Assembly: GCA_964582235.1 (NCBI GenBank) | Contig: CAZOQW010000001.1 | Coordinates: forward strand, 76,835 to 140,834 | Direction: 5' to 3' | Length of the DNA stretch: 64,000 nt | From: an uncultured Muribaculaceae bacterium | GTDB taxonomy: Bacteria > Bacteroidota > Bacteroidia > Bacteroidales > UBA932 | In this document: positions 1 to 64,000 of the stretch, in pieces | How positions within the stretch are numbered: position 1 is the first letter of the stretch | How the letters are laid out: each line of letters begins with the position of its first letter | Notes under the pieces: generated by a model | What the model was told of the DNA's origin: nothing | Database searches by the model: none | What the model saw: the letters and a program-made list of their open reading frames with translations, nothing else | Made by a program: the position numbers and the translations under genes

Positions 1-631
1 CCCTCTGGGTTCCGAGCTTGTCTGCACTGAGCAGCAGCAAGGTGGGAGGAGTATCAGGTCCTACCCGCCTGTCGAGGGAATAATATTCCACCATATCTTT
101 GCCCGCGCGGGGACCGACAAGGTTCAGCCGGGTTCCTGCATGGGTAACGAATTCATCGAAACTGATGACGGGGTACACGAGGACGGAAAAGTCCGGGCGC
201 GTAAGTTCGTCGACAAAAAGGGTGGATGCCGAAGCCGCAAGATGGCCTCCGGCAGAGAAGCCCATCACGCCTATTTGGGAAATACCCCACTCGCCGGCAT
301 GTGCACGACAATAGCGGAAAGCGTTCTGGACATCGGTAAGGGGAACGGAAGGATGACCGTTGCAATTCTCGGGGAGGTAGATATCCATATAGGCACCGTC
401 CCCGATGTTGGAGATGTTGCCGTTGTCGGGATTGACCACATTGTCTCCGACAAGCCCGTTGGACTCGCCGGGGCCGAGGGTCAGAGCCTTGCCGTTTTCG
501 ACTATGCCCTTGTCCGAGTCCTGACCTTCGGGATAAAGCAGCACCCTGAAAGAAGGCCCGACCAGTTCGTAGGCTGAGGCAGCGAAAAGAGGCAGAACGG
601 ACACTATCAGACCGAGAATGAACTTGCGCAT
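1..631 (-). pseudogene. Secreted alpha/beta hydrolase (esterase-like), open at the window edge, with apparent in-frame internal deletion(s)
   Basis: Manual translation from ATG 631: signal peptide MRKFILGLIVSVLPLFAASA, nucleophile elbow GFSAGGHLAAS, RPDFSVLVYPVIS. IYLPENCNG runs straight into HPSVPLTDVQ without the usual PGGGY...YR segment. Not in the ORF track because it runs off the edge. Confidence 0.7.
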
Positions 632-664
632 GAGGCGATACCTTTTATATGGTAAGCGCTGGAA

Positions 665-835
665 CTACTCTTCGGAGATTGCACCGGTAGGGCAGGCATC
701 TACGCAGGTGCCGCAGCTGATGCAAACTTCAGGGTCAATGGAATACACATCGCCTTCTTGGATTGCTCCCGTAGGGCACTCACCGAGGCATGTTCCGCAT
801 GCTACGCATACATTAGAGTCAATTTTGTAAGCCAT
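665..835 (-). CDS. 2x[4Fe-4S] ferredoxin (56 aa)
   Basis: Manual translation MAYKIDSNVCVACGTCLGECPTGAIQEGDVYSIDPEVCISCGTCVDACPTGAISEE; two CxxCxxCxxxCP motifs; below the ORF-track size cut-off. Confidence 0.95.
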   Translation of the reverse strand: MAYKIDSNVCVACGTCLGECPTGAIQEGDVYSIDPEVCISCGTCVDACPTGAISEE

Positions 836-866
836 TTTGATAAATCATTGAAAGGTTAAACCGCGG

Positions 867-874
867 CAAAAGTA
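867..874 (-). promoter_or_regulatory. Bacteroidetes -7 promoter element (TACTTTTG) for ferredoxin
   Basis: Matches TAnnTTTG on the minus strand about 30 nt upstream of ATG 835. Confidence 0.6.
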
Positions 875-886
875 CATAATTTTTCT

Positions 887-894
887 TAACTTTG
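887..894 (+). promoter_or_regulatory. -7 promoter element (TAACTTTG) for DUF1573-parE-acyltransferase
   Basis: TAnnTTTG just upstream of ATG 901. Confidence 0.6.
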
Positions 895-900
895 CGCGTT

Positions 901-1257
901 ATGCGTTTCATTTTGTCCGTCATACTCGCCATGCTGCTTCAGGCCCCGTTCCAGTTCGACAAGACGGTGCATGACTTCGGCGAGGTCAGTGTGAAGGACG
1001 GTGCGCTCCACTGCACTTTCGTCCTCACCAACACCGGGGACAAGCCGCTGGAAATCCATGCAGTCGTCACTACCTGCGACTGCGCGAGCGCAAAGTGGAC
1101 CAAGGAGAGCATCGCACCAGGAGAAAGCGGAAAGATAGAAATCACTTACGAGAACAACGAGGGCCCCTATCCCTTCGACAAACTGTTCCGGGTATATACC
1201 TCGGCGCAACAGAAACCTGTAGCTCTCCACGTGAAGGGAGTCGTGAAGAAGAAGTAA
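901..1257 (+). CDS. DUF1573-like exported Ig-fold protein
   Basis: HDFGEV, F.LTNTGDKPLEI..V.TTCDC, IAPGESG.I.ITY motifs; ATG 901 preferred over TTG 892. Confidence 0.75.
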   Translation: MRFILSVILAMLLQAPFQFDKTVHDFGEVSVKDGALHCTFVLTNTGDKPLEIHAVVTTCDCASAKWTKESIAPGESGKIEITYENNEGPYPFDKLFRVYTSAQQKPVALHVKGVVKKK

Positions 1258-3161
1258 TGGCAGAGATAAACAATTACACAGACGAGAATATACGCACCCT
1301 GGAAAACGCCGACCACATCCGGCGGCGTCCGGGCATGTACATAGGCCGACTGGGTGACGGTTCCGATTCGGGTGACGGCATCTACGTGATGCTCAAGGAG
1401 ATAGTCGACAATTCCATCGATGAATTCTCCATGGGCTACGGAAAGGAAATCCTGATAGACATAAAGGACAACCGTGACGTTTCGGTAAGGGACTTCGGCC
1501 GCGGCATACCTCTCGACTCGCTGGTCAAGGCCGTCAGCGTGCTCAACACCGGAAGCAAGTTCGACGACAAGGTGTTCAAAAAATCCGTCGGACTGAACGG
1601 CGTGGGTTCCAAGGCGGTAAATGCCCTGTCATCGTATTTCAGGGCCGAATCCTACAGGGACGGAGTGTGCGCATGGGCCGAATTCGAGCGCGGGGAACTG
1701 CGCGACAGCGGCAAGCACGAAACCAGGGAGAAGAACGGGACCATGATACATTTCGTTCCCGACACCCTGATGTTCGGAGACTTCTCGTATATCCACGAAT
1801 ATGTCACTTCCCTCGTAAAGAACTACTCTTTTCTGAAGAAAGGGCTGGCGCTCACCTACAACGGGCAGACATACAAGTCGGAGAACGGTCTGCTGGACCT
1901 CGTGCAGGAGAACATGAGCGCAACCCCGCTCTACCCGCCCATACACCTTGAGGGCGAGGACATAGAAATAGTGCTCACCCACACCAACGCCTATGGCGAA
2001 AACGTGGCCTCATTCGTGAACGGACAGAACACGAGGGACGGAGGCACGCACCTCGCCGCCTACCGCGAGGCCGTGGCAAAGACGCTGAAAGAATTCTTCA
2101 AGAAGAACTATGAGCCTTCCGACTGCCGCCAGGGCATAGTCGGAGCCATAAGCATACAGATTCAGGAGCCGAATTTCGAGGGCCAGACCAAGACCAAGCT
2201 CGGCTCCACCTACATGTGGGAAAAGCAGTATCCCGACGAGGACGGCACCATGAAAGTGGACATAGGCCCGTCGATACGCGCGTTCGTCAACGATTTCATC
2301 TCCAAGAACCTCGACAACTACCTCCGCATGCACATGGAGATAGTGCCGACACTCGAAGAGAAAATCAAGGCTTCACAGCAGGAAAGGCTGGAAATCAGCG
2401 GCATACAGAAAAAGACCCGTGAACGCAACAAGCGCAGCAACGTATTCAACCCCAAACTGCGCGACTGCCGCTACCACTACTGCGACAAGCCCAACGACAA
2501 GACCAGGCAGTTCATCGAGAGTTCGTCCATCTTCATCACCGAGGGCGATTCCGCGAGCGGTACCATAACCACGGCCCGCAACGCCAATTACCAGGCGGTG
2601 TTCTCGCTGAGAGGCAAGCCCATAAACTGCTACAAGGAGAGCCGCAAGCGCGTGGCCGAGAACGACGAGCTTAACCTGCTCATATCCGCACTCGGCGTTG
2701 AGGACGATCTGGACAACCTCCGCTACAACAATATAATAGTGGCGACCGATGCCGATGACGACGGTATGCACATACGCATGCTGGTGCTGACTTTCTTTAT
2801 GAAATACTACCCCGAGCTGATACGTCAGGGACACGTACACATATTGCAGACCCCGCTGTTCAGGGTAAGGAACAAGAAGGTGAACCGCTACTGCTACACT
2901 ATCGAGGAGAAGGACCGCGCGGCAGCCGAGCTGAAGACAGGAGTGGAAATCACTCGATTCAAAGGTCTCGGAGAAATCTCCGCCACCGAGTTTGTACACT
3001 TCATCAACGAGGACATGAGACTTGACCTCGTGAATCTCGCCGACGACGAGGACATTGCCGAACTCATGCAGTTCTACATGGGCGACAACACCCTCGACCG
3101 CCAGAATTTCATACGCAGGAACCTCCGCAGCGAGGAGGAACTTGAAGACATCGACATTTAA
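1257..3161 (+). CDS. parE: DNA topoisomerase IV subunit B
   Basis: IRRRPGMYIG, EIVDNSIDE, TOPRIM ITEGDSA, LRGKP, IATDADDDG, RFKGLGEI; about 635 aa; TAATG coupling with the upstream stop (ORF-track start 1095 is an overcall). Confidence 0.9.
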   Translation: MAEINNYTDENIRTLENADHIRRRPGMYIGRLGDGSDSGDGIYVMLKEIVDNSIDEFSMGYGKEILIDIKDNRDVSVRDFGRGIPLDSLVKAVSVLNTGSKFDDKVFKKSVGLNGVGSKAVNALSSYFRAESYRDGVCAWAEFERGELRDSGKHETREKNGTMIHFVPDTLMFGDFSYIHEYVTSLVKNYSFLKKGLALTYNGQTYKSENGLLDLVQENMSATPLYPPIHLEGEDIEIVLTHTNAYGENVASFVNGQNTRDGGTHLAAYREAVAKTLKEFFKKNYEPSDCRQGIVGAISIQIQEPNFEGQTKTKLGSTYMWEKQYPDEDGTMKVDIGPSIRAFVNDFISKNLDNYLRMHMEIVPTLEEKIKASQQERLEISGIQKKTRERNKRSNVFNPKLRDCRYHYCDKPNDKTRQFIESSSIFITEGDSASGTITTARNANYQAVFSLRGKPINCYKESRKRVAENDELNLLISALGVEDDLDNLRYNNIIVATDADDDGMHIRMLVLTFFMKYYPELIRQGHVHILQTPLFRVRNKKVNRYCYTIEEKDRAAAELKTGVEITRFKGLGEISATEFVHFINEDMRLDLVNLADDEDIAELMQFYMGDNTLDRQNFIRRNLRSEEELEDIDI

Positions 3162-3170
3162 AGGACAATC

Positions 3171-3719
3171 ATGAATTTTTACGGTTTAGTCATGCGCATT
3201 TGGGGCTGGAAAGCCGACAGCGGCCCTGCTCCCGAGGAAAAGTGCATAATTCTGGGCGTTCCACACACCTGCATAGGCGACTTCTTCGTTGCATACTTCT
3301 ATTACAGGAGTCTGGGACACATAGCCCACGTAATGATAAAGAAGGAGTTCTTCATCGGCCCGTTGGGCTGGCTGCTCCGCAAATTCGGCTGCATCCCGGT
3401 GGACCGCACGAACGGCGCGACAGTGGTGCGCAGCGTAATCAGCGAGATGGAGAAATGCAAGGGCGAATTCCACCTCTGCATAGCCCCGGAAGGCACGCGC
3501 AAGGCTGCGCGTCGCTGGAAAATGGGCTATCACACCATTGCCAAGGCCCTCGACTGCCCCGTGTACATGGGTTACTTCGACTGGGGACGCAAGCGCGTGA
3601 GCATAGGCGAGAAGATAGAGCTGACGGATGATCCCCGCGCGGACACCGACCGCATTCAGGCACACTATGAGCAACTGCAGCTTACTGCCAGGCACCCTGA
3701 AAATTATCGCACTCATTAG
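3171..3719 (+). CDS. 1-acyl-sn-glycerol-3-phosphate acyltransferase family
   Basis: PHTCIGD (HxxxxD), KKE, G.IPVDR, IAPEGTR motifs. Confidence 0.8.
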   Translation: MNFYGLVMRIWGWKADSGPAPEEKCIILGVPHTCIGDFFVAYFYYRSLGHIAHVMIKKEFFIGPLGWLLRKFGCIPVDRTNGATVVRSVISEMEKCKGEFHLCIAPEGTRKAARRWKMGYHTIAKALDCPVYMGYFDWGRKRVSIGEKIELTDDPRADTDRIQAHYEQLQLTARHPENYRTH

Positions 3720-3744
3720 CGTTGCACACAATAAAAATTATTTA

Positions 3745-3752
3745 TATCTTTG
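3745..3752 (+). promoter_or_regulatory. -7 promoter element (TATCTTTG) for rpsF-rpsR-rplI
   Basis: Consensus match about 50 nt upstream of the rpsF ATG. Confidence 0.7.
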
Positions 3753-3799
3753 CAGCCCCTTATGAAAAGGGGCTATTTTTTAACTAATTTAATTTTAAA

Positions 3800-4240
3800 A
3801 TGATCAAGCAGTACGAAACCGTTTTCATTGCAACTCCCGTTTTGTCTGAAGCTCAGATGAAGGAAGCGGTTGCCAAGTACACCAAGCTCATCACCGACAA
3901 CGGCGGCGAGATTGTGTACGAAGAAGACTGGGGACTCAAGCAGCTCGCTTACCCCATCCAGCACAAGACCTCAGGGTTCTACTATCTCATCGAGTTCAAG
4001 GCCGACCCCCAGTTCGTCGACATCCTCGAGACCCAGTATCACCGCGACGAGCGCATCCTGCGCTACATCACCGTTGCCATGGACAAGCACGCTGTGGCTT
4101 ACGCTGAGCACCGTCGCCAGAACCGCGCCGCAAAGGCCGCAACTCCCAAGGCTGAAGAGACTCCCGTTATCGTAAAGGAGGAAGTTCCCGCAGCTGTCGA
4201 AGATGTTAACGCAGAGACTGAAACCCAAGAAGAAGCATAA
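3800..4240 (+). CDS. rpsF: 30S ribosomal protein S6
   Basis: [29 protein letters not shown]; canonical order with rpsR-rplI. Confidence 0.97.
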
Positions 4241-4245
4241 TCACC

Positions 4246-4509
4246 ATGGCCAATAACGAAATACGTTATCTGAACCCTCCTACCGTAGAGGTTCGCAAGA
4301 AGAAATATTGCCGCTTCAAGAAAGCCGGCATCAAGTACGTGGACTACAAGGACCCCGAGTTCCTCAAGAAGTTCCTCAACGAGCAGGGAAAGATCCTGCC
4401 CCGCCGCATCACCGGCACCTCACTCAAGTTCCAGCGTAAAGTGGCTCAGGCCGTTAAGCGTGCCCGCTCACTCGCGCTCCTTCCTTACGTAACTGACCTC
4501 CTTAAATAA
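4246..4509 (+). CDS. rpsR: 30S ribosomal protein S18
   Basis: [42 protein letters not shown]. Confidence 0.98.
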
Positions 4510-4522
4510 TAATTGAAGCGTT

Positions 4523-4966
4523 ATGAAAATCATACTTAAGAAAGAAGTTGCCAATCTCGGCGAGGCCGGAGATGTGGTAGAAGTAAAGACCGGTTACGCT
4601 CTCAATTATCTTGTGCCTCAGGGATATGCAACGGTAGGTACTCCTTCCGCCCTCAAGCAGCACGAGGAGACCCTCCGCCAGAGGGCTCACAAGGAAGCCA
4701 AGCTCGTGGCTGATGCCCAGGCTCTCGCAGCCAAGATCGAGGCTGTAGCACTCAGCGTCAGCGCCAAGGTCGGCGAGAACGGCAAGCTCTACGGTGCTGT
4801 TACCTCAGCACAGGTTGCAGAGGCTCTTGCAGCTGCCGGAGTTGAGGTGGAGAAGAAGAACATCAACCTCCCTGACATCAAGGAGCTCGGCGAGTTCGAG
4901 GGAACCGTAAAGTGCTACAAGGGTGTTTTCGCAAACATCAAGGTAACTGTTACGGCTGCCGAGTAA
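4523..4966 (+). CDS. rplI: 50S ribosomal protein L9
   Basis: MKIILK..V.NLG..GDVVEVK.GYA.NYL.PQG, GKLYGAVT. Confidence 0.97.
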   Translation: MKIILKKEVANLGEAGDVVEVKTGYALNYLVPQGYATVGTPSALKQHEETLRQRAHKEAKLVADAQALAAKIEAVALSVSAKVGENGKLYGAVTSAQVAEALAAAGVEVEKKNINLPDIKELGEFEGTVKCYKGVFANIKVTVTAAE

Positions 4967-4984
4967 TTCGTCCGGATATAAGCA

Positions 4985-5020
4985 AAAACAGGGGGCTGGC
5001 TGGCTCCCTGTTTTGTTTTT
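4985..5020 (+). terminator. Intrinsic terminator after rplI
   Basis: 12-bp stem aaaacagggggc/gctccctgtttt followed by a T-run. Confidence 0.75.
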
Positions 5021-5500
5021 ACCCGGCGCTGCGCTTCGCCGCCCGCCTGACGGCGGGCCCTGCTACGCTTTTAACCCCTCAGTCCGCTGCGCGGCCAGCT
5101 CCCCGGGGAGCATGACGGCGTGTCAGAAGTCACGCCTACGGCTTCGCTTGCGCTATCGCACAGGCCATCCGCGGGCGTTTTTCAGTAAGCAGCCTTTCGC
5201 CCCGGCCCCTGCGCTTCGCTACGCCGCCCGCCTGATGGCGGGCCTGCAAGCAGGGAAATACCCCTCAGTCTGCTTGTAGACAGCTCAACAAAGAGCATGA
5301 CGGCGTGTCAAAAGCCACGCCTACGGCTCCGCTTGCGCTATCGCACTGGCCAGCCGCGGGCGTTTTACGATGAGGAAACTTCGTCCCCAGCCACGAGTGC
5401 TTTCCAGTAAGCAGCCTTTGTCCACGGCCCCTGCGCATCGCTACGCCGCCCGCCCGACGGCGGGCCCTGCTTTGCAGGGGAATACCTCGCAGTCTGCAAT
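5021..5500. repeat. Tandem composite palindromic repeat (about 2.4 units of 180-220 bp), REP/BIME-like
   Basis: Motifs gcccgcc-N4-ggcgggc, cccctcagtc(c/t)gc and gagcatgacggcgtgtca..cacgcctacggct..gcttgcgctatcgcac recur in units starting near 5021, 5201 and 5422. Confidence 0.85.
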
Positions 5501-5566
5501 GAATGCTGCATTCCGCAGAAGGTTTTGCGGCAATTATTAGTTAATTTTTGCTAACTTTACGGACTT

Positions 5567-6229
5567 ATGAAAATAGACAAGAACTCATACGGATCTCTCG
5601 CGCTGGTTTACGCAATATGCCTGATTGTGGTCTTGCTGACCATCATCTTCGTCCAGGTAAAGTGGGTTTCATTCTGTGTTATCGCAGCGATGCTTTGGAC
5701 ATGCGCCTGGCAGACCTGCTTTTTCAGGGTCCCCACGCGCAAGCGTTGCGGAGATTCACGCCAGGTGAGTTCAGTCGCCGACGGCAAGGTCATCATAATC
5801 AAGCAAGCCGTAGAAAGCGAATATCTCCAGAAGGAGTGCATACAAGTGTCCGTATACATGAACTTCTTTGACGTACACGCCAATTTCTGGCCGGTGGACG
5901 GACAGGTAAAGCACTACTGCTACTATCCCGGCAAGCATTTCCTCGCATTCAAGCACAAGGCTTCGCTGGAAAACGAGCATACCTGCGTCAGCATAATGAC
6001 CCCAGAAGGTCATGAAGTGGTATTCAAGCAGATAGCAGGCGGCTTTGCCCGGAGAATAGTCAATTACGCCGGAGAAGTGAGCGAAGTCCGCTCCGGAGAG
6101 CAGTGCGGAATCATAAAGTTCGGATCCCGCATAGACATCTTCCTTCCCCTCGACACGGAAATAAAGGTAAAATTAGGCGACGAGGTCCGGGCCTGCGAAA
6201 CTATCCTTGCAGTACTTCCTCCAGTTTAG
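5567..6229 (+). CDS. psd: Phosphatidylserine decarboxylase proenzyme (short type)
   Basis: SVADGKV, SVYMNFFDVHAN..PVDG, KQIAG..ARRIV, GIIKFGSRID self-cleavage motif. Confidence 0.92.
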   Translation: MKIDKNSYGSLALVYAICLIVVLLTIIFVQVKWVSFCVIAAMLWTCAWQTCFFRVPTRKRCGDSRQVSSVADGKVIIIKQAVESEYLQKECIQVSVYMNFFDVHANFWPVDGQVKHYCYYPGKHFLAFKHKASLENEHTCVSIMTPEGHEVVFKQIAGGFARRIVNYAGEVSEVRSGEQCGIIKFGSRIDIFLPLDTEIKVKLGDEVRACETILAVLPPV

Positions 6230-6803
6230 TCCGCAAGTCCCCGACAGAACTGAACACTATCCCCTTTATCCCGAAGGTTTCCGCTGCGGCAATGTTGTCG
6301 GGGTTATCATCGATGAACACGCTTTCTGAAGGATTCAAGGCATACCTGTCAAGCAGGATGCGGTAGATTTCCGGTCTCGGTTTCATGGTATGCTCTTCGC
6401 CCGACACCACTATCCCGTCCATGAGCCTGAATATCGGGTAAGTGTCCCTTATCAGAGGAAAGGTCTCAGCCGACCAGTTCGTAAGTCCATAGATGCCATA
6501 GCCCCTGTCCTTGAGTTCCGCAACCAGTTCCCGCATCCCGGGAAGTTCCCCGTTCATCATTTTTACCCACTCCCCGTAGTACATCCTTATTTCCTTTTTC
6601 CACTCGGGATACAGGGCTATGCGCTCCGCCGTGGCCTCAGCCGTGCTTTTCCCGGCATCCACCGTGGCATTCCATGAATACGGGCAGATCTGCTCAAGAA
6701 AATGGTCAGTCTTGGCAGGGTCGCCGAAATAGGGATCATAAAGGTATCGGGGGTTCCAGTCCACGAGAACTCCGCCAAAATCGAAAATAATGTTTCTTAT
6801 CAT
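6201..6803 (-). CDS. HAD-superfamily phosphatase
   Basis: IIFDFGGVL, LTN, MKP, FIDD motifs. Confidence 0.88.
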   Translation of the reverse strand: MIRNIIFDFGGVLVDWNPRYLYDPYFGDPAKTDHFLEQICPYSWNATVDAGKSTAEATAERIALYPEWKKEIRMYYGEWVKMMNGELPGMRELVAELKDRGYGIYGLTNWSAETFPLIRDTYPIFRLMDGIVVSGEEHTMKPRPEIYRILLDRYALNPSESVFIDDNPDNIAAAETFGIKGIVFSSVGDLRTKLEEVLQG

Positions 6804-7119
6804 TTGTCCACCCTCTTTCTTGTGGTTATTATTATCACACCGTTTGCACCCCTCGCGCCGTAAATTGAAGTGGTGTACGCATCTTTGAGCACTTCCACCG
6901 ACTCCACTTGGTTAGGGCTGAGGTAACTTATATCCGAGACCTCCATGCCATCCACGAGTGTGAGCGGCTCGTTGCTTCCAAGTATGGAACGTTCACCTTG
7001 CCGTATCCGATATTCACGTACTCTTCGTCGTCCGCTCCCCTGCCAGACACGGCTTTTCCGGCCGATCTGCACGAACTCAGCACAGAAAAAAGTGCAAAAA
7101 TCAAGATAAGTTTGTTCAT
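6800..7119 (-). pseudogene. Small lipoprotein with TonB-receptor plug domain, internally deleted and frameshifted
   Basis: 5' part MNKLILIFALFSVLSSC (lipobox)...NIGYGKV in one frame; 3' part GERSILGSNEPLTLVDG...VESVEVLKDA..SIYGARGANGVIIITT in another; switch at ggtgaa (6992-6997). Confidence 0.75.
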
Positions 7120-7155
7120 GATGACGTGGTTTTTTCAAAACTAAGAAATTTTCCC

Positions 7156-7163
7156 TATATTTG
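7156..7163 (+). promoter_or_regulatory. -7 promoter element (TATATTTG) for tRNA-Cys
   Basis: Consensus match 13 nt upstream of the tRNA. Confidence 0.7.
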
Positions 7164-7176
7164 CAATCCCAATGAC

Positions 7177-7247
7177 GGTGCGTTGGCCGAGTGGTTAGGC
7201 ACAGGTCTGCAAAACCTGGTACACCGGTTCGATTCCTGTACGCACCT
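7177..7247 (+). tRNA. tRNA-Cys(GCA)
   Basis: Acceptor ggtgcgt/acgcacc, anticodon arm caggt-ctGCAaa-acctg, TTCGA loop, U discriminator. Confidence 0.95.
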
Positions 7248-7251
7248 CCTC

Positions 7252-7283
7252 AGACGGTTGAACATGAGTTCAGCCGTCTTTTT
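7252..7283 (+). terminator. Terminator hairpin after tRNA-Cys
   Basis: agacggttgaa-N6-ttcagccgtct followed by a T-run. Confidence 0.75.
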
Positions 7284-7303
7284 ATTTATATGTGCCGCCT
7301 TGA

Positions 7304-7405
7304 GCCGTAGTGCTCCCTGGGGAGCTGGCTGCGACAGCAGACTGAGGGGTATTTCCCTGCGAAGCAGGCTCGCCGTCAGGCGGGCGGCGTAGCAGACTGA
7401 GGGGT
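7304..7405 (-). repeat. Inverted partial copy of the 5021-5500 repeat family
   Basis: Reverse complement contains ctacgccgcccgcctgacggcgagcctgc..agggaaatacccctcagtctgc..ccagctcccc.gggagca; gcagactgaggggt occurs twice. Confidence 0.8.
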
Positions 7406-7407
7406 AA

Positions 7408-7437
7408 AAAAATTGGGAGCCGGAGCTCCCAATTTTT
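7408..7437. terminator. Bidirectional terminator hairpin
   Basis: 13-bp perfect stem aaaaattgggagc-cgga-gctcccaattttt. Confidence 0.8.
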
Positions 7438-7440
7438 GCG

Positions 7441-7551
7441 TCAAGCCGACAGCACTCCTGCAAGGGCAGCCGCCAAGAGCAGGGCTATGAGACTCCTAAT
7501 CCAGCGGAGAGTGTTCCCGCGTATGCTGTATGTATGAGATGACTTGCCCAT
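7441..7551 (-). other. 36-aa ORF resembling an isolated signal peptide (small membrane peptide or gene remnant)
   Basis: MGKSSHTYSIRGNTLRWIRSLIALLLAAALAGVLSA*; starts 6 nt after the transporter stop and ends at the terminator. Confidence 0.45.
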
Positions 7552-7557
7552 AATATT

Positions 7558-9255
7558 TTAAGATTCGGTTGCTGCTTCGATTTTCTTCAACATCGCGAAC
7601 ATTATCAGACCGGCAAGCACGCAGAGAGCCATGAGCACTGCCCAGTTGGCCTCCAGGGACACATTCATCCACAACAGACCGGGAATCGAGCTGAGGTAGT
7701 TGCCGACAGCGGTCGCAGCGAACCAAAGACCCATCATGAGACCTTTGTACTTGGGAGGTGCCACCTTGGTCACGAAAGAGATTCCCATAGGGCTGAGCAG
7801 GAGTTCCGCGAAAGTCAGCACGAGATAAGTTCCCATGAGGTAGGCGGGCACTACGGGGTCAGGAGCCACCGTACCCTGAATCTCGGCAGGAGCGGGCTGT
7901 CCCATGGATGCGAAAATCATCACGAGATAGCCGAGGGCGGCCACGAACATTCCTATTCCGATTTTCTTCGGGGCTGAAGGTTCAAGTCCATTCGGGTGTT
8001 TCTTTGTCTTCTTGGAAGCCAGCCAAGAGAACAGGGCAATGGAAATAGGTGTAAGGAACACCACAAAGAAGGGATTGAACTGCTGGAAGAGCTGGGGCTG
8101 GATGGTGAGGGGATCCTCAAGTCCGGCATATATGGCGTATGCGCCACCCCAGAGGACGAGCGTCACGACTGCGCAGATAAATTTGCTACTGCGCTTCTCG
8201 GCTTGAAATACCTGGAAGAGCGTGTATATGCTTATGGCTATCAGCGCGAGTATCCAGATATTGAAGCCCATACGGGTCCAGCCTGTAGCGAAGCTCTGGG
8301 TATAGTCACGTGCGAACCAGGTAAGCGACTGGCCGTTCTGGTGGAATGCCATCCAGAAGAAAATTACGACTGCGAACACGAGGCAGAGGGCGACAATCCT
8401 GTCCTTGGTCTGCTTCGGGGTAAGTTCCTCGACCTTTGCGGCACCGGAAGCGGCAGCCTGCTTGGCATTGACATCGGCATGCCTGAACCATGAACGGCAG
8501 GCGAAATAGATGCCGACAGAAACTATCAGGGATATGCAGGCTACTGCAAAGCCCATGTTATATGAAGATGAAAGATGTTCGATGTAGTACGGGCAGAAGC
8601 TGTCGAGACCCATTCCGGCAACATCGGAACCGGGCATCATGTCTTTCAGTCCCTCCAGACGGGAAAGGTTGTCGGAAGTGATGGTGCCGTTCATGTACTG
8701 GTGAGCGAGGGCGGGTATATCAGCCTTGTAAACCAGTCCGGCCTTGCCGAGGAAACTGTTGGTGATGGCGGTGGCTGCAGAAGGAGCGAACATCGCACCG
8801 ATGTTGATTGCCATGTAGAAGAGGCTGAATGCGGAATCTCGCTTGGGGGCATACTTGGGATCATCGTAGAGATTGCCCACGAGCACCTGGAGATTACCTT
8901 TGAAGAGTCCCGTTCCCACGGATATAAGGAGCAGGGCGCCTATCATCAGCACCACTCCAAAGGCGTTGGCAGCGGTAGGTATGGCCAAAACCAGATACCC
9001 CATGAACATCACTGAAATTCCCACAACCACGCATTTGCCGTAACCTATGCGGTCGGCGAGCCAGCCGCCGAGCACGGGCATGAAATAAACCGCAGCAAGG
9101 AAAATAGAGTAAACTTGACTTGCCGTAGCCTGTTCCCAGCCGAACTTGGCCTGAAGGAAAAGCATGAAGATGGCAAGCATGGTGTAGTAGCCGAATCGCT
9201 CGCCGGTGTTGGCCAGCGCAAGGGCATACAGACCTTTTGGTTGTCCTTTGAACAT
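7558..9255 (-). CDS. POT/PTR-family proton-dependent oligopeptide transporter (MFS)
   Basis: GERFGYY (ExxERFxYY-like), GGWLADR, GTGLFKGN, FSLFYMAINIGA, FQQFNPFF; start set at MFKGQPKG. Confidence 0.92.
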   Translation of the reverse strand: MFKGQPKGLYALALANTGERFGYYTMLAIFMLFLQAKFGWEQATASQVYSIFLAAVYFMPVLGGWLADRIGYGKCVVVGISVMFMGYLVLAIPTAANAFGVVLMIGALLLISVGTGLFKGNLQVLVGNLYDDPKYAPKRDSAFSLFYMAINIGAMFAPSAATAITNSFLGKAGLVYKADIPALAHQYMNGTITSDNLSRLEGLKDMMPGSDVAGMGLDSFCPYYIEHLSSSYNMGFAVACISLIVSVGIYFACRSWFRHADVNAKQAAASGAAKVEELTPKQTKDRIVALCLVFAVVIFFWMAFHQNGQSLTWFARDYTQSFATGWTRMGFNIWILALIAISIYTLFQVFQAEKRSSKFICAVVTLVLWGGAYAIYAGLEDPLTIQPQLFQQFNPFFVVFLTPISIALFSWLASKKTKKHPNGLEPSAPKKIGIGMFVAALGYLVMIFASMGQPAPAEIQGTVAPDPVVPAYLMGTYLVLTFAELLLSPMGISFVTKVAPPKYKGLMMGLWFAATAVGNYLSSIPGLLWMNVSLEANWAVLMALCVLAGLIMFAMLKKIEAATES

Positions 9256-9298
9256 AATTATTAAAGAGTTATAGATTTTTACCACGTCGGCAACTCCG

Positions 9299-9306
9299 CA
9301 AAGATA
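9299..9306 (-). promoter_or_regulatory. -7 promoter element (TATCTTTG) for the POT transporter
   Basis: caaagata on the plus strand. Confidence 0.6.
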
Positions 9307-9442
9307 GAAAAATTCCGCAATTTAGCCTAACGGCCACTGCACGGCGGCAGCTGGCAGAGTCAAACGACAAGTGCAATCTACGCTCGACCGCAATCCGAAT
9401 CCGAATCAAGCAAACTCGTTTGGATTGCTCTCAACTTCTGCG

Positions 9443-9450
9443 TATCTTTG
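9443..9450 (+). promoter_or_regulatory. -7 promoter element (TATCTTTG) for the acyltransferase
   Basis: Consensus match 6 nt before ATG 9457 (near-leaderless). Confidence 0.55.
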
Positions 9451-9456
9451 TCTGAT

Positions 9457-10371
9457 ATGGACAATCGCGGAAAATTCGGAAGCTTTGTACTGCGCGTACT
9501 GATCAAGCCACTATCCCTGCTTCCTCTCTCATTTCACAGAACCTGCGGCCGGCTGACGGGAAGGCTGATAGGAAGCGTCTTCCATTACAGGAGGGACGTA
9601 ATGATAACAAATCTCGCGAGGGCGTTCCCTGACAAGAAATATTCTGAAATCAAAGAAATAGCGAAGAAAGCCTACGAACACCTCGGAAAAATCTTCACCG
9701 AGGCAATATGGTTCGGAGGCTGCAGCGGCAGGCCCGAAAGGCTGCACAAGTCACACATAGTCACCCTCGACAATCCGGAAGTACTCAACCGCATCCACGA
9801 ACTCGGGCACAGCATCATGATTGCCAGCTCCCACTGCGGCAACTGGGAAATTTACGGCGGATTTGAGCATTACACCTACTCCGAGCCGCTGAAATACACC
9901 GAAGCGGACCTCTGCATGCCATACCGCCGGCAGCACAGCCCGACCTGGGACCGCTTCCTTCTCCACAACCGCAAGAGCATACTTGCCGACAAGAACCACG
10001 ACGGGCTTGTGGAATCCCTCGACATAATGAAATTCGCATTCCGCAACCGGCACAAGAACCGCCTGTACTTCTTCATCGCCGACCAGTATCCCTATCGCAA
10101 GAGTTCACGGACACAGGTCGAATTCATGCACCAGCCCACCTGGGTGATGGACGGGATAGCCCAACTTGCACATACAATGGGCATGGCCTTCGCCTACCTC
10201 AGCATGAAGGAGACCCCGGATGGCAATTATGTGATGCACCTGACACCGCTGAGCGAGGACGCATCCAAGGATGACCCGCAGGAGTTGCTGCAGAAATATT
10301 TCACGCTGTTGCAGAAAGACCTTGAAGAACAGCCGTGGAATTATCTCTGGACCCACAAAAGGTGGAAATAA
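9457..10371 (+). CDS. Lipid A/lysophospholipid acyltransferase (LpxL-like)
   Basis: NLARAFP, SHCGNWE, FIADQ, EEQPWNYLWTHKRWK. Confidence 0.85.
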   Translation: MDNRGKFGSFVLRVLIKPLSLLPLSFHRTCGRLTGRLIGSVFHYRRDVMITNLARAFPDKKYSEIKEIAKKAYEHLGKIFTEAIWFGGCSGRPERLHKSHIVTLDNPEVLNRIHELGHSIMIASSHCGNWEIYGGFEHYTYSEPLKYTEADLCMPYRRQHSPTWDRFLLHNRKSILADKNHDGLVESLDIMKFAFRNRHKNRLYFFIADQYPYRKSSRTQVEFMHQPTWVMDGIAQLAHTMGMAFAYLSMKETPDGNYVMHLTPLSEDASKDDPQELLQKYFTLLQKDLEEQPWNYLWTHKRWK

Positions 10372-10440
10372 AAAGCAGGAATGTGGATATTTTTTGCTAC
10401 CTTTCAGAGTTTGAACGAAAATTCTTTAAAACAATAAGAC

Positions 10441-11898
10441 ATGACCATCAAAGATCTCCAGCCAAACATTGTTTGGAACAATTTCTACGGGCTTACACGT
10501 TGCCCCCGTCCCTCCAAGCACGAAGAAGCCGCCCGCAAATTCATTCTCGAGTGGGCTGCCGAGCGAGGCATTGATGCCGAGGCCGACGAGACCGGCAACG
10601 TAATAATCCGCGTACCCGCAACTCCCGGATACGAAAACCGCAAGGGAGTTATCCTGCAGGTACACATGGACATGGTTCCCCAGAAAACCGCAGACAAGGA
10701 GCACGACTTCCTTACGGATCCCATAGAGACCATCATCGAGGGCGACTGGGTGACTGCAGACCGCACTACCCTCGGAGCCGATAACGGCATGGGCGTGGCC
10801 CTGGCAATGGCAGTGGCAGAGTCCAAGGACGTTCCTCACGGACCGCTTGAAGTGCTCGTCACCTACGACGAGGAGACCGGAATGAGCGGCGCAAAGGCCC
10901 TGAAGCCGGGAGTACTCAAAGGCGACATCCTCCTCAACCTTGACTCCGAGGACGAGGAAGAGCTCTGCATCGGCTGCGCCGGAGGACTTGACGCCGTGGC
11001 TGACTTCAAGTACCGCACCCTCAAGACCCAGGCAGGATATGTAGGCTACAAGCTCGCCGTAAAGGGACTAGCCGGAGGACATTCCGGAATGGACATCTCG
11101 CTGTACCGCGCCAATGCCAACAAAGTGATTGCCAATGCCTTGATTCCCGTGATGGAGAAATACGAAGTCAAGCTCGTCAGCTTCACCGGAGGCAGCCTGC
11201 GCAATGCCATACCTTTCGAGGCCGAGGCTGAAATCGTAGTTCCCGCAGAGAGGGCTGTACCGGCAGTGAGGTCAGTGAAAAAGACCTTCGCCGAACTTAA
11301 AGAGCGCTACAAGGAAAGCGACCCCGCAATGGAGTACAGCGTCGAGCGCCTCAAGAAGACCGCAGCCGAGTACATCGAGGAAGGCGTGGCCGTCAATGCC
11401 ATGAAGGCAATTTCCGCCTGCCCTTCCAACGTGGTGCGCATGAGCCAGAGTATGCCCGGACTTACCGAGACCTCTATCAACCTCGCAGTAGTCAGGACCG
11501 GACGCGGACATATCAAGGTATCCTCCCTGCTCAGGAGCGCAGTCGATGAGTCAAAGCAGGAACTCGCCAACCGCGTGAAGTACATCTTCGAGTTCGCCGG
11601 AGCACAGGTGAAATTCTCAGGCGGCTACTGCGGCTGGGTTCCCAAGCCCGACACGCCGATGATAGCCATGCTCAACGAGACCCACAAGAGGCTGTTCGGA
11701 AAACCGATGAACATAATGGCCACCCACGGCGGATTGGAGTGCGCCCTGCTCGGAGCCAAGTATCCCCACTGGGAAATGGTGTCCATAGGACCGACCATCC
11801 TCTATCCCCACTCCCCCGACGAGAGGGTGAACATCCCTTCAGTCGCACACGTGTGGGAACTGCTCAAAGCCGTCCTGGCTGACATCCCTGTAAAATAG
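10441..11898 (+). CDS. pepD: Aminoacyl-histidine dipeptidase (M20)
   Basis: LQVHMDMV, TTLGADNG, DEETGM, GGHSG, THGGLEC, HSPDER. Confidence 0.95.
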   Translation: MTIKDLQPNIVWNNFYGLTRCPRPSKHEEAARKFILEWAAERGIDAEADETGNVIIRVPATPGYENRKGVILQVHMDMVPQKTADKEHDFLTDPIETIIEGDWVTADRTTLGADNGMGVALAMAVAESKDVPHGPLEVLVTYDEETGMSGAKALKPGVLKGDILLNLDSEDEEELCIGCAGGLDAVADFKYRTLKTQAGYVGYKLAVKGLAGGHSGMDISLYRANANKVIANALIPVMEKYEVKLVSFTGGSLRNAIPFEAEAEIVVPAERAVPAVRSVKKTFAELKERYKESDPAMEYSVERLKKTAAEYIEEGVAVNAMKAISACPSNVVRMSQSMPGLTETSINLAVVRTGRGHIKVSSLLRSAVDESKQELANRVKYIFEFAGAQVKFSGGYCGWVPKPDTPMIAMLNETHKRLFGKPMNIMATHGGLECALLGAKYPHWEMVSIGPTILYPHSPDERVNIPSVAHVWELLKAVLADIPVK

Positions 11899-11899
11899 G

Positions 11900-12589
11900 A
11901 TGACCGGGCAACTGAAAGAAATGCTGATAGACAGGGCCGTTAAATATAACGACCCTGTTTATTTCCAAAACGACCCTATAGCCTTTCCGCGCCACTTCCA
12001 TGAACGGGGAGCCTCGCGCAGGGATATCGAGATAGCCGCCGTGTTCGCCGCCCACTTTGCCTGGGGACGACGGGAAATGATAGTCCGGGACTGCGGCAGA
12101 CTCTTCGACCAGATGGAGTGGAAACCCTGCGACTATGTAATGTCAGGAGACTGGCGAAACGACCCTGTAAGCGTACACCGCACGATAAAGTGGAGCGAAA
12201 CTGCCGAAATCTGCCGCAGGCTCAGAGAATATTACTCCGGGCACGAGTCCTTAGAGGAGTTGGACGCGACAGGAATGCGCAGCCGCATATTCGGACAGAA
12301 GGAAGACCCAAGGGCCGCAAACAAGAAAATCAACATGATGCGCCGCTGGATGGTGCGCCGTGACGGGAAAGTTGACCTCGGAATATGGAAGGACAGCGAT
12401 CCGAAAGAACTCATCATCCCTTTGGACGTGCATGTATACGCCCAGGCGAGCGAACTCGGCCTGACGGCAAGAAAACAGAAAGATATCAAGACCGCCATCG
12501 AAATCACCGATGCTTTCAGGGAGATTTTTCCCGATGACCCCGTGCTCGGCGATTTCGCACTTTTCGGATACGGAATAGAAAATGCCTAA
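11900..12589 (+). CDS. TIGR02757/DUF2400-family protein
   Basis: DPIAFP, DIEIAA..AA..AWG, K.INM..RWMVR....VDLGIW, L.IPLDVHV...A..LGL, FP.DP..GDFALFGYG. Confidence 0.8.
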   Translation: MTGQLKEMLIDRAVKYNDPVYFQNDPIAFPRHFHERGASRRDIEIAAVFAAHFAWGRREMIVRDCGRLFDQMEWKPCDYVMSGDWRNDPVSVHRTIKWSETAEICRRLREYYSGHESLEELDATGMRSRIFGQKEDPRAANKKINMMRRWMVRRDGKVDLGIWKDSDPKELIIPLDVHVYAQASELGLTARKQKDIKTAIEITDAFREIFPDDPVLGDFALFGYGIENA

Positions 12590-13166
12590 TCTTTACATCA
12601 TATCAGGCTGCAACGGCGCCGGCAAGACCACGGCATCCTACACCCTGCTGCCGGATTTGCTCGAATGCAGCGAATTCGTCAATTCCGACGAGTTCGCAAA
12701 GAGCCTCTCGCCTTTTGACCCCTCGGCCGCCTCAGTGACGGCGAGCCGATACATGTTGATGAAAATCAACTATCTGCTCGGAAGTTATCAGAGCTTCGGT
12801 GTCGAGACCACGCTTGCGACCCGCTACCTCGTGAAGATTATCGAGGAAGCACAGTCGATGGGTTACGAGGTCACCATACTCTATTTCTGGCTCAATTCCC
12901 CGGAACTCGCAATCAAGCGCGTGCGTGACAGGGTTGCATCCGGCGGGCACAACATACCCGACAACGTAGTCCGACGCCGCTACGTAATGGGATTGAAATA
13001 CTTCTTCGACACCTACAAGCCACTCTGCGACAACTGGATGCTCGTAGACAATTCCAAATCGCCATTCTCGGTAGTGGCCAAGGGCAACAAGCGTTACACT
13101 TACATCAAGGACAACGAAAAATTCAAGCTTATCTGGAACATAGTTCACCCCAATGAGGAATATTGA
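12582..13166 (+). CDS. Zeta-toxin-like P-loop ATPase (COG4185-type)
   Basis: IISGCNGAGKTT, FVNSDE, ETTL, RV..RV..GGH.IP...VRRRY. Confidence 0.8.
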   Translation: MPNLYIISGCNGAGKTTASYTLLPDLLECSEFVNSDEFAKSLSPFDPSAASVTASRYMLMKINYLLGSYQSFGVETTLATRYLVKIIEEAQSMGYEVTILYFWLNSPELAIKRVRDRVASGGHNIPDNVVRRRYVMGLKYFFDTYKPLCDNWMLVDNSKSPFSVVAKGNKRYTYIKDNEKFKLIWNIVHPNEEY

Positions 13167-14571
13167 CAGTTTCGGGGTCGGCGAACAGCAACTCCGCGCC
13201 ATCGTGGCAGAGGCCATGAAAGGCGGCGGGGACTGGTGCGACCTCTATTTTGAGAATACCGTATACAACGACTTCCTCCTGCGAGACTCCGAGGTGAGCA
13301 GCGCCGGCTACCATGTAGACTGCGGTTGCGGCATCCGTGTGCTTAAAGGGGAAAAGACGGGCTACGCCTATTCGGAAAACCTGGAATTCAGCGAACTCAT
13401 GCGGGCCGCAAGGAACGCATCGGCAATTTGCGCCGCTTCCGGGAATCCGGCAGCCTATCATGTGGGCACAGGCACGGCAGGATTGCCCGCAGAGAACCAC
13501 TATCCGATTGTCAAGCCCTGGGCCGACGCAGGCAGCGAGACCCTTATAAGTTTCCTGCATCGCATCGAGGACGGCATCAGGGCACGGGACAACAGGGCTG
13601 ACAAGATTACCGCCATGCTGTCCTGGTCAATGAGCGAAGTCGCAATGTACAATTCGCTCGGAGAACTGACCTGCGACAGCCGTCCCCTCGGAAGCATCTC
13701 CGTTAAGACGGTCTTCGTCAGCAACGGCAAGACGGAGAATACTTCGGCATCAATCAGCCTGCGCTGCGGAGCCGAACTCATCAGCGACGGGACAGCCGAG
13801 GAACTGATAGCGAAGTCCGTTTCCGGCGTGGATGCGCTGTTCGAGGCAAAAAGACCGAAAGGCGGCAAGATGCCGGTAGTGATGGGCGCAGGAGCGTCTG
13901 GAATACTGCTGCACGAAGCAATGGGCCACGCATTCGAGGCCGACTTCAACCGCAAAGGACAGTCCATTTTCGCCGACATGCTCGGCAAGCGCGTATGCCG
14001 CAAGGGCATAAACATAGTGGACGACGGCACCCTGAACGCCATGCGCGGCTCGTGCAATTATGATGACGAGGGTGTGCCCGGACAGAAAACCTACATGGTG
14101 GCAGACGGTGTGCTCAATTCCTACCTGCACGACAGAATCAGCGCGGCCGCCTACGGAGTGGCGCCGACAGGCAACGGACGCAGGGAATCTTTCCGCTACA
14201 ATCCCATACCCCGAATGCGCTCGACCTATATGGAAAGCGGCAGCGACGGCACGGTGGAAGATCTTATAGCCTCCGTCCGCAAGGGAATTTACGTGGACCA
14301 GTTCGCCAACGGACAGGTAAAAATCGGCGAGGGAGACTTCACTTTCTACGTGAAAAGGGGCTTCCTCATCGAAGACGGACGGCTCACCATGCCCGTCAAG
14401 GACATAAACATCATAGGCAACGGTCCCCAGGCACTGGCCGATATAGAGGCTGTTGCCGCTGACATGAAAATCGACAAGGGTACATGGACCTGCGGCAAGG
14501 AACAGAGCGTGGCAGTGTCCTGCGGAATCCCGTCGGTATTGGTAAAAAGTCTGACTGTAGGAGGAGAATGA
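13153..14571 (+). CDS. tldD: TldD metalloprotease
   Basis: GILLHEAMGHAFEAD (HExxxH), DDEGV, GNGRR, PRMRSTY. Confidence 0.92.
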   Translation: MRNIDSFGVGEQQLRAIVAEAMKGGGDWCDLYFENTVYNDFLLRDSEVSSAGYHVDCGCGIRVLKGEKTGYAYSENLEFSELMRAARNASAICAASGNPAAYHVGTGTAGLPAENHYPIVKPWADAGSETLISFLHRIEDGIRARDNRADKITAMLSWSMSEVAMYNSLGELTCDSRPLGSISVKTVFVSNGKTENTSASISLRCGAELISDGTAEELIAKSVSGVDALFEAKRPKGGKMPVVMGAGASGILLHEAMGHAFEADFNRKGQSIFADMLGKRVCRKGINIVDDGTLNAMRGSCNYDDEGVPGQKTYMVADGVLNSYLHDRISAAAYGVAPTGNGRRESFRYNPIPRMRSTYMESGSDGTVEDLIASVRKGIYVDQFANGQVKIGEGDFTFYVKRGFLIEDGRLTMPVKDINIIGNGPQALADIEAVAADMKIDKGTWTCGKEQSVAVSCGIPSVLVKSLTVGGE

Positions 14572-14572
14572 C

Positions 14573-15907
14573 ATGATACTCGATTCAGAAAAAGCACTCT
14601 TGCAAGGGGCATTGCAGGCCGCCATAGATGCCGGTGCAGACAAGGCCCGCGTAACTTTCTGCAAGAGCCGGGAAGAACTCGTGGCCACCCTCAACGGCGA
14701 GGTGGACAAGGTCACAAACTGCAACGACCGCTCCCTGAGTTTCGCCCTGTTTGCGGACGGGCGTTTCGGTACGTTTTCCACCAACGCGCTCGACAGCAAA
14801 TCCCTTGCAGGCTTCATAAACAAGGCCGTGGAGACCGTCAAGACCATCGCTCCCGACCCTGACCGCGACCTGCCGGACTTCGACAGATGTTGTCACGATG
14901 CCCTGACCGGCAATGAACTGGACATCGTGGACCCGGAATACGACTCCGTCACACCCGAAATGCGGGTCCAGTCCGCCCTCGAAGCCTCGGTATTTGCCCA
15001 AGGCGAAGGCAAGGGATTCAAGTTGATATCCGAGGAGGGCGAATATTCCACAAGCAGTTACGACACCGCCATCATGGACAGCAACGGCCTGTGCTGCCTG
15101 CACAGCGAATGTTCATTTGACTACGGTGTGGAACTGACCATAGAGACTGAAGGCAACAAATACAGCGGTTACTGGTGGGATTCGGCCTCACGCCGCTCGA
15201 AGACAGACCCCGCAGCCTGCGGACGCACTGCCTTGGAAAGGGCTTTGAGACGGGTGGGAGCAGAACCTGCCGAAAGCGGAAAATACAATATGGTAGTGGA
15301 GAGCGAGGTAGCATCCCGGCTGGTCACTCCCCTGCTCCGCGCGCTGAATGCCGGTGCAATCCAGCAAAACAGCTCTTTCCTGACGGACAGCCTCGGCAAG
15401 AAGATATTCGGCGAGGGCGTGCGGCTGATAGACCGGCCCCGCATCAAGGGCAACGCCTGCTCCAAATATTTCGACGGCGAAGGCGTGGCTGCCCATGACT
15501 CCGACATTATCATGGACGGACAGGTATGCCGCTATTTCGTGAATACCTATATGTCGCACAAGCTGAAAATGGAGCCGACTATCGAAGCGCCTGTGCGTCC
15601 TGTGCTGCTTCCCTACCCACGTGCCGGACTGAAACTTGACGACATTCTCGGGCTTTGCGGCAGCGGAATCCTCGTCACGGACTTCAACGGCGGCAACTGC
15701 AACCCGGTAACGGGAGATTTCTCCTATGGGGTCGAGGGGCTGCTGTTCGAGAACGGCAATATTGTCCGGCCCGTGGGAGGCATGGTCGTGACCGGCAATT
15801 TCATCAGCCTCTGGAACAGGCTCATTGCAGCCGGAGAGGACGCAAGGGAATGTATGTCGAAACTTATTCCTACCTTAGCGTTCTCAAACGTGGACTTCAG
15901 CGGTTAG
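14573..15907 (+). CDS. pmbA: TldE/PmbA partner subunit
   Basis: TldD/PmbA-like sequence without HExxxH; FD.EGV, N.VTGDFS.G; adjacent to tldD. Confidence 0.88.
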   Translation: MILDSEKALLQGALQAAIDAGADKARVTFCKSREELVATLNGEVDKVTNCNDRSLSFALFADGRFGTFSTNALDSKSLAGFINKAVETVKTIAPDPDRDLPDFDRCCHDALTGNELDIVDPEYDSVTPEMRVQSALEASVFAQGEGKGFKLISEEGEYSTSSYDTAIMDSNGLCCLHSECSFDYGVELTIETEGNKYSGYWWDSASRRSKTDPAACGRTALERALRRVGAEPAESGKYNMVVESEVASRLVTPLLRALNAGAIQQNSSFLTDSLGKKIFGEGVRLIDRPRIKGNACSKYFDGEGVAAHDSDIIMDGQVCRYFVNTYMSHKLKMEPTIEAPVRPVLLPYPRAGLKLDDILGLCGSGILVTDFNGGNCNPVTGDFSYGVEGLLFENGNIVRPVGGMVVTGNFISLWNRLIAAGEDARECMSKLIPTLAFSNVDFSG

Positions 15908-15950
15908 TGACCCGGGACACGTAGCGTGAAATCAATGTAAAATTAATTAT

Positions 15951-16526
15951 ATGAAAATTGAGAAGAACAAAGTCGTAGCCGTGAGCTACGAACTCATGGT
16001 GGAGGGACAACTGGCCGACAAGGCCGCTTCGGACAAACCTTTGGAATATATCCACGGAACGGGCATGTTGCTGCCCAAATTCGAGTCCGAACTCGAGGGA
16101 AAGGAGCCCGGCGACGACTTCGCATTCACTCTGACACCCGGAGAGGGCTACGGCGAATATGACGAGAACTACAAGGTGGCCGTTCCCCTCAGCGCATTCG
16201 AATACAAGGGCGAAATCCGCCGTGACATACTTCAGGTCGGCAATGTACTTCCCATGTACAGTGCAGACGGACAGGTAGTCCAGGGCCGCATAGAAAGTGT
16301 AGGCGAGGATTCAGTCACCATGGACTTCAACCATCCCATGGCCGGCAAGACCCTGAATTTCAGCGGCAAGGTCGAAAGCGTGCGCGCAGCGACCGAAAAG
16401 GAACTGACCGAAGGCCTGCACGGAGAATACCTGCCCAAGGGCTGCGGCTGCAACTGCGGCGAAGGTTGCGAGGGTGGCTGTGAAGGCGGCTGCGAAGGAG
16501 ATTGCTCCTGCGGCCAGCCCGAATAG
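15951..16526 (+). CDS. slyD: FKBP-type PPIase SlyD with Cys-rich tail
   Basis: PLEYIHGTGMLLPKFE..L.GK..GD, AYGE-like GYGE, DFNHPMAGKTLNF..KV..VR.AT..E. Confidence 0.9.
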   Translation: MKIEKNKVVAVSYELMVEGQLADKAASDKPLEYIHGTGMLLPKFESELEGKEPGDDFAFTLTPGEGYGEYDENYKVAVPLSAFEYKGEIRRDILQVGNVLPMYSADGQVVQGRIESVGEDSVTMDFNHPMAGKTLNFSGKVESVRAATEKELTEGLHGEYLPKGCGCNCGEGCEGGCEGGCEGDCSCGQPE

Positions 16527-16532
16527 GGCCGT

Positions 16533-17612
16533 ATGCGCACCGCCGTTGTCGTACTCAACTGGAACACACGGGAATATCTGCGCCGTTTCCTGCCTCCGCT
16601 GATGGAGAGTCTGGACGGCACCGATGCTTTCGCCGTGGTGGCCGACAACGGCAGTGATGACGGTTCCCGCGAAGTGCTTGCGGAGGAATTTCCCGGTATA
16701 CACAGTATACTTCTTGACAGGAACTACGGTTTCACGGGAGGCTACAACCGCGCACTTGAGAAACTTGCGGAATCGGAAGATGCGCCCGAATATGTGGTGT
16801 TGCTGAATTCCGACGTACTGGTGCGTCCCGGCTGGATAGAGGTCCTGACGGAATATATGGACACTCATCCGGAATGCGGGGTGTGCGGCCCGAAGTTGCA
16901 CAAACTGCTGAGGAACGGGGCGGACGTTGAGAGCAGCTGCGAATTCGAGTATGCGGGTGCGGCCGGCGGTCTGATAGACCGTTTCGGTTTCCCTTTCTGC
17001 CGTGGCAGGGTGCTGTCAAGGACGGAAACCGATGAGGGCCAGTACGATGAGGGCAGCGGGCTGTTCTGGGTGAGCGGTGCCTGCCTGATGACGCGCATGG
17101 AATTGTGGACGCAACTCGGCGGTCTGGATGAACGCTTTTTTGCCCACATGGAGGAAATCGACTTTTGTTGGAGGGCGCAACTGGCAGGATGGAAAATCGC
17201 CTGCGCAACGGGAACCGTCGTATGGCACCTCGGAGGCGGCTCGCTACCCCAGGAATCGCCGCGCAAGCTGATGCTCAATTACCGCAACAGCCTGTTGATG
17301 CTCGGGAAGAATCTCCCGCTCACTGTAGGCGCGAAGCGGGCGGAAAGGACTATCAGGACGCGCAGATTCATCGACAACTGTGCTTCAGTCGCATATCTGC
17401 TCATGGGAAAACGCGAATACCGCGATGCCGTGAAGCAGGCACACAGGGAGGCGGACGCACTGCTTCAAGAGTCAGGCAAAGTCGCCTCAGACGGCAAATG
17501 CAGCATAGAGGGATATATGCCCCTGAGCATCATCCTGCAGGCGTTCCTGCGCGGAAAAGGAATATTCAAATACCTTAGTTCTTATGAGAATAGTCATCGT
17601 AGGTGCCGGTGA
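16533..17612 (+). CDS. GT2-family glycosyltransferase
   Basis: VVVLNWN, DNGSDDGS, NYGFTGGYN, LLNSDV, WVSGAC, FFAHMEEIDFCWR. Confidence 0.9.
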   Translation: MRTAVVVLNWNTREYLRRFLPPLMESLDGTDAFAVVADNGSDDGSREVLAEEFPGIHSILLDRNYGFTGGYNRALEKLAESEDAPEYVVLLNSDVLVRPGWIEVLTEYMDTHPECGVCGPKLHKLLRNGADVESSCEFEYAGAAGGLIDRFGFPFCRGRVLSRTETDEGQYDEGSGLFWVSGACLMTRMELWTQLGGLDERFFAHMEEIDFCWRAQLAGWKIACATGTVVWHLGGGSLPQESPRKLMLNYRNSLLMLGKNLPLTVGAKRAERTIRTRRFIDNCASVAYLLMGKREYRDAVKQAHREADALLQESGKVASDGKCSIEGYMPLSIILQAFLRGKGIFKYLSSYENSHRRCR

Positions 17613-18954
17613 GGTCGGTTCCCACCTGGCGAAAATGCTCCGCTCGGAGAACAACAACGTGACGGTAATCGACAACGACCCGCACCGTATTGCCGAACTG
17701 ACCTCGTGGACAGACGTAAACACCGTCTGCGGGAATCTCACGTCCATCAAGGTACTGAGGGAGGCAGGGACGGCCAAGGCCGACCTGTTCATAGGAGTGT
17801 GCCCCGGAGCGACCCAGGAAATCAATCTCGTGTGCTGCATCATCGCCAAAAGATTAGGTGCAGGCAAGGTGATAGCCCGCATCAAGGACGAGGACTATCT
17901 CACAAAGGAGAACAGACAGCTGTTCCGCGAATTGGGCATAGACCTGATTTTCTACCCGGAAAAGTCGGCCGCCAACGCAATACTGAACTATCTCAGGCAC
18001 AATTCCTCATCGGACGTGCTCGAATTTGCGAAAGGAAAGCTGCAGATTGCCGTGTACAGGCTCAACGAGGAATCCCCGATGGTGGACATGCGCTTCTCGG
18101 AATACATCAAGTCATTGACTGCGGACGATCTGCGGAAATTCAGGCTCATAGCCGTGTCGCGCAACGGAAAGGCCATAATCCCGAAACTCAACACCCATTT
18201 CAAATTCGCTGATCTCGTGTTCACCATGTATAAGCAGGAGGATGCGGCGGACATAGACAGGCTGTTCGGGAAGAACAACATCGCAATACGCAGGGTGTTC
18301 ATCATAGGGGGAAGCCCGATAGCCGAGATACTGGCTGCGCTGCTCGACCGCAACGGCCTGGAAGTCAAACTGGTGGAGAAGGACAAGGACAGGTGTATCG
18401 AACTCTCGGAAAAACTGCCGGACAGCGTGGACATAGTCTGTGGCGACGGACGCAATTCCGATTTCCTGCTGGAGGAGAACATACAGAGGTATGATGCTTT
18501 CGTGGCCTTGAGCAACAACGATGAGAGCAACGTGCTGTCCTGCGTGGTGGCACACAAATTCGGGGTGGCACGCACGGTGGCGGAAGTCGAGAACATCGAA
18601 TATGTCAGGCTCGCCGAGGAGATGGGCGTGGACAACGTAATCAACAAGAAACTGCTCAGCGCGGGAAGGATTTTCCGCCTGACCCTCTCCAACGGACCGA
18701 GGATAGTGCGCTACATGGCGGGAACGGACACGGAGGTGATGGAATACACGGTGCCCAAAGGCTCGGCCATCACCAAGGCTGCAATCAAGGACATAAACTT
18801 CCCCAAGGACGCTATCATAGGCGGAGTGGTGCGTGGAGACGACGCATTCATAGCCGTGGGCGACAGCCGTATAGAACCCGGAGACAGGGTGGCGGTGTTC
18901 ACTCTGCCGGAAAGTCTGAAGGAAATCGACGAGCTGTTCAAAAGTAGGTTCTGA
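17584..18954 (+). CDS. trkA: Trk potassium uptake NAD-binding subunit
   Basis: Two RCK N/C pairs; IVIVGAGEVG, IIGGSPIA, DE.N.LSC..A. Confidence 0.93.
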   Translation: MRIVIVGAGEVGSHLAKMLRSENNNVTVIDNDPHRIAELTSWTDVNTVCGNLTSIKVLREAGTAKADLFIGVCPGATQEINLVCCIIAKRLGAGKVIARIKDEDYLTKENRQLFRELGIDLIFYPEKSAANAILNYLRHNSSSDVLEFAKGKLQIAVYRLNEESPMVDMRFSEYIKSLTADDLRKFRLIAVSRNGKAIIPKLNTHFKFADLVFTMYKQEDAADIDRLFGKNNIAIRRVFIIGGSPIAEILAALLDRNGLEVKLVEKDKDRCIELSEKLPDSVDIVCGDGRNSDFLLEENIQRYDAFVALSNNDESNVLSCVVAHKFGVARTVAEVENIEYVRLAEEMGVDNVINKKLLSAGRIFRLTLSNGPRIVRYMAGTDTEVMEYTVPKGSAITKAAIKDINFPKDAIIGGVVRGDDAFIAVGDSRIEPGDRVAVFTLPESLKEIDELFKSRF

Positions 18955-18980
18955 CAATGTGTCAGTGGCAAATGTTTTGA
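18951..18980 (+). promoter_or_regulatory. Palindrome CTGACA-N3-TGTCAG abutting a sigma54-like TGGCA-N6-TTGA box upstream of grpE-dnaJ
   Basis: ctgacaatgtgtcag (18951-18965) then tggcaaatgttttga (18966-18980). Confidence 0.45.
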
Positions 18981-19013
18981 TTCAATGCCGCGCGACATAT
19001 AAAAGCGACAATT

Positions 19014-19598
19014 ATGGCAGACGAAAAAGATACTGTAATGCAGCAGGAAGCTGAAACCAAAGAAAGCAAAAAGGCGGAAAAGGCCGAAAACAAGCAGGAA
19101 AAGAAGCAGAAAAAGGTAGAAAAGGAGGTAAAGAAAGAGGAACTGCTGAAAAAGCAGGTGGAGGAACTATCTGACAAATTGACGGCAGCCAGTAACGACT
19201 ATCTCCGCCTCATGGCCGAATTCGAGACTTTCCGCAGGCGCAGCGCAGAAGACAGGCTCAATCTCGTGTCCTCCGCTGCGGCCGATACCGTAAAGGGGTT
19301 GCTTCCGGTGCTGGATGACTGCGAAAGGGCGATGGCCCTGCTCTCCGAATCGTCCGACGAGGCGGCAAAAGAGGGTACCAGTCTGATTTACAACAAGTTG
19401 ATGGATTATCTCAAGTCGCTTGGACTTGAAAAAATAGAGGCGAAAGGCGAAGTGTTCGACACCGACTTCCATGAGGCTCTGACCCAGATGCCTGCCGGAA
19501 GCGAGGACATGAAGGGCAAGGTACTGGATGTAATCCAGACCGGCTACACTTTCAACGGCAAGATACTCCGCTACGCCAAGGTAGTGGTAGGAGCATAA
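19014..19598 (+). CDS. grpE: Nucleotide exchange factor GrpE
   Basis: YLRLMAEFETFRRR, LLPVLDD.ERA, FDTDFHEA, GY....KILR.AKVVV. Confidence 0.96.
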   Translation: MADEKDTVMQQEAETKESKKAEKAENKQEKKQKKVEKEVKKEELLKKQVEELSDKLTAASNDYLRLMAEFETFRRRSAEDRLNLVSSAAADTVKGLLPVLDDCERAMALLSESSDEAAKEGTSLIYNKLMDYLKSLGLEKIEAKGEVFDTDFHEALTQMPAGSEDMKGKVLDVIQTGYTFNGKILRYAKVVVGA

Positions 19599-19601
19599 AT
19601 T

Positions 19602-20756
19602 ATGGCAGAAAAAAGAGATTATTATGAGGTGCTGGGCCTTTCCAAAGGTGCCAGCGCTGATGACATAAAGGGAGCATACCGCAAAGCGGCTCTGAAATGG
19701 CATCCCGACCGCTGGGTAAACGGCACGGAGGAAGAGAAAAAGACGGCCGAGGAGAAGTTCAAGGAAGCTTCAGAGGCCTATTCCGTGCTCAGTGACCCGA
19801 ACAAGAAGGCCAAGTATGACCAGTTCGGCTTCGCCGGAGTGGGAGACAGCGGACAACCCGACTGGAGTCAGGGCTTCGGAGACCTCAACGACCTGTTGAA
19901 CAATATCTTCGGCGGCTTCGGATTCAGGCCCGGCGGAGCTTACGGCGGCAGCACCCGCACGGCCAACACCCGTGGCCGTGACCTTCAGGTCAGCGTCCGA
20001 CTGACCCTTGAGGAAATCGCAAGCGGCTGCGAGAAGGAAATCACCGTAGAACGCGCACGTCCCTGCAGGACCTGCAACGGACGCGGCACCAAGAACACTT
20101 CCGACATACGCACCTGTCCCACCTGTAATGGCGCCGGACAAATTCAGAGGACCAGCGGTGGATGGCTGTTCTCACAGGTTTCCTATTCCGTCTGCCCCAA
20201 CTGCAACGGCAGCGGCCAGGTGGTGAACAACCCCTGCGGCAGTTGCCGTGGTACCGGAGTAGAGCGCGTGCGTGAGAAGATAAAGGTAAGGATACCCGCA
20301 GGCGTGAGCGGCGGAATGCAGATAACCATGCGCGGCGAGGGCGACAGCGGAGTGCGCGGAGGAGCCAACGGCGACCTTTACATCAACATCGAGGAGCAGC
20401 CGCATTCACATTTCCGCAGGGACGGCAACAACCTCTTCTACACCAGAGTCATCAGTGTGACGGATGCCATGCTCGGAACCGAGATCAGCGTGCCCTGCCT
20501 CGACGGACCGCAGAAGCTCAAGCTCGATGCCGGAACCCAGCCGGGAACGGTGGAGAAATTGCGCGGCAAGGGTCTGCCTTCAGTAAACGGCTACGGCAAA
20601 GGCGACCTCTACGTCAAGATTCTCGTGTGGATACCCCACAAGATGAAGCGCGACGAGAAGGAGGCCATCGAAAAAATGCGTTCGAGCGAGACCTTCAAGC
20701 CGAATCCTACACGGGACGACAGGCAGGTAATTGAAAAAGAAATGAATTTCTTTTAA
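19602..20756 (+). CDS. dnaJ: Chaperone DnaJ
   Basis: J-domain with HPD, G/F region, four CxxCxGxG repeats. Confidence 0.97.
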   Translation: MAEKRDYYEVLGLSKGASADDIKGAYRKAALKWHPDRWVNGTEEEKKTAEEKFKEASEAYSVLSDPNKKAKYDQFGFAGVGDSGQPDWSQGFGDLNDLLNNIFGGFGFRPGGAYGGSTRTANTRGRDLQVSVRLTLEEIASGCEKEITVERARPCRTCNGRGTKNTSDIRTCPTCNGAGQIQRTSGGWLFSQVSYSVCPNCNGSGQVVNNPCGSCRGTGVERVREKIKVRIPAGVSGGMQITMRGEGDSGVRGGANGDLYINIEEQPHSHFRRDGNNLFYTRVISVTDAMLGTEISVPCLDGPQKLKLDAGTQPGTVEKLRGKGLPSVNGYGKGDLYVKILVWIPHKMKRDEKEAIEKMRSSETFKPNPTRDDRQVIEKEMNFF

Positions 20757-20784
20757 AAAAATTTGTCAGAATTGATTTTGTTAC

Positions 20785-20792
20785 TATATTTG
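20785..20792 (+). promoter_or_regulatory. -7 promoter element (TATATTTG) for rplS and tRNA-Arg
   Basis: Consensus match 70 nt upstream of rplS. Confidence 0.7.
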
Positions 20793-20861
20793 CAGTCCCA
20801 AAAACGAGCAGCCGCTCTTCAGACGGTTTGATGATGCTGCAGGAAAAGTACAAATTGATTT

Positions 20862-21245
20862 ATGGATTACATCAAGTTGGTTGAGGAGATGTTCTCTGAG
20901 CACAAGGCAGCGAACTATCCCGAGTTTAAGGCCGGTGACACCATCACCGTTACCTACAAGATTAAAGAAGGTGACAAGTTCAGGCTCCAGAGTTTCCGCG
21001 GAGTGGTTATTCAGATTTGCGGAGCGACTCCTCAGGTAAGGACTTTCACGATACGCAAGGTATCGAACGGAGTGGGCGTTGAGAGGATTTTCCCTTACGA
21101 GTCACCCGCAATTGAAAAGATTGAACTTAACAAGGTTGGTAAAGTGCGTCGCGCACGCATATTCTACCTCCGCAAGCTCTCTGGCAAGAAGGCCCGCATC
21201 AAGGAAGCGAAGCGCAATGTGACCAAAGAGGCTGCAAGCGAATAA
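20862..21245 (+). CDS. rplS: 50S ribosomal protein L19
   Basis: F.AGDTITV..KIKEG.K.R.Q.F.G.VI, GVGVERIFP..SP, GKVRRARIFYLR.L.GKKARIKE. Confidence 0.97.
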   Translation: MDYIKLVEEMFSEHKAANYPEFKAGDTITVTYKIKEGDKFRLQSFRGVVIQICGATPQVRTFTIRKVSNGVGVERIFPYESPAIEKIELNKVGKVRRARIFYLRKLSGKKARIKEAKRNVTKEAASE

Positions 21246-21274
21246 AGTTAAAGACCGGTTAAACGGTCTGATTC

Positions 21275-21348
21275 GGCGCCTTAGCTCAATTGAATAGAGC
21301 ATTTGACTACGGATCAAAAGGTTGCAGGTTTGAGTCCTGCAGGCGTCA
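21275..21348 (+). tRNA. tRNA-Arg(ACG)
   Basis: Acceptor ggcgcct/aggcgtc, anticodon arm tttga-ctACGga-tcaaa, T arm gcagg/cctgc. Confidence 0.95.
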
Positions 21349-21351
21349 CAA

Positions 21352-21385
21352 AGACGGTTGAAAGCAATTTCAGCCGTCTTTTTTT
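21352..21385 (+). terminator. Terminator hairpin after tRNA-Arg
   Basis: agacggttgaaa-gcaa-tttcagccgtct followed by a T-run; same arms as the tRNA-Cys terminator. Confidence 0.75.
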
Positions 21386-21449
21386 GTGTCCTACCCCACC
21401 CGGTCCATTCCCAACTTGGCTGTGAGAAACGCGAAAATACAAGAAAACC

Positions 21450-22661
21450 ATGACATCATTGAAAGTAAAATTCCGCCCCTCTACTGTGACCGCAAAAGAG
21501 GGAACGTTGTATTATCAAGTGATACACAACCGCATGGTGCGGCAGATCAGCACCGGTTACAGATTGTTCGCGAATGAATGGGACGGCAAGAACATTGTGC
21601 TGCCCGACGGGACGGACCACACAGATCGAAGCTGCTATTTGAACGGACTGCTTAACTGCCTGCGACAGGACACTGCCCGCTTGCAGTCCATCATCCAAAG
21701 CTTGGAACGGCAAGGCGGGACATTCACGTCTGAAGAGGTGATTAATGCGTACCTCGCGCCGGAGAGAGACACGGGCATGTTCTGCGCCTTTGCCCGCAGC
21801 GTGGCGGATCAGATGAAACGCATTGGCAAGGAACGCCTTTCGGAAACATATCACAGCTCAGTGAACAGTTTCCTGCGCTTCCGCGGCGTGGAGGGCGACG
21901 TTCCATTGGAGGATGTCGATGCCGACCTAATGTCGGAGTATGAAGCTTATCTGCAGGGACAAGGTCTGGTACCCAACACCACCTCGTTTTACATGCGCAA
22001 CCTGCGTGCAATCTATAACCGCGCGGTAGAAAAGAAATTGGTGGATGACCGACAGCCGTTCAGGCACGTTTATACCGGCATCGGGAAAACCGTGAAACGA
22101 GCAGTCACGCCTGAGATTATGAGCCGCATCAAACAACTTGACGTTCCGTCGGGCAGCCTGTTGGAACTGGCACGCGACCTGTTCATGTTCAGCTTCTACA
22201 CACGCGGCATGTCATTCATCGATATGGCCCATCTGAAAAAGAAAGACTTGCAAAACGGCTTGCTTGTCTACCGTCGGCAGAAAACCGGACAGCAACTGTT
22301 CATCAAGTGGGAGCAGCCCATGCAGGAAATCGTCAGCCGGTATGCCGACCCGGAATCGCCCTACCTGTTGCCCATTATCACCCGTCCCGGAGAGGACGAA
22401 CGGCGACAGTACCTGAGTGCCATACACCGCATAAATACCCGTTTGAAAGAAATCGGGAATCGTGTAAACGCCACAATAACATTGACTTCGTATGTTTCGA
22501 GGCACGGGTGGGCCAGCATAGCCAAGAGTCGGAACGTGCCGATTGCCGTTATCAGTGAAGCCCTGGGACATGAGTCTGAAAGTACCACGCGTATCTACTT
22601 GGCATCATTGGATTCATCCGTAGTGGATAATGCGAACAGCAAGGTCATCTATTCCGTCTGA
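21450..22661 (+). CDS. Tyrosine site-specific recombinase (Bacteroidetes integrase/invertase type)
   Basis: N-terminal arm-binding-like domain, SAM-like middle, catalytic YTRGM.F.D, YRRQKT, YVSRHGWAS, ISEALGH, TRIY. Confidence 0.92.
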   Translation: MTSLKVKFRPSTVTAKEGTLYYQVIHNRMVRQISTGYRLFANEWDGKNIVLPDGTDHTDRSCYLNGLLNCLRQDTARLQSIIQSLERQGGTFTSEEVINAYLAPERDTGMFCAFARSVADQMKRIGKERLSETYHSSVNSFLRFRGVEGDVPLEDVDADLMSEYEAYLQGQGLVPNTTSFYMRNLRAIYNRAVEKKLVDDRQPFRHVYTGIGKTVKRAVTPEIMSRIKQLDVPSGSLLELARDLFMFSFYTRGMSFIDMAHLKKKDLQNGLLVYRRQKTGQQLFIKWEQPMQEIVSRYADPESPYLLPIITRPGEDERRQYLSAIHRINTRLKEIGNRVNATITLTSYVSRHGWASIAKSRNVPIAVISEALGHESESTTRIYLASLDSSVVDNANSKVIYSV

Positions 22662-22704
22662 AGAAGCGTAGCGGGGAACACGGGAATGCCGGAAGTGTTG
22701 GGAA

Positions 22705-22920
22705 ACATCTCTTGGTAAGAGATGTCTTTAAACCTCGCAAAGATATAAAAAATCCACTAACTGCCACATAAAAACAGCACAAAACATCCGGCTTGAGTCT
22801 ATTGGTATTGCTGTGTTTCACAAAATTCAAGGATTTGTTTCACAAACCCGAATTACAATTTATGCAAATGCTTCGCTTTCAGGCAGGAAGCATAAAGTTC
22901 CATCTCTTACCAAGAGATGT
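22705..22920. mobile_element. Invertible promoter segment (inverton), 216 bp, bounded by 20-bp perfect inverted repeats
   Basis: acatctcttggtaagagatg (22705-22724) and catctcttaccaagagatgt (22901-22920) are exact reverse complements; lies between the recombinase and upxY. Confidence 0.9.
22738..22768 (-). promoter_or_regulatory. Promoter inside the inverton (TGTG-N19-TATCTTTG) pointing away from the capsule genes (OFF)
   Basis: caaagata at 22738-22745 and caca at 22765-22768 on the plus strand. Confidence 0.75.
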
Positions 22921-23027
22921 ACCGGTCGGGACGAATTATCCCCCCCCCGAACTTTTTTGCAGAAATGCGGTAACTCCATGTGTATCAATCAGATTGACAC
23001 ACATGGAGGAATCAGGAAAGTGCCCAC

Positions 23028-23615
23028 ATGACCATTAACGTCTCAAAGACATTTCTTTATCCTATGAGCAACGGAATGCAAGCGGAACAAGACAGCCGAC
23101 AATGGTTTGCCCTGCGCGACCTTAAGCGCAGGCACGCCAAGTTACCCGCTTACAAAATGTTCGAGGGCTTGAATATGCGGTTCTTCACTCCCATGGAACA
23201 CAGGTTGGTCGTTGTGAACGGCAAACGAGTGGATCAGGAAGTGCCTTTCATTCAAGATTTGCTTTTCGTGAAGGACACGAGGGAACATCTCGATTCCATC
23301 GTGGAAAGCACACCCAAGTTGCAATACCGCTATAGGTTAGGAATGCGGAACACGCCCATTGTCATACCGACCGCCGAAATGGAACGCTTCATAAATGCGG
23401 TGGAGGCCAGCGAGCATCCCAAATTCTACTCCCCCGATGAGGTGACAGCCGACATGAGGAAACGGCAGGTCCGCATCATCGGCGGGCTGCTGGACGGACA
23501 GACGGGCACCTTGGTGACCACACGCGGCTCAAAGACCAAAAGATTGCTGGTGGAATTGCCTGCTCTATTGGTAGCTTCGGTGGAGGTCGAGCCGGAATAT
23601 ATCCAATTGGTGTGA
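23028..23615 (+). CDS. upxY: UpxY-family (NusG paralog) antiterminator
   Basis: WFALR, V.QEVPFI..LLFV, P.VIP..EM..FI, KOW-like VRIIGG.L.G..G; first gene of the locus; true start may be 23064 or 23076. Confidence 0.85.
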   Translation: MTINVSKTFLYPMSNGMQAEQDSRQWFALRDLKRRHAKLPAYKMFEGLNMRFFTPMEHRLVVVNGKRVDQEVPFIQDLLFVKDTREHLDSIVESTPKLQYRYRLGMRNTPIVIPTAEMERFINAVEASEHPKFYSPDEVTADMRKRQVRIIGGLLDGQTGTLVTTRGSKTKRLLVELPALLVASVEVEPEYIQLV

Positions 23616-23648
23616 CTCATTGTATAAATACTAAAGTGAGTACTTGAT

Positions 23649-24089
23649 ATGACTTATCTGCTTTTGATAAGTAGTTTCCTGCTATCTGTATTGCTTGGGA
23701 TGATGATTATCCCCGAAATACTGCTGATTTCCCACAAGAAACGCCTGTTCGATATGCCCGACAGCCGCAAGGTGCATACCACGCCCATCCCGCGCCTCGG
23801 AGGACTATCTTTCTTCCCGGTGATACTCATCACCACGTGCCTCGTGCTGGGAATCAGTTATTATGCAGGCTTCCCCATCAAGAACCTGCCGGCCAATGCC
23901 ATGTTTTACGAGTTTCCGTTCATCACGGTCGGATGTATGATGCTTTACCTGACGGGGATGACGGACGATCTGATAGGTGTCCCATACCGCCGCAAGTTCC
24001 TTGTGCAGATTACCGCCGCCCTGATGCGGTTGGGCATCAATCGGATTATCAGGCGGCATGAACGCATGACCGGACAGACATCAAACTGA
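23649..24089 (+). pseudogene. WecA/MraY-family initiating transferase, internally truncated
   Basis: LFDMPDSRKVHTTPIPRLGG, GMTDDLIGV..RRKF.VQ, then directly a short tail; 146 aa, lacks the N.IDG.DGL and FMGD motifs. Confidence 0.8.
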
Positions 24090-24106
24090 AAACAACCGAC
24101 CATCGA

Positions 24107-24919
24107 ATGAAAACAACATTATTCGCCTTTTCCCTGCTATTGGCGGGAACGGCGTTCCTGAGTTCCTGCGGTACATCCAAGAATGTAATCTATTTCCAGG
24201 ACCTGCAACCGGGGAAAAGTGAGATAACACTGCCGGATGTGAAAGCCATCACCGTGCAGCCGGAAGACAAAATCTCAATCATCGTCAACAGCCGCGACCC
24301 GCAGCTGACGGACTTGTTCAATTTGCCGTATGTGACAAGGCAGCTTGGCCAATCTTCGACGAATTATTCAACTACATACAGTGCAGGCATTTCGGGATAT
24401 ACAGTGGATGCCAGCGGAGACATCGACTTCCCTGTACTAGGCAAAATACACGTGGCCGGCATGAAAAGGGAGGAGGTGGCCGCCTACATCAAGGACAGAC
24501 TGGTCGCCGACAATCTGGTAAAAGACCCCGTGGTGACCGTAGAGTTTATGAACCTGTGCATATCAGTATTAGGTGAAGTGAATAATCCGGGAAGATTTGA
24601 CATCGACCGCGATAAGGTGACTGTGCTTGATGCCCTCAGTATGGCGGGCGACCTGACCATCTACGGTAACCGCTCCAAAGTCATGGTACTCCGTCAGGAA
24701 GGAGAAGTGCAGCGAGTCTATGGTATTGACTTGACGTCCGGCAGGCATATATACACGTCCCCAGCTTATTACTTGCAGCAAAATGACGTGATTTATGTTG
24801 AGCCCAATGATGTAAGGTCAAGGCAATCCACCGTAAATGGCAACAATGTACGCTCAACGTCATTTTGGATTTCATTGGGATCTCTGTTGACATCTATCGC
24901 TATCCTCATATTTAACTAA
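24107..24919 (+). CDS. wza: Polysaccharide export outer-membrane lipoprotein
   Basis: Lipobox LSSC, Y.VD..G.I.FP.LG, VLGEV..PG, DALSMAGDLT.YG.R, YYLQQNDVIYVEPN. Confidence 0.9.
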   Translation: MKTTLFAFSLLLAGTAFLSSCGTSKNVIYFQDLQPGKSEITLPDVKAITVQPEDKISIIVNSRDPQLTDLFNLPYVTRQLGQSSTNYSTTYSAGISGYTVDASGDIDFPVLGKIHVAGMKREEVAAYIKDRLVADNLVKDPVVTVEFMNLCISVLGEVNNPGRFDIDRDKVTVLDALSMAGDLTIYGNRSKVMVLRQEGEVQRVYGIDLTSGRHIYTSPAYYLQQNDVIYVEPNDVRSRQSTVNGNNVRSTSFWISLGSLLTSIAILIFN

Positions 24920-24936
24920 ACCCAGATAATAGATCA

Positions 24937-27321
24937 ATGGCTGTTCAGAACAACACATTAGGGATTGTGCAAACGGACAATTATATCCGTTTGCAGGACT
25001 TGCTTCGCATATGTTTAGGTAAGTGGTACTGGTTTGCCATTTCCTTGGGTATCTGCCTTACTGTCGCGGTGGTGTACCTGCTGACGACCCCACCCGTATA
25101 TACACGCTCAGCCTCCCTGCTTATCAAGGAAGAAAGCAAAGGCAATTCAATGAATGATGTGGCCGGAGTGCTGGGGTCTTTAAACATCTTCCAAACCAAC
25201 ACCAATGTGAATAACGAGATTCAGTCTCTGCAATCTCCTGTGGTAATGCTTGATGTGGTTAAGCGACTTAATCTGAACATCAACTATCTGACAGACGGCC
25301 GATTCCGCAAGCAGGTGCTATATGGGGAGTCTATTCCCTACAAGATAGAATTCCTTGACTTGGCTGATAATGACAATCTTTCCCTGGTAATGGAAAAAGT
25401 TGACGATAATGGTGTGTTATTGTCTGATTATGTCTTGAATGGAGAGGATGTTGATGGAGAGAATACAGTATATTTCAATGACATAGTGGACACTCCCGTT
25501 GGCAGAATCTCCGTTCGGGCTGTAGAGAATCAGGATAGCGTGGAGTACAAGCGTATTTATGTTTCACGTACCGGGCTACAAGCAACCGTTGCTGATTACG
25601 CGTCAAATTTAACGGTCTCCCTCAGCGATGAGAAATCCACTGTAATCAATCTTGTCTTCAAGGATGTCTGCATCCAGCGTGCAGAAGAAGTGTTGAATAC
25701 CATAATCGCCGTTTACAACGAGAATTGGATTAGGGACAAGAATCAGATTGCCGTAAGCACATCATTGTTTATCAACGAGCGTCTCAGCGTAATCGAGCGT
25801 GAACTCGGCAATGTCGATGAAAACATATCGTCCTATAAGAGCGAAAATCTTCTTCCCGATGTGCAGGCGGCAGCAAGTATGTATATGGCTCAAACCAGCG
25901 AGACCCATTCCCGGATTATGGCTGTAAATACGCAGCTTTCGATGGCCCGCTATATCAAGAGTTATCTGGGAAATGTCACGAGTCAGAATCAACTGTTGCC
26001 TGCCAACTCTGGAATTGAAAGCCCAAGCATAGAGAAGCAGATTACTGATTACAACACTATGCTGCTAAGGAGAAATAACTTGGCAGCCAACAGCAGTGAG
26101 AGTAACCCGTTGGTTATAGACATGGATCACTCGCTGCAGAACATGCGCAATGCTATCATGTCCTCGATTGACAACCTCATTACAACTTTGGATACGCAAC
26201 TTCAATCGCTTCAAATAAGTGAGCAACAGACTACGGCGAGAATTGCCGCCAATCCCGCACAAGGACAATATCTGTTATCAGTAGAGCGCCAGCAGAAAGT
26301 AAAGGAGTCGTTGTATTTGTTCCTGTTGCAAAAGCGTGAGGAGAATGAACTCTCACAGGCCTTTACCGCTTATAATACAAGGGTTATTACACCTCCGACA
26401 GGCAGCCCCTTCCCCTCTTCTCCCGTAAAGAGAAATGTATTGTTAGTTGCCTTTGTTATCGGTATGCTTATCCCCCTTGTGATAATATTCCTGCGCGAGA
26501 ATATGAACACGAAGCTTAGAGGCCGTAAAGATTTGGAGAATCTTTCTGTTCCATTCCTGGGGGAAATCCCTTTGCATGGCAGCAACGGGAAGAAAGGCAG
26601 TCATGAAGTGTCGGAGATAGTCATCCAGCATGGTAAGCGTGATGTTATTAATGAAGCATTCCGTGTATTGCGGACAAACATCGAGTTCATGCTTGACACA
26701 AATAATAAAGATACTGCTACAGTTTGTCTCTTTACTTCGTTTAATCCAGGCAGTGGTAAAACATTCTTGACCATAAATACGGCGGCTTGTTTGTCTCTAA
26801 GGGGAAAGCGTGTCTTGGTGATTGACGGAGACTTACGCCGCGCTTCAATTTCCGCCACTTTTGCCAACTCACCCAAATCAGGATTGAGCGATTATTTGGG
26901 CGGGCGTGTCGATGGCATTGATGATCTTATCGTTGATCCGGAGAATTATCCGGGCATCAGTCTATTACCTGTCGGAACCGTTCCTCCCAATCCTACAGAA
27001 CTTCTTGCCAAATCCCGGTTTAAGGAGATGCTTGATAAGGTGCGCGACAGGTATGACTACATATTCATCGACTGTCCGCCGGTGGACATTGTAGCTGACA
27101 CCCAAATCATTGAAAAGTTTGCAGACTGCACCCTGTTTGTTGTAAGGGTAGGGTTGCTGGAACGTGATATGTTGCCCGAACTGCAGCAGGCTTACGACGA
27201 GAAGCGGTATAAAAACCTGGCAGTCATTCTCAATGGCACGGACAGTGACGGAAAACGCTACGGATATAAATATGGTTACCATTATGGATATGGTAATAAT
27301 GGATATTATGGCAGCAAATAG
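24937..27321 (+). CDS. wzc: Chain-length regulator / BY tyrosine kinase
   Basis: Two TM segments, Walker A SFNPGSGKT, IDGDLRR, IFIDCPP, C-terminal Tyr cluster YGYKYGYHYGY. Confidence 0.93.
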   Translation: MAVQNNTLGIVQTDNYIRLQDLLRICLGKWYWFAISLGICLTVAVVYLLTTPPVYTRSASLLIKEESKGNSMNDVAGVLGSLNIFQTNTNVNNEIQSLQSPVVMLDVVKRLNLNINYLTDGRFRKQVLYGESIPYKIEFLDLADNDNLSLVMEKVDDNGVLLSDYVLNGEDVDGENTVYFNDIVDTPVGRISVRAVENQDSVEYKRIYVSRTGLQATVADYASNLTVSLSDEKSTVINLVFKDVCIQRAEEVLNTIIAVYNENWIRDKNQIAVSTSLFINERLSVIERELGNVDENISSYKSENLLPDVQAAASMYMAQTSETHSRIMAVNTQLSMARYIKSYLGNVTSQNQLLPANSGIESPSIEKQITDYNTMLLRRNNLAANSSESNPLVIDMDHSLQNMRNAIMSSIDNLITTLDTQLQSLQISEQQTTARIAANPAQGQYLLSVERQQKVKESLYLFLLQKREENELSQAFTAYNTRVITPPTGSPFPSSPVKRNVLLVAFVIGMLIPLVIIFLRENMNTKLRGRKDLENLSVPFLGEIPLHGSNGKKGSHEVSEIVIQHGKRDVINEAFRVLRTNIEFMLDTNNKDTATVCLFTSFNPGSGKTFLTINTAACLSLRGKRVLVIDGDLRRASISATFANSPKSGLSDYLGGRVDGIDDLIVDPENYPGISLLPVGTVPPNPTELLAKSRFKEMLDKVRDRYDYIFIDCPPVDIVADTQIIEKFADCTLFVVRVGLLERDMLPELQQAYDEKRYKNLAVILNGTDSDGKRYGYKYGYHYGYGNNGYYGSK

Positions 27322-27332
27322 CCAGAAGCAGC

Positions 27333-28001
27333 ATGTGGCCATTTCGCAAAAAGATAACCCTTGAGGAAAGCGGTTTTTTAAACGGCTTCACTGACTGGCA
27401 TAGTCATATACTCCCTGGAGTAGATGACGGTGTTCAGACAATGGAGGAAGCCTTACGAATATTGGCCGAATACGAGCGACTCGGTGTAAAGGAAGTCTGG
27501 CTTACCCCTCACATCATGGAGGATATTCCAAATACTACTGAGGGCTTGAGGGAACGATTCTCTGACCTGCAGGCTGAGTACAAGGGGAACATGGAACTGC
27601 ATTTGGCTGCCGAGAATATGCTGGATAAGCTATTCGAGGAACGGTTGCGGGGAAATGACCTTTTACCCTTGGGAAAGGAGAGGAACCAGTTGTTGGTGGA
27701 AACCTCCTGTTACAATCCGCCGATGGGCTTGCCGGACATCCTGCAATGCATAAAGTCTAAAGGTTATTTTCCGGTACTGGCCCATCCGGAGAGATATGCC
27801 TACATGGATGCAGACTATTACCGCCGGCTTAAAGACATGGGCGTCAAATTCCAGTTGAACTGTTTCTCTCCATCAGGCTTTTACGGCGAAGAAGCCAAGA
27901 AAAAGTCGGAATACCTGCAGAAACATGAAATGTATGACTGTTCAGGGACGGACTTGCATAGCTTAGAGGTTTTGAAAAAGATGCTGCAGATTAAAGGATG
28001 A
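27333..28001 (+). CDS. wzb: PHP-family tyrosine phosphatase (CpsB/CapC)
   Basis: DWHSHILPGVDDG, LTPH, LAHPERY, GTDLH. Confidence 0.88.
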   Translation: MWPFRKKITLEESGFLNGFTDWHSHILPGVDDGVQTMEEALRILAEYERLGVKEVWLTPHIMEDIPNTTEGLRERFSDLQAEYKGNMELHLAAENMLDKLFEERLRGNDLLPLGKERNQLLVETSCYNPPMGLPDILQCIKSKGYFPVLAHPERYAYMDADYYRRLKDMGVKFQLNCFSPSGFYGEEAKKKSEYLQKHEMYDCSGTDLHSLEVLKKMLQIKG

Positions 28002-29149
28002 AGAACGTGCTTATTGTTTCTCAGGTTATTCCTCAATGGTATGTTGAGACATTGAGGAATGCATTGGGAAAAGATACTTGCATAGATATTATTACGGGAA
28101 GTGAGGTGACAGACTGCAATGTGATACCCTCACCTCCCCATGATGCCCGCAATTTCAGGTCACGTATAGTCTGTTGGATAAGACATTATCGTTTTGTCAA
28201 ACAGTGGACAAAGAAGAATCGGCATAGACATTACGATCTGATTTTTGCCGTATCAAATCCTCCCATTAATGCTGCGATTGGGCTGAAGCTAAAGAAACTG
28301 TTCAATGCACCATTTGTTTATATGAACTGGGATTTATATCCCCAAGTCATCGAATATGGTGTGAGAAATGTGGTTGGCAAAACAGTCAGTCTCTTGTGGC
28401 ATAGCTGGAACAAGCGTAATTACCAAAAGATAGACCGAATGCTGACCATTGGCAATATAATGGCAGAAACTATCAATAGCAGCATAGAGAGGAAAATCAA
28501 AATTGATGTATTGCCTGTTGCCGTAGATACCGTTCGTCTGCACCCAATAGAAAAGGCGAATAATCCCTTTGCTGTGGAGCATCACCTGACTGATAAATTT
28601 GTTGTACTCTATTCAGGCAAAATGGGAGTCGGACACAATATTGAACTTATATTGGCAGCTTCCCGATTATTGGAGAAGCATACCGATATCTATTTTGTCT
28701 TTATTGGCAATGGTCCCAAGTATGAGGTAGTAAAACGCTTTATAGCAGAAAATAATTCCAAAAACATACTGCTTCTCCCTTTACAAGCCGAAGATATGTT
28801 TCCCTACTCAATGGCTTGTGGAGATATAGGAATAGTATCGCAAGAGGCAAGCATGGCACATTTATTCATGCCCAGCAAGGTATATAGCATGATGGCGTGC
28901 GGGGAAGCTATAATTGGAATTGGCTCAGAGTATGACGATTTGAAATGCCTTATAGAACGTGCGAATATAGGATTCAACATATCAAGGAATGATGCAAAAT
29001 ATTTAGCGAATTGCATTTTTAAGTTATATGACAATTTAAAGTTGCTAAATTTCTTCAAGGTAAATGCTCGAAGAACAGCAGAATTGGACTATTCTATAAG
29101 CGTAATGCAAAGTCGTTATTCTACATTGTTTAATAGTTTGTCCAAATAA
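27998..29149 (+). CDS. GT4-family glycosyltransferase
   Basis: SNPP, DLYP, YSGKMG..H, FIGNG, PSKVY..MA.G. Confidence 0.85.
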   Translation: MKNVLIVSQVIPQWYVETLRNALGKDTCIDIITGSEVTDCNVIPSPPHDARNFRSRIVCWIRHYRFVKQWTKKNRHRHYDLIFAVSNPPINAAIGLKLKKLFNAPFVYMNWDLYPQVIEYGVRNVVGKTVSLLWHSWNKRNYQKIDRMLTIGNIMAETINSSIERKIKIDVLPVAVDTVRLHPIEKANNPFAVEHHLTDKFVVLYSGKMGVGHNIELILAASRLLEKHTDIYFVFIGNGPKYEVVKRFIAENNSKNILLLPLQAEDMFPYSMACGDIGIVSQEASMAHLFMPSKVYSMMACGEAIIGIGSEYDDLKCLIERANIGFNISRNDAKYLANCIFKLYDNLKLLNFFKVNARRTAELDYSISVMQSRYSTLFNSLSK

Positions 29150-29158
29150 GAAGGCGTT

Positions 29159-30340
29159 ATGCCCACATTGCTTCAAATTAATACTGTTGTCAATACCGGT
29201 TCTACAGGACGGATTGCTGAAGAGATAGGCAAAATTGCAATTTCACGCGGATGGAAAAGTTATATTGCCTATGGAAGAGGAAAGCCGCAAAGTGAATCAC
29301 AGCTGATTAGAATAGGAAATGATTGGGATATGTACAGCCACATCCTTCAATCCCGGTTGTTTGATAATCATGGATTGGCATCCAAGAATGCTACAGAAAA
29401 GTTTATCAAGCAGATTGAAAGAATAAAGCCCGATGTAATACACTTGCATAATATTCATGGTTACTACCTGAATTATGAAATATTATTTCAATATTTTGCA
29501 CACATAGATACCCCAATAATATGGACGCTGCATGATTCTTGGGCATTGACTGGCCATTGTGCTTGTTATGAATGTGCAGACTTCGATGCAGATTGTAAGA
29601 GTTGCCACTATATACACAGCTATCCAAAGTCTTTATTCCTATCAAGAAGTAAGAAAAACAAAGAAAACAAAAAAAAGGTTTTTACTTCTGTAAACAGAAT
29701 GACCATAGTGACAGTTTCAAAGTGGTTGGAAAGTTGTGTAAAAAAAACATTTCTAAACAAGTACCCTATCAAAACAATCTATAATGGAATAGATACTCAA
29801 ATTTATAGACCCTTGCCTTATTTGAAGCAAAATGTTAAAACTTTATTAAGTGTTGCAAATATTTGGTCTGAGAGAAAGGGCTTAAAGGATATTATTGCAT
29901 TAAGAGAACATCTCCCATTTGAGTATCAGATCATCTTAATTGGATTATCCAAGAAACAAATACAAAATTTGCCTCCGGGCATAACAGGCATTCCTCGGAC
30001 AGACTCTCAATTAGAATTAGCAAGATATTATTCAAATGCCGATGTTGTCCTAAGTTTATCAACTTACGAGACTTTCGGACTTACAGTTGCTGAAAGTTTA
30101 GCTTGCGGAACACCAGTAGTTGTGTATAATATTACATCACCTCCGGAATTGGTGACTAATGACATAGGTAGAGTTGTAAATATTCACGATATAGAAGGTG
30201 TCAAATCGGCTATAATAGATTTATGCAATACCGAAAAAGAGTATTGGGTAAATACTTGTAGGTCAAAAGCTATAAAATTGTACAATGAGAGTTGCAACTA
30301 TTTGCAGTATTTCAATCTGTATAAGGCTTGCATTTTATAA
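29159..30340 (+). CDS. GT4-family glycosyltransferase
   Basis: GSTGRIA, HLHNIHG, WTLHD.W..TGHC, YETFGLTVAESLACGTPVV. Confidence 0.88.
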   Translation: MPTLLQINTVVNTGSTGRIAEEIGKIAISRGWKSYIAYGRGKPQSESQLIRIGNDWDMYSHILQSRLFDNHGLASKNATEKFIKQIERIKPDVIHLHNIHGYYLNYEILFQYFAHIDTPIIWTLHDSWALTGHCACYECADFDADCKSCHYIHSYPKSLFLSRSKKNKENKKKVFTSVNRMTIVTVSKWLESCVKKTFLNKYPIKTIYNGIDTQIYRPLPYLKQNVKTLLSVANIWSERKGLKDIIALREHLPFEYQIILIGLSKKQIQNLPPGITGIPRTDSQLELARYYSNADVVLSLSTYETFGLTVAESLACGTPVVVYNITSPPELVTNDIGRVVNIHDIEGVKSAIIDLCNTEKEYWVNTCRSKAIKLYNESCNYLQYFNLYKACIL

Positions 30341-30359
30341 TTGAATCCTTCTTCAACCA

Positions 30360-31556
30360 ATGCTGGAAATTATTTCAAAACTTTATACAATCACTTTAGT
30401 CCTATTACCGGCATTAAATGTATATAGAAGCCCTATACCTTCTGTAGAATTAGGTACGCTGATCATTCTTTTCTGCACTGTGTTCTTTTTCTGCAGTAAG
30501 CCCGGTATATATAAACCGGGACTTGGCTCTCTATGGATATATTTGTTGCTCGTGTTTTTTGTGTGTACAGCTATATCGTCCATTATACTTGACTATGACT
30601 CAGCGGAGTATAGTAAAGTGTACTTTAGATTTTTCAAAATCGTAATTATTGTAATTTCCATATTTATTATCGGAAAAGATCGGTTCAATTATGAACTGGC
30701 AATAAAAGCACTAAAGATATTCTCTTTACTATGTGCATTTTATATCATTGTACAAAATATTGGGTATTATTTATTTGGGATTAGAATTTTGGGTGTTTAC
30801 TCACCTTTAGCTTCTGTTGAGGAGTATGTGGAATTTGGAGCTAACGCCACTCAGGATGTGCTATATAGACCAAGTGCGTTCTTTTTTGAGCCTGCTCATT
30901 TTGCCTCTTACTCAATGGTATATCTGTGCCGGTTATTTACTCATGATGGAGAGAAATATCGCATTTGGCAAATAGTAATTATGATAACAGGCCTGCTGCT
31001 CTCAACATCCGGGACAGCTTTATCTATAATACCTGTCATTTTCTTACTTTCAATAGCTTTCAAAATACGCGAAGGGACAATAGCCTTTCATAATGCATGG
31101 AAATATATCTTGTTATTTCTCGTGGTAGCCGTGCTTATAAGAATCTTCTTAACGTCATATATAGGAAGTTCAGCTTTGGGACGTTTTTTTAATGATGATG
31201 GAACACTCGGAGGTGCATTTACCGGACGATTACAAAGCGGAGCATACGAATTATTCAAAGAGTTGCCTTCAGTTTTACAATTTATTGGCTGTGGATTTGG
31301 AAATAGACCTGCCGATGTGTACTTTCCAAGTATGTACGCAATTTTATATGGGGATGGATATTTAGGTCTTGCGCTATTTGTACTTCTTCTTATCATTTAC
31401 TTTGTCAAAGCACGAAATTTTGGGAAGATGCTTTGCCTCACTTATGGCTTACTGTTTATAGGTACAGGCGCTTTCAATTTTGCCAGTATCGGTCTATATT
31501 TTTGCTTAATTGCCGAAGAAACAAGAAAACGCGAATATGATAATTTTTATCAGTAA
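30360..31556 (+). CDS. wzy: Repeat-unit polymerase (Wzy-like)
   Basis: About 10-11 TM segments, R....F.EPAHF, periplasmic loop G.GFGN; position in the locus. Confidence 0.7.
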   Translation: MLEIISKLYTITLVLLPALNVYRSPIPSVELGTLIILFCTVFFFCSKPGIYKPGLGSLWIYLLLVFFVCTAISSIILDYDSAEYSKVYFRFFKIVIIVISIFIIGKDRFNYELAIKALKIFSLLCAFYIIVQNIGYYLFGIRILGVYSPLASVEEYVEFGANATQDVLYRPSAFFFEPAHFASYSMVYLCRLFTHDGEKYRIWQIVIMITGLLLSTSGTALSIIPVIFLLSIAFKIREGTIAFHNAWKYILLFLVVAVLIRIFLTSYIGSSALGRFFNDDGTLGGAFTGRLQSGAYELFKELPSVLQFIGCGFGNRPADVYFPSMYAILYGDGYLGLALFVLLLIIYFVKARNFGKMLCLTYGLLFIGTGAFNFASIGLYFCLIAEETRKREYDNFYQ

Positions 31557-32661
31557 TTTTGTTAGCCCTCATGTCCTCCCACTGTGCGATGAGCTTTATC
31601 GGCAATCTGAGGAGCAATTTAAGTTCATCGAAACGAGGCAAATGTCACTTGAACGACAAAACTTAGGATATAAACAACTACGGAACAGAAAGTTTGTTGT
31701 CACATACGAAAAGTATTCTAAGGATAAATCAGGTTATCAAGAAGAAATAAACAAGGCTGCTGTGGTTATGGCCAGTTTTGGCTCCATTAACAATAAGCTC
31801 CTTATGGATAGGATAAGGAATGATAAGCTGACTTTTTTGTTAGCAGAGCGAATGTTCAAAAAAGCGATTTTTAAATTCGCAGATCCTCGCTTCTGGAAAA
31901 ACCTATTATTCTTTTCAAGAATCAGGTATAAACAGTTTCATTTGCTATGTATGGGCGCATACGTAGCACAGGATTTTGCGCTGTGTGGTTTCAATCGCGA
32001 TCGGATGTGGAAGTTTGGATACATTACATCGGGATATGGCGAAAACAATTCCAATATACGAAAAAGTGAGAACAAAACTCTTAAATTGCTATGGGTGGGG
32101 CGTATGATATGGTGGAAACAGCCATTTCAAGTAATAAAGGCTGCAAAGATGCTGCATGAAAGGGGATATGATTTTACACTTGATATTGTGGGCGGAGGGA
32201 AATTAGAGAAGAAGATTAAAGCTTATATTGAAAAAACTAATCTTTCCGAAATCACTTATCACGGCTTGAAAAAGAACGATGAAGTAAAAGAGCTGATGCA
32301 ACATTCCGATTTCTTGATTTGTACAAGTAACCGACTCGAAGGATGGGGAGCAGTAATCAACGAAGGGATGGATGCGGGCTGCGTCGTAATTGCCAGCAAG
32401 CAGATGGGGGCCACACCCTATCTTATAACGGATGGAGTGACCGGATATAGTTATTCGGGAGGAGCAAAGGCTTTGTTTCAGGCATTAGCCAAGGCATTCG
32501 AAAGAAATCGTATAGAAATAAGCAAAAATGCACAGACATTTATCCGTGAGAGTTGGAGTGCAGATATTGCCGCACGACGTCTATTAGGATTAATCTCTTT
32601 CATACAACAGGATAAGCAGCATAAAAGATTGTATGATAGCGGAATCTGTAGTAAAGCTTAA
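31537..32661 (+). CDS. GT4-family glycosyltransferase
   Basis: LWVGRM..WK, IVGGG, EGWGAVINEGM..GC (ExxxxxxxE). Confidence 0.85.
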   Translation: MIIFISNFVSPHVLPLCDELYRQSEEQFKFIETRQMSLERQNLGYKQLRNRKFVVTYEKYSKDKSGYQEEINKAAVVMASFGSINNKLLMDRIRNDKLTFLLAERMFKKAIFKFADPRFWKNLLFFSRIRYKQFHLLCMGAYVAQDFALCGFNRDRMWKFGYITSGYGENNSNIRKSENKTLKLLWVGRMIWWKQPFQVIKAAKMLHERGYDFTLDIVGGGKLEKKIKAYIEKTNLSEITYHGLKKNDEVKELMQHSDFLICTSNRLEGWGAVINEGMDAGCVVIASKQMGATPYLITDGVTGYSYSGGAKALFQALAKAFERNRIEISKNAQTFIRESWSADIAARRLLGLISFIQQDKQHKRLYDSGICSKA

Positions 32662-32664
32662 CTG

Positions 32665-33936
32665 ATGAAACAATTAATTTACCGCCTTCGGAAAAGTTCC
32701 TTGATGAGAGACTCCTTTTGGGCGTTGCTGGGCAATGTCTTGGGAAAAGGACTGGCATTGGTTGCCGGAATTGCCGTAGCGCGCTTTCTTGGAAGCGAAG
32801 CATATGGTGAATATGGGATGATACGCAATAACTTGACAATGATAGCTATATTCTCTTCATTAGGATTGGGATACACAGCTACAAAGTTTATTGCAGAATG
32901 CAAAGGCAATAAAGAACAAGCATACTCGATACACAAAGTAGTTTCACGTATCACATGGGTTACAAGTGGAGTTATCATGGTGCTTGTGATAGTGCTTGCC
33001 AATCCACTTGCCACTTGGCTCGATGCTCCACATCTTGGTCGCTTGTTGATGCTTGCATCTGTTGCAGTTGTATTTAATGCCGTGAACACTACGCAAATAG
33101 GTGAACTGTCAGGGTTTAATGCATATAAGGAGATTGCATTTAACAATACTTGGGCCGGCATTGTCACTTTCGTAGTAAGTGTAGGTCTTACTTTCTTTTA
33201 CGGTATTGAGGGAGCAGTTATCGCATTAATCATTTCATTTGCTACCAACTGTTTGCTAAATTTGCGTTCACTCAAAAAATATTTGCCACGACAAAAAGTT
33301 GTCAATGGTAATACCAATTTCCGAGAAATACTCTCATTTACTTTTCCAGTGGCGTTGCAAGAAAGTTCTTACTCCATAACACACTGGCTAAGCACAATAT
33401 TGCTAATCAAGCTCGCCGGATATGGAGAACTCGGATTATACTCTGCAGTAGCGCAATGGATGGGTGTAATGCTGTTTATCCCGGCAGCATTACGCAATGT
33501 GGCACTGTCCCATCTATCAAAAAGCAACGATGACATGAATACAAATAAACAAGTGTTGAAGCGTATGCTACAAATCAACCTTGTAACGACACTCATTCCA
33601 TTTATAGTTATTGCGCTGCTTTCCGGCTGGATTTGTTCATGGTACGGAGAAAGCTATGTTGGCATGCAGAGTGTGCTGAACGTATGCATGTTTACAACAG
33701 TTTTCAACAGCCTTTCCAATGTGTTAACTCAAAACTTAATTGCAATGAATCAGAATTGGTATCTTTTCACAACTCGCATAATTCGTGATTTGTTAATATT
33801 AGGTTTTGCGGCTTTACTGATTTTAAAATTGGGCAAAGGTTCTCTTATGTACGCTTTAGCTTCGCTTATATTTCAGATTATATATTTATTTCTTTTGCTG
33901 TCCAAACAACACTCTTTGTTCAAAAAGTGTAAATAA
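32665..33936 (+). CDS. wzx: Repeat-unit flippase
   Basis: ARFLG...YGEY, about 12 TM segments, second G..ELGLYS repeat. Confidence 0.85.
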   Translation: MKQLIYRLRKSSLMRDSFWALLGNVLGKGLALVAGIAVARFLGSEAYGEYGMIRNNLTMIAIFSSLGLGYTATKFIAECKGNKEQAYSIHKVVSRITWVTSGVIMVLVIVLANPLATWLDAPHLGRLLMLASVAVVFNAVNTTQIGELSGFNAYKEIAFNNTWAGIVTFVVSVGLTFFYGIEGAVIALIISFATNCLLNLRSLKKYLPRQKVVNGNTNFREILSFTFPVALQESSYSITHWLSTILLIKLAGYGELGLYSAVAQWMGVMLFIPAALRNVALSHLSKSNDDMNTNKQVLKRMLQINLVTTLIPFIVIALLSGWICSWYGESYVGMQSVLNVCMFTTVFNSLSNVLTQNLIAMNQNWYLFTTRIIRDLLILGFAALLILKLGKGSLMYALASLIFQIIYLFLLLSKQHSLFKKCK

Positions 33937-33970
33937 AAATTCGTAACTTAAATTAATCGGCATAATTATT

Positions 33971-34507
33971 ATGATGTATCCCAAGCGCCTTTTTATTATA
34001 AACAAGTTAGTTGGTTTGCTCCCTATGTCGAAGTGTAACTCGCTGAAGTCAAGACTATATAAATGGGGGGGAGTAAAAATTGGCAACAATGTAGAACTAT
34101 TTTCCGGCCTTAAAATAATAGGCAATGGTGAACTGGAAATAGGGGATAATGTCTTTATTGGCACAGAGGCAATGATTTATGTTAACAGAGGCAGCAAAGT
34201 TATTCTTGAAGAACACGCTTCTGTAGGAACTCGTGCCATAATTGTTACTGGCTTCCATCCGATTACGCCAGAGGGGCCACGGATAACCAGTCATAAAAGC
34301 ACAACAAGTACTGTAAGGGTTTGCAAGGGGGCTTCTGTCGGTACTGCAACTATTGTTTTACCAGGCATAACTGTAGGAACAATGGCTCACTGCGTGGCTG
34401 GGGCTGTAGTAACTCACGATGTGCCTCCATACCACAGAGTTGGAGGCGTTCCCGCCCGGTTTATTCGTGACTTGAGGCTTCCAAAGGAAAATAACAATAA
34501 TGTATAA
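33971..34507 (+). CDS. Left-handed beta-helix (hexapeptide) acyltransferase
   Basis: IGNNV, IGDNVFIG repeats, VLPGITVG, VTHDVP...VGGVPARFI. Confidence 0.85.
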   Translation: MMYPKRLFIINKLVGLLPMSKCNSLKSRLYKWGGVKIGNNVELFSGLKIIGNGELEIGDNVFIGTEAMIYVNRGSKVILEEHASVGTRAIIVTGFHPITPEGPRITSHKSTTSTVRVCKGASVGTATIVLPGITVGTMAHCVAGAVVTHDVPPYHRVGGVPARFIRDLRLPKENNNNV

Positions 34508-35108
34508 GCATTATTTAAAGCGGGTAATAGATTTCATTCTCGTTCTTTGTGCCTTGGCTGTTATTTGGCCTGTGCTTGTTATAATAGCTATTTTGCTTCA
34601 TTTCGCCAACAAAGGTGCAGGGGCTTTTTTTTTACAAGAGCGACCGGGTAAGGATGGGAAGATATTCAAGGTCATCAAATTCAAGACTATGACTGATGAA
34701 CGGGATGCAGATGGTAATTTGTTGCCCGACGAAAAACGGATTACGAAAATAGGGAAACTGATTCGTTCTATCAGCATTGACGAACTACCACAGCTTATTA
34801 ATGTACTGAAGGGTGATATGTCGCTTATTGGCCCTCGTCCTTTATTGGTGCAATATCTGCCGCTATATAGCAAAGAGCAAGCACGACGGCACGAAGTACG
34901 TCCCGGCATAAGCGGGTGGGCGCAATGTCATGGACGCAATGCTATTAGTTGGACAGAAAAGTTCAAACTTGATGTGTGGTATGTTGACCATTGCTCTTTC
35001 AAAGTGGATATGAAAATTATATGGATTACTCTACTGAAAGTAATCAAGCGTGCCGATATCTCCCAGGAAGGGCGAGCCACGATGGACTATTTTGACGGCA
35101 CAAATTAG
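34500..35108 (+). CDS. Initiating phosphoglycosyl transferase (PglC-like, Bac_transf)
   Basis: KRVIDF, FLQERPG..GK.FK.IKFKTM, SIDELPQLINVLKGDMSLIGPRP, RH.VRPGISGWAQ. Confidence 0.92.
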   Translation: MYKHYLKRVIDFILVLCALAVIWPVLVIIAILLHFANKGAGAFFLQERPGKDGKIFKVIKFKTMTDERDADGNLLPDEKRITKIGKLIRSISIDELPQLINVLKGDMSLIGPRPLLVQYLPLYSKEQARRHEVRPGISGWAQCHGRNAISWTEKFKLDVWYVDHCSFKVDMKIIWITLLKVIKRADISQEGRATMDYFDGTN

Positions 35109-35121
35109 ACAGCTTGGAAAA

Positions 35122-36075
35122 ATGAAAAATATATTGATAACTTCTGCAGGTAAGCGGGTAGCGTTGACAAAAGCATTCAAAGAGACTACGGTACGATTTG
35201 ACTCTCACGCCAAGGTGTTTACCACAGACATGAATCCGAGTATGGCTCCTGCGGCATACGTCAGCGACAAGTGCTTTGAAGTTCCGCGAGTAACCGATGA
35301 TGCTTATCCGGAATTCCTGCTGAAACTCTGCGTGGATAATGAAATTGGCATGGTAGTGCCGACCATTGACACAGAATTAATGGTGCTGGCACACGTGAAA
35401 GAAATGTTTGCCTCAAGAGGTGTCCATGTGATAATTTCCAGCCCATCATTCATAACGACATGTCGGGACAAACGAAATACAGAAAGATTTTTCGAGCAAC
35501 ATCACATACGCATCCCTACAGCCATAGACAAACATCATCCCTCCTTCCCTCTGTTTGCCAAGCCCTACGACGGGTCGCTGAGCACAAACCTGCACTATAT
35601 CAAGAATGAAGCTGAACTTACTCCCGACATTCTGAGTGACCCCAAATTGATGTTTATGGAGTATATCGACAAGGCCATATATAAGGAATACACCGTTGAT
35701 ATGTATTATGGTAAGGATAACCGTTTGAAATGTCTTGTGCCTCGTGAGCGTATTGAGATACGTGCAGGAGAGATAAACAAAGGCAGAACGGCAAAGAATG
35801 GTTTGGTTGCCTTTTTAAAAGAACGATTGGAATATGTCGAAGGCTGTGTGGGATGTATATGCCTGCAGCTGTTTTATCATGCCGAAACGAACGATGTGAT
35901 TGGTATTGAAATCAATCCCCGTTTCGGTGGTGGTTACCCTTTATCCTATGCAGCCGGTGGAAATTTCCCGAAGTTTCTTATTCAAGAATACTTTCGGAAC
36001 GAAGTTTTGGCGTATACCGATGATTGGAAAGACAAGCTGTTAATGCTTCGGTACGATGATGCCATTTTCGTGTAA
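35122..36075 (+). CDS. ATP-grasp fold ligase
   Basis: ILITSAGKRV, VVPTIDTEL, CRDK, FAKPYDGS.S, MEYI, EYTVD, IEINPRFGGG. Confidence 0.85.
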   Translation: MKNILITSAGKRVALTKAFKETTVRFDSHAKVFTTDMNPSMAPAAYVSDKCFEVPRVTDDAYPEFLLKLCVDNEIGMVVPTIDTELMVLAHVKEMFASRGVHVIISSPSFITTCRDKRNTERFFEQHHIRIPTAIDKHHPSFPLFAKPYDGSLSTNLHYIKNEAELTPDILSDPKLMFMEYIDKAIYKEYTVDMYYGKDNRLKCLVPRERIEIRAGEINKGRTAKNGLVAFLKERLEYVEGCVGCICLQLFYHAETNDVIGIEINPRFGGGYPLSYAAGGNFPKFLIQEYFRNEVLAYTDDWKDKLLMLRYDDAIFV

Positions 36076-36739
36076 ACAATTAGTTTGTTTTGACCTCGAT
36101 GATACACTCTATAAAGAGGTATGGTATCTTAAATCGGCATTCAAGGAGGTTGCGAACTTTATCGCTCAATCCGGTGAATCTGATTCAGCTGCTATATATG
36201 AAGCTATGATAACATTGTGGGGCGAGGGTAAATCGCCTTTTCAAGAAATAAACACATTGCTCCATATAGATGTTCCCATTAAGGAGTGCCTACGTATCTA
36301 TCGGGAGCACAAACCGTATATCCATTTGGATGAAGGAACACAAAATACCCTGAAAGCCTTGCGAAAGAATGGTTGTACTATCGGGCTTATTACAGACGGC
36401 AGGAGCATAACCCAACGAAACAAGATAGAAGCGTTAGGTTTGCATACTTATATAGCAGAAAATGACATAATTGTTTCAGAGGAATTTGGTTCAGAGAAAC
36501 CTTCCGTACAAAACTACTTATACTTCATGGAGAAATACCCTCATGCTGCATTTACGTATGTAGGGGATAACCTTGCCAAAGATTTTATTGCTCCCAACTC
36601 ATTGGGTTGGAAAACCATTTGCCTTTTGGACAATGGAGAAAACATACATCAGCAAGATTTATCCTTATCCAAGGAGTATCAGCCAAATTTCTTTATCAAA
36701 GACATTATGGAAACTGTTGAACTGCTTAACAGATGTTGA
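36056..36739 (+). CDS. HAD-superfamily hydrolase
   Basis: FDLDDTLY, ITDG, EKP, YVGDNLAKDF. Confidence 0.85.
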   Translation: MMPFSCKQLVCFDLDDTLYKEVWYLKSAFKEVANFIAQSGESDSAAIYEAMITLWGEGKSPFQEINTLLHIDVPIKECLRIYREHKPYIHLDEGTQNTLKALRKNGCTIGLITDGRSITQRNKIEALGLHTYIAENDIIVSEEFGSEKPSVQNYLYFMEKYPHAAFTYVGDNLAKDFIAPNSLGWKTICLLDNGENIHQQDLSLSKEYQPNFFIKDIMETVELLNRC

Positions 36740-37395
36740 TAGAATTTAGTGGCTTGGATTGCGCCGGCAAGTCCACCCAAATTGATTTGCTTGTGGAATA
36801 CCTGCACAAGCGAGGGTATAAGGTTAAAACCGTTTGGAGTCGAGGTGGTTATACGCCGGGGATCACCTGGCTGAAGAATTTGGTACGAGGAGGGAAGGGG
36901 AAATCACCGGAGCAAATGTCTCAAGCCGAACGGGAGGCCAAAGCGAATGCAAAACCACAAGGCGGGAAGTTACTGTTGTGGTTGTCTATCCTTGACCTCA
37001 TTGCATACTGGGGTATTGTATTCAGAATATGGAGTAGAGGAAGGAAGGTATTATTGTGCGACAGATATTTATCGGACACATACATAGATTTCAAACTGAA
37101 ATATCCGACTGTATCATTTCAAAAATGGCAGGTTTGGAAAATTCTGGTAAATGTTTACAGAAAGCCAACTTACTCTTTTGTACTGACTATTACACCTGAA
37201 GAGAGTATGAGGAGATCAAGCCTGAAATTTGAGCCGTTCCCTGAATCGCAGGAGAAGCGGGAGAAGCGGCTTGAAATGTATTTGAAGGAAATTAAAAATG
37301 GCCGATGGCAATATGTGGTGGACTGCATGAGACCCATCAATGACATTCATCAAGAACTAAAATCGAAGATAGATGAAAATCTCGGAAATGCTTGA
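36733..37395 (+). CDS. Thymidylate-kinase-like P-loop kinase
   Basis: IEFSGLDCAGKSTQ, LCDRY. Confidence 0.8.
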   Translation: MLIEFSGLDCAGKSTQIDLLVEYLHKRGYKVKTVWSRGGYTPGITWLKNLVRGGKGKSPEQMSQAEREAKANAKPQGGKLLLWLSILDLIAYWGIVFRIWSRGRKVLLCDRYLSDTYIDFKLKYPTVSFQKWQVWKILVNVYRKPTYSFVLTITPEESMRRSSLKFEPFPESQEKREKRLEMYLKEIKNGRWQYVVDCMRPINDIHQELKSKIDENLGNA

Positions 37396-38500
37396 ACGGG
37401 AGGATTTCTACTCTATCCTGCAAGAAACACTACGGACTTACAGCACGCCATTGGGCTTCAACCCCGATCTCGTTGTGACGGAACGTAGCGAAAACAGTTG
37501 CGACTTATATATAAATCCCCGATTGAATGCCATATTGCCTAAGCGTCCGAGTCAGGCAATCATAGCATATCTTCAGACAGAATATCATGTCGGGGGCAGT
37601 TGGCCAAGGCGTATGGCTGTGAAAGGGTATTTGTGCTTGGCCACCCATTTTGTTAAACAATGCTCGCAACGAGGAATTCAAATAAAATATAAGCACGACA
37701 TAAGCAATCTGCTTATCTATCCATGTAACAAAAAGATACGCATATTCGACTTTGGAAAAAACATCGTTTATACTGTACTAAAACAAGGTTTCCCGGACAA
37801 TTATCTTCAACGGGAAATTCAATTTCGCCAAAGAGAAGCCAATGATTTTATTCCGGACATTATAGAGGCCGACAATGGCTTCTATTCGGAACAAATCATT
37901 AAAGGCAGACCATTGGCTCGCATTAACGATGGGAACTTTGTAAAGAATAAAAAAAGCGAAGCCTACCAACTGATACTATCGTTGACCCCAAAGGCAGAAA
38001 CTGTCAATACGAAAGAATACCTGAAATATCTTGCCGCAGAATGTGAGAAACGATTGCAAACGAAGCAGTTAACCATTGAATGCAAACAGGCTCAAGCGAT
38101 ATTTGATCTACTAATCAATAACTCCCCCGCTGAGGAAATTCCGATTGTGCTTAGTCATGGGGATTTCCAGTCGGGTAATATTTGGTTAGATGATGCAAAT
38201 AATGGTAAGTTGGTCATCATAGACTGGGAAACCGTAAAAAACCGAAGTCCTTTCTACGACCTGGCAGCACTCTTTCTGAATATGCGAAGAGACAAAAACG
38301 TTCAACGACTTTACGATAATATCTTGTCAGGTAAATGTGCAACGATGAGAGAATACGGTAATTCTGCCAAGTGTATCGGCACAGTCGTACTGGCAGAAGA
38401 ACTGGCTTATCAGACTGAAGAGTTGAGTAGCTTTCCCGGGAATATCGGAGTGAAAGAGTACAGACAAATCATAGAGCAATACATACATCTGAACTTATGA
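37373..38500 (+). CDS. APH/choline-kinase-like phosphotransferase
   Basis: Brenner motif SHGDFQSGNI, IIDWE, FYDLA. Confidence 0.8.
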   Translation: MKISEMLEREDFYSILQETLRTYSTPLGFNPDLVVTERSENSCDLYINPRLNAILPKRPSQAIIAYLQTEYHVGGSWPRRMAVKGYLCLATHFVKQCSQRGIQIKYKHDISNLLIYPCNKKIRIFDFGKNIVYTVLKQGFPDNYLQREIQFRQREANDFIPDIIEADNGFYSEQIIKGRPLARINDGNFVKNKKSEAYQLILSLTPKAETVNTKEYLKYLAAECEKRLQTKQLTIECKQAQAIFDLLINNSPAEEIPIVLSHGDFQSGNIWLDDANNGKLVIIDWETVKNRSPFYDLAALFLNMRRDKNVQRLYDNILSGKCATMREYGNSAKCIGTVVLAEELAYQTEELSSFPGNIGVKEYRQIIEQYIHLNL

Positions 38501-39732
38501 TTGAGCAGATATTTGGGAATGAGTATTTCAAACTGATGTCATACATCATCAGAGAGAAGAACACCGATGAAGAGATTGCTTATATCAAGCAATCTGTCTC
38601 CATATTGCAGTCCGAAGAGTTTTACGAGATAGCCAAAGAGCATGAGCTGGTAAGCACCATTGCCGTAAAACTAAAAAAGAAAACCGGCATTGAGCTGGGG
38701 AATGCTTGGATGAGAGAGGTGGAGGACACCCGGAAACGACTGTCATTTCTCTTCAATGCAGTAGAAAAAATAGGAGAAGACCTGAAAGCACACGGTATTC
38801 CCTTAATACTTTTAAAGAATGGTGGCATTGCCATAGACATCATGGATGATTTGGCTGAATGTCCTATGGGTGACATAGATATGTTGTGTCGCAAAACTGA
38901 TTTTTATGCTGTACACGAAATTATCTTGAATCATGGATTCCAGTTCAAATTTCGAAGTATTCATGAATTTGAGGATTTAGATGAAGCCTTTGCTGATGGA
39001 AGTACAGAATACAGCTACGAGGATGAGAACGGCGAAACGCTGTGGATAGAGTTGGCATGGCGGCCTGTTGCCGGTCGCTGGATACGCAAAGATAAAGAGC
39101 CGGATGCAGAGAGGCTTGTCGCGGACTCCCACGCGGCGAAGCGTTCATGTTGTCACGTCCTTTCCAACGAGGACAACCTATTGCAGGTCTCCATTCATAC
39201 GGCCAAACATTCCTACGTGAGGGCTCCTGGCTATCGTCTGCATTTGGATGTAGATCGCATAGTATCGAATAAAGAAATAGACTGGGATTTGTTCCTGCAA
39301 AAGGTGGATGCTGTAAATTCTAAGACTGCGGTGTATTTTTCATTGTATCTGGCACATGAGATTCTGGGGACAGATATACCAGAAAACGTATTGAACGCAC
39401 TAAGGCCAGCAAAGCGCAAGGAAAAGCGTATTATGAGAATGCTTCTGAAAGCAAACCTGATGCATCCACATGGACGCAAATTCTCAAAAGTAGGGTTTAT
39501 CGCTTTTCAGACGTCTCTGTATGATTCTTATAGGGATTTACTTGCTGTATTATTCCCTCCCGGCAGCGCGCTAAAGGCAAAATATAATTATCGCAGCAAT
39601 GTCCTCACTCCGTATTTTTGGCTGGTATATGCTTTAGACATGGTTGGGATAAGGAAAGCGAAGACAGATAAAAAGCAATACGCCTCCATGGAAAATAAAA
39701 TAATTTCAGAGGGGGGGGGAGTAAATCGCTAA
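38497..39732 (+). CDS. Nucleotidyltransferase family protein 1 (NTP_transf_5-like)
   Basis: LILLKNGG, PMGDIDML, IELAW, LLQVSIHTAKH, LHLDV. Confidence 0.75.
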   Translation: MIEQIFGNEYFKLMSYIIREKNTDEEIAYIKQSVSILQSEEFYEIAKEHELVSTIAVKLKKKTGIELGNAWMREVEDTRKRLSFLFNAVEKIGEDLKAHGIPLILLKNGGIAIDIMDDLAECPMGDIDMLCRKTDFYAVHEIILNHGFQFKFRSIHEFEDLDEAFADGSTEYSYEDENGETLWIELAWRPVAGRWIRKDKEPDAERLVADSHAAKRSCCHVLSNEDNLLQVSIHTAKHSYVRAPGYRLHLDVDRIVSNKEIDWDLFLQKVDAVNSKTAVYFSLYLAHEILGTDIPENVLNALRPAKRKEKRIMRMLLKANLMHPHGRKFSKVGFIAFQTSLYDSYRDLLAVLFPPGSALKAKYNYRSNVLTPYFWLVYALDMVGIRKAKTDKKQYASMENKIISEGGGVNR

Positions 39733-40700
39733 GCCATAAAGATTTACAGAAAATAGAAAGACTTGGAATATTTAAAATCTCTCGATTCGCTTATGCCAAT
39801 AAGACCTTGCCATTTGTCGCCAAATTAATGGTGGAAAACAACAGCAATACCGGCTTTTGGCTTCCAATTATTAAATCATACCAAATCCGCAATTCACTGA
39901 TAAAGGCTGCTCTTGAGGCATTGTTTGAAAAAACAAACAGCCAAGGGGTGAAGCACTTGTTTGTATCAGAAAATTTCGCTGCCCTTCTCAAATCAGGTAA
40001 TAACATAGGGTTGTTTGCTTCTGGAGATGTTGATTTGGTGGCAGACACAAAAGAGATGACTTTGATAAAAGGAGTGCTTGACGATTTAGGATATGAGTAT
40101 ACTGACATATCAGCAAACGGCAGTCTCTTGATTACTCATTGCAGGAATGATAGACAGTTGCCATTTGGATTTGTATTAAATATCAACTGGACCCTATTCC
40201 CGCGAAAATATTTACCCCCGATTATTACGACCTCCCAAGCTGTAGATTACGAAAAGCTGGAATGTCTTGGTGGAAGTATCAAAATACCGGATTTAACATC
40301 TTTGCTATATGTATGCTTGTTGCACACCTCTCTCCATTCTTTCTGTCGGAAACCGGGCATACGGTTGTATGTCGATATTGCCAATTTGCAGCGTAAATGC
40401 ACGGAAGAAGTCTGGCAAGAGGTATTGGCAAGAGCTTCAAAGGATGGTGTGTATAGAAGAGTTGTCACAGCTATTTCTGTGTCAAAACGCCTTGGTGTCG
40501 ATGGCATTCCGGGCGGTCTGAGTCCGAGTGGGAGTAGTGTCCTCGTGGCATTAGTGTGCAAAAAGAATGGGCTGCGATTAAACATGTCAAGTTCCGTTGT
40601 TTTCAGTTGTCTTGTGGAGATGCTTTGCGATGACAAAGGCTGTGTTCATTTTTTGAGTGAGCTGATGTCAAATACTCTTTTCAAAAGAAAAACCATATAA
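39688..40700 (+). pseudogene. Nucleotidyltransferase family protein 2, out of frame at a G9 tract (candidate phase-variable gene)
   Basis: Downstream frame is open from the G9 (39711-39719) through SKSLSHKDLQK...LFVSEN...SGDVDL...LLHTSLH...LYVDI; G10 or G7 joins it to ATG 39688 and to ORF 38497. Confidence 0.7.
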
Positions 40701-40712
40701 AACAACTAATTT

Positions 40713-41990
40713 GTGAATAGGATTTATTTATGTCTCGCCCACATGAGCGGGCAGGAACAGAAGTATATCAAAGAGGCGTTTGATACGAACTGGGTAGTTC
40801 CATTAGGGCCCAACGTGAACGGATTTGAAGAAGATTTGAAACAATTTGTGGAAAGTGATCCGAATGGCGAAAAGATGAATTGGACACAGACTCATGGTAA
40901 AGAAGTGGTTGCACTCTCTTCCGGCACAGCGGCTGTCCATTTGTCGTTGGTTGCACTCGGTGTACAAGCAGGCGATGAGGTTATATGCCAGTCGTTCACA
41001 TTCTGCGCATCGTGCAACCCCATCAAGTATTTGGGGGCAACTCCTGTATTTGTAGATTCAGAACCCGAAACATGGAACATGGATCCATCGTTATTAGAAG
41101 AAGCTATCAAGGATCGTATTAAGAAAGTTGGACGCAAGCCCAAAGCCATTGTGGTGGTCTATCTTTATGGTATGCCCGCCAAGATCGACGAAATACTGGC
41201 CATAGCTCAAAAATATGACATACCTCTTGTTGAAGACGCAGCAGAAGGACTTGGAAGCAGATACAAAGGACGGGTATGTGGCACATTTGGCGAATATGGC
41301 GTACTGTCGTTCAATGGCAACAAGATGATAACAACTTCAGGCGGTGGAGCGTTGATATGCCCCAACAAGGAAGCCAAACAGGAAGTCATGTTCTATGCTA
41401 CACAAGCTCGTGAAAGCTACACTTATTACCAACACGAACAAATTGGCTACAATTACCGCATGAGTAATATCTGCGCCGGAATCGGGCGAGGGCAGATGAC
41501 TGTGTTGAATGAACATATTCTTCATCATAAGCAACTTGCTTCATTATATGAGGAAATGTTTGCGAATATTTCGGGGATTACTTTTCACCGGAATCCATCA
41601 GAAGCAATAGATTCCAATTATTGGTTAAACACTATTACCCTCGACCCCGAACTACAGGTGAAAGGTGAAGAAAAAGCATACGCAGAGAAAGTGCAAGGCG
41701 CAGTGGGTGGCGCAGCAGGTGTAATGCACAGCACAACATCCACCCATACTGACTGCGAGCCAAACAACAACGTGGAAGCTATGCGAATGGCTCTTGATGC
41801 CGAAGGCATTGAAAGTCGCCCGCTGTGGAAACCCATGCACTTGCAACCTGTTCACAAAGAATGCCCAAGTTACGTGAACGGAGTTTCAGAATCTTTGTTC
41901 AAAATTGGATTATGTCTGCCGAGCGGACCTTACGTTTCCGTAGAGGATGCCATTCGTATTGTTACGGTAATTAAACAGCAAATAAAATAA
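40713..41990 (+). CDS. DegT/DnrJ sugar aminotransferase (PglE-like)
   Basis: SSGTAAVHL, VEDAAE.LG, SFNGNKMITTSGGG, GYNYRMSN, ESRPLWKPMH, CLPSG. Confidence 0.93.
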   Translation: MNRIYLCLAHMSGQEQKYIKEAFDTNWVVPLGPNVNGFEEDLKQFVESDPNGEKMNWTQTHGKEVVALSSGTAAVHLSLVALGVQAGDEVICQSFTFCASCNPIKYLGATPVFVDSEPETWNMDPSLLEEAIKDRIKKVGRKPKAIVVVYLYGMPAKIDEILAIAQKYDIPLVEDAAEGLGSRYKGRVCGTFGEYGVLSFNGNKMITTSGGGALICPNKEAKQEVMFYATQARESYTYYQHEQIGYNYRMSNICAGIGRGQMTVLNEHILHHKQLASLYEEMFANISGITFHRNPSEAIDSNYWLNTITLDPELQVKGEEKAYAEKVQGAVGGAAGVMHSTTSTHTDCEPNNNVEAMRMALDAEGIESRPLWKPMHLQPVHKECPSYVNGVSESLFKIGLCLPSGPYVSVEDAIRIVTVIKQQIK

Positions 41991-43903
41991 TGAAAGTATT
42001 TTCAAAATTTGCCTATTGGTATTTCACCAAGGGAGCTTTGCCGTATTGGTTTATTTTCATTGGTGACTGTATCATTTTCGTCCTATCCGGATTGTTTGTG
42101 TATGCATTCAATCATGGAACGCTGCTTACATTGCAAGCATTTTGGGCAGTATTGGCAACCCTTTCATTTTATCTGCTGTTTTACATAGTCGGTTTCAGAC
42201 TATTCCACACATATGCAGGAATCATACGCTATTCTTCTTTCAACGACCTGCAGAGGACTGCTTCAGCTATCCTTGTTGGATGCCTATTGTCCATATTATA
42301 TAACCAATGGGATGGTTTAAATTTTCTCCCTGTCGATCTATTTGTGCGAGACATCTTGGCCACCTCTATTCTGAGTTTATTGATTATGTGGGGAATCAAG
42401 ATTCTCATAAAGAATGTATATGATGCTACTTATCATACCTTACAAGCCAAACGAGTATTCATATATGGGGTAAAACATGGTGGGGTAGCCTTGGCTAAAA
42501 GTATCCGAAATGATAATCCCGCTAAATACATTTTAGCCGGTTTTGTTTCTGACGAAAAAGAATTGCGACATCACATTCTTATGGGGGTGAAAATTTATCT
42601 GAACAATGACACATTGATTTCAATGATGAAGAAAGAACGAGCGGATACATTATTAGTGCCTCCACTGAAAAGCCAAAGATTGAAAGAAAATGTTCAAATG
42701 GTTAATAATCTGATAGAAAACGGCATTCACATTTTGGTTGTTCCTGACGCACAAGAATTGAATGAAAAAGGAGAGATTAATCTTTTGCAGCTACGAGAAA
42801 TAAATATAGAAGACTTATTGGCACGCGAGAAGATTGAAATCAATATGGAAGTTGTCGGGAAGCTGCTTAGTAACAAAAAGATTCTGATTACAGGAGCTGC
42901 GGGAAGCATTGGAAGTGAGATCGTCCGTCAAGTAGCTCTTTATAATCCGACTGAATTGGTTCTAGTTGATCAGGCCGAAACACCACTACATGACATACGA
43001 CTAATGATGGTGCAAGATTTTCCTTTCATTAAGTCATACACCTTGGTCGGGGATATTGCCAATCAAGAGAGAATGGAAGAAATATTTCAGGCTCATAAGC
43101 CTGACTATGTGTTTCATGCGGCGGCCTACAAACATGTTCCCATGATGGAAGACAATCCAAGTGAAAGCATTATAAACAACGTTCTTGGTACTCAAAATAT
43201 AGCAGACTTGTCGGTCAGATATGGTATCAAGAAATTTGTACTGATTTCAACTGACAAAGCTGTAAATCCAACTAATGTGATGGGTTGTTCTAAAAGAATT
43301 TGTGAAATTTATGTCCAAAGTTTGGATAAGGCTATTAAGGAGGGGAAAATTAAAGGAGTAACACAATTTGTCACTACGCGATTTGGTAATGTATTAGGAT
43401 CTAATGGTTCGGTAATACCATTGTTTAAGGAACAAATCAAGAACGGAGGCCCGGTCACAGTAACCCATCCGGACATTGTACGCTATTTCATGCTCATTCC
43501 AGAAGCCTGTAAGCTTGTTCTGGAGGCGGGAACTATGGGGTATGGAGGAGAGATTTTTGTTTTTGACATGGGAAAACCCGTAAAAATCATAGATTTGGCC
43601 AAACGGATGATTCAGTTAAGCCATGCCAAAAACATTGAAATAAAAATCACAGGACTTCGGGATGGGGAAAAACTATATGAAGAGGTCTTGAATGAGGAAG
43701 AAACTACCTTGCCAACTTTCCATCCTAAGATAAAAATTGCCAAGGTACGTGAATATGATTATGACTCCATCCGCTTAAAAATTGACGATTTGATTCAGAG
43801 TAGTATACATGATGACGATATGCACATTGTTGGACAAATGAAAGCGATTGTTCCCGAATTTAAAAGCCAGCATTCAAAATATGAAATACTGGATAATACA
43901 TAA
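41990..43903 (+). CDS. Membrane-anchored NDP-sugar 4,6-dehydratase (PglF/CapD-like)
   Basis: N-terminal TM segments, [60 protein letters not shown]. Confidence 0.93.
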
Positions 43904-43995
43904 AAAGAATTCTAAGCGAACCTAAGAAGCAAATCCGCAGGTACACCGAGATAAACACCGGCCAGTTTAACCTTATAAAATTCACAAAAATGAAT

Positions 43996-44205
43996 ATGAA
44001 AACAGTTCTTATTACGGGCGTAACCGATCAGGACGGCTCCTATTTGGCCGAATTCCTGTTGGAAAAGGGTTATGACGTACACGGCACCATACGCCGCTCG
44101 TCAGTCGATTACCGCTCCTGTCACAATCGAAGACTAAGTATGGGTGGCGGCAATCCTGCGAAATTTATCAGGAAACGACAAATAAAGGAGGCGGAAAACA
44201 GTTAA
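43996..44205 (+). pseudogene. Chimeric remnant: gmd 5' fragment fused to WcaF-like acetyltransferase fragments
   Basis: [40 protein letters not shown], then PVTIED (other frame) and [11 protein letters not shown] typical of hexapeptide acetyltransferase C-termini. Confidence 0.75.
44029..44115 (+). repeat. 87-bp exact direct repeat, copy 1 (copy 2 at 45735-45821 in gmd)
   Basis: caggacggctcc...gtcgattaccgc is identical in both places. Confidence 0.95.
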
Positions 44206-45371
44206 TACATCATGCCGAAAGTCCAAAGGGGAAGCGTGGCCAGTCCGGCGGTTTCGATATCGTCTTTCACAATGTAAGCGTTTTGCCCGCCCCTGACCTG
44301 TTTCGTTCCTTTGTTTTTGCCGCCTACCTCGAATGTGTACTCACCAATTGTGAAATCCGACAGGCGTGATGACAACGGAACGTGGGTGACACGGGTCAAT
44401 GCATAGAAGAATGTTTCGCGCAGGTTGCCAATGTTGGGCGTGGTGTCGGAAAGAGCGTAAGCCATATTGGTGTTGTCAAGATAAACCTTGTCAATCTTAC
44501 CGAGTCCGCTGATACCCTGCACATCGCTACGCAAGCGGCCAATCATACCCGCCTTCTCAAGGTAAGCGAAAATGTCGTTCAACTGGTTACGGCTGATATT
44601 GATGTCTTGGGCTATTTTGGCCATGTTGGGCTTGAACGGCACACTTTGAGCTATAATATACATCAATTGCTTAAGTTTTCGAGCCGTGGCAATGCCGAAA
44701 TTTGCAAAAGTCGGGATATCGGTTTCCAATGTGGTGTTGATTACGGCGTTCAGTCTTGACAAATAACCTTTTTCCTTGAAAAATGGATAATAACCCTCAC
44801 GCAAGTATTGATGAAAATACGGTAGTGGACGATGTTCCTTGGGAAGATTGACTTCGCCGCGAAGAACATCTTCAAAACTTGCAACCGGTACACGGATGCC
44901 GAAACCAAAATCAAGGTATTCGCGAAATGACAGCCCATACATGGTGTATTGCAACTGGCGCCGTGAAAGATCCGCACCGCCTTTTTCGAGTTCAAGAATG
45001 GATGAGCCTGTGTAGACCACGTTGAGATTGGGAAGACTATCGTAAATATTCTTTATTTCTGCCGACCAATTGCCATACCGATGTATCTCATCGATGTAAA
45101 GACATGTGCCGCCGTTATGATAAAATGTCTCTGCAAGTTCCACCAAAGTATGCCTGCTGAAGTAGAGGTCATCGGCCGTTACATAAAGAGATGCGGACAG
45201 GTTGCCATGCCGCTTGATGTGCTGGAGCAACATCGTGGTTTTGCCCACACCCCGTGCGCCAAGAATGGCGATAAGACGTGCATCCCATTCTATTTTTGGT
45301 TCAAGGTATCTGACAAACCGTGTGTCTGTATTGCGCAGCAGTTCCCTGTATTTCATTATTAGTTGTTCCAT
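44202..45371 (-). CDS. AAA+ ATPase with DUF4143-like C-terminus
   Basis: [33 protein letters not shown]-like [29 protein letters not shown]; start set at MEQLIMKY. Confidence 0.85.
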
Positions 45372-45388
45372 AATCGTGATGTTTGAGG

Positions 45389-45456
45389 CAAAGGTATAAA
45401 AATGCACTGTAAAATGTGCATTTTTTCGCAAAAACGCACTATAGAATGTGCATTTT
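45389..45456 (-). promoter_or_regulatory. ATPase promoter (TACCTTTG at 45389-45396) with two palindromic 24-bp repeats
   Basis: aatgcactgtaaaatgtgcatttt (45401-45424) and aacgcactatagaatgtgcatttt (45433-45456). Confidence 0.6.
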
Positions 45457-45467
45457 CATAGATAGTC

Positions 45468-45700
45468 ATGATATTGCCGATCTTTCAGTCATCATCCTCA
45501 CCTATAACGATGAGTTGCACATCCGCCGATTTGCTTGATATCGAATTGGCCTGACCGGCTCTCGACAGATGCGGACAGCTGCAAGAAAATCAGCCCGCAG
45601 GCCTTGGCCAAACGGAGTATTCTCCAACCCGTTGTTTTGGGCATGCGCTACCCGTACAATATATCCGAGATTCTTATGACAAAACTCAACAACATATTCA
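45468..45700 (+). pseudogene. Collapsed GT2 glycosyltransferase remnant
   Basis: DLSVIILTYNDELHIRR at 45479-45529, followed in shifting frames by [18 protein letters not shown]. Confidence 0.6.
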
Positions 45701-45701
45701 A

Positions 45702-46790
45702 ATGAAAACAGCATTAATCACCGGCATCACCGGCCAGGACGGCTCCTATTTGGCCGAATTCCTGTTGGAAAAGGGTTATGACGTACACGGCACCATACGC
45801 CGCTCGTCAGTCGATTACCGCGAACGCATAGCCCATATAGAGGGACACCCCAATTTTCATCTGCATTACGCTGATTTGGGTGACTCCATGAGTATTATCC
45901 AGGTAGTGAAGAAGGTCTGCCCCGATGAAATATACAACCTCGCAGCTCAGAGCCATGTCCAGGTTTCCTTCGACTCTCCGGAGTTTACTGCCGATGTGGA
46001 CGCTACAGGCGTGCTCCGCATCCTTGAGGCCGTGCGTCTGTGCGATCTGACCGGGACCTGCCGCATCTATCAGGCATCCACTTCCGAGCTTTACGGAAAG
46101 GTTGAGGAAGTGCCGCAAAGCGAAACCACTCCCTTCCATCCCTACAGCCCTTACGCCGTAGCCAAACTCTACGGCTACTGGATAGTGAAGGAATACCGCG
46201 AAGCCTACAATATGTTCTGCTGCTCGGGCATACTGTTCAACCACGAGAGCGAGCGCCGGGGAGAGACCTTCGTCACCCGGAAAATTACCTTGGCCGCCGC
46301 CCGAATAGCCCAGGGCAAGCAGGACAAGCTCCTCTTAGGCAACCTTTCTTCGCTACGTGACTGGGGTTATGCCAAAGACTACGTGGAATGTATGTGGCTC
46401 ATCCTGCAGAACGACAAGCCCGAAGATTACGTCATCGCCACAGGCGAACAGCATTCCGTGCGTGAGTTCTGCCAATTAGCCTTCCGCCACGTCGGCATCG
46501 AACTGCGCTTCGAAGGAGAGGGCGAAAACGAGAAGGGCATAGATGTGAAAACCGGCAGGGTACTCGTGGAGGTATCCCCCGATTTCTACCGTCCCACCGA
46601 CGTGGTCAATCTCCTGGGCAATCCCGAAAAGGCCAAGCGTGAACTCGGCTGGAATCCACAAAAGACGACCTTCGAACAGCTCGTGAAACTGATGGTAGAT
46701 GCAGATATGGAAAAGGTTGCAGTGGAGAGGGCCAGTGAGCGCGTGCGCACCAACTTAGCCGAGTATCTCGAAAAAGGTATCGTGAAATGA
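45702..46790 (+). CDS. gmd: GDP-mannose 4,6-dehydratase
   Basis: [63 protein letters not shown]. Confidence 0.97.
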
Positions 46791-46865
46791 CGGCGAAATT
46801 CTCTGGGACATCACCCGCCCCAACGGAACACCCCGCAAATTGCCCGATGTGTCCAAAGCCAAACC
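46787..46865 (+). pseudogene. GDP-L-fucose synthase (fcl) remnant
   Basis: Frame from 46789 reads [24 protein letters not shown], the Fcl C-terminal W..SKP.GTPRKL.DVSK motif, fused to the ATG overlapping the gmd stop. Confidence 0.75.
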
Positions 46866-46870
46866 CTTCT

Positions 46871-46898
46871 ATTCCCCTGCCCTCCGCAGGGGGATTTT
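46871..46898. terminator. Terminator hairpin ending the gmd transcript, convergent with LytTR
   Basis: attcccctgc-cctcc-gcagggggat stem, T-run. Confidence 0.6.
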
Positions 46899-46911
46899 GC
46901 TTTGTTTGTCC

Positions 46912-47712
46912 TCAGAGCATATCCGAAAGCTTCTCGAAATACTGCTTGCTTACGGGAATCTTTATCCTGCCGTCCTCTGATATTTCCGCCGTTATGATTC
47001 CGTCCGAGCCACGGCTCAATACGTTGATATGCCTTGGATTCACGAAATATGACCTGTGGCAACGGACGAGCGAATGCCTTTCGGCAACGCTTTCGAGACT
47101 TTTCATCGAGGCGCGCAGCAAATAGTCCTTGACCTTGTCGTTCTCTAAATAGTGTATCTTTACATAATTTGCCTCCGCGCTGATGTACAGGACTGCGGAG
47201 GGGGAAATGGTCAGTTTAAGGCGCTTGTGCTCGTCATAGAACTTTATAAGCGAGTTGTCCCAGGACTCACGCTGGTTTTTCAGTTCCTCCTGCGTCTCGT
47301 TCAAGTGCTTGAAAAGTATCAGAATGAAGTACGGATACACGAGTATCGTACCTATCGAGCGGAAGGCCTGGTGAAGTGCCGTGAAATACTGTATCTCTCC
47401 CCTGTAGAAAAGATTGGTGTACAAGGCAACGAAAAACGACATGAACACTATCTCGAAAAAGCACCACAGATAATAGTAAACCGGCAGAAATTTATAGGTT
47501 TTGGCCGTGAAATACAGTATAACCCTCGTAATCAGCAGGCAAACAAGCATGATACAGAAGATCATGACGAAATGGAAGGGAAAATTCTTGCCGCCCACCT
47601 GGTAGTAATCCTGTATGTCGAAGGGATTGTACAGGAAGCAGAACAACATGAAGAATGCCGGCAAAAGCAGGATATAAATGACGTGATACGCAAAATTGTT
47701 TGACAGTTTCAT
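46912..47712 (-). CDS. Membrane-anchored LytTR-domain regulator
   Basis: Four N-terminal TM segments; YISAEANYV.I, LR.SMKSLE, RCHRSYFVN, IPVSK.Y; no receiver domain. Confidence 0.85.
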   Translation of the reverse strand: MKLSNNFAYHVIYILLLPAFFMLFCFLYNPFDIQDYYQVGGKNFPFHFVMIFCIMLVCLLITRVILYFTAKTYKFLPVYYYLWCFFEIVFMSFFVALYTNLFYRGEIQYFTALHQAFRSIGTILVYPYFILILFKHLNETQEELKNQRESWDNSLIKFYDEHKRLKLTISPSAVLYISAEANYVKIHYLENDKVKDYLLRASMKSLESVAERHSLVRCHRSYFVNPRHINVLSRGSDGIITAEISEDGRIKIPVSKQYFEKLSDML

Positions 47713-47719
47713 GGCAATT

Positions 47720-47869
47720 TTTGTCCCTAAAATATGTGGGACGAAATTAATTTCATCTAAAATTCGTCCCCAAAATACGCAATTCTTCCGGCAAAACAAG
47801 ATTTTTCATCCCTTTTTCAATGTTTTGGTAACAGTTTGTTCGTCCCACGGCAAAGGTGGGATAACTTTG
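47720..47869. promoter_or_regulatory. Array of TTCRTCCC-like boxes plus plus-strand -7 element TAACTTTG (47862-47869)
   Basis: Boxes at 47720, 47738 (inverted), 47763, 47783, 47805, 47839. Confidence 0.55.
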
Positions 47870-47924
47870 CATTACTATGTGCATTTCTTTATAACCTTTA
47901 CGACTGGAGAAAGACTTCTGACAG

Positions 47925-47954
47925 GCGGGCGGCCAGGTGGTTCGCCCGCGTTTT
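47925..47954 (+). terminator. Terminator-like hairpin
   Basis: gcgggcg-N11-cgcccgc followed by gtttt. Confidence 0.55.
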
Positions 47955-47990
47955 GCAGTGGAATGATGGGTGATATTTCATTCTTTATCG

Positions 47991-47998
47991 TATCTTTG
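47991..47998 (+). promoter_or_regulatory. -7 promoter element (TATCTTTG) for the Stealth cluster
   Basis: Consensus match 35 nt upstream of ATG 48034. Confidence 0.65.
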
Positions 47999-48033
47999 TC
48001 GGGCATGGTTGTGGAAAAATACAGCACTCAATT

Positions 48034-49026
48034 ATGGATATTGATTTTGTAATCACTTGGGTTGACATGAACGACCCGAAGTGGCAGGCGGAGTTCTCAA
48101 AACATTCCGGAAGTAATAATACCACAAAAAACGGAGTGTCAGAAGCCCGTTTCCGCGATTACGGTTTCTTGAAATACTGGTTTCGTGGTGTAGAGAAGTT
48201 CGCCCCATGGGTGCGTAAGATACATTTCGTCACCTCCGGACAAAAGCCCGAATGGCTTGATACAAGCAACAAGAAAATCAACTTGGTCAACCATAAGGAT
48301 TACATCCCCGGGCAGTTCCTGCCCACATATAATTCTGTGGTGATAGAACGTTACATCCATAAGATACCGGGATTGGCCGAACACTTTGTCTATTTCAATG
48401 ACGACTTCTATATCATAAGACCTGTCGGGACAGAACGGTTCTTCAAGAACGGACTGCCGTGCGACATAGCCACATTCCTGTACAATCCCTCCTGGTCGCA
48501 GTGGTACAGGAGAATAAAGAACAACCTCAATATAATCAACCGCCATTTCGACAAGAAAGAAGTGATGGCGCAATTCCACGACAAATGGTTTGACAAGAGC
48601 TACGGCTCCAAAGCGCGCTGGAACTACCTGCTGAAGCCTTACGGAAAATTCATCACCCTGCGCACGCCACACAACGCACAACCCTACCTTAAAACCACAT
48701 TTGAAGAGGTCTGGGCTGTAGCCGGAAAAGAACTGACCGAAACATCGGTCAACAAATTCCGCGCTTTAAACGATTACACGCCCGAACTTTTCCGCACATG
48801 GCAAATTTGCCGAGGCAACTTCGAGCCATACAACACATACCGGGACACAAAGATGTTTCCGCTGATGGTAAAGCCGAAACAGGCCTTCAATGCCATTTAC
48901 GAACAGTCGTATTCGCTTGTATGCCTCAACGACAACGTACATATACGCAATTACGATCAAGTGATGGAGAACATCAAAAACGCTTTCGAGCACATACTTC
49001 CTGAAAAATCGGGTTTTGAACTTTAA
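48034..49026 (+). CDS. Stealth-family hexose-1-phosphate transferase 1
   Basis: CR1 DIDFVITWVD.NDP.W, CR2 RFRD...LKY.FRG.EKFAPWVRKI, FNS-like YNS..IE, YFNDDF, CR4 CLND. Confidence 0.9.
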   Translation: MDIDFVITWVDMNDPKWQAEFSKHSGSNNTTKNGVSEARFRDYGFLKYWFRGVEKFAPWVRKIHFVTSGQKPEWLDTSNKKINLVNHKDYIPGQFLPTYNSVVIERYIHKIPGLAEHFVYFNDDFYIIRPVGTERFFKNGLPCDIATFLYNPSWSQWYRRIKNNLNIINRHFDKKEVMAQFHDKWFDKSYGSKARWNYLLKPYGKFITLRTPHNAQPYLKTTFEEVWAVAGKELTETSVNKFRALNDYTPELFRTWQICRGNFEPYNTYRDTKMFPLMVKPKQAFNAIYEQSYSLVCLNDNVHIRNYDQVMENIKNAFEHILPEKSGFEL

Positions 49027-49048
49027 CTCTGAATCATTGTATACAAAA

Positions 49049-49828
49049 ATGCCTGGACAAAAGGTTATCGTATCGCTGACATCGTTCCCTGCGGCTATAC
49101 ATTATGCCGCCCGGGCCATTCAGTCTGTGTTGGACGGCTCTGTGCTTCCTGATAAGGTTGTGCTTTACCTTACATTCTCGCAATTCGGAGAAAGCGGCAT
49201 TCCGCAAGACATACTGAAATTGACAGAGAATCCTGTATTCGAGGTACGCGACTACGACAGGGACATCCGCTCGTACAGAAAGCTCATACCGGCTTTGTCC
49301 GACTTTCCGGACGCTGTAATCGTGACGGTAGACGATGATGTACATTACCATAAACACATGCTGCGTGATTTATTGCGTTTGCATGAACAAATGCCCGGCG
49401 TGGTTTTGGCGCATCGGGCCAAACTGATGAAACCCGGCAAACCATATAGAGAATGGAGCAAGTACAGGTGGTATCACTTCTTGCTGAAAAGAATACATGC
49501 CGGCTACCTGAACATACAAACCGGTGTCGGCGGCGTGTTGTACCCTCCGCATTCGCTCAAAACCGAAATGCTCGACGTTGAACTGTTCACAAAGATAGCC
49601 CCTACAACTGACGATATATGGTTCTGGGCGGCGGCTGTAGCAAACGGGACTCAGATTGTGCCTGTTCCGTTTGGCCATAACAAGCCTCGCGAATTGGGGA
49701 AACCGCGCGATTTGTCGCTGAAAACGGTAAACTTCAAGACAGGCAAGGATCAGAATGCGGCCGCGCTGAAAGCCATTATCGAGAGATTCCCCGAAATCGG
49801 CGAACGTATTGGTTATGAAGTAAAATAA
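49049..49828 (+). CDS. GT-A fold glycosyltransferase (GT2-like)
   Basis: VIVSLTSFP, SYRKLIP, IVTVDDD, TGVGGVLYPP, TDDIWF; alternative TTG start at 49016. Confidence 0.7.
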   Translation: MPGQKVIVSLTSFPAAIHYAARAIQSVLDGSVLPDKVVLYLTFSQFGESGIPQDILKLTENPVFEVRDYDRDIRSYRKLIPALSDFPDAVIVTVDDDVHYHKHMLRDLLRLHEQMPGVVLAHRAKLMKPGKPYREWSKYRWYHFLLKRIHAGYLNIQTGVGGVLYPPHSLKTEMLDVELFTKIAPTTDDIWFWAAAVANGTQIVPVPFGHNKPRELGKPRDLSLKTVNFKTGKDQNAAALKAIIERFPEIGERIGYEVK

Positions 49829-49843
49829 AACAACGCATTAAAA

Positions 49844-50794
49844 ATGAGGAATGACGCCAATCATATAGACCTTGTCTATCTTTGGGTGGATGGAAGCGAC
49901 CCCGTATGGCGGGCCAAGCACGACGCTTTCATAGGAAAGGCCGAGGGAAGTTCACCTGCAAACTGCAAGGGCAGGTATGCCGATAACGACGAGCTGAAAT
50001 TCAGTTTGCGGTCTGTAGAGAAGTATGCCCCGTGGGTGCGTAAGGTCTTTATTGTTACAGATAACCAGACTCCGGACTGGCTGGACACGGGCAACCCCAG
50101 AGTCAGGATAGTCGACCTTACAGAGATACTGCCGGAGGAAAGTTTGCCGTGTTTCAATTCTGCCCTGATAGAACATTATCTGTATCGGATACCCGGACTT
50201 GCCGAACGTTTCTTATACGCATGTGATGACATGTTTATCAATAAAGAGGTTACAGCCGGGGATTTCTTTACGGCAGACGGTTATCCCATCGTGCGGCTTA
50301 CTCGTAAGCCTTTCAGGAAATTGCGTTGGTTTTGGCGTGAGCGTGTACGCAGGAAGCCTTTGAAGAATTACAGTAAACAAATATCCCGTGCATCGCGGCT
50401 TGTAGAGAAAGTATATGGTACCTATTATACAGGCATGCCCCACCATAATATGGATGCTTACTTGAAAAGTGATTTGCAGCGGATAGCAGAAGTGGTGTTG
50501 CACGATGAATTTCTGGCTGACAACGAAAGCCACATGCGGAGCGATAATAATGTCCAAAGAGTGGCTTTCTCCTATATTTCACTTGCAGAACATCATGGAA
50601 AACTGCGATATGTCACTGAAAAAAGTTCCGCTTATATCAATATACACAAGAGAAGGCACTACGAAAAACTTGAGAAACACAGTCCCATGTTCTTCTGTCT
50701 GAACGACTCGGAGTATGTTAACGACAATGACAGGAAACTTGCCAGAGCTTATCTGGAAAAACGTTTCCCGGTGAAGTCGTCTTTTGAAAAGTGA
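49844..50794 (+). CDS. Stealth-family hexose-1-phosphate transferase 2
   Basis: IDLVYLWVDGSDP.W, RYADNDELKFSLRSVEKYAPWVRK, FNS..IE, YACDDMF, FCLND. Confidence 0.9.
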   Translation: MRNDANHIDLVYLWVDGSDPVWRAKHDAFIGKAEGSSPANCKGRYADNDELKFSLRSVEKYAPWVRKVFIVTDNQTPDWLDTGNPRVRIVDLTEILPEESLPCFNSALIEHYLYRIPGLAERFLYACDDMFINKEVTAGDFFTADGYPIVRLTRKPFRKLRWFWRERVRRKPLKNYSKQISRASRLVEKVYGTYYTGMPHHNMDAYLKSDLQRIAEVVLHDEFLADNESHMRSDNNVQRVAFSYISLAEHHGKLRYVTEKSSAYINIHKRRHYEKLEKHSPMFFCLNDSEYVNDNDRKLARAYLEKRFPVKSSFEK

Positions 50795-50797
50795 CAA

Positions 50798-51793
50798 TCA
50801 GATGGTGATGCTTTCAAACGGGATGTTGTGTACTTTGGCTGCATACACAGGAAATTGACTTGGGTACATATACGAAGTTCCTATCCGGTAAATCTTCTCG
50901 GCTTCACTAAGCACAAAGAAGTCAATAAACGATTTCAGGTAGGTTTCGTACATGTCTCCCCTTACTTTGTCTTTTACCCTGTCTATGTGCGTCAAAGTCC
51001 CCGGTATTATATGTACACCATCTATTTGTGACGCCCTTTGCAGGAATGTCACGCTGTCGGATGTCACCAATAACGGCTGGCCTGCGTGGACCGCTTGTAA
51101 GTCTCTTATCGCATCGAGACATTTTACTATTAATTTTTCCGCCTCGCTTTTGTCTTCGATGGGTTTAAAGCGGTACTCCTGAAAATCACCGAGCAAATTC
51201 TGGAATCTGAATACTGCTGCATAATACCTGCCTCCCAATTCTTTCTTCATTCCTTCAATGCGTTCCTGCAGGACAGGTCCGGGTTTGAACAATTCGCGAA
51301 ATAGCTCTCCCCATTCAAAAGGCCGTTGCCCTGTCGCATACGTTTCATTGATAATGTTCAGGCAGTCCCTGTTGCAGTAATAGTGGACTTGTCTTTTTGT
51401 CTTTACTCTCAGAAGTCTTGTTGCGAGATGTTCGCCTTTCATGTAAAGGACTTTGCAATATACCGGATTGTCCGTGTATTCGTGTTCTTTGAGTGTCCAG
51501 TCGTAATCGGCAGGCAAGAGGTAATCTTCCAGCCTGAACGGGTACGTATATCTGATTCTGAAAGGAAGTCTGCGGTATTTGCAGTATGCGTACAATGAAA
51601 CAATGCCTTTGAACCTGTCGCACAAGCCACCATGATACCCCTGGCCGTCAACCATGGCGACATAGACGGGTTCGTCGGTCTGTGGTTTGCCCAGTTCTTT
51701 TGATTTCAGCGCTATCCTTGCAACAAGAAAAAACTCTTTCAGCGTATGACGCAGTTCTAACAACTTATATTTCCATCCGTAATATGTTGCCAT
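50798..51793 (-). CDS. Putative fucosyltransferase-like GT-B protein
   Basis: HGGLCDRFKG, AVFRF, LVTSDS, IDFFVLSEA, SQF pattern as in GDP-fucose-using transferases. Confidence 0.5.
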   Translation of the reverse strand: MATYYGWKYKLLELRHTLKEFFLVARIALKSKELGKPQTDEPVYVAMVDGQGYHGGLCDRFKGIVSLYAYCKYRRLPFRIRYTYPFRLEDYLLPADYDWTLKEHEYTDNPVYCKVLYMKGEHLATRLLRVKTKRQVHYYCNRDCLNIINETYATGQRPFEWGELFRELFKPGPVLQERIEGMKKELGGRYYAAVFRFQNLLGDFQEYRFKPIEDKSEAEKLIVKCLDAIRDLQAVHAGQPLLVTSDSVTFLQRASQIDGVHIIPGTLTHIDRVKDKVRGDMYETYLKSFIDFFVLSEAEKIYRIGTSYMYPSQFPVYAAKVHNIPFESITI

Positions 51794-51985
51794 TTCTTGA
51801 TTTTAAGGTTTGAGGTCTTCTGATTCTGTACACTGTGTTCGATAAAGATACAATAAAGAATGCAATTTTGTCCCATCTTCGCACTGCAAAACGCCATTCT
51901 GTAGCTCAAGAAAGGTTGTCAAGTCGACAGGCTCGAATTTTTAAAATTTTTTGCCGGAAAATTTGGAGAATTCAGACTAATGGTT

Positions 51986-51993
51986 TACCTTTG
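51986..51993 (+). promoter_or_regulatory. -7 promoter element (TACCTTTG) for the tRNA-Lys pair
   Basis: Consensus match 16 nt upstream of the first tRNA. Confidence 0.7.
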
Positions 51994-52009
51994 CACTCCC
52001 AAAACGGAG

Positions 52010-52082
52010 GACTCGTTAGCTCAGTTGGTAGAGCATCACACTTTTAATGTGGGGGTCTCGGGTTCGAGCCCCGAACGAGTCA
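52010..52082 (+). tRNA. tRNA-Lys(TTT)
   Basis: Acceptor gactcgt/acgagtc, anticodon loop ctTTTaa, T arm tcggg-ttcgagc-cccga. Confidence 0.93.
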
Positions 52083-52095
52083 CGAGGACATATAC

Positions 52096-52168
52096 GCTTC
52101 CTTAGCTCAGTTGGTAGAGCACCTGACTCTTAATCAGGGTGTCCAGGGTTCGAGCCCCTGAGGGAGCA
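52096..52168 (+). tRNA. tRNA-Lys(CTT)
   Basis: Acceptor gcttcct/agggagc, anticodon arm cctga-ctCTTaa-tcagg, T arm caggg/ccctg. Confidence 0.95.
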
Positions 52169-52170
52169 CA

Positions 52171-52200
52171 GAAGGGTGACCCACACGGGTTGCCCTTTTT
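52171..52200 (+). terminator. Terminator after the tRNA-Lys pair
   Basis: aagggtgaccc-acac-gggttgccctt followed by a T-run. Confidence 0.75.
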
Positions 52201-52248
52201 CGTTGTATACCCTAGTGTTCGGGGTAGGGGTATAATGGTATAATTGAC

Positions 52249-52280
52249 AAAAAAGCCGACCTCGATGGGTCGGCTTTTTT
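52249..52280. terminator. Bidirectional terminator (end of lipoprotein gene)
   Basis: aaaaaagccgacc-N6-ggtcggctttttt perfect stem. Confidence 0.8.
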
Positions 52281-52300
52281 GCAATTAGCTGTGAAACAAA

Positions 52301-54888
52301 CTATTTCTTTGTTCCCTCAAGATATTTCTTAAAATTCTCTTTTGCCTGCTCCACACTTACAGGAGTATATTCTGCCTTCTGATAGTGTTTCATTCCATGG
52401 AACGAAGTCCTTGACTTGGGAACGACAGGAGTTTCAGAAGAAATGCTGAATACCGGGCTGTACTTGGGCTGCTCTCCTGTCTCCTGTGAAGTAGCGGCGG
52501 ATGTAACAGCGGCGGATGAACTTGAAGACCTGCTCATGCTGAGGGCAGTATCGATTCTGTATCCTGCAAGGTAGTAATAGGTGGAGTAATAGCTGTACAT
52601 GGCATTGGGATAATAGTCCTCGCCATCATACGTGAAAGGCTCCACACTGAAAGTATCGCTGTCAGTAAGGTCTACAGGGAAGTATATGGTCTCTCCGTCG
52701 GCACCATAGGGCATATAGTATGAGGAGCTGTTGAGTCCAACCAAATGGTAGGTGTAGCTCGTAGTCCAGCTTGAGAGAGGATAGAGACGGGAAGTGTTTA
52801 CAGGTACATTCACGACATCACCTTCCGAAATCTCGAGATACCACTTGGGACCGAAGTCATAGAAGAGGGCTGCCACGTTGTATGCACTGTAGGATGTACT
52901 GCAGAACAGTTCGTAAGGAGTGGCTGCGGTGAATGCAGGATAATAAGTGCTTGAGTCGAAACCGAAACCTACGCAGAGCAGCCTGTTCTGACCGCGAAGT
53001 CTGGCGTTGTAAGCCTCTGCTTCAGCCTTGAACTCTTCATAGAGCTTGTCGACCTCATCCGTGGTCATTCCGGTGTAATAGCCATAAACCGCATCAGGAA
53101 GGACATCGGGGTAGTCATTGAGAGCGCTGTATATGGTCACGCCGGTACTCATTTCACCAAGGGACTCATAGCCGCCGGCATAATACGAGTAGCTGGAAGC
53201 CTCAGCAGTCAAGGTCCAGGTTCCGGGAAGTTCGTCAAACAGTGTCGACTCAACCCTGTCAGCATCGGGGAGATAACCCGTAGTCGCATCGGCCACAGCA
53301 AGACTGTTCTCGTCTACGATTTCGTTGGGAGTATCCTCCTCGTTATAACCGAGTACCGCCAGTCTTGTGGTCATGCCCTCGAGGGAGCTGAAGCTGACAT
53401 TCAGACCGTCAGCACTGTTTATCTGCGCCACGTCAGAGGCATCGAATTCGTAACCGTAGTAGACAATATCGGCATAGGTAGAATACATCAGCTCGCTTGC
53501 CCAATCTCTGTCGTAGTTGCAGGCATACAATGCTGAAACAATCTCGACATTTCCTGTATTCTTGACATTGAACCATACCTCGAAAGGACTGTTGTCTCCG
53601 TAGGGATTGTCGATTGCGGTAACTGTAACCTCCGGAGCCTCAAGTGTCTTGGCGGTGGTATCGAATTCGATGTGCTGGAATGACTGGGTTGTTCCGGCCT
53701 CATCGCCCATGGCCGTCACGAGGACATGGTAATGCGTCTCGGATGTCACAGTCCAGAAGTAATCCTTGAGTGAAAGCTGATAATTTCCGGAGAAGGTCTC
53801 AGTACCGAACATAAGGTAAGCATAGTAGCTTGTTACGAACCACTGCAGGTAATCGGTATTGCCGTCAAGCAGTGACAGAACCGACTCGTAGCTTTCATCT
53901 TCCACGATGAGAACGGTGTATTGGGCTACGCCATCTTCAGGAGTGAAATAAATGGTCGCATCAGTGGCGGCTGTTTCCACGCTCACTTCCAACTCAGCTG
54001 AGAGCGGAAGGGGTTGGGAAATGGTGAACACCATCTGGTCATAATAGCCGGTCCAGTAACTTGCCTCATCCACGGCTGTATAATCCCATCCGGCATTCCA
54101 AACCGCATTCTCATAGCCATCATAGTCGAACAGAGCATCGATGTAGCCTGACCCGTACCAGGAATCATCCGTCCAGGCAAACTCGCCTATGGTAAAGACT
54201 ATGGGCTCACCGGGCACGTAGGGATAATGATATATGCCCCACCCCATTCATCATCGTAGTAATTGGTTTCATCGGTGGCGACAAGAGTGGTGTCTTTCAC
54301 CGTGTACATTCCGCTGTTGTAGATAAGCATATCAGCATCGGTCTGCCCCCACTGCTTGTTTGAGTTGTGCATGGGAAGACAAGCGTGGGTAAACCTCAGT
54401 GCGTTTCCTGCTGCCTCCACACTCTCAGGAACGCGGATGTGCATCCTGAAGCCGTCGTTATATGTCTCGAGAAGCGTGAGATAGTCGGTGTAGTCGCTGG
54501 TAGTGAAAGAAGTAGTAAGCACCTCTTCGTAGTACTCGTTGGAAGAAGTGATACCGGCGATGTAGATGGTGTAGTCGGTAAGGGCTTCAAGTCCTTTTAC
54601 CGTGAAAGTATTCTCGCCGTCAACGCAGCTTCCTACATTGTCCGAAGCGAAGAGAACATCCAATGCAGGCTCAACAGCCTCATCGGTAAGCTGAACGCTG
54701 TACGCATAGGTTGTAATGTTGGTCGTGACGAGAACAACGTCCACATAGGTAGAACCTGTCTCAACAATACTGAAATCCATGACCGGCTCAACCTCCGGTA
54801 CCAGGACATCTTCCTTACATCCTGCCAGTAGTCCCAGCACACAGATGGCGGCCAAAGCCACAATTTTGGAATAAGTTTTTTTGATCAT
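52301..54888 (-). pseudogene. Large acidic surface lipoprotein with FN3-like modules, split by one frameshift near 54237-54246
   Basis: ORF 54199-54888 (lipobox LLAGC then KED) and ORF 52301-54247 overlap in different frames across gaa-tgggg-tgggg-cat. Confidence 0.75.
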
Positions 54889-55142
54889 ACTGTTTAATAT
54901 TAATAAAGTAATATAATTATCGAGCCATTCCCGTTCTCTTGTGAGCCTGCGAATTTAAGTTATTTTAGTATCAAATGCAACAGTTCGGCGGCTTGTCTTC
55001 CAAGTAACTGTTTCGCGGACCCTCAGGCTTTCCTGATGAGTACAGCAACTTACGGAGGAATTGCGCAAGGTCGCGGAAAGCGTAACTGCACGATACTTAT
55101 AAACTTGAAATTTCCTAAATTTGCACCCCAATACATACGACT

Positions 55143-56498
55143 ATGGCAGCACAGAAAGCATCAATCCCGAAAGGAACACGCGACTTCGGCCCCAAGGAAA
55201 TGGCCGCAAGGAATTACATTTTCGACACCATACGCTCCGTCTACCGCAGTTACGGCTACGCCCAGATAGAGACCCCCGCGATGGAGAACCTGTCCACCCT
55301 GCTCGGCAAATACGGGGAAGAGGGCGACAAACTCCTGTACCGCATCCTGAATTCGGGAGATGCCTTCGCATCGGCGGATTTCAGCAAGCCGCTCACGCCC
55401 CAGGTGTGCGAAAAGGGACTGCGCTACGACCTCACCGTGCCTTTCGCCCGTTACGTGGTGCAGCACCGCTCGGAACTGACCTTTCCCTTCAAGCGTTTCC
55501 AAATCCAGACGGTTTGGCGTGCCGACAGGCCCCAGAAGGGACGTTACCGCGAATTTTATCAGTGCGATGCCGATGCCATAGGCAGCCGCAGCCAGCTTTG
55601 CGAACTTGAACTCGTACAGATTATCGATGAGGTGTTCGCAAGGCTCGGCATCAGGGTCTGCATCAAGATAAACAACCGCAAGTTGCTCAGCGGTCTTGCT
55701 GAAATCTGCGGGCATCCGGACAAGCTCACCGACATAACCGTGGCCATAGACAAGATTGACAAGATAGGTTTGGATGCAGTCCGCGAGGAACTCGTGTCAA
55801 AAGGTCTTGATGAGGGCGCAGTGGGCAAGGTGCTGGAAATCATAGCCCTGTCCGGCTCGTTCGAGGAGAAGGTCAATGCGCTGGAGCCCCTGATGCAGGC
55901 CTCCGAGGACGGTTCAAAGGGCATTGGCGAACTCAAGGAACTGTTCGGCTACATCTCGTCCGTTCCCCTGCGCTGCGGCGTGGAACTCGACCTTTCGCTC
56001 GCCCGCGGCCTGAGCTACTACACGGGGGCGATTTTCGAGGTCAAGGCTCTGGACTGGCAGATAGGCAGCATCTGCGGCGGCGGACGCTACGACAACCTTA
56101 CCGGCATTTTCGGACTTCCTGACATGTCCGGTGTCGGCATCAGTTTCGGAGCCGACCGCATCTACGATGTAATGACCGGCTTGGGCATATTCCCCGAGAA
56201 ACTCGGCAGCGGTTGCAAGCTGCTTTTCGCAAACATGGGCAGCGAGGAACTGGGCTACGTACTCCCGATTGCATCAGCCCTACGTGCCGCCGGGCTGTCC
56301 GTGGAAATATACCCCGATTCATCCAAGCTGAAAAAGCAGTTCGACTATGCCGACCACAAGGGCATACCCTTCCTGTCAATCAACGGCAGCACGGAAATGG
56401 AGGGTCACAGCGTGAACATCAAGAACCTCGATAGCGGAGAACAGCGCAGCTTCGACAGCAGCGACATCGCCGGCATGGTGAAATTTGTAAATACCTGA
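55143..56498 (+). CDS. hisS: Histidine--tRNA ligase
   Basis: [69 protein letters not shown]; -7 TAAATTTG at 55116. Confidence 0.97.
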
Positions 56499-56511
56499 CG
56501 GAAAACGCCCA

Positions 56512-56573
56512 CGGCAGGCCTGTGCGATAGCGCAAGCGTAGCCGTAGGCGTGACCAACGCAGACTGAGGGGTT
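56512..56573 (-). repeat. Compact copy of the 5021-5500 repeat family between convergent hisS and gdhA
   Basis: Reverse complement aacccctcagtctgc..cacgcctacggctacgcttgcgctatcgcacaggcc matches motifs at 5073-5166. Confidence 0.85.
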
Positions 56574-57915
56574 AAACTATCCCTTCTTCCAGCATCGCCG
56601 TGGCGACCTTCATGAAACCTGCGATATTCGCACCCTTCACATAGTTCACCGTGCCGTCAGGCTGCATTCCGTACTTGACGCACTGCTCGTGGATGGACTC
56701 CATGATGAAGTGCAGCCTGTCATCGACTTCCTGACCGCTCCAGCTGATATGAGAAGCGTTCTGCGTCATTTCGAGTCCGGAGGTAGCCACACCGCCTGCA
56801 TTCACGGCCTTGCCGGGAGCGAAAAGGATTCCGTTGCTCTGGAAATAGTGTATGGCGCCGGGCTGGCAGCCCATATTGGAAACCTCGCAGCAGCACCAGG
56901 TGCCGTTGGCGACAAGTTCTTTCGCATCGTCCTCGCTCAGTTCGTTCTGGAAAGCGCAAGGCAGGGCGATATCGCACTTCACGCTCCAGGCCTTCTTTCC
57001 GGGAGTGAAGAACGCCTTGTCAGGGAAACGCGTTGCCATGTCTTCGACCTTGTCCCGGTTGGCGGCACGCATCACGAGCATATAGTCTATCATCTCGTCG
57101 GTGATTCCGTCGGGGATGGCGCAAACTCCGTCAGGGCCGGAAATCGCAACCACCTTTGCACCGAGCTGCTTGGCCTTCTTGGAGGCACCCCAGGCCACAT
57201 TGCCGAAACCTGAAACAGCAATCGTGCTGGATTCGAGCTTGCGGCCCGCACGCTTGAGCATGTTCTGCAGGAAGTATAAAGCGCCGTAACCGGTAGCCTC
57301 GGGACGCAAAATCGAGCCACCCCAGTTGAGGCCCTTGCCGGTGATGACTCCGGTGTTGTACTGCCTTGCAAGTTTGGTGTACATTCCGTACAGGTAGCCT
57401 ACCTCACGGCTGCCCACGCCCACATCACCTGCCGGTATGTCCTGGTCGGGTCCTATGCAGTTCCACAACTCCAGCATGAAAGCCTGGCAGAAACGCATGA
57501 TTTCCTCGTTTGACTTGCCGGTAGGATCGAAATCCGAACCTCCCTTCGCACCGCCCATGGGCAGGGTCGTGAGGGCATTCTTGAAAGTCTGCTCGAAGCC
57601 GAGGAATTTCAGCATCGAGGGAGAAACTGCCTTATGGAAGCGCAAGCCTCCCTTGTATGGACCTATGGCACTGTTGAACTGGACGCGATAGCCGGTATTA
57701 GTCTGGACCTCTCCCCTATCGTCCACCCAGGTGACACGGAAAGTGAAAATGCGGTCAGGCTCGACCATCCTTTCCACTATCTTGGCCTTCTCGAACTCAG
57801 GATGCTGGTTGTAAACATCCTCGATTGATTCCAAAACCTCTTGTACGGCCTCAAGATACTCGCTCTCGAGAGGGTACTTGGCACTGAGGCGGGCCATTAT
57901 GTCTTGTGTTTTCAT
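56572..57915 (-). CDS. gdhA: Glutamate dehydrogenase (NADP-type)
   Basis: GPYKGGLRFH, LPMGGAKGGSDFDP, PAGD.GVG.REVG, RPEATGYG, SGFGNVA, KAVNAGGVATSGLEM. Confidence 0.96.
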   Translation of the reverse strand: MKTQDIMARLSAKYPLESEYLEAVQEVLESIEDVYNQHPEFEKAKIVERMVEPDRIFTFRVTWVDDRGEVQTNTGYRVQFNSAIGPYKGGLRFHKAVSPSMLKFLGFEQTFKNALTTLPMGGAKGGSDFDPTGKSNEEIMRFCQAFMLELWNCIGPDQDIPAGDVGVGSREVGYLYGMYTKLARQYNTGVITGKGLNWGGSILRPEATGYGALYFLQNMLKRAGRKLESSTIAVSGFGNVAWGASKKAKQLGAKVVAISGPDGVCAIPDGITDEMIDYMLVMRAANRDKVEDMATRFPDKAFFTPGKKAWSVKCDIALPCAFQNELSEDDAKELVANGTWCCCEVSNMGCQPGAIHYFQSNGILFAPGKAVNAGGVATSGLEMTQNASHISWSGQEVDDRLHFIMESIHEQCVKYGMQPDGTVNYVKGANIAGFMKVATAMLEEGIV

Positions 57916-57949
57916 TTTATTAATTATGTGAGTAGTTGGTGTATGTATG

Positions 57950-58969
57950 TCATTTTACTTCCCAGGTCGTACCGCTGTGCAGCAGGTCGTCTACCGAATG
58001 TATCCGGGAACGGGCCATGACCTCCTTGGTCTGGTTGCGGACTCCGTCATCGTATGTGATGTCCTTCACGTCCCTTATGACGCCCAGGGCCACCGGCATG
58101 TCAGGTCCCTTCATGTCCACAAGGGCCATGTGTATGCCGATGTTGTCGGTATGGGCATCGTGTACGAGTATGTCGTCCTCCGTAAAACCGCCCTCTCCCA
58201 AGCGCACAACGCAAATCTTGCGTCCGTCGTAGATGAGGCCTTTCTCCTTGTTCTTGCCGAAAAGCATCTTCTGTCCCTGACGCAGGACTATAGTACGGTC
58301 GGCCTTCACTGCCGGGTCGGTGAGATTCCTGTGTGCCCCGTCATTGAAGATTATACAGTTGGTCAGCATCTCCATCACCGAGCAGCCGTCATGCAGGGCG
58401 GCAGCGGTCATTATTTCCTCGTTCAGCGCCAGTTCCACGTCCAACGAGCGTGCGAAGAAAGTGCCCTTCGCTCCGAGCACCAGCGCACCGGGATTGAAGG
58501 GATGCTCCACCGTGCCATAGGGCGAGGTCTTGGTGATTGCGCCGAACTTGGATGTAGGAGAATACTGTCCCTTGGTCAGTCCGTAAATCTGGTTGTTGAA
58601 CAGGATGATGTTGATGTCTATGTTGCGTCGTATCGCATGGATGAAGTGGTTACCGCCTATCGCGAGCGCGTCTCCGTCGCCGCAGGCCTGCCATACGGTA
58701 AGCCAGGGATTGGCCACCTTGATACCGGTAGCCACTGCCGTAGCGCGTCCGTGTATGCTGTGGAAACCGTAGGTGTTCATGTAATAGGGCAAACGTGACG
58801 AGCAACCTATGCCGGACACTACCACATAGCGTTCCTTGGCGTAGTTGAGAGCCTGGCTGACCTTGGGCAAGGCACGCTGGAGGGCGGCAAGTACCGCACG
58901 GTCACCGCAACCGGGACACCAGCGAACTTCCTGGTCGCTCTTGAAATCCTTGAATGTAAGTGTCGACAT
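57950..58969 (-). CDS. korB: 2-oxoacid:ferredoxin oxidoreductase beta subunit
   Basis: WCPGCGD, SGIGCSSR, HSIHGRA, GDGDALAIGGNH, NNQIYGLTKGQYSPT. Confidence 0.9.
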   Translation of the reverse strand: MSTLTFKDFKSDQEVRWCPGCGDRAVLAALQRALPKVSQALNYAKERYVVVSGIGCSSRLPYYMNTYGFHSIHGRATAVATGIKVANPWLTVWQACGDGDALAIGGNHFIHAIRRNIDINIILFNNQIYGLTKGQYSPTSKFGAITKTSPYGTVEHPFNPGALVLGAKGTFFARSLDVELALNEEIMTAAALHDGCSVMEMLTNCIIFNDGAHRNLTDPAVKADRTIVLRQGQKMLFGKNKEKGLIYDGRKICVVRLGEGGFTEDDILVHDAHTDNIGIHMALVDMKGPDMPVALGVIRDVKDITYDDGVRNQTKEVMARSRIHSVDDLLHSGTTWEVK

Positions 58970-58972
58970 GAT

Positions 58973-60814
58973 TTACATCTCCTTTTTGATTGCCTCGACC
59001 AGTTCGCTCACAAGGAACGGCTGACCCTGTATCTTGTTGTACTTATGTATGTTGCTATGAGGGAACTTTGTCCTGAGATAATCGGCGAACTGCCCGCAGT
59101 TCAACTCGCAGACAAGTATCTTCTCAAAGCCTGCCAGAACATCCCCGGTGTTGGCGGGAAGCGGGTTGATATAATCGAAATGCGCGTAGGACACGCTGTC
59201 GCCGAGCTTGTGCATGGCAGCTATGAGGTGGCCGTAAGTGCCGCCCCAGCCTACCACGAGCAGCTTGCCCTTGGCAGGGCCGTTCAGTATTTCGAGGGGC
59301 GGAAGCTTGCGGTTCACGCGCTCCACCTTCTCGGCCCGCTCCCGCACCATGGTCTCATGGTTTACGGGGTCGTTGGAAAGCACGCCTTCATGGGTCTTTT
59401 CCAGTCCTCCCACCCTGTGCTCGAAACCTTTCTGGCCGGGCAGAACCCAGCGGCGGACGAGGGTTTCAGGGTCACGCTGGAAAGGATAGTATTTGCTGTC
59501 CGGCTTCAGTATGCCCTGCACGAAAGGCGGCTTGATTTCCGGATAATCTTTCATGGAAGGTATCTTCCAAGGCTCGGAACCGTTGCCGATGAAGCCCTCG
59601 GAGAGCAGGATGACGGGGGTCATGTGCTCAAGGGCAATCTTTGCAGCCTGGAAAGCAGCGTCGAAGCAGTGTGAAGGCGAATGTGCCGCCATTACCACGA
59701 GGGGACATTCACCGTTACGGCCGTACAGGGCCTGATTGAGGTCAGACTGCTCAGTTTTGGTGGGAAGTCCTGTAGAAGGACCGCTGCGCTGCACGTCCAC
59801 TACAACAAGGGGCAGTTCAGTCATAACCGCCAGTCCGAGGGCCTCGCTCTTCAGGGACAGTCCCGGACCGGAAGTGGTCGTTACGGCAAGGTTGCCCGCG
59901 AAAGACGCTCCAATGGCCATGCAGATGCTGGCTATCTCGTCCTCAGCCTGCAGGGTCTTTGCCCCAAGGCTCTTGTGCAGGGCCAGTTCTTCAAGTATGG
60001 ACGTTGCGGGAGTGATGGGATATGAGCCGCAGAAAAGCGGGATTCCGGCTTTCTCGGCAGCTGCGAGCAGGCCCCAGGCCAGAGCCTGATTGCCGGATAT
60101 GCTCCTGTAAGTACCCTTTTCGAGGTCCTTGTTCGGCTCCACGACGTAGGTATCAGGCATCACCTGGATGTTGGCCGCATAGTTGTAGCCGTCGCAGAGG
60201 ACTTTCTTGTTCGGCTCCACGAGTTCGGGGTGTTTCTTTGAGAAACGCTTCTCGATGTTCTCGCAGATATATTCTATGGGCCGGTGGAAAATGTAGCACG
60301 CCATTCCGAGCGTGAACATGTTCTTGCAGCGCGTTACCGTCTTGCGGTCAAGCTCGCTGTTTTTGAGGCTCTCAACCGTCATTGTAGTGATTGGAGCGGG
60401 GATTATTATCCTGTCCTCAATCCCAAGTTCAAGAAACGGGTCTTCAGTGGTGAAACCGGCCTTCTTGAGCCCGATCTCATCGAAACTGTCGATATCCACG
60501 ATAATGGTCGCATGCCTCTTGCACCAGACTGCGTTGGCTTTAAGGGCGGCAGGATTCATGGCTATCAGCAGGTCACAATAGTCACCGGGCGTGGAAACTT
60601 CCTCCGAGCCTATGTGGACCTGAAATCCCGAAACACCGGAAACAGTGCCTTGAGGGGCCCGGATTTCGGCCGGATAATCGGGAAAGGTTGAAAGGTCATT
60701 GCCGAGATGCGCCGAGATATCAGCAAAAAGAGATCCGGTCAACTGCATTCCGTCGCCCGAATCTCCCGCAAATCTAATCACGACATCCTTAACGTCTATG
60801 ATTCTATGTTGCAT
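58973..60814 (-). CDS. korA: 2-oxoacid:ferredoxin oxidoreductase alpha subunit
   Basis: FAGDSGDGMQLTG, SGNQA, YPITPAT, QAEDEIA, TSGPG.SLK.E, QR.GPSTGLPTK. Confidence 0.9.
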   Translation of the reverse strand: MQHRIIDVKDVVIRFAGDSGDGMQLTGSLFADISAHLGNDLSTFPDYPAEIRAPQGTVSGVSGFQVHIGSEEVSTPGDYCDLLIAMNPAALKANAVWCKRHATIIVDIDSFDEIGLKKAGFTTEDPFLELGIEDRIIIPAPITTMTVESLKNSELDRKTVTRCKNMFTLGMACYIFHRPIEYICENIEKRFSKKHPELVEPNKKVLCDGYNYAANIQVMPDTYVVEPNKDLEKGTYRSISGNQALAWGLLAAAEKAGIPLFCGSYPITPATSILEELALHKSLGAKTLQAEDEIASICMAIGASFAGNLAVTTTSGPGLSLKSEALGLAVMTELPLVVVDVQRSGPSTGLPTKTEQSDLNQALYGRNGECPLVVMAAHSPSHCFDAAFQAAKIALEHMTPVILLSEGFIGNGSEPWKIPSMKDYPEIKPPFVQGILKPDSKYYPFQRDPETLVRRWVLPGQKGFEHRVGGLEKTHEGVLSNDPVNHETMVRERAEKVERVNRKLPPLEILNGPAKGKLLVVGWGGTYGHLIAAMHKLGDSVSYAHFDYINPLPANTGDVLAGFEKILVCELNCGQFADYLRTKFPHSNIHKYNKIQGQPFLVSELVEAIKKEM

Positions 60815-60831
60815 AGGTATGTAAATTTGCT

Positions 60832-61404
60832 CTACTGCTGTGCTCCGTTCAGCTGAGCCTGAAGTTCTGCCTGAAGGCTCTCCAAGGTACGATCCTCAGG
60901 GATGTTCATGACCTTGCGAGCGTCTGCGGTAAGGTCGGTACTCTGTGACTCGTCCACATACAGCAGAGAATTGATGTCAAAGACATAGATGTATCCGGCG
61001 GCCTTTGCGAGCTCCTGAACTGTATCGACAGCCTTCTGATAGATGGGAGCCATGAGGGCCTGCTGTTGCTGCTGCAGTTCTGCGCTGACATTCTGGTCAA
61101 ACTGCTGGATACGGGTCTGGATATCGGTGAGTTCCTGCTCCTTGCTCTGGCGTATTGCATTGGTCCAGGTAGAAGCCTTCTCCTGATATTCAGTGTATTT
61201 TGTCTGGAATTCCTGTGCCATTGCCTGATAGGTTTCCTGAGCCTCGCGGCTTGCTGCATTGATGGTTGCACGTGCTTCATCTGCCTCGGGGCAAAGCTGG
61301 ACGAGTTCAGCATAATTTACATGGGCGAATTTCGGCTGAGCAAAAGCCGCAACTCCGATAACTGTTGCCATTACGGCACTCAATAGAATCTTTTTCATAT
61401 ACAT
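60832..61404 (-). CDS. skp: OmpH/Skp periplasmic chaperone
   Basis: Signal peptide, KFAHVN, coiled coil, GY.YVFD, DLT; downstream of bamA. Confidence 0.88.
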   Translation of the reverse strand: MYMKKILLSAVMATVIGVAAFAQPKFAHVNYAELVQLCPEADEARATINAASREAQETYQAMAQEFQTKYTEYQEKASTWTNAIRQSKEQELTDIQTRIQQFDQNVSAELQQQQQALMAPIYQKAVDTVQELAKAAGYIYVFDINSLLYVDESQSTDLTADARKVMNIPEDRTLESLQAELQAQLNGAQQ

Positions 61405-61427
61405 TGTCTTTATAAAATTTCTGAATT

Positions 61428-64000
61428 TTAGAACTGTTGGCCTATCACGAAGTGGAACTGGCTGCGCTCGCTCGTTGTAGCATTGTCGAAACCGTAACCC
61501 CAGTCTACACCGAGCAGACCAATCATCGGTAGATAGATGCGCACACCGACTCCGGCGCTGCGTTTAATCTGGAAAGGATTGAACTCCCTGATGTCCGACC
61601 AGCAATTACCCCCTTCGAGGAAGGCCAGCACGTAAATGGTCGACGAGGTCTGCAGAATCACAGGATAGCGCAATTCTATGGTAAACTTGTCGTAAACGTT
61701 TCCTGCGTATGAGTAACCGCTGGAATTGTATGCAGACTCTACGTAAGGAGTCAGCGAGTAGTTCTCGTAACCGCGCAGGGCTATCACTTCCGTTCCATAG
61801 GTACTGTAACCGGACATACCGTCACCACCGACCAGGAAGCCCTCGAAAGGAGAGTATCCCCAATTTCTGTTGTAGTAGCCGAGATAACCGAACTGTGCAC
61901 GGGTCATCAGCACGAGGTCGCCCACCAGCTTGGTGTAAACGGTTCCCGAAATTTTCCACTTGTTATACTCAATCCACCTGTAACGGTTCTGCGAAGTCCA
62001 GTTGTCGTAGGTTACGTCCCTCCAGCTGTCCACAGCCACCTTGTTGCCGTCCGAATCATAGTCAAACTTGCGGAAAAGCGAGTAAGGAGGAGTCAGCTGC
62101 ATCAGGAAAGAGAATTCCGAACCCTGACGGGGATAAATCTGCTGGTCCGTGGAATTTCGCACGAGGTTGAGCGAATAGCTCAGGTTGTGCGCCATACCGT
62201 CGTCGAAGATGAAATAGCCTGAGTACCAGTTGGTCAGCTTGTAGGTCTGCCAGCTGAGTCCGTTGTACAGTATGAAGTAGCTGTCGGGCCATTTCAGACG
62301 TGTACCGATCGATGCCGAAACGCCGAACACCTCATACTGCCTGTCGTTCCTGAGTATGCTGAGCGCGAGATAGGAGTTGGTCTGGCGGGAATAGTATGCC
62401 GAAACATTGAGCGAAGTAGGCTTCTTTCCGAAGAGCCAGGGCTCCGTAAAACTGGCTGAAAGTGCGGTATAGTAGGTACCGTTCGTCTGGAAACGGAAAG
62501 AAAGGGTCTGTGCGTCTCCCAACGGTACGGGCCTCCACGCGCCCTTGTCCAAGAGCCTGTGGGTGGAGAAGTTGTTGAAGCTGACACCCACCGTCGCTAC
62601 GAATGTGTTTCCTCCCCAACCTCCGGAAACCTCAAGCTGGCTCGAAGGCTTCTCGGTTACGTTGTACACGAGATCCACCGTATTGTTGAGCTGGTTGGGG
62701 ATTATGGAATATCCCGTATTGTCCATGATGGCCTCCGCGTCGAAAAGCCCCATGGAGGCGATTTCACGGATGGAGCGCTCGAAGTCAGTCTGGCTGAACA
62801 GGTAGCCCGGACGGGTGAAGAGCTGGCGGCGGATGACCTTCTCGTTGGTCACGTCGTTGCCGTTGATGACTATGTTGTTGAGCGTAGCCTGCTTGCCTTC
62901 CGAAATACGGAATTCCACGTCTACGGAGTCATTCTGGATGTTGGTCTCGACCGGGGTTACGTTGAAGAAGAGGTAACCGTTGTCGCGGTAGAGCCTGGTA
63001 ACGTCATATTCGTTCTGCTTGCCGCCTCCGTATAGCCTGTGCTCCATTGTAACGACATCATATACGTCACCCTTGCCTACCGCAAGCACCGAATTGAGCA
63101 CATCGGAAGAATATACCGAGTTGCCGGTCCAGGTTATGTCCCTGAAGAAGTACTGGTTGCCCTCTTCAAACACGAGGTCGATGGCCAGACGGTTCGACTC
63201 TATGTAGTATACAGAGTCGCGCACTATGCGCGCGTCCCTGTAGCCGTACTCATTGAATGCGCTGACTGCGTTCTTCTTGTCGTTTTCGTATTCTTCGGGG
63301 TTGAATTTCTTGCTGCTGAAGAAGTTGTATATCTTTCTGGATTTGGTCTTCTTCATCGAACGGGCCAACTTGAAGTCCGAAACGCTCTCGTTGCCTATGA
63401 AGTTGATGTCCTTGACCTTGATTTTCTCGCCCTTGTCTATGGCGAAATTCACTCTTATGGCGTTCTTGATAATGGTATCCTTGGTAACCTCAGCCGTCAC
63501 GTCGCAGAGCAGAAAGCCCTTCTCGGCAAAATATCGCTTGATGATGTCAGAAGTGGTTTTATCCACGTATTCCGTAAATTCGCGTCCCGGACGGAGATTC
63601 ACCCTCTCCTGGATGTCCTTACGTTCGCCCTGTTTGATTCCTGAAAAACTCCAGCGTGACACCCTCGGCCTTTCCTTAATTCTTATGGTAAACCACGCGG
63701 AATCCTTCGTCACGTTCAGGCTGTCTATGGTCAGGGCTACATCGTCAAAGTAATTCTGGCGCCAAAGCCTGTCTACCACATTGGACATATCCTCGCCTGG
63801 AACCGTCACTTCCATTCCCTCGCGTATGCCGGTCAAAGAAATGATCTGCTGATCGGAATAATAGGTGTTGCCTTCGACGCTGACACCACCGACCTTGTAT
63901 TTGACAGGGCGGGTATAATCCACTTCAACGCCACTCTGCTGGGCCGAAACAAACAGCGGCACCATGAGCAGCGCCAGTGTAGTGAATAACCGAGTTTTCA
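61428..64000 (-). CDS. bamA: Outer-membrane assembly factor BamA (start probably 1 nt beyond the window)
   Basis: POTRA repeats, LY...GY.F, V.EK.S.QL..SGG, ALRGY, GAGVR-like SAGVGVR, C-terminal IGQQF; frame open to the edge as (A)TG AAA ACT CGG. Confidence 0.95.
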   Translation of the reverse strand, partial: KTRLFTTLALLMVPLFVSAQQSGVEVDYTRPVKYKVGGVSVEGNTYYSDQQIISLTGIREGMEVTVPGEDMSNVVDRLWRQNYFDDVALTIDSLNVTKDSAWFTIRIKERPRVSRWSFSGIKQGERKDIQERVNLRPGREFTEYVDKTTSDIIKRYFAEKGFLLCDVTAEVTKDTIIKNAIRVNFAIDKGEKIKVKDINFIGNESVSDFKLARSMKKTKSRKIYNFFSSKKFNPEEYENDKKNAVSAFNEYGYRDARIVRDSVYYIESNRLAIDLVFEEGNQYFFRDITWTGNSVYSSDVLNSVLAVGKGDVYDVVTMEHRLYGGGKQNEYDVTRLYRDNGYLFFNVTPVETNIQNDSVDVEFRISEGKQATLNNIVINGNDVTNEKVIRRQLFTRPGYLFSQTDFERSIREIASMGLFDAEAIMDNTGYSIIPNQLNNTVDLVYNVTEKPSSQLEVSGGWGGNTFVATVGVSFNNFSTHRLLDKGAWRPVPLGDAQTLSFRFQTNGTYYTALSASFTEPWLFGKKPTSLNVSAYYSRQTNSYLALSILRNDRQYEVFGVSASIGTRLKWPDSYFILYNGLSWQTYKLTNWYSGYFIFDDGMAHNLSYSLNLVRNSTDQQIYPRQGSEFSFLMQLTPPYSLFRKFDYDSDGNKVAVDSWRDVTYDNWTSQNRYRWIEYNKWKISGTVYTKLVGDLVLMTRAQFGYLGYYNRNWGYSPFEGFLVGGDGMSGYSTYGTEVIALRGYENYSLTPYVESAYNSSGYSYAGNVYDKFTIELRYPVILQTSSTIYVLAFLEGGNCWSDIREFNPFQIKRSAGVGVRIYLPMIGLLGVDWGYGFDNATTSERSQFHFVIGQQF

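Follow-up and report, generated by a model that had tools for sequence, protein, structure and literature searches.

Internal gene deletions at short direct repeats in accessory and surface-related genes of an uncultured gut Bacteroidales species

Deletion between direct repeats of 8-12 nt is a long-known and ordinary route of gene loss in bacteria. Spontaneous deletions between short direct repeats were reportedly described for E. coli lacI by Albertini et al. in 1982, and Lovett and co-workers are said to have worked on RecA-independent slipped misalignment. For the decay of bacterial pseudogenes, a deletional bias was reportedly described by Mira, Ochman and Moran in 2001, and Rickettsia pseudogenes are said to have been treated by Andersson and Andersson. 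The capsule loci of Bacteroidales such as B. fragilis and B. thetaiotaomicron comprise a UpxY antiterminator, an invertible promoter and Wza/Wzc, and their gene content is mosaic.

The deletions described here resemble those of lacI in that a 5-12-nt word is kept once while the segment between its copies is lost, in that no mobile element is involved, and in their sizes of ~100 nt to ~1 kb. In contrast to the reporter gene used there, they are naturally occurring polymorphisms of an uncultured gut species. As in decay by deletional bias, dispensable genes lose one piece after another to deletions while core genes are untouched, and the dead genes show several hits each (hydrolase, fcl and the gmd/acetyltransferase region), although this gut commensal is free-living and not obligately intracellular. 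With the Bacteroidales capsule loci the window shares the order integrase, invertible segment (22705-22920), UpxY (NusG-like) gene, wecA, wza and wzc, the low GC and the strain-variable content, whereas its wecA and fcl stubs appear to result from repeat-bounded deletion of resident genes and not from cassette swapping. Altogether, we assume with a probability of roughly 80% that the observed stubs arose from spontaneous deletions in dispensable genes, each an independent event between short direct repeats of 8-12 nt.

The window, i.e. the whole stretch of 64 kb that was analysed, originates from a relative of 'Candidatus Cryptobacteroides' from bird gut metagenomes (chicken gut, uncultured Bacteroidales). 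Two contigs of run SRR7039263, L083 (compared over 1-3838) and L001, showed 100% identity to the window, while L082 from a different run (SRR7039257) differed in one of 7829 nt. P0122/L086 showed 98.6% identity over 5.3 kb (~66 substitutions), and the strains with intact collinear alleles are ~98-99% identical to the window. X1, X3 and X4 are bird metagenomes unrelated to the source and 1-3% divergent, and P0001 is a contig from ENA assemblies. The evidence from other strains comes from Logan contigs with a low depth of 2-10x, which show presence and not absence.

Of at least eight genes that the preliminary description had listed as stubs, six are true gene remnants, while two are without support. 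The 36-aa ORF at 7441-7551, taken for a signal-peptide stub, gave a single tblastn match (L001, the same strain) and no Pfam match, and shows no sign of being a remnant; the 8-aa 'OMP tail' lies at chance level. Among the six, the plug gene had been given the wrong parent, and the gmd/acetyltransferase stub belongs to a mosaic. Confirmed internal deletions, at least five in number, were found in four genes, which together with the remnants at 43996-45700 stand among ~62 ORFs (64 kb plus ~7 kb of L083). For three of these four genes an intact allele was found in close strains. The losses amount to 132 and 138 nt in the hydrolase, 136 nt in plug, ~600-670 nt in wecA and ~780 nt in fcl, the last two being estimates. 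The core genes are intact as had been stated: 20 genes between 1257 and 21245 showed no lineage-specific gaps compared to their closest orthologues, and the profile coverage of hisS, gdhA, korAB, skp and bamA was full or typical. The same comparisons with orthologues and profiles confirm that the targets are accessory or surface-related while the adjacent core genes are intact. In agreement with the claimed absence of IS elements, no transposase family was detected among the ORFs scanned by Pfam (several of them without any family match), and the repeat search found no IS-like inverted repeats. The coordinates of all features are given in Table 1.

Table 1. Positions of gene remnants, junctions and reference genes in the window.
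Feature	Position	Strand	Remark
Alpha/beta-hydrolase (BD-FAE/Abhydrolase_3) pseudogene	2..631	-	runs off the left end of the window
Hydrolase junction 1	354..362	-	132-nt in-frame deletion (44 aa, NGQMVIVCPGGGY...LYRMP)
Hydrolase junction 2	20..27	-	138-nt in-frame deletion (46 aa, Asp/His region); repeat GTGCAGAC, minus strand
Stand-alone Plug-domain lipoprotein pseudogene	6800..7119	-	136-nt deletion shifts frame
Plug junction word GGTGAA	6992..6997	-	reads ...GYGKV in one frame, GERSILGS in the other
36-aa ORF between POT gene stop codon and terminator	7441..7551	-	
wecA-type (Glycos_transf_4) initiating transferase, in-frame internal deletion	23649..24089	+	
wecA junction, 8-nt repeat CCTGATGC	24020..24027	+	
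gmd, 5' 120 nt (40 codons)	43996..44115	+	92% copy of intact gmd at 45702-45821
30 nt, origin unassigned	44116..44145	+	between gmd 5' piece and acetyltransferase tail
Hexapeptide acetyltransferase, last ~19 codons	from 44146 (piece 44116..44205)	+	
AAA_14/DUF4143 ATPase gene, strain-variable, not a stub	44202..45431	-	Pfam
Decayed-remnant patch with ~17 GT2-like residues (LSVIILTYNDELHIRR)	45468..45700	+	translation
Intact gmd (GDP-mannose 4,6-dehydratase), reference	45702..46790	+	Pfam 1-332/332, E = 8e-145
fcl remnant, first 4 codons joined to codons ~266-292 out of frame	46787..46862	+	
fcl first junction, 12-nt repeat ATGACGGCGAAA	46787-46798	+	
8-aa 'OMP tail'	47898..47921	+	stop codons directly upstream in frame

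The hydrolase, a secreted esterase that is presumably dispensable for the species, was hit twice. Its Pfam coverage in the window begins at profile position 67, and the full allele of this strain, as seen in L083, comprises 225 aa compared to 315 aa in the closest intact allele (P0122/L086) and mostly 310-320 aa in ~120 other homologues. Two in-frame pieces are missing, one from the region of the HGGG-type motif and one from the Asp/His region, and both deletions are specific to this strain; the case is stronger than initially described. At junction 1, the repeat remains as a single minus-strand copy, CAACGG(T)CA, corresponding to a microhomology of 6-9 nt, while L086 carries CAACGGCCA at either end of the deleted segment. 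The intact form was also found in an X1 contig, which matches 26-362 and 357-415 with 126 extra nt in between, and loose ends of X2 at this junction encode MVIVCPGGG. For junction 2, GTGCAGAC and GTGCGGAC flank the segment in L086 (microhomology of 8 nt, 7/8 in L086), and an X3 contig with the intact form matches 20-109 and 1-27 with 130 extra nt.

The plug stub results from a real frameshifting deletion, but its parent is not a TonB-dependent receptor as had been proposed. This candidate was ruled out, since the intact orthologues at the same position (L002 and L003) are Plug-only lipoproteins of 153 aa upstream of the same HAD gene, whereas in a receptor of this type the Plug domain precedes a 22-strand beta-barrel and the length is at least ~600 aa. 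The Plug profile is covered from 38 to 107 in the window compared to 8 to 107 in the orthologues. The repeat at the junction comprises at least 4 nt, GGTG(AA), its part of at least GGTG being deduced from orthologues of ~78% nucleotide identity. The junction was also found in X1 and X3 contigs, and the deletion was present in every strain seen; no intact allele was seen in close strains, and the intact form comes only from the more distant L002 and L003.

The internal loss claimed for wecA was borne out. Alignment to homologues showed the N-terminal 128 aa joined in frame to the last ~18-20 aa, with a loss of ~600-670 nt at the 8-nt repeat; the genes of the relatives L084 and L085 comprise ~340-370 aa and end ...LQLGINR..., and the Pfam match of the stub is weak and N-terminal only. 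Contigs of X2 and X1 exit the window after 24027, continuing with ALMPALSGEWFNS, and enter at 24020 from LLILDIVLWV; therefore, these strains carry an intact wecA. The deletion is specific to this strain, and the identical stub was found in L082 and P0001. The gene at this position is also broken, by different routes, in L084 and L085. It belongs to a UpxY-type capsule locus, in which a NusG domain (23028-23615) is followed by Poly_export and Wzz/GNVR/AAA_31, and the invertible segment upstream of UpxY is marked by opposite-strand joints at 22703/22705-22920 in X1 and X2. Since the locus contains an intact Bac_transf-family sugar transferase at 34500-35108, which is probably its initiating enzyme, wecA is plausibly redundant.

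A similar loss, ~780 nt at the 12-nt repeat, confirmed the fcl stub. The remnant aligns with E. coli Fcl at residues 268-289, and a second break lies at 46862/46863. An X2 contig continues past 46798 as MTAKNAKIYVAGHR, contigs of X1 and X4 enter at 46787 from ...VVGY, and an X1 contig continues past 46862 as ALGWTYKTE. The gene is polymorphic among strains, with intact alleles in X1, X2 and X4 and the deleted allele also in X1 and X4.

The stubs between 23 and 48 kb could also be regarded as scars of capsule-locus cassette exchange, i.e. of recombination or horizontal replacement, and not as deletions of resident genes, a reading to which we give somewhat less than an even chance. The GC of 0.36-0.47 across 24-46 kb compared to 0.52-0.57 in the flanks, the tRNA-Arg and integrase at the left edge and the two tRNA-Lys genes at the right edge are consistent with such an exchange, and so is the strain-variable gene content (X1 joins 43951->45702; X2 lacks the ATPase gene, with a joint 44177->45488). 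Furthermore, the gmd stub duplicates part of the intact gmd (92%), and 87 nt of it (44029-44115) are identical to the gmd of the X1 strain. However, the intact alleles of wecA and fcl are collinear on both sides in related strains and differ from the window only in having the stretch bounded by the two copies of a word of 8 or 12 nt, while the deletions in hydrolase and plug lie outside the locus and would be left unexplained.

The cluster of gmd, acetyltransferase and GT2 remnants is a strain-variable mosaic at the point where two low-GC polysaccharide loci meet. The gmd/wcaF stub is real and three-part, yet it represents a partial gmd duplicate within this mosaic and not a gene with a deleted middle. 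Its gmd piece matches GDP_Man_Dehyd positions 1-36, and in other strains the intact gmd continues past 44115 as ERIAHLEGHP. The acetyltransferase tail showed a weak match to VatA residues 154-167, and an X2 contig with the intact acetyltransferase (...FKDVEPWTVV) enters at 44146. Since an X3 contig spans 44070-44240, the gmd'-acetyltransferase' fusion is common to X3. The ATPase gene carries a 986-nt internal deletion in contigs of X1 and X4. The patch described as a GT2 stub does contain decayed remnants, which were also found with 1-nt indels in X1 and X2, but only the ~17 residues are GT2-like, and the patch gave neither an HMM nor a PDB match. Owing to the partial gmd duplication and the strain-variable ATPase gene, the cluster cannot simply be described as genes with their middles gone, and its remnants are not reducible to single repeat-mediated events.

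The repeats at the hydrolase, wecA and fcl junctions are far longer than expected by chance. In 400,000 simulated random-breakpoint deletions on the window, the mean microhomology was 0.69 nt, with P(>=6) = 1.9e-3, P(>=8) = 1.9e-4 and P(>=12) = 7.5e-6, whereas 6-9 and 8 nt were determined for the hydrolase, 8 nt for wecA and 12 nt for fcl. For plug, at least 4 nt were deduced. The words 'aacggt', 'ggtgaa' and 'atgac', which had been read at the junctions before, each lie inside the true repeats. For hydrolase (L086), wecA (X1, X2) and fcl (X1, X2, X4), intact alleles are collinear on both sides of the missing segment; they carry the repeat word at either end of this segment, and the deleted allele retains a single copy of it. 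The repeats of wecA (8 nt) and fcl (12 nt) were read from overlapping contig ends. The junctions lie exactly on repeats and no mobile element was found, in accordance with the proposed IS-independent deletion at short direct repeats. No motif is shared among the junction words, which argues against a site-specific enzyme. With ~1,700 exact 8-mer repeat pairs at a spacing of 100-1000 nt in the window, substrates for such deletions are abundant.

The window stems from a metagenome-assembled contig (178.6 kb), its relatives are all MAGs, and template switching in the course of amplification likewise fuses DNA at microhomologies; collapses or chimeric joins caused by the assembler or the library chemistry therefore had to be weighed. 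However, the same junctions were obtained with a different assembler (Logan) in two runs and in the ENA assemblies (P0001), and those of plug, fcl and gmd'-acetyltransferase' recur in unrelated bird metagenomes with a divergence of 1-3%. In addition, repeats of 6-12 nt are far below the k-mer sizes of assemblers. Since the junctions are also present in independent contigs of other runs, an artefact is excluded for all practical purposes.

Junctions, repeats, intact alleles and strain polymorphism were observed directly, while we infer the molecular route (slippage or annealing) and the neutral or selected nature of the losses. The deletions would follow a classical RecA-independent, short-homology route, either by replication slippage or by single-strand annealing, and would have built up at different times in genes dispensable to a gut Bacteroidales species: the secreted esterase (twice), the small lipoprotein with a Plug domain, the wecA-type transferase that heads the capsule locus and fcl, located at the tail end of that region. 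Purifying selection would clear such deletions from core genes, and only those in accessory and surface genes would persist. In the capsule region, locus turnover at the right end may have left the partial gmd duplicate together with the acetyltransferase and GT2 remnants. The erosion of a single lineage, as initially suggested, was not supported: the deletions differ in age and further ones were found in other strains, a pattern resembling ordinary decay that is still under way throughout the species.

Selection for the losses, e.g. under pressure from phages or host immunity, with in-frame alleles sparing the expression of the downstream operon, appears unlikely. Every confirmed target has a secreted, envelope or surface-glycan function, wecA also suffered independent disruptions in L084 and L085, two hits fell on the hydrolase, and three of the five events are in frame, the deleted wecA still ending at the native stop codon, which lies 17 nt upstream of wza. 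Nevertheless, three in-frame events out of five are not significant (~0.2 by chance), neither fcl nor plug is in frame, and a second hit in an already dead gene is expected under neutrality.

A lineage-specific high deletion rate, caused by a repair or replication defect or a strong deletional bias and leading to genome streamlining, is considered improbable. It could account for the occurrence of at least five events, spread over four genes, in a stretch of 64 kb, for two large deletions compared to ~66 substitutions in the 5.3 kb common to L086, and for the deletion alleles of other strains (108 nt in POT, 353 nt in upxY with an 11-nt microhomology, and the 986 nt in the ATPase gene). These alleles were, however, seen at low depth, and the events are spread over time and strains as in ordinary decay. 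The losses of 132, 136 and 138 nt, three of the five sized deletions, form a tight cluster that generic slippage does not predict, although the sample is small (n = 3). That the species, perhaps even the whole small-genome UBA932/'Cryptobacteroides' group, combines an unusually high direct-repeat deletion rate with a preferred span of ~130-140 nt is a similarly doubtful proposition. If it were true, streamlining in a free-living commensal could be watched as strain polymorphism, and a specific peculiarity of replication or repair would be indicated; a rate that is high genome-wide would bear on the streamlining of small-genome gut lineages.

Under the preferred reading of independent deletions at short repeats, the window provides a clean natural case in which both alleles are kept in the population, and such documentation of both alleles is rare for uncultured gut Bacteroidales. 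For MAG annotations in this group, the 225-aa 'hydrolase', the 146-aa 'wecA' and the 112-aa 'Plug protein' are accordingly to be read as pseudogenes.

The POT-family transporter encoded in the window shows 81-84% identity to proteins from MAGs of uncultured Bacteroidales, among them 'Candidatus Cryptobacteroides'. The contig from which the window derives measures 178.6 kb. The runs with near-identical words were bird gut metagenomes (coded X1-X4), in which 0.18-0.47 of the sampled words were present. Two Logan contigs from SRR7039263 (L001 and L083) were 100% identical over the covered parts of the window, and one from SRR7039257 (L082) differed at 1 of 7829 nt.

Features of the window discussed in the text
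Feature	Position	Strand	Remarks
Core region	1-21 kb		GC 0.52-0.57
Hydrolase (esterase) gene	2-631	minus	overruns the window edge
Hydrolase gap 1			44 aa, NGQMVIVCPGGGY...LYRMP; oxyanion-hole motif region
Hydrolase gap 2			46 aa, DDTAVPPENS...GGHGWGF...; Asp/His region
REP-like repeats	5016-5470; 7302-7410; 56499-56554		GC-rich; units of ~185-220 nt, tandem at 5.0-5.5 kb
Plug gene	6800-7119	minus	
POT-family transporter gene	7558-9285	minus	
Polysaccharide region	21.3-52 kb		GC 0.36-0.50; bordered by tRNA-Arg and integrase (left) and two tRNA-Lys genes (right)
Integrase gene	21450-22661		
Invertible segment	22703-22920		
upxY	23028-23615		
wecA	23649-24089		146-aa product
Bac_transf-family sugar transferase gene	34500-35108		intact
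gmd stub	43996-44115		duplicate, 92% identical to nt 1-120 of the intact gmd
Stretch between gmd stub and acetyltransferase tail			30 nt
Hexapeptide acetyltransferase tail	from 44146		
AAA_14/DUF4143 ATPase gene	44202-45431	minus	
GT2 remnant	45468-45700		short remnants only, including ~17 GT2-like residues
gmd	45702-46790		intact
fcl remnant	46787-46862		
Stealth-family (CR1-CR4) paralogues	48034-49026; 49844-50794		
Core genes	52-64 kb		

The preliminary description had listed at least eight genes reduced to stubs, several of them at short direct repeats, with core genes that look intact, and had inferred an IS-independent, microhomology-mediated erosion. This observation is real and was largely read correctly. 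End-to-end alignment of 20 genes (1257-21245) with their closest orthologues revealed no lineage-specific gaps of at least 20 aa, hisS, gdhA, korA/B, skp and bamA showed full or typical profile coverage, and the domain coverage of the capsule genes at 24-44 kb was normal. Among the scanned ORFs of the window, no match to transposase families was found. Not all of the proposed stubs held, since the ORF at 7441-7551 comprises 36 aa without a homologue except in the same strain, and the supposed 8-aa 'OMP tail' (47898-47921) has in-frame stop codons ahead of it.

The BD-FAE Pfam match of the hydrolase covers profile positions 67-108 only. A truncation by the window edge is only partly true as a cause, since the complete gene of the strain, taken from L083, comprises 225 aa and still lacks 90 aa. 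The homology search returned the protein itself, a 315-aa allele (P0122, 98% identical at aligned positions) and about 120 others of mostly 310-320 aa, and the alignment with these homologues showed two clean in-frame gaps. The contig with the intact allele, L086, has 98.6% identity to window 354-5328. In it, CAACGGCCA flanks the first segment lost from the window (132 nt) on either side, and GTGCAGAC and GTGCGGAC flank the second one (138 nt). Contigs from X1-X4 independently agree with L086: one X1 contig comprises window 26-362 and again 357-415 with 126 extra nt in between, one X3 contig comprises 20-109 and 1-27 with 130 extra nt, and loose ends in X2 translate as MVIVCPGGG. Insertions in the relatives (a MITE with target-site duplication) instead of deletions can be discarded, since the extra segments encode the catalytic motifs VIVCPGGGY and GGHGWGF, which are kept in all homologues.

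The product of wecA aligns with initiating transferases of the Glycos_transf_4 family through ...KFLVQITAAL and then continues as MRLGINR... Since the homology search with this protein returned only fragments of at most 255 aa, many of them frameshifted ahead of the FMGD motif, the full-length comparison was taken from the DNA of two relatives (L084 and L085), which carry wecA in the same place (order upxY, wecA, wza, wzc) with a length of ~1.0-1.1 kb and the ends ...LWTVLQLGINRGIRK... and ...LWTLMQLGINRASQK... Based on this length and these ends, the window gene consists of the N-terminal 128 aa and, joined to them without a frameshift, the final ~18-20 aa. Contigs from X1 and X2 depart from the window after 24027, going on as ALMPALSGEWFNS, and other contigs join it at 24020, coming from LLILDIVLWV. 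Thus, the X1 and X2 strains comprise an intact wecA, with the 8-nt word CCTGATGC (24020-24027) as the junction. A scan of JGI metagenome contigs gave no match to this junction. The locus also contains an intact sugar transferase gene of the Bac_transf family.

In public data, the wecA homologues found in this place of the locus are very often split (P0002, P0004, P0015, P0069, P0099); the 90-aa stub P0099 is present on 571 contigs, and many entries of ~240 aa end in a shifted frame just short of the FMGD motif. The genes in L084 (956-1974) and L085 (786-1895) have disruptions of their own, a frameshift and an in-frame stop, respectively. The split entries may stem from repeated inactivation, from phase variation or from errors in sequencing.

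For fcl, ATGACGGCGAAATTCTCTGGGAC stands after the intact gmd. A contig from X2 agrees with the window through 46798 and then continues with AACGCCAAAATATATGTGGCCGGGCACCGG, reading MTAKNAKIYVAGHR, the normal fcl start, and contigs from X1 and X4 enter at 46787 from ...GTCGTGGGTT, reading VVGY/DGEILWD. Accordingly, one copy of the 12-nt word ATGACGGCGAAA is located at the start of fcl and another around codon 266, with the ~780 nt between them lost. The remnant matches residues 268-289 of the 321 residues of E. coli Fcl, a weak match with an E of about 0.02. X1 and X4 also contain the deleted allele, which makes the site polymorphic. The sequence breaks a second time at 46862; there, a contig from X1 goes on as ALGWTYKTE.

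The Plug gene had been taken for the remnant of a TonB-dependent receptor. This label fails, because its orthologues in L002 and L003, the genomes closest to the window, located immediately upstream of the same HAD-hydrolase gene, are short lipoproteins of 153 aa with a Plug domain spanning profile positions 8-107. The window copy falls short of these by 142 nt, of which 6 nt are N-terminal length variation and 136 nt a frameshifting internal deletion. The junction GGCAA-GGTGAA-CGTTCC (word at 6992-6997) is translated as ...GYGKV or, in a second frame, as GERSILGS. Contigs from X1 and X3 run through it uninterrupted, and an intact allele did not turn up in the metagenome contigs covering it, so the deletion is older and common to the strains sampled. 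An exact-protein look-up with the HAD hydrolase found no contig.

When 400,000 deletions with a size of 100-1000 nt were placed at random on the window in a simulation, the junction microhomology had a mean of 0.69 nt, with probabilities of 1.9e-3 for at least 6, 1.9e-4 for at least 8 and 7.5e-6 for at least 12 nt. The observed values of 6-9, 8, 8 and 12 nt exceed this random expectation; the Plug junction has 4 nt or more. With about 1,700 exact 8-mer repeat pairs lying 100-1000 nt apart in the window, substrates for deletion are plentiful. A site-specific mechanism was rejected, as no motif is common to the junction words, and a bias towards in-frame deletions (3 of 5) was not significant. 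The lengths of three independent deletions among the five of measured or estimated size are nearly equal (138 nt at 20-27, 132 nt at 354-362 and 136 nt at 6992-6997; n=3).

The block at 43996-45700 is a strain-variable mosaic made in several steps. In other strains, gmd runs on past 44115 as ERIAHLEGHP, and an X2 contig joins the window at 44146 out of an intact acetyltransferase gene (...FKDVEPWTVV/GGNPAKF). Since an X3 contig crosses 44070-44240, the X3 strain has the same gmd-acetyltransferase fusion. The ATPase gene is missing from an X2 contig, and one X1 contig connects 43951 straight to 45702. The remnants at 45468-45700 are common to X1 and X2 except for 1-nt indels. Pfam and PDB searches with the GT2 remnant, the acetyltransferase tail, the 36-aa ORF and other frames of 45468-45700 gave no significant match, only a very weak one to VatA for the tail, and an exact-protein look-up with the gmd stub found no contig. 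Exchange of cassettes contributes to the stubs at 43.9-45.7 kb, but it leaves wecA, fcl, the hydrolase and the Plug gene unexplained. Over 87 nt (44029-44115, against 45735-45821), the gmd stub has the same sequence as the X1 strain's intact gmd; the window's own intact gmd differs from the stub by 8% across the first 120 nt. This points to a replacement of the resident gene's 5' end by recombination.

Altogether, the classical short-homology deletion route acting continuously is the simplest account of the deletions; under it, deletion alleles persist only in dispensable genes. The independent contigs rule out an artefact of assembly, and selection for the loss of surface functions is possible. 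The ages of the deletions differ: that of the Plug gene occurs in every strain seen, that of fcl is polymorphic, and those of the hydrolase and wecA are specific to the window's strain. Low-depth contigs from X1 and X4 are shorter than the window by 108 nt in the POT gene (7950-8059), 353 nt in upxY (23090-23444, 11-nt microhomology) and 986 nt within the ATPase gene (44394-45381); these losses may be deletion alleles of other strains or low-depth artefacts. Due to the differing ages and the deletions in other strains, the window's strain is not singled out. The mechanism itself has been known for a long time. Literature searches brought up nothing specific about decay through deletions in Cryptobacteroides or Bacteroides.

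Between the integrase gene and upxY lies an invertible segment. Contigs from X1 and X2 connect 22703/22705 with 22920/22921 on opposite strands, with ~20 nt common at the ends, and the segment resembles a phase-variable promoter of the capsule locus. The two Stealth-family genes, which are located downstream of that locus and encode putative hexose-1-phosphoryltransferases, have a common stretch of 50 nt with 80% identity (repeat family D7).

The REP-like repeats showed a depth of 40-140x in the bird metagenomes compared to ~5x in their flanks, and their copy number differs among strains (joints skipping 186-313 nt). Inverted copies (I3, I4) bracket the psd/HAD/plug/tRNA-Cys block (5440-7302), which is inverted relative to the POT gene compared to L002 (11861-13587) and L003 (11876-13576), and metagenome contigs showed opposite-strand joints between ~5130-5440 and ~7302-7353.

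What the first reader, a model, noticed from the sequence alone, without database searches (positions are those of the whole stretch)
22705..22920. Capsule ON/OFF inverton caught in the OFF state, next to its probable recombinase
Seen: 20-bp perfect inverted repeats, each itself a dyad (acatctc-ttggtaa-gagatgt) with an asymmetric core; the enclosed TGTG-N19-TATCTTTG promoter points toward the recombinase 3' end; inversion would aim it at upxY about 290 bp away. Established: Bacteroides capsule loci are phase-varied by invertible promoters, some by locally encoded tyrosine recombinases. Inference: ORF 21450 flips this segment; in the OFF state the promoter would transcribe antisense into the recombinase, a possible feedback that biases switching.
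Basis: partly seen in the sequence, partly recalled or inferred. Interest (0 to 1): 0.7.

Follow-up and report, generated by a model that had tools for sequence, protein, structure and literature searches.

The report
Invertible capsule promoter, currently OFF
This is an ordinary example of a well-known gut-Bacteroidales device: a 216-bp DNA segment carrying a promoter that a neighbouring tyrosine recombinase can flip to switch a capsule operon on or off, and here it is assembled in the OFF direction.

Summary
Two perfect 20-nt inverted repeats (22705-22724, 22901-22920) flank a 176-nt segment. That segment holds the only strict Bacteroides -7 box (TATCTTTG, minus strand) between the recombinase gene and upxY, and the box points back at the recombinase, so the switch is OFF. 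Each repeat is a 21-bp 9-3-9 palindrome; only the centre is asymmetric (GGT versus ACC).

- **Genes.** Upstream lies an intact tyrosine recombinase (21450-22661). Downstream lie a UpxY antiterminator and a roughly 21-kb capsule operon.
- **Inversion.** Bird-gut metagenome contigs 95-99% identical to the window carry the segment exactly inverted between the same flanks. The ON and OFF contigs differ in flank SNPs, so they are probably different strains. Switching within a clone is not shown.
- **Family.** Of 82 homologous recombinase loci across Bacteroidales, 57 have the same kind of inverton just downstream. It has TCTCT...AAGAGA dyad sites and one -7 box 3-15 nt from one repeat, and 48 are OFF against 11 ON.
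- **Literature.** Published work calls this arrangement typical.

Verdict: a new member of a known kind, of low to moderate interest.

The parts
21450..22661 (+). Tyrosine site-specific recombinase (403 aa), the probable invertase
   Evidence: Pfam hits: Arm-DNA-bind_5, Phage_int_SAM_5 and Phage_integrase. R252, K278, Y348-x-x-R351, H374 and Y383 are invariant in 75 homologues. It aligns to the XerA structure 4a8e over the catalytic domain.
22705..22725 (.). Left recombination site (IR-L): 21-bp palindrome ACATCTCTT|GGT|AAGAGATGT
22900..22920 (.). Right recombination site (IR-R): cCATCTCTT|ACC|AAGAGATGT, same arms with the centre reversed
22725..22900 (.). Invertible interior (176 nt between the 20-nt arms)
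   Evidence: Found inverted between the same flanks in contigs of runs X1, X2 and X3.
22738..22745 (-). Bacteroides -7 promoter box TATCTTTG, pointing at the recombinase (OFF)
   Evidence: The only strict TAnnTTTG in 22600-23030. Of 69 family invertons, 59 carry such a box on one strand only, and in 57 of those 59 it lies 3-15 nt from one repeat.
22765..22768 (-). -33-like element TGTG, 19 nt upstream of the -7 box
   Evidence: Related strains read TTTG here, through the 22767 C>A change.
22836..22846 (-). Family-conserved internal element (TTTGTGAAACA on the promoter strand). A second direct copy lies at 22814-22824. It is part of a hairpin plus T-run at 22849-22831.
   Evidence: (repeat family D4). 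Its function is unknown.
22921..23027 (+). upxY leader: poly-C9 at 22940-22948, GAACTTTTTTG, and a 17-bp-arm hairpin at 22974-23008
   Evidence: (inverted pair I2). The leader holds no strict TAnnTTTG box, the only fixed-promoter motif I searched for.
23028..23615 (+). upxY (NusG-like, operon-specific antiterminator)
   Evidence: NCBIfam NF033644 at 121.7 bits, cut-off 100; Pfam NusG. The true start may be the ATG at 23064 or 23076.
23649..43903 (+). Capsule biosynthesis and export operon: WecA-like remnant, Wza, Wzc, CpsB phosphatase, glycosyltransferases, Wzx flippase, aminotransferase, CapD-like dehydratase
   Evidence: GC is 36-47% over 24-44 kb (36-44% over the biosynthesis genes at 28-44 kb), against 53-57% in the upstream backbone.

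Best explanation
The 216-bp segment 22705-22920 is an invertible promoter that phase-varies a UpxY-headed capsule operon.

**Sites (shown).** Each end is a tyrosine-recombinase core site: two 9-bp inverted binding arms (ACATCTCTT / AAGAGATGT) around an asymmetric centre, GGT on the left and ACC on the right.

**Recombination (inferred).** The recombinase encoded 43 bp upstream probably binds both sites. It would exchange strands in the 6-8 bp around the centre. Because the two centres are in opposite orientation, the outcome is inversion, not deletion.

**OFF state (orientation shown, transcription inferred).** In this assembly the internal promoter (-33 TGTG, N19, -7 TATCTTTG) faces the recombinase, so the operon has no promoter of its own.

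**ON state (inferred).** After inversion the -7 box would lie at about 22880-22887. Transcription would start just before IR-R, run through a structured leader of about 135 nt, and enter upxY and the roughly 21-kb operon. UpxY would then keep RNA polymerase elongating through the operon.
For: - Perfect repeats that are unique in the window, each a 9-3-9 dyad.
- The only strict -7 box between the two genes lies inside the segment and faces backwards.
- Contigs from three bird-gut metagenomes, 95-99% identical, carry the segment inverted with breakpoints inside the repeats. X2 contig 6 spans both junctions; X1 contigs 3 and 4 and X3 contig 9 span one junction each.
- The recombinase is intact, and its catalytic R-K-(Y)xxR-H-Y residues are invariant in 75 homologues.
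- 57 of 82 homologous loci have an inverton of the same design immediately downstream, 48 OFF and 11 ON. Near-identical invertons occur in both orientations: L076 versus L077, and L058 versus L045/L048/L054.
- Loci sharing the same arm sequence have slightly more similar recombinases: 58.3% versus 55.6% identity, with 7 of 2000 permutations reaching that difference.
- UpxY and the capsule genes are confirmed.
[quoted passage not shown] It calls an invertible promoter upstream of upxY typical of capsule loci in gut Bacteroidales (PMC13114119). Knock-out proof exists for other Tsr enzymes (PMC4747536, PMC12940148).
Against: - No experiment or read-level data for this strain. The one 100%-identical public contig (L081) is also OFF.
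- ON and OFF contigs in X1 and X3 differ at flank positions (22690 versus 22704/22706). They probably come from different co-resident strains, so switching within a clone is not demonstrated.
- The -33 element is a 3-of-4 match. In the related strains the -7 box reads TATCTTCG.
- Recombinases acting in trans are documented in this group, so the adjacent gene need not be the only invertase, or the invertase at all (PMC12940148, PMC13114119).
- No UpxZ gene was recognised after upxY.
Confidence: 0.85

Rival explanations
1. The segment is a genuine inverton, but it is flipped mainly by a recombinase encoded elsewhere in the genome, either a paralogous Tsr or a global invertase. The adjacent gene would be redundant or would serve other sites.
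For: In P. vulgatus two Tsr enzymes cross-react on each other's promoters, and single knock-outs have no effect (PMC12940148). A P. vulgatus capsule promoter still inverts although its local recombinase is a pseudogene (PMC13114119). [quoted passage not shown] Only 64 kb of this genome is visible.
Against: The local gene is intact with all catalytic residues. The pairing of recombinase and inverton is conserved in 57 of 82 loci. Arm sequence tracks recombinase similarity weakly. No Mpi-type repeat ARACGTWCGT occurs in the window, and no second copy of this site occurs in the window.
Confidence: 0.15
2. The OFF-state promoter has a second job. It transcribes antisense into the recombinase gene and so biases or damps switching.
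For: The geometry allows it. The -7 box lies 77 nt from the recombinase stop codon and faces it. No terminator-like site lies between them on the minus strand. The predicted OFF transcript starts with the IR-L hairpin, followed by only three U residues. Many family members place the repeat only 20-50 nt after the stop codon.
Against: There are no RNA data. The tight spacing may simply reflect compactness. None of the papers I read reports such a feedback for these switches.
Confidence: 0.2
3. The recombinase is the integrase of a genomic island inserted at tRNA-Arg (21275-21349), and the capsule locus is its cargo. The repeats would then be incidental.
For: A tRNA gene ends 100 nt upstream of the recombinase start. 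The domain layout (arm-binding, SAM-like and catalytic domains) is that of integrases. The capsule genes have much lower GC than the backbone.
Against: No repeat of the tRNA 3' end occurs anywhere in the window. Only 4 of 60 homologous loci have any tRNA within 4 kb upstream, and each is a different tRNA. The recombinase gene has backbone-like GC. The segment is observed inverted, not excised.
Confidence: 0.03
4. The switch is a frozen relic in this strain: the sites and the gene are present, but inversion no longer occurs.
For: Both copies of this exact sequence (the window and L081) are OFF. Orientation differences are seen only between strains.
Against: The two arms are 20/20 identical. The recombinase reading frame and active site are intact. 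Close relatives differ in orientation, so inversion was recent.
Confidence: 0.07

Closest known systems
Tsr (tyrosine recombinase)-linked invertible promoters of Bacteroidales polysaccharide loci, for example B. fragilis Tsr19/BF2766 with the EPS promoter IVp-I, and P. vulgatus BVU2677/BVU2684 (PMC4747536, PMC12940148, PMC13114119)
   Same: A tyrosine recombinase gene sits immediately upstream. A short segment flanked by inverted repeats carries a Bacteroides -7 promoter. Downstream are polysaccharide export and synthesis genes (Wza, Wzc). The OFF orientation is common in assemblies. Some relatives have several repeat copies or tandem switches (L082, L002).
   Different: The published repeat motif for the Tsr19 group (TACTTNNNANGTAANNGAA) is not this sequence. 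The host is an unnamed bird-gut Bacteroidales with about 55% GC.
Mpi-controlled capsule promoters of Bacteroides fragilis (PSA-PSH)
   Same: Invertible promoters upstream of upxY-headed capsule operons, giving ON/OFF phase variation.
   Different: Mpi is a serine recombinase that acts globally on ARACGTWCGT repeats. No such motif occurs in the window, and the neighbouring enzyme here is a tyrosine recombinase.
E. coli fim switch (FimB/FimE acting on fimS)
   Same: Adjacent tyrosine recombinases invert a short promoter segment (fimS is about 314 bp) bounded by short inverted repeats. The recombinase gene reads towards the switch, so its transcript could depend on orientation.
   Different: The proteins, sites and promoter type are unrelated, and the cargo is a capsule rather than fimbriae. 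The fim details are from my own knowledge and were not tested here.
Simple tyrosine-recombinase core sites (loxP, FRT, dif)
   Same: Two inverted binding arms flank a short asymmetric crossover region that sets directionality.
   Different: Here the arms are 9 bp and only 3 central bp are asymmetric. The enzyme also has an N-terminal arm-DNA-binding domain, as lambda-type integrases do. The loxP, FRT and dif details are from my own knowledge.

Membership tests
Tsr-linked invertible promoters of Bacteroidales | Tyrosine recombinase gene directly adjacent to the invertible region | tested here: met
   ORF 21450-22661 ends 43 bp before IR-L. It has Phage_integrase, SAM_5 and Arm-DNA-bind_5 domains, and its catalytic residues are invariant across homologues.
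Tsr-linked invertible promoters of Bacteroidales | Inverted repeats flanking a segment of roughly 130-300 bp | tested here: met
   20-nt perfect arms 176 nt apart. Family segments have 133-254 nt between the repeats.
Tsr-linked invertible promoters of Bacteroidales | Bacteroides-type promoter (-33 TTTG / -7 TAnnTTTG) inside the segment | tested here: met
   TATCTTTG with TGTG 19 nt upstream. The same placement is seen in 57 of 59 box-bearing family invertons.
Tsr-linked invertible promoters of Bacteroidales | Both orientations exist in nature | tested here: met
   Contigs carry the segment inverted between identical flanks in X1, X2 and X3. These are probably different strains. Switching within a clone was not tested.
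Tsr-linked invertible promoters of Bacteroidales | Inversion depends on the adjacent recombinase | not testable with these tools
   This needs a knock-out and complementation. The only indirect support is conserved synteny and weak co-variation of arm sequence with enzyme similarity.
Mpi-type (serine recombinase) capsule invertons | Inverted repeats containing ARACGTWCGT | tested here: not met
   No match anywhere in the window. The repeat here is ACATCTCTTGGTAAGAGATG.
UpxY/UpxZ-regulated capsule operon | First gene encodes a UpxY-family NusG paralogue | tested here: met
   NF033644 at 121.7 bits, cut-off 100.
UpxY/UpxZ-regulated capsule operon | Second gene encodes UpxZ | tested here: not met
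   The second ORF (23649-24089) resembles only the N-terminal third of WecA. No UpxZ family hit was found.
tRNA-targeting island integrase | Direct repeat of the tRNA 3' end marking the far end of the island | tested here: not met
   The 23-nt tRNA-Arg 3' end has no second copy, even with up to 3 mismatches allowed. tRNA adjacency is absent in 56 of 60 homologous loci.

The most novel reading that the evidence does not exclude
This recombinase family may not work like a simple Cre-type invertase. Its members keep an N-terminal arm-DNA-binding domain, and their invertons keep a conserved element (TTTGyyNAACA) on the promoter strand at a fixed 45-68 nt from the promoter-distal repeat. That element could be an arm-type or accessory site that sets the direction or rate of switching. 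Together with the OFF promoter firing into the recombinase gene, it could explain why 48 of 59 assemblies sit OFF.
Probability: 0.15. Interest if true: 0.5.

Novelty: new member of a known kind. Interest (0 to 1): 0.3.

Why it matters
Phase-variable capsules shape how gut Bacteroidales evade phages and host immunity. This locus adds an unnamed bird-gut lineage to a well-described class. The family survey gives three things that could be reused for annotation and for choosing mutagenesis targets:
- a compact site rule: a TCTCT...AAGAGA dyad with a 3-5 nt asymmetric centre;
- the fixed position of the promoter next to one repeat;
- a 4:1 excess of OFF over ON in assemblies.

The locus itself does not change current understanding.

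Tried and rejected
- **RNA evidence.** No RNA run holds the locus, so promoter activity and antisense transcription could not be examined.
- **Read-level switching in the source strain.** Only Logan contigs of related strains were available. The 100%-identical contig L081 is OFF. A second run search returned the same study's runs and nothing closer to this strain.
- **Metagenome scan.** An exact-match scan for the 20-mer found five contigs, all from other species. Each carries the same site pair with one changed base in one arm. None is this locus in the ON form.
- **Organism name.** The best genome hit to the recombinase is only 61% identical. The DnaJ look-up found nothing. The host remains an unnamed Bacteroidales with about 55% GC.
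- **Island-integrase reading.** Rejected.
- **Mpi-type switch.** Rejected.
- **Rfam.** No family matches the leader or the inverton.
- **UpxY detection in relatives.** My home-made UpxY profile found UpxY downstream in only 15 of the related loci. The others carry different cargo: an outer-membrane barrel protein, SusC, a methylase or an SNF2 helicase. The recombinase family is therefore not capsule-specific.
- **Internal hairpin as a universal terminator.** A strong hairpin plus T-run is not consistently present across the family.
- **Papers not held.** Coyne and Comstock 2008 and Jiang et al. 2019.

Full report
**Observation**

The window holds a perfect 20-nt inverted repeat, with arms at 22705-22724 and 22901-22920 and 176 nt between them.
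- It is the longest short-range inverted repeat in the 64 kb.
- The 20-mer occurs nowhere else in the window, where 0.01 matches are expected by chance.
- Each arm is itself a palindrome. The two sites therefore differ only in the orientation of the central trinucleotide.
- A strict Bacteroides -7 box (TAnnTTTG) occurs once on either strand of 22600-23030. It is TATCTTTG on the minus strand at 22745->22738, with TGTG 19 nt upstream.

**Surroundings**

- ORF 21450-22661 (+) is a 403-aa tyrosine recombinase with arm-binding, SAM-like and catalytic domains.
  - It aligns to the archaeal XerA structure over the catalytic domain.
  - R252, K278, Y348-x-x-R351, H374 and Y383 are invariant in an alignment of 75 homologues.
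- ORF 23028-23615 is a UpxY-family antiterminator, scoring 121.7 bits on NF033644 against a cut-off of 100.
- A co-directional run of genes follows, ending at 43903: a WecA-like remnant, Wza, Wzc, a CpsB-type phosphatase, glycosyltransferases, a Wzx-type flippase, an aminotransferase and a CapD-like dehydratase.
- The biosynthesis genes (28-44 kb) have 36-44% GC, against 53-57% in the upstream backbone.
- A tRNA-Arg gene (21275-21349) with its terminator lies just upstream of the recombinase.

**Does the segment invert?**

Contigs from three bird-gut metagenomes of one study match this region at 95-99% identity. I laid them on the window.
- X2 contig 6 reads left flank, then 22920->22705 on the opposite strand, then 21 nt that match the right flank in reverse. 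That is the complete ON form.
- X1 has one contig across the OFF left junction (depth 4.4) and two contigs across the ON left and right junctions (depth 4.0-4.2).
- X3 has OFF contigs (depth 3.7-4.6) and a short ON-junction contig (depth 2).
- The breakpoints fall inside the repeats. The repeats are 21 nt, shorter than the assembler's 31-nt words, so these junctions are unlikely to be assembly artefacts.

One caveat matters. The OFF contigs carry 22704 A>T and 22706 C>T, whereas the ON contigs carry 22690 C>T. ON and OFF therefore probably belong to different co-resident strains. The data show that the segment has inverted between very close relatives. They do not show switching within one clone. 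The only 100%-identical public contig (L081) is OFF, like the window.

**Family evidence**

A genome scan with the recombinase returned 80 loci across Bacteroides, Phocaeicola, Prevotella, Parabacteroides, Alistipes, Muribaculaceae and others, at 45-61% identity. Two more came from a metagenome scan.
- In 57 of 82 loci with enough sequence, an inverted-repeat pair of the same design lies just downstream of the recombinase. The design is a TCTCT-(3-5 nt)-AAGAGA dyad.
- Of 69 such invertons, 59 hold a TAnnTTTG box on one strand only. In 57 of these 59 the box lies 3-15 nt from the inner edge of one repeat, within a shared TTTTnnnTAnnTTTGC context. In the window that distance is 13 nt.
- 48 invertons face the recombinase (OFF) and 11 face away (ON).
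- Near-identical invertons occur in both orientations: L076 versus L077, and L058 versus L045/L048/L054.
- The closest relatives (60-66% identity) are followed by UpxY. More distant ones precede outer-membrane barrel proteins, a SusC-like transporter, DNA methylases or an SNF2 helicase. This is a general family of local invertases, with capsule loci as one of several cargoes.
- Loci with the same arm sequence have slightly more similar recombinases: 58.3% versus 55.6%, with 7 of 2000 permutations reaching that difference. This is weak support for enzyme-site pairing, and it is not corrected for phylogeny.

**Mechanism**

*Shown*
- The site architecture, the promoter orientation, the intact enzyme, inversion between close strains, and the conserved synteny.

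*Inferred*
- The recombinase binds the 9-bp arms of both sites and exchanges strands in the 6-8 bp around the asymmetric centre. Because the centres are antiparallel, the result is inversion.
- In the ON form the -7 box would lie at about 22880-22887. Transcription would start near 22892, immediately before IR-R, so the repeat would form the 5' hairpin of the mRNA.
- A structured leader of about 135 nt then precedes upxY.
- No strict TAnnTTTG box lies between IR-R and upxY. In the OFF form the operon therefore appears to lack a promoter of its own.
- Related strains read TTTG at the -33 position (22767 C>A) but TATCTTCG at -7. Each variant thus keeps one consensus element and one near-consensus element.

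The geometry permits it.
- The OFF promoter faces the recombinase 3' end, 77 nt away.
- No terminator-like site lies between them on that strand.
- The predicted OFF transcript begins with the IR-L hairpin, followed by only three U residues.
- Many family members place the repeat only 20-50 nt after the stop codon.

No RNA data exist for this locus, so the idea stays untested.

**Rivals**

- **A trans-acting invertase.** This is a real possibility. In P. vulgatus two Tsr enzymes cross-react, and a capsule promoter still inverts beside a dead local recombinase (PMC12940148, PMC13114119).
- **An island integrase at tRNA-Arg.** This is unlikely. No second copy of the tRNA 3' end occurs in the window. 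Only 4 of 60 homologous loci have any tRNA upstream, and each is a different tRNA.
- **An Mpi-type switch.** This is excluded, because no ARACGTWCGT motif occurs in the window.

**Comparison with what is known**

[quoted passage not shown] It also describes an invertible promoter upstream of upxY as typical of capsule loci in gut Bacteroidales (PMC13114119). Knock-outs have proved the role of Tsr19/BF2766 in B. fragilis and of BVU2677/BVU2684 in P. vulgatus (PMC4747536, PMC12940148). The UpxY leader mechanism is described in PMC11685472.

This locus meets every sequence-level criterion of that class. The one criterion that needs genetics could not be tested. It is a new member of a known kind.

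**Side observations**

- Tandem double invertons occur in relatives.
- A conserved internal element lies at a fixed position in family invertons.
- A conserved, covarying leader hairpin has no Rfam family.
- The poly-C tract in the leader varies in length among close strains.
- The WecA gene is truncated and no UpxZ was found.

Noticed in passing
L082 11609-12176 (also L085, L086; L002-L004, L012, L018, L027): Several related loci carry two invertons in tandem between the recombinase and upxY. In L082 both use the same arms (CATCTC/GAGATG) but different centres: TCTTTAA in the first and TTGGTAA in the second. Each holds its own backward-facing -7 box. The window has only the TTGGTAA type. Multiple repeats at the B. 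fragilis Tsr19 locus are reported to lower expression (PMC4747536).
   Followed up: partly
window 22814-22849: A sequence element is conserved inside invertons of this family (TTTGyyNAACA; TTTGTGAAACA in the window). It lies on the promoter strand in 25 of 56 distinct invertons, against 5 on the other strand, and always 45-68 nt from the promoter-distal repeat. In the window it is duplicated 22 nt apart and forms a hairpin followed by a T-run. Its function is unknown. It could be an accessory or arm-type site, or a read-through terminator.
   Followed up: partly
window 22930-23020: The upxY leader is conserved across UpxY-linked relatives. It comprises a small GC hairpin, GAACTTTT, about 15 nt, GTAACT, a longer hairpin (22974-23008) and GGAnT. 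In 9 loci, 6 of 9 predicted hairpin pairs show compensatory changes. No Rfam family matches. It may correspond to the pause/recruitment (ops) region described for B. fragilis UpxY (PMC11685472).
   Followed up: partly
window 22940-22948: The poly-C tract (9 C) in the leader varies in length among the related bird-gut contigs: one C fewer in X3 and one more in X1. Locus L034 has a run of 10 G at the equivalent leader hairpin. It is possibly a hypermutable tract.
   Followed up: no
window 23649-24089: The ORF after upxY encodes only the N-terminal third (about 110 of 346 profile positions) of a WecA-like initiating transferase and stops 18 nt before wza. It is probably a gene remnant. No UpxZ was recognised.
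   Followed up: partly
window 28000-44000: The capsule biosynthesis genes have 36-44% GC against 53-57% in the upstream backbone, which suggests horizontal acquisition. The recombinase and upxY are close to backbone GC.
   Followed up: no
L006, L013, L017, L019, L021, L026, L038, L045, L053, L067: Homologous recombinase-plus-inverton units sit in front of non-capsule cargo: small outer-membrane barrel proteins, a SusC-like transporter, DNA methylase-like proteins, an SNF2-type helicase and a repeat-rich helix-turn-helix-like protein.
   Followed up: no

Follow-up and report, generated by a model that had tools for sequence, protein, structure and literature searches.

The window analysed here is a 64,000-nucleotide stretch of a contig from an uncultured Muribaculaceae bacterium. 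Six open reading frames on the + strand occupy its positions 35122-40700, and both their coordinates and their families (list of open reading frames; Pfam and NCBIfam profiles) agree with the initial annotation. As stated there, the six lie between a PglC-like gene (34500-35108) and PglE/PglF-like genes (40713-43903), and none of them is a glycosyltransferase by its Pfam and NCBIfam profile matches. The genes and features of the region are as follows.

27998..29149, +, WcaI-family GT4 glycosyltransferase, F3 (NCBIfam NF007640, WcaI family, 105.6 bits)
29159..30340, +, GT4 glycosyltransferase, F1 (Pfam Glycos_transf_1 and Glyco_transf_4)
34500..35108, +, small PglC-type phosphoglycosyl transferase (Bac_transf, 205.9 bits)
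35122..36075, +, ATP-grasp ligase, module A (Pfam PylC-like_N, 88 bits, and ATPgrasp_Ter, 44 bits; NCBIfam PRK12767.1-4, 370 bits)
36056..36739, +, HAD-IA phosphatase, module A (HAD_2, 59 bits; TIGR02253, 91 bits)
36733..37395, +, Tmk-like P-loop kinase, module B (PF02223, 42.6 bits)
37373..38500, +, APH/choline-kinase-fold, eukaryotic-like small-molecule kinase, module B (APH, 43 bits; Choline_kinase, 34.7 bits)
38497..39732, +, NT5a, Pol-beta-fold nucleotidyltransferase of PF14907 (NTP_transf_5), module B (PF14907, 128.7 bits)
39658..40715, +, 1,058-nt insertion with NT5b (blastn against the B. uniformis locus)
39711..39719, +, G9 homopolymer at the NT5a/NT5b junction (direct sequence reading)
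39807..40700, +, NT5b reading frame, divergent PF14907 paralogue (NTP_transf_5, 49.5 bits, profile positions 49-246 only)
40713..41990, +, PglE-like (DegT/LegC-family) sugar C4 aminotransferase (DegT_DnrJ_EryC1, 277.5 bits; TIGR04181, 356 bits)
41990..43903, +, PglF-like membrane-anchored UDP-GlcNAc 4,6-dehydratase (Polysacc_synt_2, 387.8 bits)

The tight overlap ascribed to all six genes holds for the first five, as the ATP-grasp, HAD, Tmk-like, APH-like and NT5a genes are joined by overlaps of 4 to 23 nt, whereas a gap of 74 nt, with no overlap, separates the NT5b frame from NT5a. The conserved unit extends beyond 35122-40700 to the two GT4 genes at 27998-30340. The F3 gene is 81% identical to the B. 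uniformis locus at the DNA level; its product (27998-29149) scores 430 bits with an HMM made from the 64 F3 proteins of related loci, the product of 29159-30340 scores 278 bits with the F1 HMM, and the PglF-like protein (41990-43903) scores 506 bits with the HMM of family 8 of the block.

NT5b has no counterpart in the near-identical locus of Bacteroides uniformis, where blastn homology stops at 39657 and restarts at 40716, leaving the 1,058-nt insertion. Its first possible start is the TTG at 39807, the start codon being lost behind the G9 tract, while tblastn with the paralogue from locus L102 detects NT5b-homologous sequence from 39774. As homology to a full-length relative thus runs upstream of the TTG, the gene appears to be 5'-truncated or frameshifted at the G9 tract, and one additional G in the tract would join the ATG at 39688 to the NT5b frame. 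The Logan contigs from three bird-metagenome runs all break at the tract, whose length is as assembled here. The only NT5b forms on record have 247, 290 and 297 aa, and among the loci examined relatives of this type occur only in L102 and L017. Judged by these alignments, NT5b is a recent, disrupted add-on outside the core, and hence a second nucleotidyltransferase should not be counted as part of the cassette.

To describe the conservation of the remaining genes, we considered 80 species loci anchored on an NT5a relative (the forward survey), of which 47 are full loci with at least 8 kb on each side. In the full loci, F1 was present in 45/47, F3 in 42/47, the APH-like kinase and the ATP-grasp ligase in 41/47 each, the Tmk-like kinase in 39/47, PglC in 38/47, HAD in 37/47 and PglE in 36/47; the two kinases, the ligase and the phosphatase were found together in 30 of the 47. 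The co-occurrence of these families is far above chance. Hence the question whether these genes co-occur elsewhere has a clear positive answer across phyla, with each of the four families seen in 37 to 41 of the 47 full loci.

The order TMK-APH-F3-(F1)-NT5-(PglC)-ATPgrasp-HAD-PglE was observed for metagenome Tmk-like orthologues on all contigs of sufficient length except L111. F3 is the tightest-linked partner of the trio of the Tmk-like kinase, the APH-like kinase and NT5, and is nearly always found with it. Module B is likewise accompanied by module A, in loci from at least 10 phyla; in other phyla glycosyltransferases lie between the two modules and the module order varies, TMK-APH-F3 being the most constant order across phyla. 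Five of the six genes are part of a block of about ten genes spread over at least 10 phyla, with NT5b outside. Going by its gene content, its probable product is a first sugar with an unusual decoration, destined for a surface polysaccharide.

The ATP-grasp protein matches PDB 2pn1 with E 6e-31 and is 92% identical to a B. uniformis protein; the HAD protein retains an intact DxDxT motif (FDLDDT). ATP-grasp-HAD fusions occur in L011, L021, L022 and P0379, and relatives of the ligase are also fused to PglD-like acetyltransferase, FemAB/GNAT and WecA-type initiating transferase domains. The pairing of ligase and phosphatase is kept even where a member of the HAD-IB subfamily substitutes for this HAD, and in most loci the PglC-like gene adjoins the ATP-grasp gene. 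The family sizes differ greatly (6792 matches for ATP-grasp vs 1320 for NT5a vs 153 for the APH-like kinase), and locus L170 combines ATP-grasp, HAD and a PF14907 paralogue without either kinase. By these fusions, counts and the kinase-free locus, ATP-grasp and HAD are a separate module, grouped with the PglC/PglE/PglF-like genes, and the single six-gene pathway proposed earlier is not supported. The phosphatase is judged to be functionally coupled to the ligase.

Since the fusion partners of ligase relatives include initiating transferases and a PglD-like domain, the substrate of the ligase would be a UDP-4-amino sugar, and by analogy we infer that it N-acylates UDP-4-amino-4,6-dideoxy-HexNAc at the 4-amino group. 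Its coupling to a phosphatase points to a phosphorylated metabolite, for example phosphoglycerate, as the source of the acid. Neisseria PglB2 is described as a phosphoglycosyl transferase with an ATP-grasp domain, leading to GATDH with its glyceroyl group (PMC11130364, PMC6959607), and Pyl of Bacillus cereus as an ATP-grasp enzyme that places 2-oxoglutarate onto a UDP-4-amino sugar in the UDP-yelosamine pathway (PMC11626204). Compared by gene context and description rather than by sequence, these systems share with our locus an ATP-grasp unit that neighbours the initiating phosphoglycosyl transferase or is fused to it, that is accompanied by a UDP-GlcNAc 4,6-dehydratase and a C4 aminotransferase, and that replaces the PglD-type N-acetyltransferase (PMC11130364, PMC6959607, PMC11626204). 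In contrast, the ligase in our locus is paired with a HAD phosphatase, and in some bacteria fused to one, a partner that the consulted passages on PglB2 and Pyl do not mention. Such a pair does exist in Campylobacter jejuni, where the ATP-grasp amide ligase Cj1438C is followed by the HAD phosphatase Cj1435, so that a building block carrying a phosphate is joined through an ATP-dependent amide linkage and then dephosphorylated (PMC11800397). There, however, the glycan (glucuronate) provides the carboxyl and the amine partner carries the phosphate, whereas synteny and domain fusions place the amine on the sugar here, and thus the polarity is probably reversed.

The Tmk-like kinase scores 33 bits against TIGR00041, whose cut-off is 83. 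Its P-loop and DRY motif are kept, but SRGGYTP stands in place of REPGGT and there is no S..AYQ base motif. Of the NMP-kinase hallmarks, the protein appears to retain the phosphate-acceptor features, while the thymine-binding site is gone; it is probably not a thymidylate kinase. The APH-like kinase has invariant SHGDFQxGNIW and IIDWE motifs and an N-lobe Lys. Structure prediction with Foldseek, suggested in the initial annotation, was carried out for this kinase and for NT5a. For the kinase (AF2 model, pLDDT 92.5) it returned ethanolamine/choline kinases, APH(2''), maltokinase and LicA (E 1e-7 to 1e-6, TM 0.4-0.5), with ethanolamine kinase as the top neighbour and maltokinase at rank 18.

NT5a lacks the usual stop codon of its relatives, which come from at least 10 phyla, and has 411 aa against their 385-400 aa (mostly 387-392). 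KNGG...GDIDxL and E185 are invariant. A PDB sequence search with NT5a gave no match; the nearest folds to its AF2 model (pLDDT 86.7) are MenT1 and the sugar O-nucleotidyltransferases LnuA and ANT(2'')-Ia, all of them weak matches (E >= 1e-3, TM ~0.3 on the query). Some relatives of NT5a are located outside polysaccharide loci, among them a close one in a non-polysaccharide setting in Myxococcota.

No pathway explaining the Tmk-like/APH-like/PF14907 trio was found in the literature, Pfam, NCBIfam or PDB, and the trio appears to have no described counterpart. Hence the earlier statement that the cassette fits no known pathway stands for the trio, but not for the ATP-grasp ligase, which is better accommodated by N-acylation of the PglB2/Pyl type (PMC11130364, PMC11626204). 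Of the precedents then named, LicA/LicC/LicD and Cj1415-Cj1418, neither enzyme set is present. The trio resembles the former in that a surface-glycan locus encodes both a choline-kinase-fold kinase (LicA being a structural neighbour) and a protein of nucleotidyltransferase fold, and a phosphodiester-linked substituent is the likely end product; it differs in having a Tmk-like P-loop kinase instead of LicC/LicD and a nucleotidyltransferase of PF14907. Pfam profiles detect no LicC-type, LicD-type or APS-kinase-type protein in the locus. In the Cj1415-Cj1418 phosphoramidate pathway and the ATP sulfurylase/APS kinase (PAPS) pathway, a nucleotidyltransferase and a P-loop kinase together yield an activated donor for a substituent of a glycan. 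The combination of these two steps is shared with our trio, but the four Cj enzyme families are all missing here (0/4), and the P-loop kinase is Tmk-like (PF02223), not APS-kinase-like. For the lasso peptide pseudomycoidin, PsmK adds one or more phosphates, and the DxD-dependent PsmN is then needed for hexose addition (PMC6993621). Similarly to the trio, a kinase makes a phosphate and a nucleotidyltransferase-like protein then adds a group onto it, although the substrate there is a serine of a peptide and PsmK belongs to the HprK type of kinases. PsmN is presumably a member of PF14907.

We propose that the block produces the reducing-end unit of a Wzx/Wzy-type polysaccharide and also decorates it. 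Starting from UDP-GlcNAc, the dehydratase (PglF-like) and the aminotransferase (PglE-like) would yield UDP-2-acetamido-4-amino-2,4,6-trideoxyhexose, the ATP-grasp ligase would amide-link a carboxylic acid to its 4-amino group, HAD would take off the phosphate of the acid just before or just after ligation (cf. Cj1438C/Cj1435), and PglC would move the modified sugar-1-phosphate onto undecaprenyl phosphate as the first sugar. We consider this module A part quite probable. In module B, the APH-like kinase would form a phosphate monoester, with a small alcohol or a sugar within the lipid-linked unit as the acceptor, the Tmk-like kinase would act on this phosphate or on its nucleotide adduct, and NT5a would form a phosphodiester, giving a phosphate-linked substituent on a unit extended by F3 and F1. 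That module B installs such a substituent, in this general form, is a tentative reading of its gene families, to which we would give somewhat less than an even chance; the two-module explanation as a whole, including the reducing-end unit, falls equally short of even. The kinase-free locus L170 and the close NT5a relative in Myxococcota speak against it. The synthesis and transfer of a phosphorylated substituent, suggested earlier for all six genes, would thus remain the best reading for the trio but not for the whole set. The role of the Tmk-like kinase is the weakest step: it could act before or after NT5a, or merely handle nucleotides. If HAD removes and the kinases add phosphate, the modules would have to act at different sites, which is assumed here.

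The closest competitor, though unlikely, is that module B supplies a donor in a salvage-type manner, the APH-like protein being an anomeric sugar kinase, as are NahK, AmgK and maltokinase, and NT5a turning the sugar-1-phosphate into an NDP-sugar consumed by F3. The constant TMK-APH-F3 order and the presence of maltokinase among the structural neighbours agree with it, and for a Pol-beta-fold enzyme, a phosphate oxygen attacking an NTP amounts to the same chemistry; still, we know of no NDP-sugar pyrophosphorylase with this fold, and the top kinase neighbours are alcohol-amine kinases and APH(2'') rather than anomeric kinases. The Tmk-like kinase might then serve nucleotide supply or recycling, or make a PRPP-like sugar-1-diphosphate, as PhnN does, but would be a dedicated enzyme without a necessary role. 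It is less probable still that all genes form one linear pathway, where the APH-like kinase would phosphorylate an amino alcohol such as ethanolamine, the ligase would link it to a glycan carboxyl, HAD would dephosphorylate it, and the Tmk-like kinase and nucleotidyltransferases would activate or transfer it further. The tight overlap in the window, the ethanolamine kinase neighbour and the phosphorylated amines used by Cj1438C/Cj1435 (PMC11800397) would fit. Against this stand the glycosyltransferases parting the modules elsewhere and the differing order between phyla, the far wider spread of ATP-grasp-HAD than of the APH-like kinase, their occurrence without a kinase in L170, the fusions pointing to a UDP-4-amino sugar, and the absence of the UDP-glucose dehydrogenase family from the conserved gene set.

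Two further readings concern the trio only. NT5a might nucleotidylate a hydroxyl or phosphate of a glycan sugar directly, with the NMP either staying on as the decoration itself or serving as a temporary activating group. Capsules decorated with nucleotides have no precedent known to us, the two kinases would not be obviously required, and the structural matches to ANT(2'')-Ia and LnuA, O-nucleotidyltransferases for sugar-like substrates, are weak; hence we regard this as improbable, even though the Pol-beta catalytic motif is intact and nucleotidylation of phosphoserine by PsmN has been left open in the lasso-peptide literature (PMC9266682). A defence, toxin-antitoxin or regulatory system lodged in capsule loci and devoid of glycan chemistry would be in line with the MenT1 toxin as the nearest solved fold and with the NT5a relatives outside polysaccharide loci. 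It is very improbable, as synteny with glycosyltransferases, PglC, PglE and PglF is kept across at least 10 phyla, none of the six proteins has a PADLOC match, and the genes overlap in one operon.

Pairings of a kinase with a nucleotidyltransferase-family protein are also seen in other settings, in line with the reading of module B given above. Clostridial loci carry a second ChoK-like kinase and an NT5 paralogue, and a PEP mutase has been described with a thymidylate kinase and a PF14907 protein on its flanks (PMC8942020).

The capsule locus of the window is of the Bacteroidales type, with a G+C content of 36-44% versus about 47-57% in the flanks. It comprises the following genes.

Genes of the capsule locus in order (window coordinates)
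21450-22661, tyrosine recombinase, the first gene
23028-23615, UpxY/NusG-like gene
next, Wza, Wzc and CpsB
next, three GT4 glycosyltransferases, a probable Wzy, and Wzx
next, hexapeptide acetyltransferase
next, directly ahead of the six genes below, +, PglC-like transferase
35122-36075, +, ATP-grasp ligase
36056-36739, +, HAD phosphatase
36733-37395, +, Tmk-like kinase
37373-38500, +, APH/choline-kinase-like kinase
38497-39732, +, NT5a, the first PF14907 (NTP_transf_5) protein (128.7 bits, above the gathering cut-off of 31.2 bits)
39807-40700, +, NT5b, the second PF14907 protein (49.5 bits, above the same cut-off)
next, up to the locus end at 43903, +, DegT aminotransferase, then PglF-like dehydratase

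All six open reading frames at 35122-40700, which the initial annotation proposed as one capsule cassette, exist as described. The first five are joined by overlaps of 4 to 23 nt, and the catalytic motifs are intact in the HAD phosphatase, both kinases and NT5a. Between the recombinase and UpxY/NusG-like genes we observed a perfect 20-nt inverted repeat (ACATCTCTTGGTAAGAGATG) at 22705-22724 and 22901-22920, enclosing 176 nt, an arrangement that, judging from the sequence, corresponds to the invertible capsule promoters of Bacteroidales. A palindrome with 17-nt arms and a 1-nt loop (22974-23008) lies directly upstream of the upxY-like gene. Beyond the locus, a putative homologue of an AAA_14/DUF4143-type ATPase gene is found on the - strand (44202-45431; assigned by analogy with locus L001), and the ORF at 45702-46790 is putatively a GDP-mannose 4,6-dehydratase, consistent with its size, sequence and 90% cluster (2011 members).

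A search across one genome per species, anchored on an alignment of NT5a relatives, yielded 80 loci from Bacteroidota, Clostridia, Chloroflexota, Verrucomicrobiota, Planctomycetota, Acidobacteriota, Proteobacteria, Myxococcota, Fibrobacterota, Atribacterota, Elusimicrobia and others; a plasmid search revealed no NT5a relative. Mapping the window proteins onto these loci and clustering all locus ORFs defined a block with the recurring order TMK - APH - GT4 (F3) - GT4 (F1) - NT5 - PglC - ATP-grasp - HAD - PglE - PglF. Among the full loci, those with at least 8 kb on either side of NT5 (n = 47), F1 is present in 45, F3 in 42, APH and ATP-grasp in 41 each, TMK in 39, PglC in 38, HAD in 37 and PglE in 36. 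The two kinases, the ligase and the phosphatase are all present in 30 of the 47, and two have no partner gene whatever. In the reverse test, metagenomes were scanned with the Tmk-like protein as anchor: the orthologues (>180 bits) had the same block on every sufficiently long contig, the sole exception being L111, and the weaker matches (40-65 bits) represented a different family. Thus, the co-occurrence elsewhere, suggested as a check in the initial annotation, was found in both directions. In L111, a cassette-type Tmk-like gene (3014-3763; 187 bits with the cassette HMM, 35.6 bits with PF02223) has maf and dnaX as neighbours, and the 13.7 kb covered contain no further gene of the cassette; since it scores no better with PF02223 than the cassette protein does, we did not regard it as pointing to a housekeeping function.

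In the window, the WcaI-family glycosyltransferase F3 (430 bits) and the second GT4, F1, map at 27998-29149 and 29159-30340, respectively; hence the conserved unit is larger than the six genes and lies partly outside their coordinates. It consists of two modules: module A, comprising the ATP-grasp ligase and the HAD phosphatase, and module B, a trio of the Tmk-like kinase, the APH-like kinase and NT5a. The order of genes is PglE-PglC-ATPgrasp-HAD-F3-F1-TMK-APH-NT5 in Clostridia and F3-TMK-APH-NT5-acyltransferase-ATPgrasp-HAD-PglC in one Bacteroides. The ATP-grasp family (6792 word-indexed matches, 5429 clusters at 50% identity) is far larger than those of NT5a (1320 matches) and the APH-like kinase (153 matches), and in L170 the ligase occurs without kinases (PglC-PglD-ATPgrasp-Branch-HAD-aminotransferase). 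Given this reordering between taxa, the larger ligase family and the kinase-free locus, the idea of one six-gene pathway is not borne out.

Compared with the Bacteroides uniformis locus L166, the window at 27997-43908 is a mosaic. The conserved ends are 81-87% identical (DNA identity 81% for F3, 87% for PglC-ATPgrasp-HAD, 82% for TMK-APH-NT5 and 85% for PglE-PglF), and the center at 28975-34590, encoding a glycosyltransferase, Wzy, a further glycosyltransferase, Wzx and the acetyltransferase, is unrelated. Between its HAD and Tmk-like genes, B. uniformis carries an additional 156-aa ORF that lacks any Pfam match. One variant of its locus (L169, at 5222-7851 and 12772-13898) has an IS66-family insertion and an APH-like gene split into ORFs of 233 aa and 142 aa. 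In the assembly collection, 142 indexed blocks contain the ATP-grasp protein of B. uniformis.

The same comparison places NT5b within a 1,058-nt insertion (39658-40715), as in B. uniformis a single 389-aa NT5 is directly followed by PglE. Paralogues of the NT5b type are rare, being found only in L102 and L017 among the loci examined. NT5b retains the SGDVDL motif, and its homology to the L102 protein starts at 39774, upstream of the sole possible start codon (TTG, 39807). A G9 tract (39711-39719) separates the NT5b frame from an ATG at 39688, situated within the extended 3' end of NT5a; one additional G in the tract would make this ATG open a full-length, 337-aa NT5b. Since the stop codon usual for NT5a is missing and NT5a is in frame with this ATG, the same change would also fuse NT5a and NT5b into a protein of about 734 aa. 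Public contigs (Logan, low depth) break at the tract, and the protein collection contains NT5b only in shortened forms. The tract could be a slipped-strand phase switch, reflect decay of the gene or result from misassembly of the homopolymer, and NT5b itself appears, on these sequence features, to be a disrupted add-on.

In module A, the ATP-grasp fold is supported by Pfam (PylC-like_N, 88 bits; ATPgrasp_Ter, 44 bits; ATP-grasp_3, 33 bits) and by a PDB match (2pn1, E 6e-31). The phosphatase has HAD motif I, DxDxT, with Asp+2 present (FDLDDT; HAD_2, 59 bits; TIGR02253, 91 bits). The two enzymes form a single polypeptide in L011, L021, L022 and P0379, and the pairing is kept even where a HAD-IB enzyme takes the place of the HAD-IA one; ligase relatives are fused to a PglD-like acetyltransferase domain, a FemAB/GNAT domain or WecA-type initiating transferases. 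In the window the ligase is encoded alongside a UDP-GlcNAc 4,6-dehydratase, a C4 aminotransferase and an initiating phosphoglycosyl transferase. This is the gene layout of Pyl, the Bacillus cereus ATP-grasp enzyme that N-acylates a UDP-4-amino sugar, and of its Neisseria counterpart PglB2, the likeness being one of layout and ATP-grasp fold. PglB2 combines a phosphoglycosyl transferase and an ATP-grasp domain in one fused protein, with 4-glyceramido-2-acetamido-2,4,6-trideoxyhexose, not di-N-acetylbacillosamine, as the product (PMC11130364, PMC6959607). How a ligase and a HAD phosphatase work together is established for Cj1438C and Cj1435 of Campylobacter jejuni: an amide bond is first formed with a phosphorylated partner, which then loses its phosphate (PMC11800397). 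Module A has the same enzyme pairing. From this layout and this logic we infer that module A would N-acylate the sugar at its 4-amino group, using an acid that comes from a phosphorylated metabolite; our guess, and an obvious one, is glycerate made from phosphoglycerate. A third of the six genes thus fit a known kind of reaction.

Turning to module B, the P-loop FSGxDGAGKSTQI and the CDRY motif of the Tmk-like protein are invariant, both align to solved Tmk structures, and its Arg-Gly-Gly element aligns with REPGGT of solved thymidylate kinases. The protein has SRGGYTP for REPGGT and DRYLxDTxIDF for DRYxxSxxAYQ, hence no S..AYQ motif, and its middle segment is about 20 aa longer; we take REPGGT and S..AYQ to be the dTMP-binding motifs of thymidylate kinase. 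A role as a true thymidylate kinase was rejected on the TIGR00041 score (33.3 bits; cut-off 83.25) and the lost base-binding motif. Since S..AYQ is gone, the middle segment is longer and the curated dTMP-kinase score fails, the substrate that the enzyme phosphorylates is probably a phosphate monoester, but not dTMP. The APH-like kinase has HGDxxxxN, IDWE and the N-lobe Lys, and scores 34.7 bits with Choline_kinase (cut-off 29). Its model (pLDDT 92.5) remotely resembles ethanolamine/choline kinases, APH(2''), maltokinase and LicA (Foldseek, TM 0.4-0.5), the match to LicA (4r7b) having E 2e-6 and 16% identity; the search with this predicted fold places it among small-molecule kinases.

For NT5a, KNGG, GDIDxL and E185 are invariant among relatives, conforming to the Pol-beta motif G[GS]...DxD with a third acid. 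A PDB sequence search gave no relative among solved structures, and the fold neighbours of the model (pLDDT 86.7; Foldseek) are all remote Pol-beta-fold proteins: the MenT1 toxin, LnuA and ANT(2'')-Ia, with no LicD or fukutin-type structure among the best 50 matches. Structure prediction with Foldseek, another check suggested earlier, thus returned only remote fold neighbours for both NT5a and the APH-like kinase.

The LicA/LicC/LicD pathway and C. jejuni Cj1415-1418, named in the initial annotation as precedents, do not match. Among the six proteins there is no Pfam match to NTP_transferase, NTP_transf_3 or LicD, as would be seen for LicC or LicD, and no APS-kinase-type protein. Cj1415-1418 comprise a glutamine kinase, an amidohydrolase, a cytidylyltransferase and an APS-kinase-like 3'-kinase, whereas the Pfam and NCBIfam matches of the six proteins fall in other families. 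A role in defence was rejected, as none of the six matches a PADLOC family at E <= 0.01. Our search of the literature on NTP_transf_5/PF14907 and its partner families brought up no account of such a cassette; the only remark to surface concerned a PEP mutase (below). The claim of an undescribed pathway is therefore supported for the trio, which matches nothing described; it does not extend to the six genes, which are not one pathway and include a disrupted add-on.

Pairs of a kinase and a nucleotidyltransferase-family protein recur in other settings. Several clostridial loci (L003 at 14751-19882, also L009, L010, L013, L015, L019 and L020) have a second set of genes, encoding a ChoK-like kinase, a 387-aa protein that Pfam does not recognise, a Wzx-like protein and another PF14907 paralogue, which suggests modularity of kinase/NT5 pairs. 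In the pseudomycoidin cluster, a serine is phosphorylated by the kinase PsmK, and the nucleotidyltransferase-like PsmN, whose DxD motif is needed, is required for addition of a hexose to the resulting phosphate (PMC6993621). A phosphonate survey remarks on a PEP mutase that has a thymidylate kinase and a PF14907 protein as its flanking neighbours (PMC8942020).

Taking these recurring pairs together with the fold and motif evidence for module B, the most economical reading, by analogy, is that the kinases would create one or more phosphates and NT5a would then form a phosphodiester, yielding a phosphate-linked substituent on the unit extended by F3 and F1. The main rival is that the trio is a supply line providing F3 with an NDP-sugar. 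Rather improbably, the trio could instead be a nucleotide-free mimic of nucleotide activation, with NT5a using an X-di- or triphosphate in place of an NTP. The APH-like kinase would then convert an alcohol X-OH to X-phosphate, the Tmk-like kinase would add further phosphate(s), as an NMP kinase does on NMP, and the PF14907 enzyme would place X-phosphate on a glycan hydroxyl, releasing phosphate or pyrophosphate. If true, this would explain the presence of PF14907 proteins beside (poly)phosphorylating kinases in lasso-peptide clusters (PsmN being putatively a PF14907 protein) and beside PEP mutase in phosphonate clusters, as well as the second kinase/NT5 pairs of clostridial loci, and would provide a general function for this family of "uncharacterised nucleotidyltransferases".

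We assign the block to glycan substituent biosynthesis, and its three-enzyme core is uncharacterised, widespread and experimentally accessible: PF14907 still bears its "uncharacterised" name, and no reaction has been assigned to its Tmk-like and kinase partners. The block is present in a common human gut species, gut Clostridia, and marine and soil bacteria, covering at least ten phyla. As several carriers are in culture (B. uniformis, Enterocloster citroniae DSM 19261, Lunatimonas salinarum KCTC 42988 and Endozoicomonas ascidiicola), its function is directly testable. Solving it would define a new decoration of surface polysaccharides, which determine how gut commensals are recognised by the immune system and how sensitive they are to phages, would permit functional annotation of >1,000 related proteins, and would possibly explain the partners of PF14907 in lasso-peptide and phosphonate clusters.

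Relatives of NT5a (37-40% identity) are also found in ten loci without polysaccharide genes (L056, L058, L060, L066, L074, L078, L080, L081, L083 and L084), mostly from Myxococcota and uncultured Proteobacteria, with L083 from Bacteroidaceae. The neighbouring gene encodes a large TPR/Slt-like lytic transglycosylase in most of these loci and an OmpR-type regulator in four, a setting for the same NT5a subfamily that differs from the block.

Follow-up and report, generated by a model that had tools for sequence, protein, structure and literature searches.

A poly-G tract as a candidate switch between one- and two-domain forms of a nucleotidyltransferase in a Bacteroidales capsule operon

Capsular polysaccharide loci of Bacteroidales carry invertible promoters and, to our knowledge, phase variation in gut Bacteroidales has been recognised almost entirely as DNA inversion. 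Poly-G contingency loci that modify the capsule occur in Campylobacter jejuni, for instance as the MeOPN-transferase genes. Two products from one gene also arise by transcript slippage or frameshifting, as in dnaX (Thermus, E. coli) and prfB. A genus-wide poly-G 'phasome' has been described for Campylobacter (PhasomeIt, PMC6321876), and for Helicobacter canadensis C-terminal phase variation combined with repeat-mediated fusion has been reported, with HCAN_0660/HCAN_0661 as a candidate (Snyder et al. 2010, PMC2823697). The H. canadensis case is the closest described precedent for the locus analysed here, and the poly-G capsule genes of Campylobacter are also close. We found no published description of homopolymer-driven switching in Bacteroidales.

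We analysed a 64-kb stretch of DNA (hereafter the window) from a metagenome-assembled genome (MAG) of a bird-gut Bacteroidales, for which an earlier note had proposed that a run of nine G residues between two nucleotidyltransferase (NTase) genes acts as a slippage switch. The run was found as described, in every detail: G9 lies at 39711-39719 on the plus strand with A on either side, and is the sole G run of at least 8 within the window. It occupies codons 405-408/411 of the NTase1 ORF (38497-39732, plus strand, as assembled with G9), close to the 3' end of a gene for 411 aa that contains a complete PF14907 domain (NTP_transf_5; E 3.7e-37, model positions 6-249, 128.7 bits, with a gathering cut-off of 31.2 bits). 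A sequence search of NTase1 against the PDB gave no match. Variants of the tract were then read in silico. With G9 the frame ends at ...ISEGGGVNR* with a TAA at 39730-39732 (plus strand, read from the sequence), and with G8 or G11 at ...EGG(G)E* (for G11, ...EGGGE*); all three lengths lead to termination within 4 codons past the tract and to products of 408-411 aa that contain NTase1 only (OFF). With G10 or G7 the frame continues as ...EGGGSKSLSHKDLQKIERLG... into the ORF at 39807-40700 and runs to 40700, giving a fusion (ON) of 734 or 733 aa, where about 735 had been estimated, with ...ISEGGGSKSLSHKDLQKIERLG... at the junction. One of the three frames joins NTase1 to NTase2, and this frame arithmetic supports the tract as a gate between the two NTase ORFs. 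The ATG at 39688 is also in the NTase1 frame, as had been claimed ((39688-38497) = 3 x 397).

SSR translational phase variation goes along with an uninterrupted mononucleotide run of at least ~7 within a reading frame, which the G9 run is, and with a switch between full-length and truncated product by tract length, which the in silico variants reproduce. The position of the tract near the 3' end of the upstream CDS and the alternative C-termini correspond to what has been termed C-terminal phase variation or SSR-mediated gene fusion. In this respect the locus resembles H. canadensis (PMC2823697), where a poly-G tract late in the upstream frame changes the C-terminal attachment, including fusion to the next ORF, and the upstream protein is not silenced. 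In contrast to H. canadensis, the downstream part is here a whole paralogous enzyme domain that apparently has no other translation route, a second lineage has kept the same joint, and the host is not an epsilonproteobacterium but a member of the Bacteroidales with intact MutS/MutL. The locus shares with the capsule and LOS loci of C. jejuni the presence of G8-G11 tracts inside capsule-decorating genes. However, the tract in Campylobacter is mostly found in the first part of one gene, where it acts as a plain ON/OFF switch, whereas here it gates a second domain, and the presence of mismatch repair is a further difference from the Campylobacter comparison.

Residues 1-388 of NTase1 match stand-alone orthologues of 388-393 aa. 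Some 60 clusters of NTase1 orthologues with 66-83% identity all have this length of 388-393 aa and are without the tail that follows residue 388, the tract and NTase2. The same holds for the loci L004, L005, L006 and L008, where NTase1 stands alone; in L004, L006 and L008 it ends in ...GIRKSK(K)(A)*, and the gene order of L004 is otherwise syntenic with the window (kinase, NTase1, DegT aminotransferase). A DNA search for the homologous junction in 40 relatives did not find it. The only other lineage found with an NTase1-NTase2 pair is represented by contig L003, which carries the nearest relative of NTase2 (P0002, 51% identity) beside an NTase1 of 77% identity. Its architecture is the same as in the window, with G9 at the homologous junction (1623-1631) and a TAA directly after it. 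The tract has thus been kept at the same site in a relative that has diverged to 77% and 51% protein identity, as would be expected of a phase-variable repeat. L003 is out of frame, too, and fusion would there need G8 or G11 (-1 nt), compared to G10 or G7 (+1 nt) in the window. Because the other NTase1 orthologues found are without tail, tract and NTase2, the NTase2 module appears to be a rare, derived addition, with a G run at the joint in both known carriers.

The body of NTase2 (39807-40700, plus strand) comprises 297 codons from the TTG chosen by the ORF finder and encodes a PF14907 protein with a SGDVD motif (E 5.5e-13, model positions 49-246, 49.5 bits). D110 and D112 are among the family-invariant columns, SGDVD is invariant in the alignment, and motif (G[SG]...DxD) and fold together are those of a PF14907 NTase. 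Among the proteins searched, some join PF14907 to a glycosyltransferase or Bac_transf, and none joins it to a second PF14907. The AF2 model (mean pLDDT 83.8, pTM 0.86) had its best Foldseek matches in ANT(2'')-Ia, MenT and LnuA with a probability of 1.0 and TM scores of 0.58-0.67 normalised by target and 0.36-0.39 by query. In its predicted fold the protein resembles nucleotidyltransferases that act on small molecules, ANT(2'')-Ia and LnuA among them.

Two short segments connect this body to the NTase1 domain. The first is the tail in the NTase1 frame (39661-39710, plus strand; KTDKKQYASMENKIISE, followed by GGG from the tract), which is missing from all other NTase1 orthologues found and which may represent the N-terminal ~20 residues of NTase2. 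The second is a 29-codon stretch in the NTase2 frame (39720-39806, plus strand; SKSLSHKDLQKIERLGIFKISRFAYANKT), which has no ATG, GTG or TTG and is reached only via the frame change at the tract. Read as a fusion, the segments are colinear with stand-alone proteins of the NTase2 family, which have 360-370 aa: 49 residues precede the LPF motif compared to ~50 in the homologues, the Met of the homologues aligns just past the usual end of NTase1 proteins, and the Gly-Gly-Gly of the tract aligns near their residue 20, in a variable loop. Between window and L003, pN was 0.335 for the tail, 0.342 for the 29-codon stretch, 0.342 for the NTase2 body and 0.142 for the NTase1 core. Based on colinearity, length and divergence rate, and not on the profile score, the tail appears to be the N-terminus of NTase2, joined to NTase1 in the same frame and with no separate start codon. 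Compared with a profile of 72 homologue N-termini, the tail and 29-codon stretch of the window were not significant (215/500 shuffles scored as well), and the 28-codon stretch of L003 was marginal (2/500 shuffles as good). The 29-codon stretch is probably coding. Window and L003 alike have no stop in its NTase2 frame and 2-4 stops in the other two frames; 15/28 residues are identical to L003, and synonymous changes occur (AGA/CGT, CGA/CGC, TTC/TTT, AAT/AAC). Differences by codon position (12/9/13) show a weak bias. Alignments to stand-alone homologues obtained with phmmer begin 14-26 residues upstream of the TTG codon, and in the AF2 model the stretch forms two helices with pLDDT 80-89.

These features bear on how NTase2 could be translated. 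It might have an independent start at TTG 39807 or ATG 39828, used for instance when ribosomes re-initiate past the stop of NTase1, in which case the tract would merely trim the tail of NTase1. Gene callers indeed annotate products of 290-301 aa, and the TTG and the surrounding 17 nt are identical in L003. However, the TTG encodes the Leu of the family-wide LPF motif and is not a demonstrated start, and coding explains its conservation. The resulting protein would also be without ~50 N-terminal residues common to all ~360-aa homologues, among them the two helices, and of the three frames of the 74-nt 'gap' between the two ORFs, only that of NTase2 is free of stops in each lineage. We regard an independent start as very unlikely. 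The earlier note had allowed for the ON state to be either a fusion or a stand-alone NTase2 that starts at ATG 39688. Of these the fusion stands, since the NTase1 frame of G10 reads through and the tail aligns to the N-termini of the homologues. The stand-alone form was rejected; the ATG is not conserved (ATT in L003) and NTase1 would read through it anyway. As judged from the reading frames, complete NTase2 would be made only by read-through from NTase1, and the ON state would yield the fusion. The 74-nt 'gap', the largest of the operon, and the 'genes' on either side of it are parts of a single, interrupted reading frame.

Variation in tract length was observed in the DNA itself. Over 1641 bp, with the G9 run among them, the Logan contig L009 (SRR7039263, seen in 2 samples) does not differ from the window; its sample may be the source sample of the MAG. 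Another Logan contig, L019 (SRR7039257, 2829 bp), spans 39198-42024 of the window and carries G11. To the left of the tract its 513 nt match the window with 0 mismatches; its 2305 nt to the right contain 2, which both fall within the aminotransferase gene. This length polymorphism between near-identical sequences (G9 vs G11), which was seen between samples only, marks the tract as hypermutable, because a 2-nt length difference stands against only 2 substitutions in 2.8 kb. With both G9 and G11 present, the tract is not fixed at G9, one of the situations that would have spoken against the earlier proposal. The Logan contigs of five bird-metagenome runs have a depth of ~3-5; in X1-X3, positions ~39658-39710 are uncovered and the right-hand contigs begin exactly at 39711; this break at the tract fits heterogeneity or low coverage alike. 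Words spanning the tract were present in none of the five low-depth bird-metagenome runs, and a longer query added no runs.

Homopolymers are prone to error, and one added G restores 3/4 of the frame-broken genes of this MAG, as would be expected if the true state were a fixed, in-frame G10 that was misread in sequencing or assembly. Against this, G9 was recovered again in the independent Logan assembly from 2 samples, and another sample shows G11 and not G10. L003, which comes from a different study, is out of frame as well and needs a deletion instead of an insertion, and the tract in an acyltransferase gene of the MAG stays at G8 in two further metagenomes. A sequencing or assembly error is therefore hardly credible; the tract and its variability are real.

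None of the alleles seen has an ON length (MAG G9, L009 G9, L019 G11, L003 G9). The organism is rare in public data and the sample comprises three or four alleles, for which an all-OFF outcome has a chance of 0.2-0.3 ((2/3)^4 = 0.2 for four alleles, if these are independent). The earlier note had named homologues with a fused ORF as a check, and this expectation failed: no fused protein with two PF14907 domains was present among 5.8 billion clustered or 1.84 billion representative proteins, the latter searched exhaustively with phmmer. Exact look-ups of the fused G10 product and of the G8 and G11 forms of NTase1 in the protein collection found nothing, and neither were the ON forms of three other tract genes present in that collection.

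These results would also suit a decaying fusion, in which NTase1-NTase2 was broken at a mutation-prone G run, NTase2 is untranslated or dispensable and changes in tract length are neutral noise. All four alleles seen being OFF, and an ON or fused form being found nowhere in public data, agree with such a decay, as do the faster evolution of NTase2 compared to NTase1 (pN 0.34 vs 0.14) and the fact that most orthologous loci manage on NTase1 only. However, NTase2 is uninterrupted over 297-301 codons in two lineages whose proteins differ by 49%, its DxD and the other catalytic and family-invariant residues are intact, and the 29 codons upstream are likewise open in the NTase2 frame only. Furthermore, a G9 run that is not under selection should gain substitutions, whereas both lineages hold at least 9 unbroken G's. 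Since the long open frame and the invariant residues persist in two diverged lineages, we judge NTase2 to have been kept, and we consider decay an unlikely explanation.

A third possibility is that G9 is fixed and that recoding, by RNA polymerase slippage or ribosomal frameshifting, yields a set fraction of fusion protein. As in dnaX and prfB, a homopolymer or stop-adjacent site would here let one locus give rise to two products, one short and one long. Window and L003 are each out of frame with a G9 run, as recoding would explain, the window contains an all-G heptamer (G GGG GGG), and the stop of L003 directly follows the tract, a context that favours +1 shifts in prfB. Slippage on the transcript could, moreover, give +1 as well as -1 products. 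On the other hand, the shifts required run in opposite directions: the window would need -1 on G GGG GGG, and L003 would need +1, not -1, at GGG-TAA; bacterial transcript slippage has been described mainly for A/T runs. No significant frameshift-stimulating RNA structure was detected: the four fold z-scores (0.67 and 0.67 for the 91-nt stretches, then -1.33 and 0.07) indicate no stable or conserved downstream structure, with a weak 7-bp hairpin in the window only (-5.8 kcal/mol, z -1.33). The sites in dnaX and prfB are fixed in the DNA and consist of A runs or specific heptamers with stimulators, whereas here the length varies in the DNA (G9 vs G11), the shifts needed differ in direction between the lineages and there is no evident stimulator. 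In addition, the majority of the remaining long G/C tracts in this genome are located in promoters or at 5' ends, where recoding would be meaningless. Recoding, including the pair of opposite shifts that it demands, is quite improbable in our estimation. As the corrections needed are opposite (+1 in the window, -1 in L003), a tract of variable length is simpler than one fixed recoding mechanism.

We consider it rather probable that the tract works as a phase-variation switch by strand slippage, which determines whether the NTase2 domain is present, within a capsule operon under a putative invertible promoter. Slippage in the DNA fits best because the length varies in the DNA, opposite shifts are needed, RNA structure is not conserved and the genome contains tracts at places where recoding makes no sense. 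The earlier proposal of slipped-strand phase variation stands in that the tract gates the frames, varies in length and is kept in L003; that all alleles seen are OFF speaks against it. In the proposed mechanism, slipped-strand mispairing during DNA replication would alter the length of the hypermutable homopolymer, and this length would decide whether ribosomes translating NTase1 carry on into NTase2, a paralogous PF14907 NTase that would have lost its own start codon and been joined head-to-tail to NTase1. The G run would encode Gly-Gly-Gly between ~20 residues in the NTase1 frame and the remainder of NTase2 in another frame. G10, G7 or G13 would lead to one two-domain enzyme of 734 aa (ON), and G9, G8 or G11 to NTase1 only, with an appendix of 20-23 residues (OFF). 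NTase1 activity would remain constant, and the switched part would be the NTase2 domain, presumably responsible for one extra or alternative capsule decoration. We infer that switching is reversible, that the fusion is made and active, and that the capsule is affected.

To place the tract in its genomic context, G/C runs were counted across the 1.77-Mb assembly (61 contigs, 97.7% complete). The counts by length were 6397 (4), 878 (5), 27 (6), 2 (7), 11 (8), 7 (9) and 1 (11), whereas A/T runs of the same genome decay smoothly with length. Because the G/C counts fall and then rise again, the 19 runs of at least 8 are a separate class; the distribution is bimodal and the tract is more than a chance run. 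Seven of the 19 long tracts are intragenic. Besides the NTase joint (G9, C1:116545), three tract genes are OFF or split as assembled. These are an m5C DNA methyltransferase gene (G8, C2:56060; G9 restores PF00145 over 1-323/324, E 1e-93), the Acyl_transf_3 gene, which is split and OFF (G8, C33:9251), and a BACON lipoprotein gene cut off from its signal peptide, with two alternative start frames (G8, C5:29377). In frame are the tracts near the 5' ends of two further BACON lipoprotein genes (C4:15605 and C18:24396) and of the gene for an OMP_b-brl_3 outer-membrane protein (C5:4771). Other long tracts lie 2-79 nt upstream of genes, or in some cases in repeat-like intergenic DNA. Methyltransferases, acyltransferases, lipoproteins and outer-membrane proteins form a gene repertoire typical of contingency loci. 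Genome-wide tracts in surface-protein, glycan-modification and methyltransferase genes and bimodal run lengths are features shared with the Campylobacter phasome. The splits of the methyltransferase, acyltransferase and lipoprotein genes in this MAG should not be filed as pseudogenes without a check for tracts.

Variation was also found at other tracts. At C2:58300 the MAG has G9 and a diverged strain from another metagenome has G8, and the same strain shows small indels beside two other tracts. Counts of G8 windows range from 0 to 52 per genome within the genus, with fewer per Mb in other Bacteroidales families. MutS1 and MutL are intact, so that the instability of the tract does not result from lost mismatch repair; slippage rates may accordingly be modest.

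Both NTases belong to a tightly packed, unidirectional gene array at 23028-43903. Ahead of them lie genes for Bac_transf, ATP-grasp and HAD proteins, and NTase1 is directly preceded by a thymidylate-kinase-like P-loop protein and an APH/choline-kinase-like kinase (36733-38500, plus strand). The same order of thymidylate-kinase-like, APH and PF14907 genes is found in the polysaccharide loci L020 and L021, where an NTase2-like enzyme takes the third place. Since such an enzyme holds the third cassette place in these other bacteria, NTase2 appears to be a second cassette-type enzyme that was added to the cassette of the window. The pairing of these cassette genes has been noted beside a PEP mutase (PMC8942020). 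NTase2 likely adds or alters one capsule decoration.

Upstream of the operon, inverted repeats at 22705-22725 and 22901-22920 (aacatctcttggtaagagatg and catctcttaccaagagatgt) flank a segment at 22705-22920 that may be an invertible promoter. As the NTase array lies downstream of this segment, it is plausible that the tract switch is nested under promoter inversion, as the earlier note had suggested. The tract switch would have stochastic capsule control in common with the invertible promoters of Bacteroidales, at the same locus, where the inverted repeats are seen. It differs in that site-specific inversion governs the whole operon, whereas the G tract would govern one enzyme domain. In addition, a C9 tract (22940-22948, plus strand) follows the right inverted repeat at a distance of 20 nt, and another 79 nt separate it from the first gene, which is UpxY/NusG-like (23028-23615); this makes a second homopolymer control point possible.

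If the tract works as proposed, the chemistry of the capsule would be set by two stacked random switches, the inverton for the operon and the poly-G tract for one domain, and these would multiply the surface variants within a clonal population. The switch would append a whole enzyme domain rather than silence a gene, so that the NTase joint would alter the architecture of an enzyme, beyond its presence or absence. A comparison of capsules in the ON and OFF states would then offer a handle on the function of the widespread thymidylate-kinase-like / APH-like / PF14907 cassette. For the organism as a whole, we see an even chance that this bird-gut Bacteroidales combines its invertible promoters with a poly-G/C phasome like that of Campylobacter, made up of ~19 tracts and operating although MutS/MutL are intact, and that the NTase joint is a conserved domain-appending switch. 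If true, the tracts would independently gate the NTase domain, an m5C methyltransferase (a possible phasevarion), an O-acyltransferase, three BACON lipoproteins and an outer-membrane protein, and the C9 tract would sit directly behind the capsule inverton as well. Surface variation in gut Bacteroidales would then have a second layer, driven by repeats and not described so far.

The G9 tract at window positions 39711-39719 lies between two PF14907 nucleotidyltransferases, the first of which (NTase1) belongs to a cassette of three genes coding for a thymidylate-kinase-like protein, an APH-like kinase and a PF14907 nucleotidyltransferase (window 36733-39732). Unrelated bacteria also carry this cassette in their polysaccharide loci (L020:4185-7098 and L021:4149-7113), and such a pairing has been noted adjoining a PEP mutase (PMC8942020). 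PF14907 domains do occur in natural fusion proteins. In the metagenomic proteins P0065, P0066 and P0067, a domain resembling NTase1 is joined either to a GT4 glycosyltransferase (proteins of 794-797 aa) or, in a 619-aa protein, to a Bac_transf domain, and no second PF14907 was found as its fusion partner among 5.8 billion clustered proteins.

Counted over the whole genome (G000, in which the window is C1:76835-140834), G/C homopolymers showed a bimodal length distribution, with 27 runs of length 6, two of length 7, 11 of length 8, seven of length 9 and one of length 11; A/T runs decayed smoothly. A/T runs reach length 9 at just two places, one of them a T9 run within the Bac_transf (PglC-like) gene of the window (34625-34633). 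Seven of the 19 G/C tracts of at least 8 nt are intragenic; of the others, several lie close 5' of genes and some within repeat-like intergenic DNA. Upstream of the capsule operon lies a putative inverton flanked by inverted repeats; a C9 tract (window 22940-22948) is located 20 nt past its right-hand repeat, and an UpxY/NusG-like gene follows 79 nt further on. The sequence after this tract is gaacttttttgcag, and aactttt likewise follows the G11 tract at C1:41681.

On the minus strand of contig C5, a G8 tract (29377-29384; L013) severs the signal peptide from a BACON lipoprotein. A lipoprotein signal would be supplied by a first upstream ATG with G9 or G6 (MVTRFSGGGLFVLSFNSC) and by a second, different one with G7 or G10 (MKTKWLLALAGGLFVLSFNSC), and therefore two of the three frames would be ON. 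Another G8 tract (C33:9251-9258, equal to L016:752-759) cuts off the start of an Acyl_transf_3 gene (MVSSKVSKNRVTPEIGG), which would be read in frame with G7 or G10. This tract is also G8 in near-identical contigs from the bird-metagenome runs X1 and X2, and a diverged strain carries an adjoining 2-nt insertion that would restore the frame.

Contigs of the same two runs were 100% identical to the nucleotidyltransferase region (window 39400-40050) but only about 91% identical to a chromosomal stretch of contig C2 (L010:800-3600). This gap may reflect either the presence of two strains or a capsule locus common to diverged strains. Within that stretch, a G8 tract (C2:56060-56067, equal to L010:1061-1068) interrupts the gene for a C-5 cytosine DNA methyltransferase, whose reading frame is broken after ...PPCQSWSVGG, and the 91%-identical strain in X1 has a 1-nt insertion adjoining it. 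A G9 tract would yield a complete PF00145 methyltransferase (Pfam match over positions 1-323/324, E 1e-93), and this methyltransferase is a candidate phase-variable gene.
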